Below are positions 1 to 64,000 of a stretch of 64,000 nt of DNA, piece by piece (positions within the stretch are counted from its first letter, which is position 1; each line of letters begins with the position of its first letter). This DNA comes from Perna viridis. Lineage: Eukaryota. Location: assembly GCA_037379345.1 (NCBI GenBank), contig CM074511.1, forward strand, positions 15,562,001-15,626,000, read 5' to 3'. The notes below the pieces were generated by a model. It was not told the DNA's origin and searched no databases. It saw only the letters and a program-made list of their open reading frames with translations. The position numbers and the translations under genes were made by a program.

Positions 1-517
1 TTGTTATTATGGTGATACGTGTGCACGAGTGTAATCCAGACACTCTCCCTCTTAAACAAATTATCATGGTTCCCACTTGGGATTAGCATCACACGCGGAT
101 AGATTAATATGAAGATGTGTTCAACCTTAACAAAAAATTTTAAATTGGTGATGAAATTGAAAGGGTGGCATGAATAGCAGTATTTCTGAAATGTTAATCC
201 ATTTATGATTTGATCAAAGATTTAGGAGTGTGTATTCGTATATATTCGAAGTTTTTGAAGCCTCAATTGTATGTTTGAATTTAAATTAAGTTTATTGGCA
301 GCAAGATCTGTCAAATCCAGATTGATGTTCACGAATTCTTAATACATCAGTTCTAATGCATCTGTGGAATCTGTAAAAGAAAAAAGTATGCAAGCATGTG
401 TTAAAAATTGAGTCATTTATTGAATTGACATCCTGAAATTACAGTGTTGTCCAATGAAATACAATGTTACAAGGCATGTCATGGATTGTTCTGATGTGTC
501 CTGCACCATGAGAACTG

Positions 518-562
518 AGCAGAGGACACTTGCATTTCAGCATACCTGGTCCATTCTTCCAT
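518..562 (+). mobile_element. Decayed fragment of the Penelope-like 3' UTR
   Basis: agcagaggacacttg...acctggtccattcttcc resembles 53926-53969. Confidence 0.45.
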
Positions 563-1152
563 TCCTTGTTGCTGATTTTATTCTGTTTCCACACGTACAT
601 GTATGTGCATGTTATGAATGAAAGATATTAAGCCATTTATGTTTCAAACCATCTTCTTATATAGATAGAATGTGGCTTACAATCTACGATTTTTCAGTAT
701 GATTTATCTTTTCCTCATTAGTGTGGCAACTTGTTATAATGTAGCATGTTATATTGATTAATCCTAAATGCAAGTAATCAGGGCCTACTCTGGCTGGATG
801 ATCAACATTTTGGATGTGCAACTTGAAGTCTTTTGTAGGAAAGCATTGGCTTCTAGTCCTTTCCAAACAAATTTGAAGTCAAAGGCTTTGTTTTGTCCTA
901 CTGCAAAAAGATGTTCAATTTCTTGTTAAATCAGACATGATTTTCTTCTACTTTCAAACAGAATTCTGCCTTTTTGCATCAGATTTTACCATTAGAATTT
1001 TCTTTTTTACTGTATATTGACATGTTCTGCCAATTTTCTTATTTTCCATTTTTTTTGTTGCCTTCATAAAATCATGTCTGTTAAATACAACCTTAGAGCA
1101 GTCAGAATGTAATATATTTCTGTTCATGTTTTAGTAACCAATAAAGTGACTC

Positions 1153-1200
1153 ATGGATGGGATCGCTGTAGAAGACAATGGAGAAGTAACTGTTCAAGAT
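1153..1200 (+). CDS. AT-hook gene coding exon 1 (MDGIAVEDNGEVTVQD)
   Basis: Acceptor ttttag at 1134, ATG at 1153, donor GTGAGA at 1201; phase 0. Confidence 0.65.
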
Positions 1201-1547
1201 GTGAGAGAAGGGGTTGTTAAGAAAGCTTTTAACTAAATTTCATGTTTCCTTATGAGAACAGGACATTAAAGAAATCTTAACTTATCCAAATGTAACTTAA
1301 ATGATTTGAAGTATACCTTAAAAATGATGGAAGACATCTTAACTAACTTTTATATGAATGCTGGACTTAGACATTATGATAAGATCAAAGTGAATTAATT
1401 ACTCATGAAGCAATATTTTCTGTATTCTATAACATGAAGCTTTCAATTTTAACGTGTACTTTCATTTCTCTAACAAATTTGTTAGACTATATAACTTCTA
1501 TATATGCACCACAGTACAGAAATTTTCTTGTTATATATCAAATTTAG

Positions 1548-1640
1548 GCTGAAGATTCCAACTCAATGTCATTTCACACAGAAGCAGCTGTTTCAGTAAC
1601 TGAGAAGTTATCAGAAGTATTACTCCAGGAGGCACAAGAG
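1548..1640 (+). CDS. AT-hook gene coding exon 2 (AEDSNSMSF...LQEAQE)
   Basis: tttag|GCT...GAG|gtacta; 93 nt; in frame with ORF 1566. Confidence 0.7.
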
Positions 1641-2571
1641 GTACTAATTCAACCAGAAGGATGTTTTTCACTTTTTAGGGGAATTTCACAATTTCAAATC
1701 TGGATATTACTGCTACAATTCTTTTTATTTTTCACTATATTTACTTCCGATTTTGCCAATTTCCGCTTTGTTCGTAAAGTTATCCATGATTCAAGCTGAA
1801 GTACTATTAATGTATAGACATCAGTTAGTTATCAGATATTCCCTGTGAAATAGATTTAGATAATTCATTTATGCTCTCTGAGACTGTCCCTACAAAATGT
1901 CACATTAGTTTTCTCTTGTACTGTTAACTTGTTTTACATAAAATTATATAATTGTAATATCAATTTAAAACAAAAAAACATTTAACTATTGAGAAAATTT
2001 ATGTAATAAATAGGATAATCAGTTGGTTATCATGATTAACCAAGTTTAATTGGTTGTGCTGAGAATACTTGAAAATTAAACTCATGCACAGAGCAAGTTC
2101 TATGAGTTAAATCTGGGCATTCGTTGATACTCATTATTAAGTTTGGTTATTTTTTCTTTCCAAATATTTACTTTCTCAGTATTTGTCAGAATTAGACAAA
2201 ATCATTCTGAAACACTTATTTAAATTATCCAATATTACAAAAATGGAAATAGGGTACACAGGAACATCAAATAGTTGCCCCTGTATACCCCAGCAACATA
2301 AAAGTAAACTGAAAGTGAAAACGAATCAATAAATATAGAGGCCCAAAATTCCTGACTCCAAACAGCTTTTGTATATATGCATCAACCTTCTAGATTTACA
2401 TAAATGTAAGCTGGTAGTGTACAAGAATTGTTGAACTTGAATGGTTTGTACTAAGAGTTTTACTCTGCACACTTTATAAGACATTTATTTACAATATAAG
2501 CATTTATTTAGGTTCATAGAAAGTAAACATTTTACATGGGTAGCAGCTATTGTATTTCCCTGCTTTATGAA

Positions 2572-2810
2572 CTTTATGTCTCCCCCACTTTTGTGGGGAG
2601 ACGCATTGTTTTTGTCCTGTCCATCTGTTTGTCTGTCACACTTTTGTAAGTGCAACTCCACGGGAACTACTTCACCAAATTTCAAGAAACTTTGTAGGTA
2701 GTTAGAACATGATATGTAGTTGTACATTATACCAGAAATTTGTGATTCACTGAATTTTATGGGAGTTATGCCCCTTTGAAACTTTGAAACTGGGGGATGC
2801 ATAAGTTTTT
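2572..2810 (+). mobile_element. Short HINE-like repeat, family 2 copy A
   Basis: 5' hairpin gtctcccccac-tttt-gtggggagac, TGTC-like microsatellite; similar along its length to 24071-24305. Confidence 0.65.
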
Positions 2811-2861
2811 ACAGGCAGAAAAATCTATAAATTAATAATCTAATCTTGAATATATTCTTAG

Positions 2862-2942
2862 GAGAATAATGGATTGTCAAAAGCAGAAGCCTCACCTGGA
2901 CAAGAGCCAAATACAGCAGTATCTGGAACACATGGACAAAAG
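2862..2942 (+). CDS. AT-hook gene coding exon 3 (ENNGLSKAEASPGQEPNTAVSGTHGQK)
   Basis: ttcttag|GAG...AAG|gtatgg; 81 nt, open in phase 0. Confidence 0.7.
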
Positions 2943-3445
2943 GTATGGATTATTTCACTAAGTTGCACTGGTTCTTAACTTGAAATCTTCTTGTGATTAA
3001 CAAACTAACTCATAAGAATGCTGTAAAATTACAAATACAAAAATGTATTTTTGAGGTAAAATTGTAAGTTCCATTGCTTTGTTCAAAATAAGATACTGAT
3101 TGAATGTGTGTTTTACATTTATGAATGACAAAGTCATACCGGTATTACATAACAAATAAAAGGGGCAAGCCATTAATTAACAAAAATTTCCACTCCTCAA
3201 AAATGATGCACATAAACATATAAATACAGTATTCCAGAATTTCAATTTTCTACCTTCTGTTGGAAATTCTTACATAAAAATCACCAGAGCAAAAACTTAC
3301 AAATAATTCTTTTCATTGACTGAATAAGTAGACAATAACAGTACACTGACTTGATATTAAACTGATAGGTTTAGGTTTAGAACATCTACAAAATACAAGG
3401 CTGTGCTGAGCATTTTCACTGATTTGAACTGAATTTGTTAATCAA

Positions 3446-4354
3446 TTTTTTAGCTCACCTTGCCAAAGGCCAGTTGAGCTATTACCATCACTTGGCGTCC
3501 GTCGTTGTCATCGTCAACGATTATACAAAACTCTTCTCCTCTGAAACTACTTGTCTAATTAGAACCAAACTTGGTATGAATGTTCCTTGGGGTATCCTGC
3601 ATAGAACTGATATGGGGATTTTTGATTCGTCAAAAAGCATGGCCGCCTTCACTAAAAATAGAACATAGGGATCAGACAGTAGTTTTTTTGCATATATCTC
3701 CTAAGCCATTAGGTTTAGCTGAATTCTGAATGGGTAAAAGTGTTTTGCATGATGTTTGTTTGTTGGGGTTTAACATCCAAGCATGATGAGATCTATCTCT
3801 GGTCAAATTTTGGTTTTAATCCGTTAGGCCATGTTGGAGTTGTTGCCCTTTTTCAACGATTTTTGCTATTTTTAATGTTATTTCTTTCCAAAATCTTCTC
3901 TGACACTACTTGACCAATTGAAACCAAACTTGGTATGAATGTTCCTTGGGGTATCACTGCATAGAACTGACATGGGGATTTTTGAAAAACATGGCCGCCG
4001 TTACTAAAAATAGAACATAGGGGTCAGACAGTAGTTTTTCGCATATATCTCCTAAACCATTAGGTTTATCCAAATTCTTTCAATAGCTGAAATGATCCAT
4101 ATTATTAGGACTGCAAGTTATCAGACTCCTTGTAAGAGTTATTGCCCTTGAAAGGGGAAAATGACTTCTTTTTTTTTTTTTTAAGTTTTCAGTCAATTTC
4201 TTGAAAACTATGATAGATTAAAAGAAACTTTCAATTGTTGAAAAGATCTTGTGATAGTCCTACCAAAGACTTCTTTAGTCAAAATTGTTGGACAACTTCT
4301 TGTCTAATTTAATTCAGGAAGGTGAGCGATTCAGGCTCCTGGGAGCCTCTTGTT
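3446..4354 (+). mobile_element. Non-autonomous Helentron/HINE (pearl-like) element, copy 1
   Basis: 5' TTTTTAGCTCACCT, 3' subterminal inverted AGGTGAGC followed by hairpin AGGCTCC-TG-GGAGCCT, short CGTC-like microsatellite, internal tandem repeats, T-rich flanks. Confidence 0.8.
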
Positions 4355-5402
4355 TGTCAAGTTGGTTCACCGTTAAATGAAAAATTTAAGATAAATATAT
4401 GGTTTGAACAAGTAAAACACTGTTTATTAATTGAAGCAAGTGACATCCATTCAAAACAATGTAACATTTGTGGTATGGCAACATGAAGTTATATTCAGTT
4501 GGGGACAATTCATCATTTTTAGATCTGTTCAAATAGATAGTTTGCAGTATAAATCGTGTATAGCATTCTGAAATTTTCAATATTTATATGAGTATTTTTG
4601 TACATTTTGCTTACAATAAGAGGTAGTTAATAACGATTCTATCACCCTGAATTTGATGTTTAAGGGAAGAGACAAAAAAATTCTTCAACCCATTCAATAC
4701 ATATCTACTGGTATCATTTCATAGATTTAAAAACAATTGTTGGACTAAACCTGAAAGTAAAGAGACTTGGCAAGTTGGCTCCAGTCAGTTAAAACAGACA
4801 AGTGTGTCTATAGAATATTTTTTGTCTTTCCCAATATTTTTAGGGTCAACAGGTTATGATTTTAGTTGGTTTTTGTCAAATTAAGGTTATGCCTTGCCTT
4901 GAAAGTAAATTTTTACTGCAATTTTTATTAGTTGATGAAAAAATATACTATTTTGCTGTACCTGTTAATGTTTTTTTTTTTTTGGGGGGGTGGGGGTGGG
5001 ATAGCTGCATTCTGCCCTGTAATGACAATGTGAGGTTTTCCTTGTCATCTTTGATGACCCATGGGTTGCATTGACCTGACATTTTTCATCCAGGTGGGGT
5101 TGTTGTCTCTTTGACATATTTATTATTTCCATTATCCTTATATTAACCTTTTTTTGGGGGGCCTTTGAGGATATCAACTTGATATTGCAACTTTTTATTT
5201 TTGCCATGGGCTCTCTGTTCAGCATGTTTTCCATAACAAGGGACTTATTCACGACTTTAATCTTCCAATATATTTTCTTCATCTGGAAATTAGCGGAAAT
5301 TAATTGTTCACAATCATCAATTTAGAATGTGCCATTTTGTGGTTCAACAGTGTTCACATTTCATTATTGTTGTAAGAATGGTAATATGCATGTTTTTAAC
5401 AG

Positions 5403-5465
5403 GCACCTGAACCTGTGGTTGCAGGAAGGGGGAGACCTAGAAAATCTGATGCTCCCAAAAAACTG
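5403..5465 (+). CDS. AT-hook gene coding exon 4 (APEPVVAGRGRPRKSDAPKKL)
   Basis: tttaacag|GCA...CTG|gtaaga; 63 nt; canonical AT-hook GRGRPRK. Confidence 0.85.
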
Positions 5466-6527
5466 GTAAGATATCTATTTGTTTTGCTAAATGTTTGTTG
5501 TAAGACAAAATCAGTTATTGTTTAAGTACATGTAAGGTTTGTACCATGCACAGGTGCTTTTAACCTTTAAGCCTTACACAAATTCTGAAGGTATAGAATA
5601 AAAATAAATGTTTTCTATTTTATTTATAAAGAAACAGTTCTTAATTTGTATGTGGTAGTATGGAATAGTTGCTGTAATTCTGTCAAAAACACCTATGGAC
5701 ACCTAATCTGTAGGAAGCTTTCATTAATGGATGTAAACTTTTTCTCACTTTTGAGACAATGATTTCCTTATTTTTAGCCATGTGAGATTAAAAGCTTCAT
5801 TTGTAACAGCAGCCCTGTGATATCTTGTAAATACAGTAAAATGTGGAAAACAGTGCATTCTAAATTGGCATACTTATCATAAAATTGATTTTAAAAGTGA
5901 GAAAAAGTAGTGCCAACTGGAAGTGTAAGGCTATGGTATGATTTAGTTGTTCTCTAATTTAACAAAGCCTTTTATAGAGGTCTTTATAACTCTTAACCTT
6001 TGAGTTTCTTTGATTCCTTAAGCTTGCATGATAGTGGAGTTAGATTCTTAATACATTGTATCTTGTTCTGAAGATATGAAAAAGTTTATATAGTGTGATA
6101 CACATATACTGTAGTTAAAACTATCTTGCAAATATTTCCTTCATGGCCATGCCTTTTCACCAACTTCATTTGAAACTTGGTATCTATGCATGATTTCTCT
6201 CTAAATTTGATGTTCTTAATAACATAATTTTGTCAGCTATTTTAGTTTGTGTTATAGTTCTTGATTTCTTCAGTTTTGCATACAGATTTTGTGTCTTTAT
6301 ATCCTTTGTTTCCTTCTAAATATCTGAGGTTTAGGGTTACCTTGAAACTATTTTGTAGATGGGATCCCGTCATTATTTAACTTCAAACAACACTTACTGT
6401 TATATGGTTTTTATCCTAACAGGACTGAGCAGGACATCAGGTATGTATAAACATACAGTTTTGTCTTGTACAAATGTATGTACAGAACTTTTTTTTGTAT
6501 TCTGATAGGTATTTTTTACATTCGCAG

Positions 6528-6584
6528 GATGAAGTTCAACAATCAAACATTGCAAGTAAAACAGATTTTATGCTAGTCACACCA
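6528..6584 (+). CDS. AT-hook gene coding exon 5 (DEVQQSNIASKTDFMLVTP)
   Basis: ttcgcag|GAT...CCA|gtaagt; 57 nt. Confidence 0.7.
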
Positions 6585-7270
6585 GTAAGTAGAACTATTT
6601 TCAGTGGTGTTATTTTTCTACATCTTCACTGATTTCTGCTTATTTAAATTCAGATTTTACTGATATAATTTTTTTGGGGGTATATTTACTTCCAATTTTG
6701 ACAACAATACTTCCATGTTGTCCATATATCTCATAGCTTTGTCCATCAATTTCCTGTATCATTTTAAGAAGTTTCTTAATTATGAGAAGCCTGGTTCAAC
6801 TATAAATATGCTGAAAAAAAGCTAAAGAATACATTCACTTCTACCCAGAACATGTTAATATCATATTCATTTTACTGATGATTTTGTATTAAGCTTTTAA
6901 TAGTCTTGCACCAAACATGAAGTGGCATTCTTACCATTTAAACAGGCTGAATGTGATTAATTAATTTCTATTCTTTTTTCAATTGTTCTGAAGTCCATAG
7001 ATCAGGTGTACAATCGTAAACATGTCAGTTGTGAGCACCAAGGTGTAACATTGATCTGGTATATTAATCTGTCATTATTACAACTATTTGTAATAAATAG
7101 GGTATTTTTAAGTTACAAACTAAATTTGCTGCCTTTTAATCTAGCTATTTGCAATTAGCCGTATATGTCACACTTATAACCAATTATGAGTTTGAACTAC
7201 TATATGTGAGTATGTTACAACATATGGTAAATGGGCACTCATTTGCATATTTTAATTTATTTATTTGCAG

Positions 7271-7318
7271 TCCCTAAAAAGAGGCAGAGGCAGGCCACCT
7301 AATCCATTTAAAGTTATT
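7271..7318 (+). CDS. AT-hook gene coding exon 6 (SLKRGRGRPPNPFKVI)
   Basis: tttgcag|TCC...ATT|gtgagt; 48 nt; AT-hook. Confidence 0.85.
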
Positions 7319-7784
7319 GTGAGTAAACATATTGTCCAAGATAGTTTGATGTATCAAGATAAATCAAAAGGCCTTAATAAGAGATTCATCATTACTATGG
7401 GTTGATACTAACAAACTTACATACAGTATGACTTTAGTTATGAGCTTAATTATTTGATTGGGACATTAAAGTTATAGTGCGAGAACTTTGTTCAAGATAA
7501 AAAAATAAAATGATAGGAAGATTTTGTTAAAATATTAATTATACAGACTTTTAGGAATCTGTGGACTATAACAGATTACAGGTAACCCTAACTAAACTGA
7601 GTTTGTTTACATGGCTCAGAAATTTGAAATATTCAGTAGCACATTTTTGAGCATTAGTCTATGCCTTATTATATAAAGACTTAAGTACAGGGTCTTCATA
7701 AAATAACAATATGTGTTCATTATTTAAATAAAACAAATGTCTTCTTTTCTCTTAAGATTTTTGTCATGACTTTTTATATTCCAG

Positions 7785-7838
7785 AGACCGAAACCAGAAA
7801 CGACAAGATCAGTTGGCAGACCAAGAATACATCCTCCA
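7785..7838 (+). CDS. AT-hook gene coding exon 7 (RPKPETTRSVGRPRIHPP)
   Basis: ttccag|AGA...CCA|gtaagg; 54 nt; AT-hook. Confidence 0.85.
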
Positions 7839-8523
7839 GTAAGGCTTAAGTCATAGATCGTTAGACTACATTTACCTTCATCTATTAATAGATTCTAATA
7901 ACTTGAGAAAGCAGTGATTTCAGATATGCATTCTATTCATTAAATCACATTGAGTGATGATGTTTTAAATATTCAAAGTTTCACATTCACTATGCTATTT
8001 ACTTATTGCAAGTATTGTTGTTTAAAAAAAAAAATTCTTCTTTATATACCCCTATTTATTAGAGTTGGGGTTGTCACATGTGTTGCAATCACCTTTTCTG
8101 TCTGTCAGTTACACTTTCTATAAAAGACATTTCAGCTTTTGGAGGGAATGCTTAGATGTTTGATATATCACTTTTGCATGAAGACTTGTATTGTGTCTTC
8201 CCATTACAAATTACAAGTTCCTTACATATCTACTTCCTGTTTACGATATTTGACAGACATGGTTGAGTAGGATGTTTTTAGCAGGATGTAGTGTGCAATA
8301 TATCATTTCCATTGCAAAATAGTACTACATTAACATGTTATTATACTCAGAAAAAATGTTGAATTTATTTCACTTCAACATTAGTCATCTATATTATATG
8401 CTTTTTAATCAACATCTTGAATATAATTTTTTTAAATATTGTTTTTCTTTTTATATTTGTCACTCTTCTTCATCAAATATTTCTGACTGGTAGGAATATA
8501 TTTATTTTATATTTTTCCGTTAG

Positions 8524-8577
8524 AAAACACCAAGTGGCCGTGGACCTGGTAGACCCAGAATTCACCCTCCTAAAGAT
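8524..8577 (+). CDS. AT-hook gene coding exon 8 (KTPSGRGPGRPRIHPPKD)
   Basis: ccgttag|AAA...GAT|gtaagt; 54 nt; AT-hook; shares GRPRIHPP with exon 7. Confidence 0.85.
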
Positions 8578-9097
8578 GTAAGTCCTTGAAAATCAATGAC
8601 AGGGTTAAATTTTGCACAGCATAGAAGTATGGAAAGTAAATACATGTAATTACATGTACTGTATAATCAAAAAAAATTTTGCTATTGTATGAATGTGAAA
8701 ACACAACTGACTTTTAATTTGTAATAGATTTAAACTTGCAATATGGAATAATTAATATAATTAATGCAGGATTTTTCTCAAATTTGTTCAAAACTAAATC
8801 CACAATTATAGTAAAGTGACAAAAAAGCAACAATTTCTAAGATAACTTCCATGAAGAAGTGGTCAGTGGGTAATTAACTTGTTTTAAAAATACTGGTTCA
8901 GTGTTGTAACTTTTCTCACATTTATACATTATAGTTTTATCCAATGAGTTCCACCTTTAATAATATCTTCATTGAGTCTAAAGACCTGTATCCCAGTACA
9001 CTATAACATACTGGTAAATATGTCTAAATACTTTAGAGTAGTTAACCAGCATTTACAATAAGTATTACTTTGAACTTGTTTGATATTTTTTTTTCAG

Positions 9098-9133
9098 ATT
9101 GGTACGAAAAGATTTGCTAGACCTTTTAATATG
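9098..9133 (+). CDS. AT-hook gene coding exon 9 (IGTKRFARPFNM; degenerate hook)
   Basis: tttttcag|ATT...ATG|gtaaga; 36 nt. Confidence 0.65.
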
Positions 9134-9327
9134 GTAAGAATTTTTTCTGACTATTTTTATAGAGATATGTACAGTTCAACTGTGATATTCCAAAAACTCT
9201 AATATGACATGCTTCAAAGCTCTTTATACTACAGCCATAATAAAAAAAAGGGATAAACACACAATTAACATTTTGTGCAACCTATAGGCTGTATCTTTTC
9301 GAGATATAAAGAAACTAGTCACATTAG

Positions 9328-9475
9328 AATCACAGGAACTCCATTTCATCTTTGTTTTACCACGTGGTAGGCATTTATGTCGTTATTTAACTCCTTGCTT
9401 ATGCTCAGGATAAAACAAGCGACATTAAATGGCCAGACTGTGGTAAAGTTATGATAAAATGGAATTCCCATGATT
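9328..9475. mobile_element. Fold-back MITE, copy A
   Basis: Imperfect palindrome aatcacaggaactccatttcatc...gataaaatggaattcccatgatt. Confidence 0.7.
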
Positions 9476-9939
9476 TATATCTGAAGTTTACTTTCCAACT
9501 CTGATACTAATGAGAAATTGATCAGGCCTCTAAATACAAGAATACCAATCATAAAGATATTGCAAATTTCTGTATGCTGTACATGTGTTTCAGTAGCATT
9601 AGAAGTAAAGCCTTGAAAGTTTAAGATCCAAAAATATATTGTACAAAGAAAGAACTAGAAACAAAAAAATAGTGAAATGGGAAGCCAATTTTAGCACTGA
9701 TTCGCACTCACCTGATATTAGTAGCATATGTATGTGTAATGGTTTGATCGCAATCTGTTTGTTGATGGAAGTCTTGAAAGGCTAAAAAAAAATATGATAC
9801 CAATTTCAATGCATATCTATAAAAGGCTACTGAATAATATTATTCTTGAATAATTCTTACATGAGTTGAAGTGGGTGATAACTTGACAACTTGTCGAAAA
9901 AAATATCCATTTAGCATAAAAAAATAAAGAAGGCTGAAA

Positions 9940-10266
9940 CTGACATTAGTGAATCTTCACCTTTGGCCAAGGCATACATATGTTTGTCTGTGATATATAC
10001 TGACATTAGTGAATCTTCACCTTTGGCCAAGGCATACATATGTTTGTCTGTGATATACTGACATTAGTGAATCTTCACCTTTGGCCAAGGCATACATATG
10101 TTTGTCTGTGATATACATTAGTGAATCTTCACCTTTGGCCAAGGCATACATATGTTTGTCTGTGATATACATTAGTGAATCTTCACCTTTGGCCAAGGCA
10201 TACATATGTTTGTCTGTGATATACTGCTATGGTCAAGGTATACATATGTTTGTCTGTGATATACTG
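9940..10266. repeat. Minisatellite, 54-60-bp unit, ~5.5 copies
   Basis: cattagtgaatcttcacctttggccaaggcatacatatgtttgtctgtgatata repeated. Confidence 0.95.
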
Positions 10267-10299
10267 CTAATTGTTATTCTTACTTTGATTTTATTTCAG

Positions 10300-12018
10300 A
10301 AGTCCCTCCAAATAAAAGTGAAGTGTACTCAGAGAGGTGACAGAAGACGTGGTAGACCTCCAGGGTCCAAGAACAAGAAAAAAAATTATATTGTGCCAAA
10401 AGTTCACCAACCTCCAGGAAGACCTATTAAGTCTGAGAATGAGAAAGAATCTATGAGCTATCAGGACTTTGTGCGTCAAGTAAATGAGGAACTTCTGGCC
10501 ATTCATGGTACAATACCAGGAATAAACAAACAAATTGAGGGCGCAATAGAAGTTGATAATACCAGTGATGATTTGGACTCAAATTTAGAGTTAGATGAGC
10601 CTACAGAAGATAATCCTATTTCAAAAAGTTTGCATTTAAATGTATCTACTGAAAATAACCTTCCATTGGAAAAACATAGGGGAAGACCACCTGGTTCTAA
10701 AAATAAACCAAAGGATTTTGACACTTCTGGTTTAGATTTGGAATGCACTAGTATACCAGCAACATTTCCTTCAGGCAAAAGAAAAGGAAGACCTCCTGGA
10801 GCTAAAAATAAACCAAAAGATATTTTTGTCTTAACAAGTGACTCTGAAAATAATTTAAGTGCTTCTCCATCTATCAAGAAAAGGGGTAGACCACCTGGAG
10901 CTAAAAATAAACCAAAGGAAATAAGCTTCCTTGGTAGTGATTTTGAAAACAATAGTCCTTCTCCACAAATTAAAAAAAGGGGAAGACCACCTGGAGCTAA
11001 AAATAAACCTAAAGATTTCTCTTTTCTGAAATCTTATTCAGGTGAGTCAGTAATTGGATGTAGTCCTTGCCCTACAGAAAAGCGACGACCAGGAAGACCA
11101 CTTGGATCAAAGGACAAATTTTCCTCCGGGAGGAGACGAGGTCGACTTCCTGGTGCTAAAAATAAGTTGAATTTTAGTTTTACTCGTACAGAAGTTGATC
11201 AATCCTCTGCTGATGAATCAAGTCTAAAATTAGATTTCTCACCTGTGAGGAGACCAGGAAGACCTCTTGGAGCTAAAAATAAACCAAAAAGCCTTAGTTT
11301 TAATGAGCATAATACAAGTGTAAATTCACATTTACGAATTCTCTTTAGATCTCCCTCTCTCAAGCGGAAGCCAGGGAGACCACCATTGGCTGAAAATAAA
11401 CATAAAAGTGATACATCAGACCAAGACCACCAAGTGAACACTTCTTTTTCACTCTCTGGTAAACGCAGACCAGGAAGGCCTCCTGGTGCCAAAAATAAAC
11501 CTAAACCAGAATATTCATCAGAGGAGAATAATGATGAAAATTTAAAAACACTAGTTTCACCATTAGGGAAAAGAAGTCCTGGACGTCCCCCAGGTGCTAA
11601 AAACAAACCTAAGCTGGATTTTGAGGTTAAGAATGAAGGTTATGGAAACATTTCTTTCTCTCATCAAGTTAAACGAAGACCTGGTAGACCCCCTGGTGCT
11701 AAAAATAAACCGAAGTTAATTTATTCAATGGACACAAAATCTGAACTGACAGAAGGTGAAAATGAATTGAGTTCAGAGCCATCATCACCAACTAAGAAAA
11801 GGGGTAGACCTCCAGGGTCCAAGAATAAACTGAAATTAGCACTTTCTCCTCAAATGTTTGTGAAAATGGATACTGGTGAGATCAGTGGTGTGTTTGACAA
11901 TAGTGTTTTAACCTCTTCAGGCAAGAGACGGCCAGGCCGACCGCCTGGTGCTAAAAATAAACCGAAAATATATAGCTGGGTGAAGATAGATAAAGAGTCT
12001 CGTGCCGTTACAGACCAG
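10300..12018 (+). CDS. AT-hook gene coding exon 10 (573 aa, 15 AT-hooks)
   Basis: Core of ORF 10081-12030; tttcag|AAG...CAG|gtttgt; repeated (K/R)RxGRPPGAKNKPK. Confidence 0.92.
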
Positions 12019-12869
12019 GTTTGTATATGACAAGGTGTTAACACTAGATTGCTAAATTTAAATGTACCTTTGATTTTTCATTAACTGCAGAACTACATAG
12101 AGAAGTTTAAGTGTACTGATTTCTTATTCTTAAGTGGAGCAAAATGTCAGAACAGTAAAATATGTTATTATATATGTATGCTCATGTTTATACACAAAGA
12201 AATATGCAAACATGTTTGCTAGCAAAAAGTTTCAGATCTGGTAAGAACTTCAGCAGGGTAAAAAAAATATGGAAATATGGTAAAAAGAGAAATGAAATGT
12301 TTTCTCAATCTCAAACGTAAACTGAAAGAGCATTATTTTTTTCTTACTTAGGTCATACAAATGTATGTGTAGGTTCTCAGGCCTGTTTTTTTTTTTGTTT
12401 TGTTTTTTGTTTTTTTGTGGTTTTTTTTGGTCAGAAGAAAATAGACAAAACGTTTCTGTGAGTAATATTTATTATCACACAGTTCAGAAACTGTGATTGT
12501 GGGAGGGTAAGTTTATGATACTCTATGGCATCAAGATCTTCCTAGAGAAATAATTTTGCACGGTTTTAATATACATGTCATATATCTGCTGAAGCGTTTT
12601 GAACTTTCCTGCCAAGTGCACAAACAATCTCAATGACAAATTAATAAAACTGAAACCGTTTTCCAGAACAGACACCAAAAAAAAATCAGGATTTTAAAGT
12701 TTTTTTTGTTTTTTATTTTGTCATATAATAAAGATCAGGAGTGTTTTAACGATGCAGAGGTGCCTGAAAACCTACACTTTTTTATTTAGCCTTACATGTA
12801 AGATTAAAATGTACATAAATATACATAGTTTCCTTAAGTTTCATTGTATAGAAATTACTTAATTTTCAG

Positions 12870-13157
12870 ACCCCTAAGATCAAAAGGAAACCAGGTAGGC
12901 CTCGTGGGTCTAAGAATAAAATTCCTTGTATTGAAGCAGATGAAATAAAACCAAGACATTGTAAAAGTGACACAAGCTACACAGAAGTTGTGGAAAATGT
13001 TGTAGAGGAGGAGTTTTCTGAGAGTGAAGAAGGGGAGAATGACACAGAGGTTCAGAAAAGAGGCCCAGGGAGGCCGTCAAAGAATAGAGAATCAACAATC
13101 AAAAGGAAGAGGGGGCGGCCACCAGGATCTCTCAATAAAAAGAAGAAATTAAGTGGT
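12870..13157 (+). CDS. AT-hook gene coding exon 11 (96 aa, 3 AT-hooks plus acidic patch)
   Basis: ttttcag|ACC...GGT|gtaagt; KRKPGRPRGSKNK, KRGPGRPSK, KRKRGRPPGSLNK. Confidence 0.9.
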
Positions 13158-14100
13158 GTAAGTTTCTTTCATATAAGAACACCTGTCTTGAAGTTTGTTT
13201 TATGACATTAAATGCTATGACATATTTACCTGAACATCTGACTAGCTTTAGAAATTAAGTTTTTCAGAATTAAAAGATGTTTATATGTTATAGTGAATAA
13301 TATATGGTCAGGGAATTGAGTATGTCTTCCCTTGATCAAATGCCTAGTACCTGACGAAGTATCTTAGATATTTCACTGGATAATTGAAAGGGAGATATTT
13401 CATAGGTATTAGTTTGTTAGAAAGTTGAAATCCCTTTGCCAGTTGTTAAATACCTAATGATGTTGTTGTCTTTTAATTAATGGAAGTCCAACTCTATTTC
13501 CAGAAGGCATTTGTTCCTTATTCTTTCTTTTATTTGAACCTTTTTTTATTACAGATATTATTAAGCATTCTAATATGATGTCCTTAACAGGCTTTGAGAC
13601 TACTACTGTGGCCGATTTTCGATTGCTATATAAGCATCACACGACTTGGGCTTGGCTTGAGTTTGTGTAAATTAATGCCCACCTTAATCATGTAAACAAA
13701 CATACGTAACATTCAAATGTGTATCAGCTGTTTTCATTCATTTCAGTAGCATGAATGAACATCTAATTCATATTTAATAAAAATATTAAAAGTTATATGT
13801 TTTAGAAAAGTTATATTAATTGTAAAAATCACTTACACACATACTTGGTAGCATTTGCCACATGCGCCATGATGTATGAAACCAAACAATAACAATCGTC
13901 AATGAATGACTTAAGTTGTACTTAATTCCCCTTTCCTTCATTATAAAAAACACAAGGCAAAGTTTCTCTAGAGACCAATTCAGCTGACATGGCTAGTGTA
14001 AAGTGTACAGCCAAATATGAAAAAAGGTGGGCTCAGGTTACCGTAATAGGTCACAAAAAATGTTAAAAAGTGCCGTTATTGTCCTTTTAGAATTTAAGTA

Positions 14101-14225
14101 GATCACAGAAACTCCATTTTATAATTGTTTTACCACAGGCTGACCATTTCTGCAAATATTTTACCCCGAGCAACATAGATGGTCAGCCCGCGGTAAAACA
14201 ATGATAAAATGGAGTTTCCATGATT
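14101..14225. mobile_element. Fold-back MITE, copy B
   Basis: ~45-bp stem gaaactccattttat...ggctgaccat / atggtcagcc...ataaaatggagtttc; same family as 9328-9475. Confidence 0.75.
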
Positions 14226-14345
14226 CATTTCTTAATCTGCATATTTATTATATTCCCAAGTGGGGGTATATAGTGATATGGGTGCCTTTACTTCTGTCCA
14301 TCCATCCATCCTTCTTTCTTTCTTTCCTTGTTAAACAGAGGCACC

Positions 14346-14511
14346 CAGAGGTTTCATTATTTTTTAGCAATGCATGTACCTTTGAATTTGTAGGAGGTAC
14401 TTTTCATAATTTTTTTTAATAAAAATGTATGAAATTTTGAAATTCTGGAGGTACCTTTCAGCAGTTTAGATGGGTAAAAGTACCTGGTACCGCCTCTTAA
14501 TGAAAGGCCTG
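14346..14511. mobile_element. Small CAGG-ended (hAT-like) MITE inside a decayed HINE-like repeat (~14245-14880)
   Basis: Ends cagaggtttcatta / taatgaaaggcctg; internal ggaggtac repeats. Confidence 0.4.
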
Positions 14512-15450
14512 GTCACCAATCTGTTATACGTAACTCCTCCTACACCACTGAATTATATGAAATTTCCACAGATTCCTTATTTAGTATTGAAATATGTGCA
14601 TCTTCTGTTTTAGACTTTGATCTGAAGTTTTTATAGGTCTCACATCAGCATACGTACACTTTATAATTCCCTGATTTGGGATACCAATACTCATCTCTTA
14701 TCTGTAATTCATTCTACACAACCGAATGGAATTTAATGACATTTTCATAAATTCATTATTGCATATTACCATTAAACACCTTTTTTTTATCCAAATCAAT
14801 TTGAAGGTCAAAGGGTGCATGTTATAAAATTGGGGGATTGGGGTATCAATTTAGTGAGCATTGCTCACAGTATTTTTCATTCAGATTTTATTCACTTTCA
14901 GTTTCTAGTAAACTACCATGTGTAAGACACAAGGTTCTAACAAATTGCATTGGTTTTCTCTAGACAGATTTTCACTTGCACTTTGATTTAAAAATGGGTT
15001 AGAGAAAATTTTTTGTTATAGTCCACAAATTATTAAATATTCTTAGTTATAAAAGTACTTTTTTCATTCTGTACATGTACCCAGTAGAAAATTATTCAAC
15101 CTTCTCATTCAATCCTAGTTGTGGTCTGGTTTGTAATGAAAAACAGTGTAAGTTATTGTAAATTAGTGGTAATTTTGTTAATGTACACTGATAATCAAGG
15201 TTTACAGAACCCATGATACATGACTCCTGTCTAACACGGTCAGCTTCAATGCATTTTGAACCTATGGTAATGAATCACTTGCCTTAACTTACAAATCTTT
15301 GAGGGGCTGTGTTTACACATGGCCACACTTTGTCATGAAAATAGACATGTTCAAATAATTTTTTGGGATATATTTGGGTCATAGACCATTGCAGATTTAG
15401 GCTGCTAAAGTGTTCTGGAGATCCAAAAAAAATATAATTCCTATTTTCAG

Positions 15451-15564
15451 AGTTTGGTTCCAGTTCTATACAACATATCTCCAGAAACTTACCATGTGCC
15501 TACTGTAAATCAGCCCTCAGCAACTGTTACAGTATTTGCACCAGAAATTGTCGAAGGCATTATG
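15451..15564 (+). CDS. AT-hook gene coding exon 12 (SLVPVLYNISP...VEGIM)
   Basis: ttttcag|AGT...ATG|gtaact; 114 nt; overlaps ORF 15454 in frame. Confidence 0.65.
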
Positions 15565-16647
15565 GTAACTGAATTCAATTTTTGGCCAAAGCATCTATTT
15601 GTTTTCTTTTTTAGATTAATGCATTTTGTATGTGGTTACTAATTTGAAGGCATATTGAAATTAAGTGAGGCTCGTGTGTTTTGTTATTTAACTTTCCCAT
15701 AATCAGAAAATCGTATCAAACTTCTAAATTTATGATTGAAAATCAAAATCATTTAAAAACACCTCATGTGTTATTGTCACTGACTACAACTACATGTATC
15801 ACATTTTGTGGCTTTTGTCACTGAAGCAATAAATGATAAAAAAAACAAGGTTATTGTGCAGATTCATTTCTATGACTACTATTTATACAACAACCCCATC
15901 GTCAGATGACAACTCTTTACCCCTTTTCTGTCCAATTTGAAGATATTCACACTTCTTGGCTTACATGTATATCTCAGAAATAATAACTGATAGACAGGTA
16001 AATGTGCAGAACAAATAGACTGAAGATGTACGTTAGCTTCTTCTTGGAGTTACATGTATTGCCCTTTCCTTTAAATGATTGTCAATTTTTTAAACTTTTT
16101 TTACTGTTTACCAAAAAATTGTAACAAATTTATAAAATGTTAACAGGAAAGTATTCATCATGATGAGGGCTACTATGCTTCTACTGGGTCTGAAGATGTT
16201 TGACGACTCTTTGGAGGTGTCATTGACCTTTCTCTTTCAAAATTGATGCTTTGTACTAGTGATATTTAACGATTTGCACATTTTTAGCTCACCTGGCCAA
16301 AGGTCATTTGAGCTATTGCCATCACTTGGCGTCCATCGTCATCATCATTAACAATTTTTCAAAACTCTTCCCCTATAAATGTTCCTTGGGGTATCCCGCA
16401 TAGAACTTATGTTGGGATTTTTGATCCGTTGTAAAACATGGCCGCCATTACTAAAAATAGAACATAGGGGTCAGACAGAAGTTTTTCGCATATATCTCCA
16501 AAACGGTTAGGTTTAGCCAAATTTTGATGGGGTAAAAGTGTTCAGCATGATGAGATCTATCTGCGGTCAAATTTTCATTTTAATCTATTTAGCCATGTTG
16601 GAGTTATTGCCGTTTTTCAACATTTTTTGCTATTTTTTATGTTATTT

Positions 16648-16701
16648 CTGGATTACATTCTTCTGATTACTGCTATAACCTTGGTTCCCTTGATTACTCT
16701 T
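16648..16701 (+). mobile_element. 54-nt 3' tip of the Penelope-like element
   Basis: 52/54 identical to 54083-54136. Confidence 0.9.
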
Positions 16702-17189
16702 TCAAAAATCTTCTCGTCTGACACTACTTGACCAATTGGAACCAAACTTGGTATGAATTTTCCTTGGGGTATCATGCATAGAACTGGTGTTGGGATTTTT
16801 GATCTGTCGAAAAGCATGGCTGCCGTTACTAAAAATAGAACATAGGGGTCAGACAGTAGTTTTTCACATTTATCTCAAAAACAGTTAGGTTTAGCCCATT
16901 CTGAAATGGGTAAAAGTGTTCAGCAGGTCAAATTTTCATTTTAATCTATTAAGCCATGTTGGAGTTATTGCCCTTTTTCAAAGGTTTTTGCTATTTTTTA
17001 TGTTATTTCTTTCAAAAATCTTCTCCTCTGACACTATTTTACCAATTGAAACAAAACTCAGTATATATGTTCCTTGGGGTATCCTGCGTAGAATTGATGT
17101 GGGATTTTTTTTTATCCGTCGAAAAACATGGCCACTGTTACTAAAAATAGAACATAGGGGTCAGACAGTAGTCTTTTTTATTTTTTATT

Positions 17190-17683
17190 TGATCTGGCGA
17201 CAAAAATAACCAGTTGGCGATTTTCATGGCACCTAGGTTTTGTATATTAAAATTGACATGAAGTTTGTCAGCAACAGATCAATATTCTCTCCAATTAAAC
17301 AATGGTGTTGACACCTGGTCAAAGTTAATTAATAATATAAAGTCCTTGATAGAAAAAAAAACCTGTATGTTGAGTAGTACTATATTATTTTGCATATAAA
17401 AAGTGACTAATGGTTTTAGATCGTGACTAAGACTAGAGCTAAAAACCTGCTTTATACATATATCAAGAGTGAATCTTGGGTACATGTATGTCATAAATGA
17501 AGGGTTATTTTGATGAATTGACAAAGATAACTCATCACTGGACTTAATACTGTCATATTTTAAAAAATTAGATAAAAAAATTTTTGGCACTCATTTTGGC
17601 TCTAATTTATGAAAATTTGCGACAAAAATTGGCAGCTGGCGATTTTTCTGGCGACAGAATTTTGAAAGCCAGAGCAGCCCCTG
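17190..17683. mobile_element. One-ended hAT-like DNA transposon fragment nested in HINE copy 2
   Basis: Ends gagcagcccctg (CAGGG terminus); duplicated gcgacaaaaa...tggcgatttt subterminal motif; replaces part of the host element. Confidence 0.5.
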
Positions 17684-19755
17684 GAAAATGACAGGTTTTT
17701 TTTTTTTTTAGTTTTCAGCCAATGTCTTGAAAACTATGATAGATTTAGACTTTCATTTACTGAAATGATCCTTATGATAAGTCCTATCAAAGTTTCCATG
17801 AGTCAAAATTGTTGGACAACTTCTTGCTTAATTTATTGCCCTTGAAAGGCAAAATTCAACAAGGTGAGTGATTCAGGCTCCTGGGAGCCTCTTGTTTGGT
17901 TTATAAAATAAGTTAACAAAAAATGACTGAACACTTATTGATCCATAATCAAGTCAAGTCAAAGATAAATCTGGCAAAATAGAAACAGCCATGTTTAAAT
18001 TTGACTCCATGTTGAAGTTTTCCCTTTTCTGTAAAAGTTGACAATTTCAAAATTTAGAGATTATAACTAAAGAATTATAATAGTAAGAAAGCAACTGTGA
18101 AATGGAGAGTTCATGAGATTAACAGGTTATCCATACAAGACCCAGGTAGTGGGTGGCACATGCCAAATGTTGTTTTCAAAATATATTCATTTATTTAAGG
18201 TCACAAACTCATGTTTTCTTAAAAATTTGATGTTGTTATGTAATTTACTGAAATGATAAGAATAAGATAAATTACAAAGAAAGCACTACAAAATTTATAA
18301 TAAAAGGAAATAATTTAGGTATGATCTGTTCATGATTTAGCTGATTTGTTAGGGAACTTTGAAGATATATTCTTAGTCATCCACTATTGATACAGAAAAA
18401 TTCCAGTTCTTCCTGTCATCATAATGAGTTAAATATTACTTTGGAAAAAAATTAGTGGGATAAAATTAACCCTGTGCCACCCATGTCATAAGATCTGCCT
18501 GTTTATAACTCAGAAAGAAATGGAGAAGATGTGGTAAAATTAATGTAACTTCACAGAATTATAACAAATGGCTACAACTTTTTTTATATTTGGTCATAAC
18601 TATTGCTGTTATGATTTACTAAAATTCTCACTGATTGCATGATGTTTTGTAAAACAAAGGATTAGTACCTCTGGTTCCCCTATTTTTATTTTACTTTACT
18701 ACACACTTAACAACCGTGTTGTATGATTTCATTTAATTGCCATATTAAAATCCCATTCATACATTTTAATACCATGGACCTTTCGTTAAGTTTTGAACCT
18801 CTTTATTTAAAAAAAATATAAACACAATGAATTTCATCACTTTTATTTTAATACATTATAACCACAGTAATGACCTAACTTAATAATCCAAATTTAATAT
18901 ATTACATGTACTTCAATGTATGAAATATTAACATATCTACATTATGTTAGGTAGAAATCTTGTGATCATCATATATTGCATTTCATCTCATCAATTTTTT
19001 TTAATTGTATCCTATGCCAGATGCAATGGAGTTTTAGAAGCAAGCTTTCTGAAATGCCTACATTGGGCGAGTAGACATAGTACATGTATTGGTTATCATG
19101 GTATTAATTGTTGACTAGACTAACCTTGATTGTTCTACTTTTGTATGAAATTTTCACCACACCATTTGCTATATATATAATTTTAGGTGAAGAAATAATT
19201 TTTCTCTAGTGCATTGAAGATACTGCTAAAGGTTATAGATCTATCATAGCCTTATTTTGTTGCACAATCATTTTTGCTCTTAATTTTGGTTTCACTAATT
19301 CTTGATCATATTTTCAACAGTATGTTAGATACAAACCATACAATTATCAAGTAATGCATTTCATTTCATGATCTTTTTTATAATTGTGTCACATGCCAGA
19401 TGCAATGGGATTTAAAGTTGCTTAAAAATGCCTTTTTTTTTTTTTTTGCTAATACGCATATTTATCTCGTGTGTTGGTAATCAAAGGAGTAAGATTTTGA
19501 ATAGATTAATTCATATTTCCATTTACATCACAATATTCACTATGGACAATTTTCGATGGAACTTTTTTTTCCTATGATGAATGGAAGTTACTATAAATAG
19601 ATCTGTTGTATACATTGATACTACTTAAGATTATACACCAGTCATAGAATTATTTTTGTTACACTGTCGTTATTCAGTTTGATTTCAATTATCCTAATTA
19701 AGGTCAGTGATTGTGACATGAAATGAAAGGAAATTTATGATTATTTACTATTTAG

Positions 19756-20352
19756 GAAGAAACTACTAGCCCAATTCAACAGAAGCCAACCACTGGTAGA
19801 AGACAGAAAACTCCAATAAACTATGCTGCCATGGCTGAGGGCGCCTTGTTAACTGATAGTGACATGTCAGAGGATGAAGGAAAAAAAGGCACACAACCTG
19901 AGACTGTGGTAAAGGTATCTGTGATCACCAGTGCCTCTGAAACAGATTGGAAATCAATGCAAGAAAAAACTGTTAACCCTGAAAATAGCAATCTCATTAA
20001 AAAAAGGGGGAGGGGTAGACCAAAGAAATCAGACCAGACAAAGAGGCCAGGTAGACCAAAGAGTATAAAAACAGACACTTTTGACCTCACTTTAGTTGAA
20101 GATGTATCAGATACTGAATCTAGTGGTGGAAGCAAAGTTCAAAAGAAAAAGTTGGGTAGGCCAAAAAAGGTTGATTCTTATCTGAACATGACTGGTGATG
20201 AAGAGCAAGAATATGATCCCTCTGGAATCAGTGGTATAACCATGGAGGGATGGGAGGGATTTACTGGTGCAGCTAAGGAAGGTACAAGTTTATGTAATGG
20301 TACAGTAAAGGATCCAGCTAGTGTCTCAGCCAAACTGTCTGTGTCAGATCAG
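19756..20352 (+). CDS. AT-hook gene coding exon 13 (199 aa, 3 AT-hooks)
   Basis: tttag|GAA...CAG|gtaact; KKRGRGRPKK, KRPGRPK, KKLGRPKK. Confidence 0.9.
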
Positions 20353-20783
20353 GTAACTTACATATGTAAAATTAGTTCATATGAATATCAGAAGACTTTC
20401 ACCTATTTGCCTGGTTATGTCTGATGAATTATTACTTACTATGCCTTCAAACTGGAAATTTTCTGTGCTTCTTTCAAAATGTTATCATTATACCTACAGT
20501 TCTATACAGCCCATGCATAATTAGAGAATATGAATTAAGTATGAGAAGAAAAAAAAATTATAGAGATTGAAGCAAAATTGGGGAAACATTTGAACTAAAT
20601 CAGGTTTTTTTTAAACTATTCAGAGTTTAAATTTAAAGCATTCAAATTCAACTTTTACCTTACTTGAGCAAAAGTTAGATGCTAAAGGTACTGAATGACT
20701 TATCTATGATTACAGGAGATTTATGTAATGATGTTCCTTTCAGTTTATTTGTTACTGATAATGCACATTTTGTATGATTTCAG

Positions 20784-21350
20784 CCAAATTTACATTCTTT
20801 CGATACAGCAACTAAAATTAGTGACACTAGAAATGAGAAGAGAAAGACATCAGCTGTTGCATTTGTGGATGATGTAGTTATAATTGACTCAGATTCAAAT
20901 GATAAATTTGAATCAGTAAATGTTGAAAACTCAGACACTACTCCAGATGTTATCGTGAAGAATAAAGTGCCAGAAGCGGGAAGTTTTTGTTCAGTTGTTG
21001 ATCTGTCAAATTGTGAAAGGGAAAGTTCCCTCCAAAATGGCAAAGAAGGAAATGAATTAAATTATGCTTCATCAAATCAAATCAACTCTAGTTCACTACA
21101 GCCTGTCATCTCCACAGACACTTTTCGAAGTGTTGCCTCAGTTTCAAATCATCTTGGAGAAAAGTCAGTTGTAATAGACAGTATGCCTTCGACAGTAGTT
21201 GATATTATGCTAACATCTGAACCAGCTTGTTCCTTGAAGAATGAGGTAACTGAAAATTCTGAACAGAATGAGGTAACAGTAACAAAAATCATTACAGAAT
21301 CTTTGCCACAGAATACAAATTCAGGCCTAGCTTCTTCATTGTTTGTTAAT
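20784..21350 (+). CDS. AT-hook gene coding exon 14 (189 aa, acidic/Ser-rich, SIM-like motifs)
   Basis: tttcag|CCA...AAT|gtaagt; in frame with ORF 20865. Confidence 0.85.
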
Positions 21351-22257
21351 GTAAGTTTTTTTTTCAACTAATTTGGTTGATACATAGGGGTTATAAGAAC
21401 AAAAACAACAATTGTAATTAGTAGACTAAAGCAGTTAAGTTTTAGTCCTACTCATGCTTATTCAGCCTCTTAATTTAGTCAGTTTTATGTAGATCTGAAA
21501 TTGCAACTCATTTTATTTTTTGCCAAATACACACCCTCTCAACAAACAAAGGACTTTCAGTTTAGACAGGAATTTAATCCTTGGGATTGTTTGATAGGCT
21601 GAATCTTACAGTTTATTTAGATTTTTGATTTTGAGTACCATTTCCATATTGGTTTGCATTGAGGTCCTAAAGGTCTGAAATTAGTGTGATTTCTACTTAA
21701 ATTGAATTCTTGAGGTTCTGTAATATGCTGTTCTAACTATACATGTATATTTAGATTCTGATTTTGAACATTTCTAATTTTTAAGTTCCACACACTTATT
21801 TTGTGTCATTAACATATGCTATGTCAAAAATTTAAGCATTATTAAAATTGAGAGTTGTACAGAGCTTAACTATAGTGTCAGTTCTGGCCCAAATGCTTCA
21901 GTGTTTTAACTGTAGTCATATCAAGCTTTGCCCCATAAAATAATTTTTTTGAAATCTTACTAATTCCTGTTACTAGCCAATCATATTTTAAATGCTCGAA
22001 AAGGGAAGTTAACAGTAGAGAAATCTGCTAAGGGAGTATCTGATAAACTATGGATCCCAAAACAATTCTGCAAGATGGTGTAAAATGAGTTTTTGGCTTG
22101 TTAACTGACTCCCAACTTCTGCCATTTTATGACATTACAGTGGAATGTGTGAATAGTGAGATCAAGGTACTCTGAGACTAACTGGGGATATGATAGTGTA
22201 TTTTTTTTTCAGGAGTGTTTCAAATTTTACCTGTCTCATATTATAAATTTATTGCAG

Positions 22258-22272
22258 GCTCCCATGTCTTAG
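22258..22272 (+). CDS. AT-hook gene terminal coding exon (APMS-stop); alternative in-frame acceptor at 22213
   Basis: attgcag|GCT CCC ATG TCT TAG; T-rich UTR-like sequence follows, AATAAA at ~23028 and ~24600-24630. Confidence 0.55.
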   Translation, partial: APMS

Positions 22273-22705
22273 CTGTAGAACTGGGCAGTATACACCAAGG
22301 CAGCTGAAACACAGAAGATGTTCCTTTACAGATGAAAGGTGTTATTCTTTCTTTGTTGAGTTGTACATGTGTCTACAACTTATTTACTTTATCATGATCT
22401 TAGCATAAAAAGTAGAGTAACATGTAGCCATATTTAATTTAATTTTTGACATAGTGATAGATTGTGGATCATTTATACAAGTGTTTAGTTTTTTTTTCTT
22501 TAGTCTGTTTATAGTTTTTCTTGCTCTTTTTTTTTAACTTTTTCTACTTGTTAAACCTGTATATGAGGTCATGTTTTTTATTTCTTATGATGTGTATTAC
22601 AACATTGTATTTGTCAATTTTAAAACCTACTTAAAGCAATTCAGACCTTATAGTGCCCAAGTATGATCTATTTCCTTAGTATCGACCAGTAAATACTGTA
22701 AATTG

Positions 22706-22812
22706 GGATATTTTGGCATCAGGATATTTTGGGGTCAGGATATTTTGGCATCAGGTTACTTTGGTGTTAGGATATTTTGGGGTCAGGATACTTTGGCATC
22801 AGGATATTTTGA
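22706..22812. repeat. Minisatellite, 16-bp unit, ~7 copies
   Basis: ggatattttgg(ca/gg)tca, variants alternate. Confidence 0.9.
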
Positions 22813-24070
22813 GGATTTTATGGTTGAAGTAGAAAAAAAGCTTGTGGCAAAACTACAGTGGTGTTTACTAGTATGGTTTCTCCATATTTTCTATGAACTT
22901 TGACGGCAAATTATGCTCTATAGATTGTGAATATCTCCATAATACTTATATTTCACTAAGGTCAGGATTTTACAGATCAGTTCTGTTGACTTTGGTGGGG
23001 GGAAAAAAACAGATTGTTATCATGTAGAATAAACAGATCTGGAGTGACAGCGCTATAAAAGGGCTATAACTCCTTAAAAAGTTTTACCAGTACTAGTTAT
23101 TGAGCTTTTTCAAGAAAAAAATACTTTCAGAGAAAAAAAGGAATTTATTCAAAAGAATCTTAACACAAATGAAGAATATCCATTTTTTTACAGAGTTTAT
23201 GTGGTGGATCAGATCATGTTAAGAAGTATTTCTGTTTATTTTGTCATGTTTATGTTTTTTTATTACATTTCTGTTCTAATTCAACCATTGTTTCTGTTCA
23301 CTGTTCTTTTTGACTTAATTGGGTTTGGTACAATTTACTGAATTATGCAATCACATACTTCACAGGTTGAATGAAGCAAAAATTAGATCGGACCAGCATC
23401 TAGTCAATTATTGCAAGTCTTGAAGTCTCATGTCCTTAAATTTAGTCATTGCTTAGAAATATAACTGTTTTATATGTCTCATATGTCACTATATAAATCA
23501 ATATGTACCTTGTCTGTTGCATGAAGTAACAAATGGCCAGAGCACCATACAACTTGAAGAATACTCATGTCTGAGTATTTATTAACTTCCATGGTAACTC
23601 CAATCAAAGTCTGAGAATTTTATGAATTCATAAACAGTAAAGAATATTCTCATACTGAAGTAAATTTTAAAGTTTAATGGTGCCCAGGTGGGATTTATAC
23701 CATAAGCTGTCTATGAAATATGTGAAGTTTTTTTTACTAATCAGTGAAGACCCAGTACACCAAGCTTTATTTTTTTTCATTGTTACTGTTAGTTGTGTAT
23801 AATCTATGAAAGATATCTATTTATGATGTTATGTACAGAGGATATTTTATGCTCAGTGATAGTTCAGGTTGTTTCAGATGTTCATAGATATCTGCTAGTA
23901 AATAGCCATGTGATTGTTACTGGAAGTCATTAATGTATGTGAATGGTTTTGCATTAACTGTAGCTTAAGGATGAACTTGTTTGATGGTTTGGAAGATTTC
24001 AGACTTCTTTTTTATCTTGATTGTTTTTAATGCACTAGTTACAGCAACATTATCAGGTTTTATTGCTTTC

Positions 24071-24305
24071 ATTGTGTCCCTCACTTTGATGGGGAGACAA
24101 TACTTTTGTCCTATTTATCTGTATGTCTCTTTGTCACACTTTTTTTATGAATGCTACTCTTCAGAAACTACTGCACCAAATATTATGAAACTTTGTAGAT
24201 AATTAGGACATGATATGTAGTTGTACATAATACCGGCAATTAATGATCTATTGAATATTGTGAGTTACACCCCTTTGAACTTTGGAAATTGGAGGGGGAG
24301 ATTAA
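24071..24305 (+). mobile_element. Short HINE-like repeat, family 2 copy B
   Basis: Shares gaaactttgtag, catgatatgtagttgtacat and cccctttgaa blocks with 2572-2810. Confidence 0.65.
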
Positions 24306-36328: not shown

Positions 36329-39300
36329 AGGGATCATAGATAATTACGGATACGATAATGAACGTATCGGCGAGCAATGCCCGTTTACAAAAGGTTCTGC
36401 GATATGAACGTGTCTGACTAGACAGGTTGTACATTCATCATTGGCAATCTAGATCCTTCTGTACTCTTTGGTTTAATTTCGTGTATTGTTTGAGAGAACA
36501 AAATGACAAATAAAAGAAAGAAATTTGCACAATCCGCTCCTATAGCTTATTATCTTAAGAGTTTTTTTTTTCTGGTGTAAGAATCATTAAATCACAAAAA
36601 ATAGTTTTTGAAAAGCACACGTTTGAATGCAAGTAGTTATTATTGTCAGCACATATGAGGCATTGCAGCAGTTTTTTTACCGCTTTTACACAGAAGAAAA
36701 TGTGATTGTTAGCTAGGCTACCACGATGCCATGAAATGTTTTTTCGGTTTTTATCTTTGATAGATCAAACTTTGCTGAATTTTTAATTAACGTTTTCAAA
36801 ATTTATCTCGGTGGGCATATTCCCATAGATGATTTAAATCAAGTTAAAAGAAATCCGACTTTCTTTTACTCGATCTATCAAACCATTTTACAAGATTTGA
36901 TAGACAGGAAAAGAGAGACTTAATTTGGTTAGGATGCACTATTTATAAAGACAGAATAAATACAGAATGCATTATGTAATGTTTATCTTTAGAGTCTGGT
37001 CTACTTTGGTATAATATTTGTATTAAATTTCAGCATTTTTGTCCTTCCTACTAATTAAACCCAATCAAAAACCAATTATGGACTTAAAAAGCAAGGTTTA
37101 AACCATCAATAAGAAGTGCGTCAATTGCAGTTGCAAATATCATTTCATTATGGGATATCAACTTTCTACTTAATACACTTCAGCATATTATTTAATAAAT
37201 ATTAGTCTTTTACGCAAAAAAATAAAGTTTTGAATGATAGTAAAGAAAATTAAATCAATTGGTATTTGATCGTTCAGCATCTTCCTTTGAAAACTGTGTC
37301 TATCAATGGAAATAACTTATACAATGATTTCTATGCCTTGGTTTTCGGCTGTTCAATATAAATTTTGATTTGAGATTTTACCAATTATGGAAAAGTGGAC
37401 GTTATTTGTTAGTTGATTCAAAAGATAGAAAACACGTAATATTCATTGTTTGCTTGCGATACAAAGTCTTTCACAAGTCGATACATCTTTGATATATGAG
37501 TTTCCCAGAGGAAACATGCACTTTTTAAACAATACAGAATTTAAACAAAATAGTAAAAAGTCTGCATAGCCATTTAATTTATCCACCGGAGCTGCCTTTG
37601 ATGATTTTATAGCAGATATCGATGAAATATATCGTTTTCAGGGATAACGAAGAACATAGTTACTGCGATACTGGTACTTGATCTCACAGTTCCCTGGTAT
37701 TAATTCATCGAATCCTTTGTCTCATTAATGAATTTTGGCCTTGAATTATGATTTATGTAACTACATAACAAGTCTCTTGGCTCTTTATTCGTCTGGAAAA
37801 CCCATAAGTTTATTTATAAAGAGAGTGTTGCTGAGAAAGTAAAATTTGATATTGCTACGAGCAAATCTAGTAAACAGACACTGACCATTTGATTACCGGG
37901 GATCATAATACTGGGATTTTCATGTTTGATACTATACAAGTCAACTTTCCGGTAATAGTTCCATTTGACAACAGATTTACAGTTGGATTGCCTGTATATT
38001 GAGAGATGTTGGAGCACTGAAACTGAAATTATATAAAGCGACTTGATATTTTGCTATATTCAACTTTTACAAGTTATAAATTCCTTTGCAAAATTTTGCC
38101 GTTTGACATTTCGCCCAATCAAGTTTTATAGACTACACCCAAATATCTAACCGTCCAAGAAATAGATAAAACTACCAAATTCTAGATATGTCCAAAGTTC
38201 GGTTGATTACTTAACTTTACTCGTACATATTAGTGTTTTATTCGCAAATAAACAGGACACCAAAAAGTCTGGGTGGGTCAGAATGTCTTTGCGAAAACAA
38301 AAATGAGCTTTTGGGCTAAAATCAATCACAAATTTGATATGTTTGACACACATGATCAGTCCATGTCACCTGTAAGGTTACATACTTTCTATTTTTTCTT
38401 TGCTGACAGGTGATAGAACAATATTTATACAGCTTAGAAAACAAATAAGGACAAAATAGGTTTAAATCCCCGTAAAATCCTTGCACAGTCCTATCTAAAC
38501 CGTAATCTGAAATTGGTTGTGTCAAGGATTGTATCGCTATAGTACTCTTGCTGATAACATCTTTGGCTTCATAGAACTTTTCCCCAGTTTCACATTTTAG
38601 AAGAAACAATGAGGTATATAACAATTTCCTATACAACTAGTTTGTTATTTTACTACATTTGTCCATATCCCCAAACAATTCGAAAAAGTGTAATTTTTCT
38701 CGATGGGGTCGTGGAAAGCTCTGTTCATCTTAAGTAGCTTTTACTGGTTATACATGTAATTTTACTCTCAGTGTTTTAAAAGAGCAGCCAGATTCAGGTT
38801 ATGCTCAGAAACACACTTAGAATTAGAACAAACACCATAATTTTTTTCATCAACTTTTGATTTTTCCGATGATTAACTAATTTTAAACTCAATCACGGTG
38901 TCTTAGTAATGGTCCTATTACAATATAAGGCCAATTTTCAACAATTCTATCTTTTTATCTACATAATAATTTCATTACTCCCTAATCTAGTTATCTTAAC
39001 CATCTTAAGTAATGTTGTTTTAACTATTTCCCCGAGGACAGAACTATTAATTTCCTCATACTAAAGTGTTAATTGGCTTAATTTCGTTTCTAAATCGACA
39101 CTGAGAAAAGGTAGAAATGTGTTTCATGTATTCTGTTTGTTCTTTCCCGGCACCGGTTAAAATCAACACTGGAACCTGTTCATTGCCATTTTCGCTAAAA
39201 TAAATATGTAAAGAATATTAAAGAATTAAAATAAACAGCCTTGGGGAGGACACAATAGAATACGTATAGATTTACTTAGCCTGTTTGAAATTGTTGACCT

Positions 39301-39539
39301 GAAAATTAAAGGTGGTTTTTAAGTTAAAAAAATAACACAATTGGCAATCATTTCGGGTATAACTAGAACCAAACGGTCACGGTTTCAACTATCTTTGTTC
39401 CACGAGAAATTGTCTTCCTATTCTTTTTAATTGTAATTGATGCACATTTAAAATTTTTATCTCCATTATTGAGTTTTTTCAATGTTTTGTGCTAGTGTTT
39501 CGGTTCGACGCCACCGATTGTTAATTTAAGGTTTGACTA

Positions 39540-39722
39540 TGTCACCTAAAGTAGTCCAATCAAATCGGTTGTTACAAAGTAGTTCAGGTGAGAAATCTCA
39601 GGTGTAGTAGTAGAAGTCTTAACACTGAGTATAGCACAGGAAATAATTTATCTAAGGAGTACAAGTTGTTTTTCGTGTTTAAAATTTTATTTGATATGGA
39701 AAGGATACTAGATAAACATTGA
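39540..39722 (+). promoter_or_regulatory. Candidate promoter / non-coding first exon of the 42.7-kb gene
   Basis: CCAAT box (gtccaatcaaa ~39556); donor TGA|GTGAGT at 39722/39723; short uORF MERILDKH-stop. Confidence 0.3.
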
Positions 39723-42694
39723 GTGAGTATGAAACATTATATAGATTTTTTACTCTTCATTCCTTCCAATTTTCAAGAGGGTTCCAAAGAAAAAATATAA
39801 TACAATATTTTTCATAATTTCGTCCACTTAAGTTCAAATAGTCAATTAGATTTGGCTACTAATTAAAACGATTTTTTTTTTCGTTTTCATTATCAGAGTA
39901 ATAACAAAAGACTGTGCATAGACACCTTGATGCCATCTATGTGAATTGATTCAATTTAATAATCATCAAAAATCGTTTCAAATTTCATTTCAACTTCAAA
40001 CTTCAGATAATGAGCAACATTTATAGGGTCACTTTCATAAAATTGTTGTTAAAAGTTAACCGTTAAAATAACCATTACAAAATCAAGGTTAACTGTCCAT
40101 CTAATTGAAAGTATAAATCAATCTAAACTGACTTTTAGAGGAGATAAAATCACGGAGATGGGTAGCCTGTCTGAGTATGTCGTATTGGGGAAAATTTTAT
40201 TAAATAAAGATCCTTTCAAAGATTGAAGTTTAAGTAGTTTTTGAGATAAGAGATCATTGCTTTAATATAAGTTAAATGGGAAACCTTATGCGGAGTGAAT
40301 TTCGTTATTGGTCGTAAATAATTCCGAGGGATTCTTTTTGTAATAGAAAACAGTTTGGAATTTTCGTAGTTTTCTGATATACACATTTTATTTATGGACG
40401 GAAAATCAAATTGTATAAAGTTAATAAATGTGAGGAAAAAGTAAAACCCGAAAGTACAAGCATGTCAATTTCAAACTACTTGTTGCAATTTTCATGGAAA
40501 CCGATAATTTCTACATATATTTGAAATGCTCATCACTAAATTGTTGAATTACGGAATATTTATACTGTTATAGACAATCCCATGGCTACTTTTTATCAAG
40601 TGCAAATAAAAAAATCCAATTTGTTTTTACTTTAACACGAACCGGTCTTTTCAAGGTTCATTTTTATAACTTTTTGGCCTTCCTGTTATTCCAACACCGA
40701 CCACAGTTATGGTAGGAGGCGACACTAATCTGCTAAGGGTACAAAAAGAAGATTCTGACGGAACATTCAGTGCATGGTATTATCACTAATAATTGAATAA
40801 TATGAAAAATATGCCCAAACAGCTGATACAATGTCTCGGATATCAAATTATACCATAAAAATAAGTACATTTTATTCGTTATGGTAAATTATGAATGCTA
40901 TTTTTTTTTATCTTGATATGATTGGTGAAGATACAGAGTCTTGAATAGTATTTTGAAGACCAAAGCTCCTGATTTATTAATGAAGAGAACATTTTTTTAA
41001 GTTATTTATGTGATTTAAACCTTTAAATATTGGTCAGAATATGATAATACTCAATTTTTAAAGGATGTTACAAAAAACTACCATAATACTCCATATATAA
41101 ATGTATGAACAGATAGACAAACAACTCAACATGTCAATTGTGACAAATATGAGCGATTTCTAAAAAGCCGTGATCAAACTGGGATGACAAACTATGTGAT
41201 AAGTAAAATGCTAATTATACCTGGATATATACCTGTAAAAAGTTTATCAGGTGTGAAAAATGATCTATGATATTCTTTGTTGAGAAAGTGTGAGATCCAC
41301 TTCCTCGGCTTTTATTACTTGAAAGTCCCGTCACTAACAAACCACAAACTCTCTCTTTTTATCAGAGAACGGATTCATTACAGATAAAAGAAGAAAAGAT
41401 CCTTAAATCATCATGTTACTAACACAGATGTTTTTGTAAAACAAAACAATTACAAAAAGTCAACCAAAAAGTAAATGTCAAGGTTTTCCGTTATCAGACG
41501 TAACATTTGATCGCTGTCAACATTCTTTAGTTTTTTTTAACCATGAAAGCATGAGTAACGTCATTAGATTTCCATCCTGTTGAAGACCCCTAGCTCGGTC
41601 AGTTAGTTGGTTTTTTCTAAAGGACTCTCTCTGCTTTGGATAACTCTTTTGATCGATATACACATCATGCTTCCGTATGTTTACGAAAACAAGTACTATC
41701 TTTAATCCAAATCCGATGTAGATTTTATTTGATGACCTGCGTGATCACTATGCTATGTTCCGCATTTCAATTATTTGGCTGGTGTAAAATCTCGTCTGTT
41801 TGAATATTCTCTATCTTCTGCATTACTTTTTTTAAATAATTATCTACTGTGTTTACTGATCTTTTATTTTAGTTTTTACAAAATTAAAAGAAACACATTT
41901 AATGCAGCTAAATCACGACTGTCGTTAAACACAACTACTTATCACATAAATCTGTTTATATCAGTATACGTAGGGAGGTAAAACGAATTAATTTTCATAG
42001 TCCATGAAGGTCGAAGCAACCATCCGGTGTCAAATACCCAAATGTGCCATCATGAAATAACAAGCCACTGATGAACACACCAAAAAAGGGAAACCAATTA
42101 ATACCTGGGAAGGGTTTAAAGGTCATTTACCAGTCTTTTCCTTACATCTTTGTTCACTTAAAGGTGTTGAATCTTAAATAATCTTATTTAAATAATAACC
42201 CAATAACTTCAAGGGTGACGACCCATTTCAAAGCATTATCCATTGGCCATTTTTCAATGTCACATTTCATAAAACGCAACTTAGTGAAGTGATTTCTGTA
42301 GAAGCATTATCCAAATGAATCTCTAAAATATTCATTGTATCTTGTCTCGCGATTCGTGGCCTTAGGCTTAAACTTGTTCGTGTGTTGTGATTTTTACCCC
42401 CGATAAGAGGACATATGACAACTTTGAGGACATACGAAAAAAAAATGTTCATAAAAGAGCACACAGGCAAAACTTCGATGACGCCATTGAAAAATAGATT
42501 TATATTTATATGAAATTCGACCTTCCATTTCGGCCGTAAATGAGTTATATTTGAAGGTTCTATTTCTTTTTTCTACAAGATCAGACAGGTAGTCTTCTTT
42601 TAAGTAAAAACCATAATTTCAATCTGATGACAATTATTAGAATGCTGTGTAACTTTTAGTTTATTTAGATAAATAAAGGCCTTTTTTCTTTCAG

Positions 42695-45382
42695 AATGAC
42701 CTCCGAAACAGTGGAGATGACTTGACTAATCAGATGTGGTTGATGTATGTAACGTTTGAGGATTTTATATATTTATCATACCCAGGGAAATCAGAAGCAA
42801 TACTGTCAACGCGTGTTGATATAAACAATTATTTCCAAAGAAGTACTATCTCGAAATCCCATAAATCTGTGAAACAAGCAAGTGATAACGCAGATAAAGC
42901 AACCGAAGAAACGTGTGAAGAAGATAAAAAGAGACTAAATCAGAGCGATGAACATCGAATTCGGAGCGAGTTAAAACACCAATACGGAGAGGTTATCTTC
43001 TCCCATCGGTTTGCAAGAAAACGTCGTCTCAATTCGCTGACTACGGACAATACAGCATTTGACGGAGAGACAATCGATGTGTATGGTGCTAGAAACAATT
43101 TAGACAACTTTGGATCGGATTGCATTGATATGCCTTATCGCGATAAGCAAAAGATGCACGATCGTAAAAAGAAAGATCACAGATCAAATGTGACAATAAC
43201 AAAGGATTATGGGTTTGGCAATTCATGGAGAATCCGTCAATCAGGAGATGTAATTAGGAATTGTCGTTTAAATGATCAATTAGTGAACCATAATGCCTCA
43301 GAGCAAAACCCGAGGACCAAAAACCTACCCGACAATACTGGATGTCAGCGTGATAATCCCCAATTTAAACTACAAAATAGGAGTTTAAACGGGCCAGCTG
43401 ATCATTGTGTGGGATTAAGTCCTCGTAATGCTTATCCTCGGGATGTAAGCTGTAATAACCATTTAAATTTGAGCTGTAGTGCTACTAATACACCACTTTC
43501 GTTGGATTTAACGAGGGAACTAAACTGGCATAATAACATATTAAACGTCTCTGCTTTCAATCCAGGTGATTCAAAAAGTGCAAGATTTCGTTTAAAATTG
43601 GATCTACAGAACAAAATATCACCTCAGAGTCCGCGGCGAGCTATTTCAAAAGAGGACGTTATCAGCTCGCATGATACCAGTGCAACCGAATTGCCAAGAT
43701 CTGTTTCGTTTGATAATGTGCTAACACCGGAACAAGAAATGCCATCTAAAGCTCTCTCATGTGAATCTTCTCCTGTGACTATCTCAAGTGGATACGAAAG
43801 TGATTCTTTGCCTACAAACGAGGCTGACATAGACAATATTTTTGTTCAAGGAAAAAAGCGAGAACAAAACAGAACAGTTCCTCCAATGGAATTACCAATT
43901 GACTACTTTTCTATGTCGGATAGTCACCCTTCACCCCACGGACAAAAACCTATATGTTCAATTGCAATGGTGACCCGTAAACCGGAGACATTTGTGCAAA
44001 ATGAATTGATAGAGCAATCAAATTCAAATCAACCAGTTTCAAAGGACACTAGACCGCCGATGCAGTCTCCAAGGGAGAATGTTGACAATCAAACACAAGC
44101 CCGGTTTTCACCGGCACAAATAAACAATTATCAACTGACAAAGGTCGCACGTTCGATGTTTGAGATTATACATGATTTGCAGACAGAGAAAGAGCAGGAA
44201 AACAAAGCAAAATCTCGAAAACCTAAGCGCCATGTTCAGTGGCGAAAAGATAGGACAGATGTCGTTAGAAAGCCGTTAAATAATAACAGTGAAAACGAAA
44301 ATTTTCTAAATTTAAGTGCAAGTCAACGGGAAAATTGTGAACAATTGCAACAAGCTATCAATCCCGCCCAATTGTCGGCGAATGGTAAAGTGTCCGTTAA
44401 ATGTTTGAGGCGACCTTTGGGGAGTGACCCAACGTTCCAAAACCGACAATTTCTACCTCATAGCTCCGAATTTGATAGACTGACATATCTGAAAGACAGT
44501 TATCCTGAAATAGGCGTTTTAACAAGTTCTGATAAATATCCAGAATTTTCGCGACAGTTCAGTGAACCAGAAATGAGACAAGAAATAAATTCAGACAACT
44601 TTCAAATGAACCATTCTTTCGACTCGAGAGCCACTCGACATCAAATTGTGTTCGATGGCTGTGCGCCTTATGCAACCACAAAGCTTCCCGGTTGTTCACC
44701 GTATGCAACAACTAGACTGCCCGGATGCCAGACTCCTCGTCGTGATGAAAGGGACGATCATGTGTATGAAACTATTCCGGGTGATGATTTATTGCAATAT
44801 GAAGAAATAATTCGAATGAGGTTAAATGGTTTACTCCCTCACACTGGCAAGTATTTTCCCCCGGCGTTGCCAGCTCGAAATGTGAATGATAGAAAAATGT
44901 CAGAGCCAGTGACAAAAGAATGGAATGCAAACTTTCGTATGCAACAAAACTTTATCCCTAATCTCAAAGTGGCACAATCTCATAAAACAAATGCCAAATC
45001 TACCTCATGTGATAATAGACAACCATTGAACAAACCCAGATCGTATTCATATGACCCTACTGATGCAGCTAAAAGTGTTCCGAATGAATTATTCTCTCGA
45101 TGGTCGGCTGCAGATTTGCTAAATTATATCGATGATATTCGACAACCTCCACCAAAACGGAGGGAAAACTTTTATCATCTATTAGACAGCAAACAGAAAA
45201 GGGCATGCTTTTCCGAGTCGTTGGAAATCGAAAATAAAATCAAAAATATGGGCATAGCTTTAGAAGAACGGGAACGCTTCCGCATATCCGAAGATGGATA
45301 TACAACTATGGACGGCGATTCACTGGATATGCCACCGCCATTTTGTGGTAGTTTACAAAATATGCAATCAACATACGTGTAA
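42695..45382 (+). CDS. Large terminal coding exon of a disordered pTyr/SH3/PDZ-motif adaptor-like protein (~885-895 aa)
   Basis: 886-aa ORF; strong acceptor ttttttctttcag at 42694 in phase 0; first in-frame ATG 42734; motifs PYATT x2, HVYETI, YEEI, PPALPAR, YTTM, C-terminal STYV. Confidence 0.85.
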   Translation, partial: NDLRNSGDDLTNQMWLMYVTFEDFIYLSYPGKSEAILSTRVDINNYFQRSTISKSHKSVKQASDNADKATEETCEEDKKRLNQSDEHRIRSELKHQYGEVIFSHRFARKRRLNSLTTDNTAFDGETIDVYGARNNLDNFGSDCIDMPYRDKQKMHDRKKKDHRSNVTITKDYGFGNSWRIRQSGDVIRNCRLNDQLVNHNASEQNPRTKNLPDNTGCQRDNPQFKLQNRSLNGPADHCVGLSPRNAYPRDVSCNNHLNLSCSATNTPLSLDLTRELNWHNNILNVSAFNPGDSKSARFRLKLDLQNKISPQSPRRAISKEDVISSHDTSATELPRSVSFDNVLTPEQEMPSKALSCESSPVTISSGYESDSLPTNEADIDNIFVQGKKREQNRTVPPMELPIDYFSMSDSHPSPHGQKPICSIAMVTRKPETFVQNELIEQSNSNQPVSKDTRPPMQSPRENVDNQTQARFSPAQINNYQLTKVARSMFEIIHDLQTEKEQENKAKSRKPKRHVQWRKDRTDVVRKPLNNNSENENFLNLSASQRENCEQLQQAINPAQLSANGKVSVKCLRRPLGSDPTFQNRQFLPHSSEFDRLTYLKDSYPEIGVLTSSDKYPEFSRQFSEPEMRQEINSDNFQMNHSFDSRATRHQIVFDGCAPYATTKLPGCSPYATTRLPGCQTPRRDERDDHVYETIPGDDLLQYEEIIRMRLNGLLPHTGKYFPPALPARNVNDRKMSEPVTKEWNANFRMQQNFIPNLKVAQSHKTNAKSTSCDNRQPLNKPRSYSYDPTDAAKSVPNELFSRWSAADLLNYIDDIRQPPPKRRENFYHLLDSKQKRACFSESLEIENKIKNMGIALEERERFRISEDGYTTMDGDSLDMPPPFCGSLQNMQSTYV

Positions 45383-48300
45383 AATGTGCAATTGACAAAT
45401 GATATACGAGTTCAATGTTTAAGTTCGTAGATTTCCGTTTTATAGCGGACACGGGTGTATTAATGATTTGATCTCACGCAGACTATGTACGGACGATAAA
45501 TGTCCTACACTAATAGTGCTAAATGGCTGTGATGTTTTTGAATGTGTTTGTGATATTGTAAGTCAAGTTTGTGGGTGTTTAATTATTGTATTTGATATAC
45601 AATATTAAATAATGAGAAAATCATACAGTTGTTAGGTTTACATCAAATAATGCATAAAACAAGCGGTGAAGAGGTGTTCGTACATATACCAAGAATACCA
45701 AGTTCTGGGTTTGATTTAGTATTAGTAAGTACACGCATGCATGTTTGTTTAAAAACAACATAGCAATGAAAAGAAAAACAAATCATGCTTTTTGAGGTGT
45801 CTTGTATTAGTTTCTGTTCTTATCTTCTATATTTGTAAAAGTTCTTCCATCTTCCAACTGTTTGCCAAACAAAAATCAATCTCAATTGATACAAAATAAT
45901 AATAACTCTCTTTTGCTGTGAAAGAGGTCACCAAAAGGTCTTTCACAAGTGTAAGCACACCTTTTTAAAAAGCTCTGGAAGGCCCCAACAGCAAAAGTAC
46001 TAAAATCCACGGTAACAGAACGATGATGACATTTCTTCACAAATAACACTAATAAAATGCTTCGGAGCGCAGCTAGATACACCAACAGAAGCCGAATCCT
46101 GAACAGATGGGGCTAATGTGGACACGGTCAAATAACTTATATCTAAATACTTTCAGTAGACTTCTAAAAGATATGAACAGACGACTTGCAAAGTGCTTTC
46201 TATAAATTTCAGAAGTTTGATAAACAAAAAACAAAACCCTAGATCAAAAGAAAAACAATTCACAATGTCACTTCCTTTAGGTTTTTGAGTTAAAGTAAAA
46301 GAAAAAAAGGTTTCCCCATATTTGTATAAACTCAAAGATGCAAAAAAATATATAAAACAAAAGGAAGCTTACACTAATAGCAATCAACTATTCAATAAAG
46401 TTTAATCAAAATTGCATGAAGAATTCGCAAATATCCTATCTCTTTTTATATCAAATTCCTACGCAGGCAGGGAATTTTCATGAGGAATCCAAATCCTTTT
46501 TATTCAAAATCAGACCAGAAATATAAGTTTTTTAAAGGGGGTAGCACCACTTTGGCCACCAAAATACTAACAATGCCAGATGACATTTAAACTCTCTTAA
46601 ATATTCTTAAAACAGAATTGTATAAGAAACAAATTTTTAAAAAAAACGTCAAAATTAAATTTGAAGTAAACCTTCTACATCAATTTTAAATAAACACCTA
46701 TTTACCTTGGTTCCCATGATTACTCTTCTCTTTACCTCTTTTGACTCAATTTTCCAGTAGGGGCCAATGACCCCCATTTTAAATAGCAAGCTTTCTTTAA
46801 CACAAAGTAATAATATATCAAATTCCATGACATATGGTTTACTACAACTAAAGTTAAAGCCAAAAAAAAACAAACAAACAAACAAACAAAAAAAAAAACA
46901 ACGCCGACGACGACAACAACGACACCACAACATAATACGCAATTTTTTGCGGTCGTATAAAATCTGGTTGAGCAATATCATTTCTAATGAAAACCGACAA
47001 GTTATTTTATATATTTTTGTATCCAAGTTTTGTAACGGCGAAAAAAAAAATTGGTAAATGTTTGTCACGGCAATACTTCTGATGCAAAAGCGTTCTGAGA
47101 AAACAGTTAAGATGACCTAAATTTACGTTTTTCGAGGTTTTGTTACTGTAAAAAGTTTGTTTTTTTTTTCATGAAAAATACTTTTACACTGAGAGGGAAA
47201 AAGAGCGGTTCCGAAGAGTGCTCCCCGCTTAAAACCCATATAAAAATTATATTTATGTACACAGCGGAACACAATTCTCACAGAAAAAGTTGCAATGCAT
47301 ATCTAAACTTGTCCCGATATAGACTGCCTTCGAATATATGTTGAAAATAGTTTGTAGGTTGAGCTATATCAACTTGAAAAAAAAAACCTTTCCATCAAAC
47401 ATGTATACACACAACACTGGTCGTTCGAACTACAGTTAAAGAATATAAATAATGGACAATCCTCTTAGGCCAATTATTTCGTACCCTTCCCTCTAAATGA
47501 AAGGAGCCGCTGCAGTGTAGCTCTTGGGCACATGTTTAAATATACCGTATAAACAGTCCTTTTCTAACGGTGCAGCTCGATGCATTTCACACGAGGCATT
47601 ATTTATAGCTGCGTAAAAGTCAGAAAGATTAGTATTACGATTTATTTTCAATGGATAAACGCAGATTTGATTAAGTTTTAATACATACAACACCAACAAA
47701 CTTCTCGCGAAAGGTTAAGTTTCGGTTAACAAAATGACCTATTAAAAATGCTTACAAAAACACAGTCTTCTTTCAAAACGGTTTACATATGCACATATTG
47801 ATAAACAAATTTTAACATGCAAATTATTTTTACTATACAAAATAAAAAGACGGGAAGGTTCGTAAGATAAGAAAGAATTTCTTAACATTTTACTATCATG
47901 CAGTAAAGGGCATCTGTAATACTATTGATTTTTGTGAATGAAGCTCAAGTAAGCAAGGTAGTAACCGCGGAGTAAACATAAACAGAAATCTTGATGAATT
48001 ACATTAGAGGTAGTATTGGACACGGACAAAATGTCTACTCTTTATTTGACCATTATCGAGTCAAATCAAATCAAACAAACAAACAATACAACCCCCCCCT
48101 AAAAAAAAAAAAAATAATAATAATAATAGCAGTTACAATCCGACTAACCTAAAAGTGACAACACAACTAACAAAATTAAAAAAAAAGAGTCTTATAGTCT
48201 AGGTTTAAAGAAATAAACCAACTATGATTTTATGGCTTCAACGGCAAAGAGTCAGCACTTGAAGTCTTTTACTTTCCCACGATAAATAATGAAACTCTTG

Positions 48301-51300
48301 GATTATAAAAACAATGGAACGTTCTCCGTTTAATAGTTATTACCCTTATCTTTAAGCCAAAGTGAACGGCGATATGGCAGAAGGCTGTGTCTAAGCTTTC
48401 AGATCGAAAAAGACGCCAATCCGATTAGGAAGACCCTGCTGATACGCCAACATTTAATCCGACCTTAATCCAATTCAAATTTTGAGGATAACTTCTTTCT
48501 AGCACCTGATGTGTTTGTCAGATATACTATTTACATTTGTCGAATCTTACGAATTTTAAGAACCGCTTAACACATTTCAAAGTTGATATCTACATTTTGG
48601 AACCTTGCCCCATGGGAAAAATGAACATTCAACTTCCATAACATAATTAAATACATACAAGTGTGTTAGAAGAATATGGAATCTTCTTGGGTATTTGTTT
48701 CTATAGTGTACGCTAAAATTATAATTAGAAAGACTGATAGAGAAGTATTGCTCATCTATACTAATACGAAGATAGGAACTAAATAATTATACAAAAATCC
48801 GTCTCTAAGACTATGTGCTTCTGAAACAGATTTTATTGACAAAATTAAAAAAAAAACAATAGTAGCATCGTTAAAACATAAAAAAAAACAAACAAAAACA
48901 GAAATAACACCAATTTTAAACAAATCCTTGTTCTTTTTTTCGATACAAAACTAATTTGTATCTTTTCGATAATTCATAGAATATTACCATCTTATTTGGG
49001 TCATTTTTGACATGATGAAATCTGGACGAAATCTATCATTTGTGAGTCAAGTAGGTATGACAAGGATATACTGGGACTCAGTGGAATGACTAACCCATTT
49101 AGTACATACATGTAAATATTTCAAGCTTTTTCATTTAAATTGACTATAATAACAAACAGTACCAATACCATATTGTTTTGGATGAGTTCCTCTATTGTAA
49201 ATACAAATAAAAAGAAAATAATATAAGCCGTTTATCTTTTTTAACTTTTACACAAAAGAAGATGCCATTTTATATAATGTTACATACGTCTTCCGAATGG
49301 TATTAGTTTCTGAGTCAAACGAAATACGTAAAAAAGTCTGAGTGGGCGTTATTATATGTACCCGTATTGTTATTATATACTCTTTTATTATGAGATTAGT
49401 TTTTAATAAATCTAGAGTAAGATTGTCATATTTGATATGGATATTAGTCAGCTTAATTGTTTCTCGCTGTGTTTGATTTTCCGATAAGTGCCGTGTCTTA
49501 AAAGCCCTCGTATCTTAAAGCTGGTTTTGTGTATAGATCATTTTATGATGTTTAATGAAAACAAACTGTGTTTGCTTTGAAGAAAACACCATAACCATGT
49601 TAAACCTTGTTTGTAACTAGTTCCTGCATATTTAAGAATCTTTTTAGTTAGGTCACTTTATTTGCACAGCTTTCTTCCCAAGACCCAAGCAGGAAAACAT
49701 ATGCTTTACAACATTTTTTTCCAAAATATCTGCCGAACTGTGACAGATCATGTTCATCAATTAAATTTGAGTAAAATATTAAACACGATGTATAAACTAA
49801 AATTCTTTTTCTTCCTAAATCCTACAAAATTCAAAGTAAATACGCCCTACAAATAGTAGAAAGTGGTTCTCACGGTTAGAAAGTGTCAAACGATAATCTC
49901 AGTTGAAACGATAAGAGAAATAATTTATCAGACGTGTAGCGTTGTATGTTTTGACCCAACAATGATCGTAACTCAGATAAATTTAACTGGCCGAGAATTG
50001 ATCGAGAAGCTGCACCATTGTTTTTAAGTGTATTGATAATGAAAACTTTAAAAGGTATCAAGGCATCAAATGTATATAGTCAACACATTTCGACGCACCA
50101 GAGAGAAGCAAACTTGTAGTCACTCAGAGAGATCTAACCAAATCGGTTTATGCACTAATTTGTACACTGGATACAAACAGACGACCTGAAGATATTCATC
50201 GATAATGTAAAATATATAGTGGTAAAGCTTACAATGTCCCACCATCTTGAATATCCCTAATACCTTATGGCTAAATAGGCGCATTATTTCTCGGTATTTT
50301 GAATAAAAAATATCATATTTCGTTTCAGCAATTGTAAGGCGACTTAACCTGTACATAACCAAGAGAGGCATTCTTTTCTCATATTAAATTGAGATAGAGG
50401 ACGCATCCATCCAAACAACAAAACAACTTTAAACTCAATTGTTAAGAAAAAGGTTTAAATTTTGCAATGATACTCAGATAATTTTATCACCGTCATGGTT
50501 GCGATGTCACCTATAAGCCAGGGATTTAAAATTTCTAAAAATTCGATACAAAGCTATCGTTTCCCATCTTTTTTTCAACTTATGTTTATCTAACATGTTC
50601 TTATATGAGCTATGAAACAAAGAAGATCCTAGCCTACCCATGCAAATCTTCCCTAATGGCTTCACAACATACAGTATCAAGTACTGCAATTTAGGTCACC
50701 ACCTAAGGCAAGACTAGAATTTCTTCATATTAAAGATTTAAACTAGTAAATCAGCTATTTTCATCTGTTTGGATCAGGACTTAAATGGTTAAACAAGATT
50801 AAAGAATGTTTACAGAAATCATTGGAAAATATTTGATAATTTGGTTTACCTGACACAATAACATTTCTCCATGTTGAACTAGAGGGTTAATATTGTTTGG
50901 ATAATCATATTATCTAGTCACACAAACACCTGTATATCACATCAAACAACAATGATTGGTGGTGGTACCTAATTGTTGATTAGCATCTCTGAAACGATAG
51001 AGGTTTACTGTATACTGGGCAAAATAAACCTATTTAACATTTACATCAAACTGTAATCTAACAAATCACAGATAAATCTGTAGAAGACAGCTTAATTGAT
51101 GAAAAATAATGATGAAACCTTGGGAGGGGATTCTGGGGGTTGGAACCCCCTTTCGTTAGAAAAGTTTGTTAAGTTAATGCAAATTTTGGACAAAACTGGC
51201 AAAGATACCCTTTTTTAAAGATAAATTTCTGGATTGCCTCTCCCCTTTATAAAGTTCCTAATCTGCTGGTGGAAAGGGTGTCATGTTTAAACAAAGAGAA

Positions 51301-53159
51301 CAACATGATACCATCCTCTATTCATATTGATCAATTTTACATGATGGAAACTAATGATCTTGCACATTTCAGCCCCAAGCACCAATGCTGAAATTTGGAT
51401 TTTATTTAAAGAAGGGGTTCAATGGGTGACATGCTGTGTGTATGCCCCTCTAAACTTGTGTAAAATAAATTCATGAAATCTTAATTTTCACAACATAAAC
51501 AATGCAAATCATTTTGACTATGCCATCCTTACCACAAAACCTGGATCCATCTAGACTTGCTATAAGTCTCTCTGTATTAATAATTTACAAACTGTATATA
51601 CCTCTACACCATTAAGTAGCACTCCCGCTAAGAATCATGAAAAATGTGATACATGAGTGAAAAGCCTACATAGTTTTATTTTTGAAATTTTGTTAGGATT
51701 GCCATAGTAAACAGAAATTAACATTCGGTTTTTCATATAACCAGTGTTCTTAGGAGATAAAAATAGAATGCACTGTAGATTTTGAAGTTAAGGGAGATAA
51801 CTATAAATGACACTAAAATACAATATAATCTATTGGATTTTCAATGTTGATTATCTCCTAAGAGCAGACAGATTGGAATGAATAAATACACATTTCATAG
51901 TATAGACCCATAAAACAATTTAATTACAAAAGTAAAAATATGTAGCCTTTTGGGAGGTGTATCACAGTTAACAGATTTTGCATGATTCTTACAAAGACTA
52001 CTACTTAACTATTCATCTCTTTACTGCAGAAAAATAGTGAATGACAGTATCAATTTAAATGAATACATATGTTACAGAGAGATTTGTAGCAAGTCTAGGA
52101 TCCAAACATTCTTTACATACCAGTATCATTTGTATCTGCTGATTCCACCTTTTCAACTTGGTGAAGTCATTCACTGGTTCAATTCTCACAAGAATATCAA
52201 TCAGTTGATTACTGATACTGATCTGATTTATTTATGTTTTAGCTTGACCCTTACTAATAACTGACGACCAGTTGATTCAACCTAAAATCTCTCGTTTTTT
52301 TAATTCATTACAAAGTTAAAATTAAAGTTGATTCAATTTGAATTAACATTCATCAGTATATTGATATATAAGATTCAGAAATCTCCTTGCTGATTCAAAC
52401 ATTAACTTGTTAGTAGGTTCAATTTGATCTGATTCAACCACCATTGGTTAAATGAAAAGCTATAACTTTATTTAGTTTAGAATTTCAAAAAAAAATATAC
52501 ATTCAGCATGAACACAGCTAACTGGTATAAGTTAACAGCACTCTTAGGATTATGTACAAATATTTTCAAAAGTAAATCTTTCCAGCCTTATCTAACCTCT
52601 ACTTTCAAACTACATCAAAACACCTCCCATTATGGTTTGGTGTGTCTCTTTAACCTAAATTTTCAAAACAATAAGTTTGATTTTAATGAAGAAATGAATC
52701 ATGGTGCAGCATTTGTGAGGCAGAGTTGGTAAAAAGTGATATCCTCTAAGTGGTCCTTCAATAAATCCTGTTGGTCCTAGAATCCTAGGTAATGTCCCTA
52801 ATGTAAAATTCACAAATATTTCCAAACAAATAATGCTGAAAATTTGACAGATAGGACCGACAATTTTTGTTCACTCTGGTGAGGGGAAGTAGCATCATGA
52901 AAATTGAATAATTACACTTGTAAGTTTTTCTTTATAGAGAACATTATAATAGAATCTAGTTTTCTTTCTGGACTCCATACTTAAGATGAGCCTATTGATT
53001 TATACTTAAAAAAAAAAAAAACGATGTATTCAGGAGAGATTTTGGAATTAATCTTGAAGATTGCAAAATTTGTACCCCCTTGTAGATAAAAAGGCTTTGA
53101 ATTTCTTTGTTTGTGATCTACATTAAATAGTTTTCAACCTTCAAAAGGTCAAAGGTTGG

Positions 53160-54136
53160 AATCATCTTCCAAATATACAGAGGAAGATGTTTACAAAATG
53201 CTGGAATTTTTAATCGACAACATATTTGTCCAGTGAGGTGGACATGTTTTTCAACAAACAGTCGGCATTTCAATGGGAACAAATTGTGCTCCTTTACTTG
53301 CTGACCTATTCCTTCACTCTTATGAGGCTGACTTATAGCTGATCTGATCAAAAAGAAAAAATATTGTTTTGCTAGATCCTTCAATCTCAGTTTCCGCTAT
53401 ATAGATGATATCTTTAAACAATCCTAATTTCGGGGATTTGATACATCACATCTACCCAAAAGAACTTGTGATAAAGGATACTACAGACACTGTGGTGTCA
53501 GCCTCTTATCTTGACCTACACTTAGAAATTGATGGTAAAAAAAAAACTATTGACCAAACTTTACGACAAACATGATGACTTTTCATTCAGAATTGTCAAC
53601 TTTCCTTTCATCTGTGGCAACACCTGCGTATGGAATGTTCATATCACAACTCATACGTTATGCCAGAGCTTGCCGAAACTACGCAGACTTTTTGTATCGC
53701 ACTACAACTCTAACAAATAGGCTTCTGGAACAGGGTTATGTTGCTACAAGATTGAAGTCATCACTACAGAAGTTCTATGGTCGTCATCATGAACTCGTGG
53801 ATTGTTATGGTGTATCCATCTGCACCATGAAAACTGATGTATTCAACAGGACATAGTTTTCCTTTCCTCATTTGTCTACTCTGGACTTGACTTTTTATGA
53901 GCAACTCGGGGGGTGTTTCTAGAAAAGCAGAGGATGCTTACCCTACCGGTGCACCTGGTCCATGCTCCCAGTTTTTAGTGAAGTCCGAGTTGCTCATTTG
54001 CTTTTGTTACTTTGTATGTATGATTTTAGTTACTGTATTTTCTTTGTTGTGTATGTCTGTTTTCCATGTCGGGTCGTTGTCCCTGGATTACATTCTTTTG
54101 ATTACCGCTATAACCTTGGTTCCCTTGATTACTCTT
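53160..54136 (+). mobile_element. 5'-truncated, frameshifted Penelope-like retroelement (Naiad-type: RT at C-terminus) with 3' UTR
   Basis: Frames give MLEFLIDNIFVQ*GGHVFQQTVGISMGTNCAPLLADLFL, FRYIDD, SASYLDL, TKLYDKHDDFSFRIVNFPF, PAYGMFISQLIRYARAC; ORF stops at 53856 with no C-terminal GIY-YIG. Confidence 0.85.
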
Positions 54137-54337
54137 GGAGAAGAGTTATTCTACATTAATTCAAAGGACCAAATCCAGGACATCCCATTTTATACTGATC
54201 TTTAACAACCTTATATCAACACATAATAAAAGAATGAAGCAAATATTCCCAATACATTTGTAGTCTATGTGCACAGCCATTATTATTTAACAATATCACA
54301 GAAAACAGAACATAACAGCACCAACCAAATATCAATT

Positions 54338-54530
54338 TCATGACATTAAAATTTCTCTTCGAAGTTTTTCATCAGTCAAAATTGTATCATCCACTGGGTT
54401 GTCTTCTGCTATAACAGTGACGTTACCATGGCAACTAACCACACTACCATCTTGATTCATCTGCTGATCATTGTCATCATCTTCAAGCTGGCACAATAAA
54501 TTGTCATTTTCATATGTTGGAAAGAAGTAT
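54338..54530 (-). CDS. ZNF277: Last coding exon of zinc finger protein 277
   Basis: YFFPTYENDNLLCQLEDDD...VIAED...ILMS-stop matches the recalled ZNF277 C-terminal signature (YYFPTYENDTLLCTL...IISED). Minus-strand acceptor tcttttgcag, phase 2. Upstream exons not found in the window. Confidence 0.85.
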
Positions 54531-56420
54531 CTGCAAAAGATAAACATAATTATGATAAAAAAAACAAGACCGTATACAACTCACTTCCATAAGGAGTCTT
54601 CCTATCATTTTACCATTGGAGACTAGGGTAGATTTCACGAATATAAAATTGTTTTTTTTACCTATTTTGATTTTAAGATACTGACAAAATAAAAAATAAC
54701 TGCAAAAAATGGTAATTTTTCACCTTTCAAGGGTAATAACTTTAATAAAGAGTTGTCCTATAATGAGGACTTTGAAGAGCACTTGGATACAATTTATGAA
54801 GCAGTTTTAGAGAAGCTTTTTAAAGAAGAGTACTTAACACAAATTTTCATGAAAACTATTGCCATACAACCTTTTATAGTAATTATATACTCACCTAAGT
54901 TTGAATGAAATCTGACAAAAAATGAAAGCCCCATTTAGAAAACAAATAAGTGTCCCCAAAAATGGATACCTACAAAATCATACCCACCCTAGGTTAAAAG
55001 CATTTAATACAGGTTTGAAGGAAATTAGTCAAGAAATGAAGGTACTATCCAAGCAACAATATAATATAGTAATGAATGTCAAACTGAAAGACAAACAGAA
55101 AGAAGAACAGACCAGTCAGAAACATCATATCCTATGCAACTTCATTGCATGGGGTATATCTATAAGTGTAAATCCTTAAAAAAAAACCCACTTAATTGGC
55201 TTAAGTTTATAAATAATAACAATAATAATAGATTTTGTAGCCTTTAAAATGATATATTCTTAGACACTAGTATTGGATCTGTGAATATTGGAGTCCTTAT
55301 TTCTATGGATATTTAATACATTTCAAATTTTAATTCCCATTAACCCCGAATACTTTTACAAAACTAATATATTATTATGGAATCTTATCTAATTTAACTC
55401 CAACTTGAGAACCACTTAGTGAAATAATTGTTGTTTTTTTTAATAAAATGCATTATCAAGGAGCACTTGTACCAAGATATTTAGACAGACAAGATGAAAA
55501 ACAGTATACATGAATAATTATAAAGTCTGTATCCATCCTTTATAACCCCTTATCAAATCACAAATCAAATTTACATTGATAAAAATGGATCATAAACTTA
55601 TATTAATTTTTGCCATCACAAAGGTTGACTACTTAAAGATGAAAACTAATTTCCCATCTTGTGCTTGATTTCACAGGATTTATTAAAAAGGAATTTACTC
55701 CATTCAAGCAGTTAGTGGTTACTATGACAAATGATACAACATACATTATGTTATTGATTTGAATAATGCATCACTATAAATAATTATCAGATTTTGTGGT
55801 TTTTGACAGAAAATGTGTCACCCATCATCAACTTAGGGTACTTTATCGAATACCTAGGGCTATTCAATAGACAAAAACAAATATTTTGGTTCATAGCTTT
55901 CAGCAGAAAGGAGGTACACAACAGGATGACACTTTCTTTAACAATTTTTTAATAAAACATTGCAAACTGGAATTTTAATCAAAGAAGTAGGCTAGCAAAA
56001 AGTTCACAAATAAATTTTTATTACTCTTGATAAGAGCCTTGATAAATGAGCAAATGGCACTCCTTGTGAAGTATAGTACCCTTTAAACTCAATACCATAT
56101 TTTGTACAATTTGTATAGGACCCTTTGAGTACTCCTAGCCCTGAGGTGACATGTTTTGATACTCCATGACTTTTAACCAAATGGTATGAAACAGTTTAAA
56201 CTAGTACACTCACAATTTCCATATTTGAAATATGGGGACTGCAATGTTAATATACAGGAAAGATACACAGAACACAATCAATGTTCACTCATGCTTAATT
56301 TGACATGTGTCGCTTTAGTTCCAACAAGTGTGACCAAAAGCAATGTATTGAGTATAGGCTTCTTAAAGTAAAAAGTTGCTCTAATTACTCTATGCATTTA
56401 TTAGAAAAAAAAATCTTTTT

Positions 56421-56706
56421 AGAAAAGGCACTATCTCACAGGACACTATGTAGAAAAAAGGCATAATCTCAGAGCCCACTACATCATTAGAAAAGGCACT
56501 ATCTCACAGGACACTATGTAGAAAAGGCATAATCTCAGAGCCCACTACATCATTAGAAAAGGCACTATCTCACAGGACACTATGTAGAAAAGGCATAATC
56601 TCAGAGCCCACTACATCATTAGAAAAGGCAATATCTCTGAGCCCACTACTTCATTAGAAAAGGCATTATCTCAGGGCACACTATGTCATAAGAAAAGGCA
56701 ATATCT
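56421..56706. repeat. Minisatellite of alternating 31/35-bp subunits (66-bp dimer)
   Basis: agaaaaggcactatctcacaggacactatgt + agaaaaggcataatctcagagcccactacatcatt. Confidence 0.9.
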
Positions 56707-59700
56707 TAGTAGATGTTTAAAATTTTGTTGGGTAAAAAATCAGCAAGGTTTAAAATCAAAAGACAATGTTTCTCCAATAGAATTATTTTTGGAAATGCCA
56801 AATCTGCAGAAAAGCAAAATCATTTTATTTTTATTCTGATTCAGTGTGGGTTGAAATTCACTACCTACTCAAGAGAAAGTGACCATGTGATCACTGAAGC
56901 ATAATTAATACCTTTAATAATCTAAAAATTGGATTTGATGGACTTATAAATTATCTAATCTGTGACATAAAATCATTTAAGGTTACTTGAAACCCAACAC
57001 TAACTAAAACAGTTATGTCAACTTCTTAATGCAAATCATCACATCCAATGTTACCTGTAAATCAATAAAAAATTTACTGAATAAGACAAACTTCCTATCC
57101 TACATACTCCTGTCATTAAAAACTTAGGAAGCAAAATAAATGGTCAATGTTACTTTCATAAACAAGATTAAACCATATACCCAATTCAAACAAACCTGGC
57201 TTTTCTGATGTTTGCTTGTAGATTTTTCACTTAAAAATCAATTTCTTCGAGCTTAAAGGATGAATTAAGAAATGGAGTAAGATAACTGCTGCTAAACAAC
57301 TAAGACTTCACACTTCACATCAAAAGACCAAATAATACAAAACACTTGTTCAATACGGTTTTCCAATGCATCATAAACTTAGCTTCAGTGACCCAACCCA
57401 ACAATTTGCTAATTTTATTCTAATTTGTCAGGTGTGAGATTAAATCAACTAACTTACAGGTGTAGTAAATAATCTAAACACACATCCTTCTAGATAGAAC
57501 TTCAAAGATATGTTGTTGGATTACAAAATTACTGGGTCGTTGGCAATAATCAAACCCAGTCTAAACTGATTTAAATGCCTGTTTCATAAAAGATGGAAGG
57601 CTCCCCATTAAAAATACAAGAATAAAGATCAAAGTCAAGGATTTTTCTTATGCTAATGAGGATTTTAGGACAAGAAAATGTTAACAAACAGAGGTGGTAT
57701 TGTAAGCCTGACAAGCTCGGTACATCGCTGTGACAAACCCCTGACCCAAGTTTCAATCACAGACCTGTGGTCTCTCGTTTCTTTTTCACGGTTGTCTTTC
57801 TACTTGTCCTCATATTGAATGGATCACGTCAACCTGTAAAGTCACTCAGTAAGTAACCTGATCCATCACATTAATTTTATGTCGTTGATATTAGAGTTTT
57901 CTTGTAAATTAAGATTTTATAGGTGGCAATTTTCATCATGAATACATCAAGTTTGAATAACAAAGCGAGAGTATCCATAGCACTTATGATGATAAGGTCT
58001 AGCTTTTGAACAAAAGACCCAGACCTCCAACTGTTGACACTGTGAACACTTGCTTTCATAGAATTGAATTCATATTTCCTGTTGCAAACAAAAAGAACAA
58101 TAATGTTGTGACAAAAAACACTGGCAATACTGACAAACATCGTTCTGAGGTAATGACCTAGATTTCAAGCTGTGGCAAAGTTAAGGCTTCCAGAAACAAC
58201 CCACATACAAAACTTACAATTACTATATAAAAATGATGATAAAGCCAACATGAAAAAAATGACAGAATCATTAAATGGAAATCTTTATGGAATCAGAAAA
58301 AATACATTCTTTTGATTTTCATGAATAACTTGCAAAATAAAACCATAATTTCTTAAATAGTTTCTAAAGTAAAGCTATATAGCCAAACAGGAGCATACAT
58401 TTTCGTACTTTTTAAACCTTGTTGTGCCAGTTCAATTTAATTCTGATACTTCTACTGGTATATACTGAGGGAGACGAATGATATTTGCAACATATAACCA
58501 GGACAGCATACAAAATAGCAAGACACAGATAAAAACTGTTCATAGCAAATAAGAATTTTCATTTTTTTTATTGGGATAGATACCTGGAGGATAACAATGA
58601 TAACAGTATGAGACATCAAACTTCTTCCATTCTAAACTGGTGATTAAAAATGCATGTGACTTTTTAACCACAAGGTGATGAATACTAGTACATGTATTTT
58701 AAAGTGGTTCACAGTGGATTGAATATGAACTTTAGAAGCTTCAAAATTCTTCCAAGTACAACTTTCACTTGTCTGAATGGTAGTTTCACTTGTTCCGGGC
58801 AAGAGAACAACCTTTAGCTTCATACCCTGGCCTATATACCATCAATTTTAAGTACAATGACCTGACAGGCCCATGACCATTTCAACCAATGACCTCTAAT
58901 ACTCAAAACACTGACTCAACAGAAATTCTTAAATGACAACTGGGTGCCAAGTAGAAGAATGCTGGCCAACAATATACACACTATTGTATTATCAGTTAAA
59001 GATGGGGTACAATCAATCAAAAACATATTATCAAATTTAAATAAAATCATTTTGATTAATGTATTTGTGGGTGTATGACGTTTTCTTCATTTAACTGTTA
59101 ATTTCAGTCCAAATTTCAAATTTCTGACATAGCTATCAACCAATTTTACATACCAAATACAATACCATCCTTTTCTCATGACCTACCAGTGCCTGACTTA
59201 CATTGACCTAGAACTATTCAAATTTGAAATAAAGCCATTTTATGAAAATCATAAAATATTAATTTGAGTAGACATGGCTTTTTTGTTCGTTGGTACAAAC
59301 TGGAGTCAATATTAAATATCTGTCAAGATATGTTATCCCCACAAAGAACTTTTATGTAGATCTAAAATGATACTAACCATTGCTTTTAATTGTTTTCTTT
59401 GAAAAATGAAAGAAAATTTTTGATTTAATTTAAAAATAAGCAGAGCATAAGATAGGCATGATTACGACAACATTACCATTGACAAAAGATTGAGATCGGG
59501 TGATATTATAATGTACTTGAAAACTGATAGGCGTCATCAAAAATTTTCCAATTTCAGTCACAAATAATGGTTTGTATTGACAGTTTTCTTCTTAATAACA
59601 TAGATATGTAATAAAAAAACCTTTCTTAAGAACCAGAAAAATACTTGAATATGATTACAAAGTGTCTTTCATAACAAACATTGAGAAGATTGATGACTTT

Positions 59701-60119
59701 GAAAGCACCCATATAGCACTTCATCGAATGCTGTTGACATCATTTTTTAACAAAACCATCTTTGACTTGAGAAGAAAAATGACTTTTCAAAATCATGGAG
59801 TCAGAAAATTCCATGTCATTAAATTCCCTTAAAGTAGTTTGTACTTCCGATTAGTTCTACAATTGTGCCTAATGTCAAGAAATGACAATCAACAAAGTGA
59901 TTATGAAACTGCACTTGGTTTACATCATCGGAATCAATTTAGCTAAAAACAATTCCAGGTCACTTTAACTTGAGTGGATGGAGTATATTTCAGTGCTTGT
60001 AATAATGATAAAAAAGCCATGGAATTGGTTAATATAAAAATAAGAGATGTAAGACAGATATTTAGTTTACACAGCTTAAAAAATATTAAAACTGATATAA
60101 AGTGACTTCAGAAGATGAT

Positions 60120-61208
60120 TGATTTACACAGGTAACACATTTATCCAGTGTTCAGGTTTACACAGGTTATTCATTTAACCAGGGTTTGGGTTTACACAGG
60201 TAACTCATTTATCCAGGGTAAGGGTTTACACAGGTAACTCATTTATCCGGGGTTTGGGTTACACAGGTAACTCATTTATTCAGTGTTCAGGTTTACACAG
60301 GTAACTCATTTATCCAGGGTTCAGGTTTACACAGTTAAGTTATTTATCCAGGGTTTGGATTACACAGGTAACTCATTTATCCAGTGTTCGGATTTACACA
60401 GGTAACTCCTTTATCCAGTGTTTGGGTTTACACAGGGACTTATTTATCCACAGTTTGGGTTACACAGGTAACTCATCATCCAGTGTTTGGGTTTACACAG
60501 GTAACTCATTTATCCAATGTTTGGGTTTACACAGGTAACTCATTTAACCAGTGTTTGGGTTTACACAGGTAACTCATTTATACAGTGTTTGGTTTACACA
60601 GGTAACTAATTTATCCTGTTCTTGGGTTTACACTGGTAACACATTTATACAGGGTTTGGTTTACACGTTACTTATTTATACAGTGTTTGGGTTTACACAG
60701 GTAACTTATTTATCCAGGCTTTTGGGTTACACAGTTAACTCATTTATTCAGTGTTCAGGTTTACACAGGTAACTCATTTATCCAGGGTTCAGGTTTACAC
60801 ACGTAACTCATTTATCCAGGGTTCAGGTTTACACAGGTAACTCATTTATCCAGGGTTCAGGTTTACACAGGTAACTCATTTATCCAGGGTTTGGCTTACA
60901 CAGGTAACTCATTTATCCAGTGTTCAGGTTTACACAGGTAACTCATTTATCCAGTGTTTGGGTTTACACAGGTAACTCATTTATCCAATGTTTGGGTTTA
61001 CACAGGTAACTCATTATCCAGTGTTTGGGTTTACACAGGTAACTCATTTATCCAATGTTTGGGTTTACACAGGTAACTCATTTAACCAGTGTTTGGGTTT
61101 ACACAGGTAACTCATTTATACAGTGTTTGGTTTACACAGGTAACTAATTTATCCTGTTCTTGGGTTTACACTGGTAACACATTTATACAGGGTTTGGTTT
61201 ACACAGGT
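60120..61208. repeat. Minisatellite, ~34-bp unit, ~32 copies
   Basis: gggtttacacaggtaactcatttatccagtgttt repeated. Confidence 0.95.
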
Positions 61209-61569
61209 GTCACTAAAGTTACAATAGATTTCTTCCCTAACTGGTATTTACAGATATATATATATTTACTGGTACACTGTATTAAGTAATGATCTGAGGT
61301 TAAACAAAGAAATGCACTAGGACAAATAGAATTATTTAAGAATTAACTATTATTTTTTCGGTCTATGATAAAGTAACCTAAATCAAATAGTGCACACTAA
61401 ATAACTGTGCTACGCCAGTATATACTGTACTGTGATCATCAACACTTTACCATGAGTGTCAACTCAGCCCTAAATCAGAATACATAGTCACTGTCCAATG
61501 TCAGCCTACAAAATACTGTGCCAATCTACAAATTACTGCTAGTCCATATTGTACCACATATATGTCTGT

Positions 61570-61856
61570 TCTACACTGATTTATACCAGTCTACACTGTT
61601 CTATTGCCAGTCTTTTATGCAAGTCTACACTGTTCTATGCCAGTCTGTTATGCCAGTCTACACTGTTCTATGCAAGTCTGTTATGCCAGTCTACACTGTT
61701 CTACACCATTTTACACTGTCCTAATCTATGCAAGTCTATTATGCCAGCCTACACTGTTCTATGCCAGTTTACATTGTTCTGTACCAGTCTACACTGTTTT
61801 AGTCCAGACTGCACTGTGTAATGCCAGTCTACACTGTTCTATGCAATTATACACTT
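61570..61856. repeat. Degenerate minisatellite built on atgccagtctacactgttct
   Basis: Repeated 20-33-bp units. Confidence 0.85.
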
Positions 61857-62140
61857 TCAGCTTGCTAAATTATGGGTATGTCAATTTTCACTATTTTCAA
61901 AAGTAGTGGAATCTGTAAATAGTAAGATCAATTAACTTTCAACTTCACTTTTTAGAGTGGGGTGATATAGTTATGAGTATGTATGTTTGCATGGTATATT
62001 CCATTTACAATTGTAGAATTATAAAAATTTGTAAAAGGCAAAAATATCATTACTGTAACAACATCATGGTTTATATGAATTAAAGCTTATACATTTTTAT
62101 ACATTATTTTTTTGGACAGAAAAGTTAAGCCTTTCAACAG

Positions 62141-62215
62141 GTATTCCTACACGCCAGTGAGTTCATTTAAGCCTCTGTATTCCTACACGCCAGTGAGTTC
62201 ATTTAAGCCTCTGTA
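62141..62215. repeat. 36-bp direct tandem duplication
   Basis: gtattcctacacgccagtgagttcatttaagcctct x2. Confidence 0.9.
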
Positions 62216-64000
62216 AGTGTTTGAAATAATGACTATTCAATGACCTTTGTTCCAATTGAAATTTGTTGAAGCATCCATAATAATGGCACAATGGCCTTAA
62301 AGAAACCTGTATTCAACAAGGAACTTAATTTGACATTTACTTTTAAGGACCAAAAATGACCATAAAATGCTTTAATAGTTTTAAAGCTATAATTTTCATA
62401 GATTGGCTAGTAATTGTCAAGTTTTATTGGAACTCTAGACACGCGACGTTTAATAAACTTCGTCTTAAACTGAAGGTCACATATTACATTCCATGCAAAT
62501 TAAGGAAAAGTTCTTGATTTTCTTGTTGAAAGTGAATTCATAAAACATTTTGAAAGCATAATTAAAAAGATAAAAAAATGAATACAAAGCTATTTCAAAT
62601 ACCCCATCTTCACCTTACATGAAAAAACATGTATTTATACAGGGAAATTAAAATTCTAGTATTCACCTGAGCTTTAATTATGCAGAAAATTAAATAATTT
62701 ACATATGTTACCCTATAAAAGAGAAAAAATAATTGCCCAGCTGTAAATGAAACCTCAAAAATGTAAAACATTTACAACTAAATAGGAGAAAATGTATGTT
62801 TACACCTCCATTAAATCATCATCCATTAGACTTTGAAGCCTAAAAGCTGTCACACTTAAAATAGTTTATAGCTGTCTTCTCCGATTCTTATATATTTGCT
62901 AATATAGAAAGGAACACAAACAACTTGGCCTTGAAACATGAATTAAAGATGAGGAATCTGTTCCATTTACATGGAAGAATTCGGGGGTTTAAAATTTAAT
63001 CACACACAAAAAAACCAAAAAAAAAACAACACAAAAATTAAACTGTATCTTTGATATCTGGATATCAAACAGAACAACCACCTGTGGTGGAGATAAATGC
63101 AGACAAATCTGAATGAATGGACATAAAGAACATATATCTTCAAGAATACTTTGTTAGATTACAGATCTAGTTAGGAGAGGTTATAGCTTGATGCTGACAA
63201 CATTATACTGCAAGCATGGCTATATTTACCTTCATGAAATATCCATGAAATAACCCCAGGCAAAAATGACCCTGTTTAATTGTTGAAACATTAAAAATTA
63301 ACACCCACACAATAAAGTAAATCACAAAATACACCTGCAAAGATTTGCATGTTTACAATATTACATCACAATTTTCACAATAAAAAAATGACAGTCACCC
63401 TGAATCATAAGAATTCAGTTATATACAAACTATACATTCACTTTGTTGCAAAACCACCCTTTTAACAAACCTAACACTGTCCCTCCTTGAAAGCTATTAA
63501 CCTTACAAGGTGGTATTCTTATATAAAATGTTATGATTGAATGCAGCCATTGTACAGGTGCAACTTTTTCAAGACATGTCTATACTGAAAAAAAAATTAC
63601 AATGTTGCACATGATCATGGCATAAAAAATAGGTAAGTGAGCATGACCATTTCTTTCAAGCACCTTGTCACATCACATTAGAATAATGTCCTTTTATATT
63701 ACCACTTTACAAAAGGTGTCCTTCTTATTTTTAATGATCATGCAGGCTAAATTCAAAAGAACATCTTCTAGATATCAAAACCAATTATATCAAAAAATTA
63801 ATAGGTATTACTAAAAAAATCATAAAAAAAATAAGCTCATTGGTAATTATTAAATTTGGTTTTTATCTGATTCACACTATTAATATTATTTTTCAGAATG
63901 GAGAAATTGAAATTGTATCCAATATCTTACAAACAATTATTGTACATATTATTGTATTTTTAAAAAATATCATTGTAGTAAAGTTTTGTAATGTTTCAAC

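What the first reader, a model, noticed from the sequence alone, without database searches (positions are those of the whole stretch)
1153..22272. Giant ~25-AT-hook HMGA-like gene in which all 14 introns are phase 0: a possible splice-tunable DNA-binding valency system
Seen: coding exon lengths 48, 93, 81, 63, 57, 48, 54, 54, 36, 1719, 288, 114, 597 and 567 nt are all multiples of 3 with AG/GT ends at codon boundaries. Hooks are distributed 1, 1, 1, 1, 15, 3, 3 over exons 4, 6, 7, 8, 10, 11, 13. For hook exons the frame is fixed independently by the motif. Known: about half of animal introns are phase 0, so 14/14 is ~1e-4 by chance; HMGA2 also has one hook per symmetric exon (recalled, verify), but HMGA has only 3 hooks and Drosophila D1 about 10. 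Inference: any subset of internal exons can be skipped in frame, so isoforms could range from a small HMGA-like protein to a 25-hook scaffold with or without the SIM module. Caveat: manual model building favours in-frame joins.
Basis: partly seen in the sequence, partly recalled or inferred. Interest (0 to 1): 0.82.

Follow-up and report, generated by a model that had tools for sequence, protein, structure and literature searches.

The report
Giant 25-AT-hook chromatin protein gene
This is a real single-copy animal gene for a very large, mostly disordered DNA-binding protein with 25 AT-hook motifs, built from exons that all start and end on codon boundaries. That layout is explained well enough by module duplication, and the idea that splicing tunes the number of hooks could not be tested.

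Summary
**The hooks are real.** [RKP]GRP occurs 22 times in the six-frame translation, against 0.85 expected. All 22 lie on the + strand between 5427 and 20047.

It has 15 exons, 14 introns and about 1277 aa, with hooks distributed 1, 1, 1, 1, 15, 3, 3.

**Phase 0 holds for 11 introns.** In the seven hook exons the motif fixes the frame. Two exon homologues on metagenome contigs from unidentified relatives are also phase 0-0, with very different hook numbers (5 vs 15, 9 vs 3).

**Eight exons remain unproven.** These are the non-hook exons 1, 2, 3, 5, 9, 12 and 15, plus the donor of exon 14. Equally good decoy exons exist nearby.

**Best reading.** This is a lineage-specific, fast-evolving multi-AT-hook protein that works like Drosophila D1 or HMGA1 without being a member of either family. 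The phase-0 symmetry is probably a legacy of module duplication. Splice-tunable valency is permitted by the structure but unsupported.

The parts
1153..1200 (+). Predicted exon 1 (ATG, 48 nt). Unverified.
   Evidence: ATG preceded by an in-frame TGA; donor GAT|gtgaga. No transcript or conservation evidence.
1548..1640 (+). Predicted exon 2 (93 nt, acidic). Unverified.
   Evidence: AG/GT ends and open frame. Donor matches only 5 of 9 consensus positions.
2862..2942 (+). Predicted exon 3 (81 nt). Unverified.
   Evidence: Strong-site open pair with hydrophilic composition.
5403..5465 (+). Exon 4: one AT hook, phase 0-0.
   Evidence: In-frame stop at 5397-5399. The only other AG would cut into the hook. 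Donor CTG|gtaaga.
6528..6584 (+). Predicted exon 5 (57 nt, no hook). Unverified.
   Evidence: Good sites, but decoys of equal quality lie nearby, e.g. 6359-6475.
7271..7318 (+). Exon 6: one AT hook, phase 0-0.
   Evidence: Acceptor tttgcag|, donor ATT|gtgagt.
7785..7838 (+). Exon 7: one AT hook, phase 0-0. Duplicate of exon 8.
   Evidence: Acceptor attccag|, donor CCA|gtaagg. Shares the GRPRIHPP core with exon 8.
8524..8577 (+). Exon 8: one AT hook, phase 0-0.
   Evidence: The in-frame stop codon supplies the acceptor AG. Donor GAT|gtaagt.
9098..9133 (+). Predicted exon 9 (36 nt). Unverified.
   Evidence: Pyrimidine tract 0.8, donor ATG|gtaaga. It is one of five 36-nt AG..GT open segments in that intron.
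9939..10269 (.). Intronic minisatellite (54-nt unit, about 5 copies) ending about 30 nt before the exon 10 acceptor.
10300..12018 (+). Exon 10 (1719 nt): 15 AT hooks, 13 of them canonical GR[PL][PL]GxK[ND]K units spaced 32-44 aa apart. Also a conserved helix at residues 54-70.
   Evidence: Acceptor and first residues (KSLQI..VKCT) are conserved in a relative's contig L001. Donor CAG|gtttgt; the alternative donor at 11979 is also phase 0. In hook-core codon pairs, 298 differ synonymously against 82 non-synonymously. Single copy in the genome. Its 31-mers are held in full by contigs of 14 small-assembly runs from 4 studies. Helix pLDDT 83-91.
   Evidence: I sent no query holding these letters to any search tool afterwards. 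Locus L002, which fetched automatically, spans them and was not used.
12870..13157 (+). Exon 11 (288 nt): 3 hooks plus an acidic stretch, phase 0-0.
   Evidence: Acceptor ttttcag|, donor GGT|gtaagt. Internal paralogue of the exon 13 module.
15451..15564 (+). Predicted exon 12 (114 nt, no hook). Unverified.
   Evidence: Good sites, but 42% hydrophobic residues and no conservation evidence.
19756..20352 (+). Exon 13 (597 nt): 3 hooks and two conserved motifs (..Y.AMAEG and ITMEGWEGF), phase 0-0.
   Evidence: An in-frame TAG supplies the acceptor, the same arrangement as in relative L006. Donor CAG|gtaact, 8 of 9.
20784..21350 (+). Exon 14 (567 nt): acidic (net -14), with 3 SIM-like hydrophobic cores. 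Acceptor in phase 0.
   Evidence: A 197-codon open segment fixes the frame. Donor AAT|gtaagt. SIM-like matches occur only in this exon. AlphaFold2 pLDDT is under 50 throughout. If the donor is not used, the stop is at 21369-21371.
22258..22272 (+). Predicted last coding exon (4 codons plus TAG). Speculative.
   Evidence: Acceptor ttattgcag|. An alternative acceptor at 22213 is also in frame. Poly(A) signals at 21841 and 23028.

Best explanation
The region holds one single-copy, multi-exon gene on the + strand. Its product is large (about 1100-1300 aa), almost wholly disordered and strongly basic, and carries 25 AT hooks.

Layout of the protein:
- Four hooks sit on their own 48-63-nt exons, the way HMGA genes carry theirs.
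- Fifteen hooks lie in one 1719-nt exon built from repeated units of about 33-40 aa.
- Three hooks lie in each of two acidic-basic modules (exons 11 and 13).
- The protein ends in an acidic region with SIM-like motifs.

Likely mechanism (inferred). [quoted passage not shown] The S/T-P sites just upstream of 7 of the 15 exon-10 hooks offer phosphorylation control of binding, as is known for HMGA.

Origin of the phase-0 pattern. The uniform phase-0, length-divisible-by-three exon structure is most simply the trace of how the gene grew: by duplication of hook modules that can only be copied in frame, starting from an HMGA-like one-hook-per-exon layout. It need not be a device for isoform control.

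Shown here: the motifs, their selection-maintained cores, the splice-site geometry, single copy, conservation of two exon borders in relatives, and predicted disorder. Inferred: DNA binding, bundling, phospho-regulation and SUMO interaction.
For: - Hook enrichment is 22 against 0.85 expected, all on one strand and inside the gene.
- Hook-core codon pairs differ synonymously 298 times and non-synonymously 82 times, so the cores are kept by selection and are not recent copies.
- Tandem units of 96-99 nt lie inside exon 10. Exons 7 and 8 are duplicates. The exon 11 and exon 13 modules are alike.
- Two exon homologues from unidentified relatives are also phase 0-0 but with other hook numbers. L001 is 498 nt with 5 hooks, against 1719 nt with 15 here. 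L006 is 1062 nt with 9 hooks, against 597 nt with 3 here.
- No folded domain was found. Pfam gives only a sub-threshold AT_hook match. AlphaFold2 shows disorder apart from one conserved helix.
- Exon 10 is single copy in the 723-Mb assembly.
- Exon 10 is held in full by contigs of many small assemblies, which the tool guesses to be RNA.
- HMGA hooks lie on separate exons, and exon 4 of HMGA2 encodes 11 aa (PMC7353061, PMC11291832).
- D1 has 11 hooks, and its hook number and net charge govern chromocenter partitioning and coalescence (bioRxiv 10.1101/2025.08.07.669059; PMC5957525).
Against: - No transcript junctions were seen, so eight of the fifteen exons, the true start and the true stop are unproven.
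- The predicted full-length net charge is about +50 (summed exon by exon). That is far from the near-neutral charge that the D1 preprint finds necessary for coalescence.
- No DNA-binding or localisation data exist.
- No homology to D1 or HMGA outside the hooks was recognised among the 70 hits of the 1.84-billion-protein search; only six of them were read.
Absence of close relatives is therefore weak evidence of lineage restriction.
Confidence: 0.6

Rival explanations
1. One reading: the all-phase-0 layout is used as a regulated system. Tissue- or stage-specific skipping of hook exons yields isoforms from a small HMGA-like protein up to a 25-hook scaffold, with or without the SIM-bearing tail.
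For: - Every hook exon is 0-0 symmetric, so any subset joins in frame.
- Skipping exon 10 alone would leave 10 hooks and a net charge of about -2 instead of +50 (summed exon by exon). That is close to D1's 11 hooks and neutral charge, the two parameters that the D1 preprint (10.1101/2025.08.07.669059) finds decisive.
- HMGA1a and HMGA1b differ by an in-frame 11-aa splice variant (PMC7353061).
Against: - There is no junction evidence of any kind.
- Most hook-exon splice sites look constitutive.
- Duplication history explains the symmetry without any function.
- Same-phase symmetric runs are noted in many other genes of this genome (unchecked notes).
Confidence: 0.15
2. The model merges two or more genes, or includes false exons. 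For example, a small N-terminal HMGA-like gene (exons 1-9) could be separate from a large gene starting near exon 10, or exons 13-14 could belong to another transcript.
For: - Eight exons are unverified and decoy exons of equal site quality exist.
- Introns 11 and 12 are long (2.3 and 4.2 kb) and carry dispersed repeats.
- A possible upstream micro-exon in relative L006 cannot have a phase-0 acceptor.
Against: - Exon 10 starts at a strong acceptor that is conserved in a relative, and has no start codon before residue 52.
- Exons 4-9 contain no stop codon.
- Exons 11 and 13 are paralogous modules with hooks of the same kind.
- All hooks lie on one strand within 15 kb and none elsewhere in the 64 kb.
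- The 10 kb upstream of the window holds a retroelement-like block (gag zinc knuckle, integrase-like frame) and no further multi-hook exons.
Confidence: 0.12
3. The protein is not a repeat-DNA bundler. It would instead be a general AT-rich or scaffold-DNA coating factor, or a germline-specific chromatin protein such as a sperm or oocyte packaging protein, where high positive charge matters more than hook valency.
For: - Net charge is about +50 with 116 K+R in exon 10 alone.
- Relatives diverge fast and differ in hook number, as is common for reproductive chromatin proteins (general knowledge).
Against: - Hook cores are under strong purifying selection as specific motifs, not only as charge.
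- Regular 32-44-aa spacing, a conserved helix and conserved non-basic motifs point to specific interactions.
Confidence: 0.13

Closest known systems
Drosophila D1 chromosomal protein (multi-AT-hook satellite-DNA bundler)
   Same: Both carry many AT hooks spread along a disordered protein, with hook groups alternating with acidic stretches. The likely action is multivalent minor-groove binding of AT-rich repeats (PMC5957525; 10.1101/2025.08.07.669059).
   Different: This protein has 25 hooks against 11 and about 1277 aa against about 355. Its predicted net charge is about +50 against near neutral. The gene is multi-exon with four single-hook micro-exons. No sequence similarity outside the hooks was found. 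It has a C-terminal SIM-like cluster.
Vertebrate HMGA1/HMGA2
   Same: Hooks of the RGRP and GRP.GSKNK types, hooks on separate small exons, an 11-aa in-frame linker exon or splice variant, an acidic C-terminal part, and S/T-P sites next to hooks (PMC7353061, PMC11291832; CDK phosphorylation of HMGA is from general knowledge).
   Different: HMGA has 3 hooks in about 100 aa. Here 21 of the 25 hooks lie in three large exons. The C-terminal part is 189 aa with hydrophobic SIM-like cores, not a short acidic tail. That all HMGA2 introns are phase 0 is my recollection and was not verified (the primary paper PMC307378 is not held).
Synthetic multi-AT-hook (MATH) proteins and other natural hook arrays found here (P0001, P0033, P0035)
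   Same: Tandem GRP.GSKNK units separated by spacers of about 30 aa.
   Different: The natural examples read here couple 6-9 hooks to other regions: a Cys/His-rich C-terminus (Pfam PF00628, PHD) in P0001, a JmjC-like protein in P0035, and an unannotated 500-aa N-terminal part in P0033. This protein has no recognised folded domain.

Membership tests
AT-hook motif (Pfam PF02178) | G-R-P core flanked by basic residues, usually R-G-R-P | tested here: met
   25 cores, of which 13 are canonical GR[PL][PL]GxK[ND]K units in exon 10.
AT-hook motif (Pfam PF02178) | Score above Pfam's gathering threshold | tested here: inconclusive
   Exon 13 scores 16.1 bits against a cutoff of 17.4. Nothing is reported for exon 10. 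The 13-position model is weak on single motifs.
HMGA family | Small protein (about 100 aa) with three hooks | tested here: not met
   25 hooks and a predicted length of about 1277 aa.
HMGA family | Each hook on its own exon | tested here: inconclusive
   True for 4 hooks (exons 4, 6, 7, 8). The other 21 hooks share three exons.
HMGA family | Short acidic C-terminal tail | tested here: not met
   Exon 14 is acidic (net -14) but is 189 aa long with hydrophobic SIM-like cores.
HMGA family | Sequence homology beyond the hooks | tested here: not met
   The search of 1.84 billion representatives with exon 10 found nothing below E = 1e-13. The only hit matching outside the hooks, among the six I read, is the metagenomic fragment P0032.
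D1-type multi-AT-hook satellite bundler | Ten or more hooks in a disordered protein | tested here: met
   25 hooks. AlphaFold2 gives low confidence everywhere except one helix.
D1-type multi-AT-hook satellite bundler | Hook modules alternating with negative regions, overall near-neutral charge | tested here: not met
   Acidic stretches exist in exons 10, 11, 13 and 14, but the summed net charge is about +50. It would be about -2 without exon 10.
D1-type multi-AT-hook satellite bundler | Binds AT-rich satellite DNA and clusters it into chromocenters | not testable with these tools
   Needs binding and imaging experiments.
Poly-SIM module (RNF4-like) | Several hydrophobic [VIL] cores flanked by acidic or Ser residues | tested here: met
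   Three regex matches (VVIID, VVDL, VVDI), all in exon 14 and none in the other 13 exons. This is motif-level evidence only; no conservation was found.
Alternatively spliced cassette exons | Transcripts both with and without the exon | not testable with these tools

The most novel reading that the evidence does not exclude
This would be a lineage-specific giant AT-hook protein whose hook number changes fast between related species (15 vs 5 and 3 vs 9 in homologous exons), possibly tracking satellite DNA. Inclusion or skipping of the single symmetric 1719-nt exon 10 would switch it between two forms: a D1-like form with about 10 hooks and near-neutral charge, suited to coalescence, and a 25-hook form with net charge about +50, suited to coating. 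The gene would then control both valency and net charge by splicing.
Probability: 0.1. Interest if true: 0.75.

Novelty: new variant of a known kind. Interest (0 to 1): 0.42.

Why it matters
Multi-AT-hook proteins such as D1 and HMGA1 are the known glue that bundles satellite DNA into chromocenters. Recent work shows that hook number and net charge set their behaviour.

A natural protein with 25 hooks, more than twice D1's count, would extend the known range of this protein class to a non-model animal. So would the large differences in hook number between related species. It would also give a test case for co-evolution between satellite DNA and its binders.

If exon 10 skipping occurs, it would be a natural experiment on the valency and charge rules derived from engineered D1 variants. 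If only one isoform exists, the gene is an ordinary though extreme repeat protein.

Tried and rejected
- **Reads.** No junction data were obtained.
- **Word-based protein searches.** Exons 10, 14 and 13 gave no annotated orthologue. They returned only window-encoded genomic ORFs (P0094, P0095) and one metagenomic homologue (P0096). The length window (0.55-1.75x) excludes a full-length protein of about 1277 aa.
- **Exhaustive representative search** with exon 10. It gave only AT-hook-level hits plus the fragment P0032.
- **Logan contig L005** is collinear with the genome at 18365-22616 and unspliced, so it says nothing about splicing.
- **Metagenome locus scan** with alignment A1. The two loci returned share hooks only.
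- **ESM Atlas**. Scores were at most 0.80, which is the level of chance.
- **Bacterial promoter scan**. It is irrelevant for a eukaryotic gene.
- **Primary HMGA2 gene-structure paper** (PMC307378). It is not held, so HMGA2 intron phases remain a recollection.
- **Joined protein.** I did not build, search or fold the joined spliced protein. All exons were handled separately by reference, so no full-length search or fold exists.
- **Retrocopy idea.** A processed copy could have revealed the junctions, but exon 10 has only one place in the genome.
Full report
**What is in the sequence**

The window is AT-rich (30-38% G+C) and contains no N. A six-frame scan for [RKP]GRP finds 22 matches. All are on the + strand between 5427 and 20047, and none occurs elsewhere in the 64 kb. 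A second-order Markov simulation of the window gives a mean of 0.85 and a maximum of 3.

With the looser cores GRP and RGR[PL], the count is 25. One hook sits at each of 5427, 7286, 7815 and 8545. Fifteen lie in the 658-codon open segment 10054-12027, three in 12852-13202 and three in 19756-20421.

I searched for AG...GT pairs of the stated lengths that are open in frame and read the ends. This reproduces the model exactly: 15 exons, given under parts, 14 introns, and a summed coding length of 3834 nt, or about 1277 aa.

I handled every exon separately by reference. The joined protein was never built, searched or folded.

**Is phase 0 forced, or an artefact of manual model building?**

In the hook exons the motif fixes the frame. 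For each one I listed every AG between the last upstream in-frame stop and the hook, and every GT between the hook and the next in-frame stop.
It lies on a codon boundary.
- In exons 8 and 13 the stop codon itself supplies the AG.
- The donors closest to consensus (gtaaga, gtgagt, gtaagg, gtaagt, gtaagt, gtaact) are also on codon boundaries.
- Exon 10 runs from tttcag|AAG to CAG|gtttgt. The alternative donor at 11979 is also phase 0.
- Exon 14 is fixed by a 197-codon open segment, and its acceptor is in phase 0.

An intron has one phase. These 14 borders therefore fix introns 3 to 13 (11 introns) as phase 0, whatever lies between the hook exons.

The same fact cuts the other way. Frame continuity cannot validate the non-hook exons 5, 9 and 12, because any 0-0 segment, or none at all, would fit. 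Under one fixed threshold there are 53 strong-site open pairs in the region, and 16 of them are 0-0 symmetric. Exons 1, 2, 3, 5, 9, 12 and 15 and the exon 14 donor therefore remain predictions.

**Independent support from relatives**

The exhaustive search of 1.84 billion representatives with exon 10 found nothing below E = 1e-13. One hit, P0032, is a real homologue of the exon's first 100 residues, with 52% identity.
- Its contig L001, from an ENA metagenome, shows a pyrimidine tract and AG directly before the conserved KSLQI..VKCT start. A donor follows 498 nt later. Both borders are on codon boundaries, and the exon holds 5 hooks instead of 15.
- The word search with exon 13 found P0096, on JGI metagenome contig L006. 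That exon is 1062 nt (214-1275). An in-frame TAG supplies the acceptor, exactly as here, and the donor is GAG|gtatgt. It holds 9 hooks instead of 3 and shares the motifs ..Y.AMAEG and ITMEGWEGF.

Two homologous exons are thus also 0-0 symmetric, and hook number differs greatly between the relatives and this genome.

One caveat concerns L006. It carries a donor-like CAG|gtgagt 94 nt upstream of the exon. If that is a real micro-exon, it cannot have a phase-0 acceptor. I could not decide whether it is an exon.

**How the gene was built**

- Exon 10 contains tandem units of 96-99 nt.
- Its 13 canonical hooks are spaced 32-44 residues apart.
- Across the hook-core codons, 298 codon pairs differ synonymously and 82 non-synonymously. 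The cores are old and kept by selection.
- Exons 7 and 8 are both 54 nt and share the GRPRIHPP core.
- Exon 11 and the start of exon 13 share one module plan: a hook, then K.R.CKS...Y, then an acidic stretch, then hooks.

Growth by in-frame module duplication accounts for a run of symmetric same-phase exons. HMGA genes already carry their hooks on separate exons, and exon 4 of HMGA2 encodes exactly 11 aa (PMC7353061, PMC11291832). That every HMGA2 intron is phase 0 is my recollection only. The scan's own unchecked notes list many same-phase symmetric runs in other genes of this genome, so the pattern is not rare here.

**Nature of the protein**

- Pfam gives only a sub-threshold AT_hook match.
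- AlphaFold2 on exon 14 gives pLDDT under 50 throughout.
- For the first 167 residues of exon 10, AlphaFold2 gives disorder except for one confident helix at residues 54-70 (pLDDT 83-91). This is the segment conserved in L001.
- Exon 10 has 116 K+R against 64 D+E. Summed exon by exon, the net charge is about +50, and about -2 without exon 10.
- Seven of the 15 exon-10 hooks have an S/T-P site within 12 residues upstream.
- Three SIM-like cores occur, all in exon 14.
- Exon 10 is single copy in the 723-Mb, 46-contig assembly.
- The 10 kb upstream of the window holds a retroelement-like block (gag zinc knuckle, integrase-like frame) and no further multi-hook exons, only one isolated GRP match.

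**Expression**

The run index shows the words of exon 10 at 0.86-1.00 in contigs of 14 runs from four studies. Those runs have total contigs of only 41-101 million letters, far below the genome size, and the tool guesses they are RNA. This suggests expression, but no holder is on record as RNA.

After that I sent no query holding those letters to any search tool. Local scripts did read the window file. Locus L002, fetched automatically, spans the place and was not used.

The Logan contig L005 that carries two window ORFs is plain unspliced genomic sequence, 18365-22616.

**Verdict**

This is a real gene with 25 hooks in which at least 11 introns are phase 0.
- It works like D1 or HMGA1, as a multivalent binder of AT-rich DNA, but it is a member of neither family.
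- The uniform phase is best explained by duplication history.
- Splice-tunable valency is allowed by the structure and remains untested.
- One piece of arithmetic gives that idea some appeal. Without exon 10 the protein would have about 10 hooks and near-neutral charge, close to D1. The D1 preprint (10.1101/2025.08.07.669059) finds hook number and net charge to be the decisive parameters.
- I rate it a new variant of a known kind, of moderate interest.

Noticed in passing
window 9939-10269: A minisatellite (54-nt unit, about 5 copies, 92-95% alike) lies in intron 9 and ends about 30 nt before the exon 10 acceptor. Its translation is open and runs into the exon 10 frame, which inflates the ORF to 649-658 codons.
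   Followed up: partly
window 3446-4311, 16374-17893, 24857-25758: A dispersed repeat with internal units of about 330 nt (80-87% alike between copies) sits in introns 3 and 12 of the gene and again downstream of it. It is probably a non-autonomous mobile element.
   Followed up: no
L007 (G000:C1:15552001-15562000), about 270-7500, + strand: A retroelement-like block lies directly upstream of the window. Its open frames include a gag-like zinc knuckle and an integrase/RNase H-like frame of 625 codons. It bounds the gene on the 5' side.
   Followed up: no
window 42722-45382, + strand: An 886-codon open frame, rich in Ser, Asn and Pro, with no Pfam match. It is probably a large exon of the next gene downstream.
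   Followed up: partly
window 32158-32600, 56419-56706 and 60116-61208: Three further minisatellites. The unit is about 33-34 nt at 32158-32600 and 60116-61208, and the last array runs for about 1.1 kb. The first produces two spurious overlapping ORFs.
   Followed up: no
L006 1-120: In the relative's contig a donor-like CAG|gtgagt lies 94 nt upstream of the exon 13 homologue. If it is a micro-exon, its own acceptor can only be phase 1 or 2. That would be an exception to the all-phase-0 pattern in that species.
   Followed up: partly
window 10459-10509 (exon 10 residues 54-70): This is the only confidently folded element, an amphipathic-looking helix conserved in the relative L001. It may be a protein-protein contact or self-association site inside the hook array.
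   Followed up: partly
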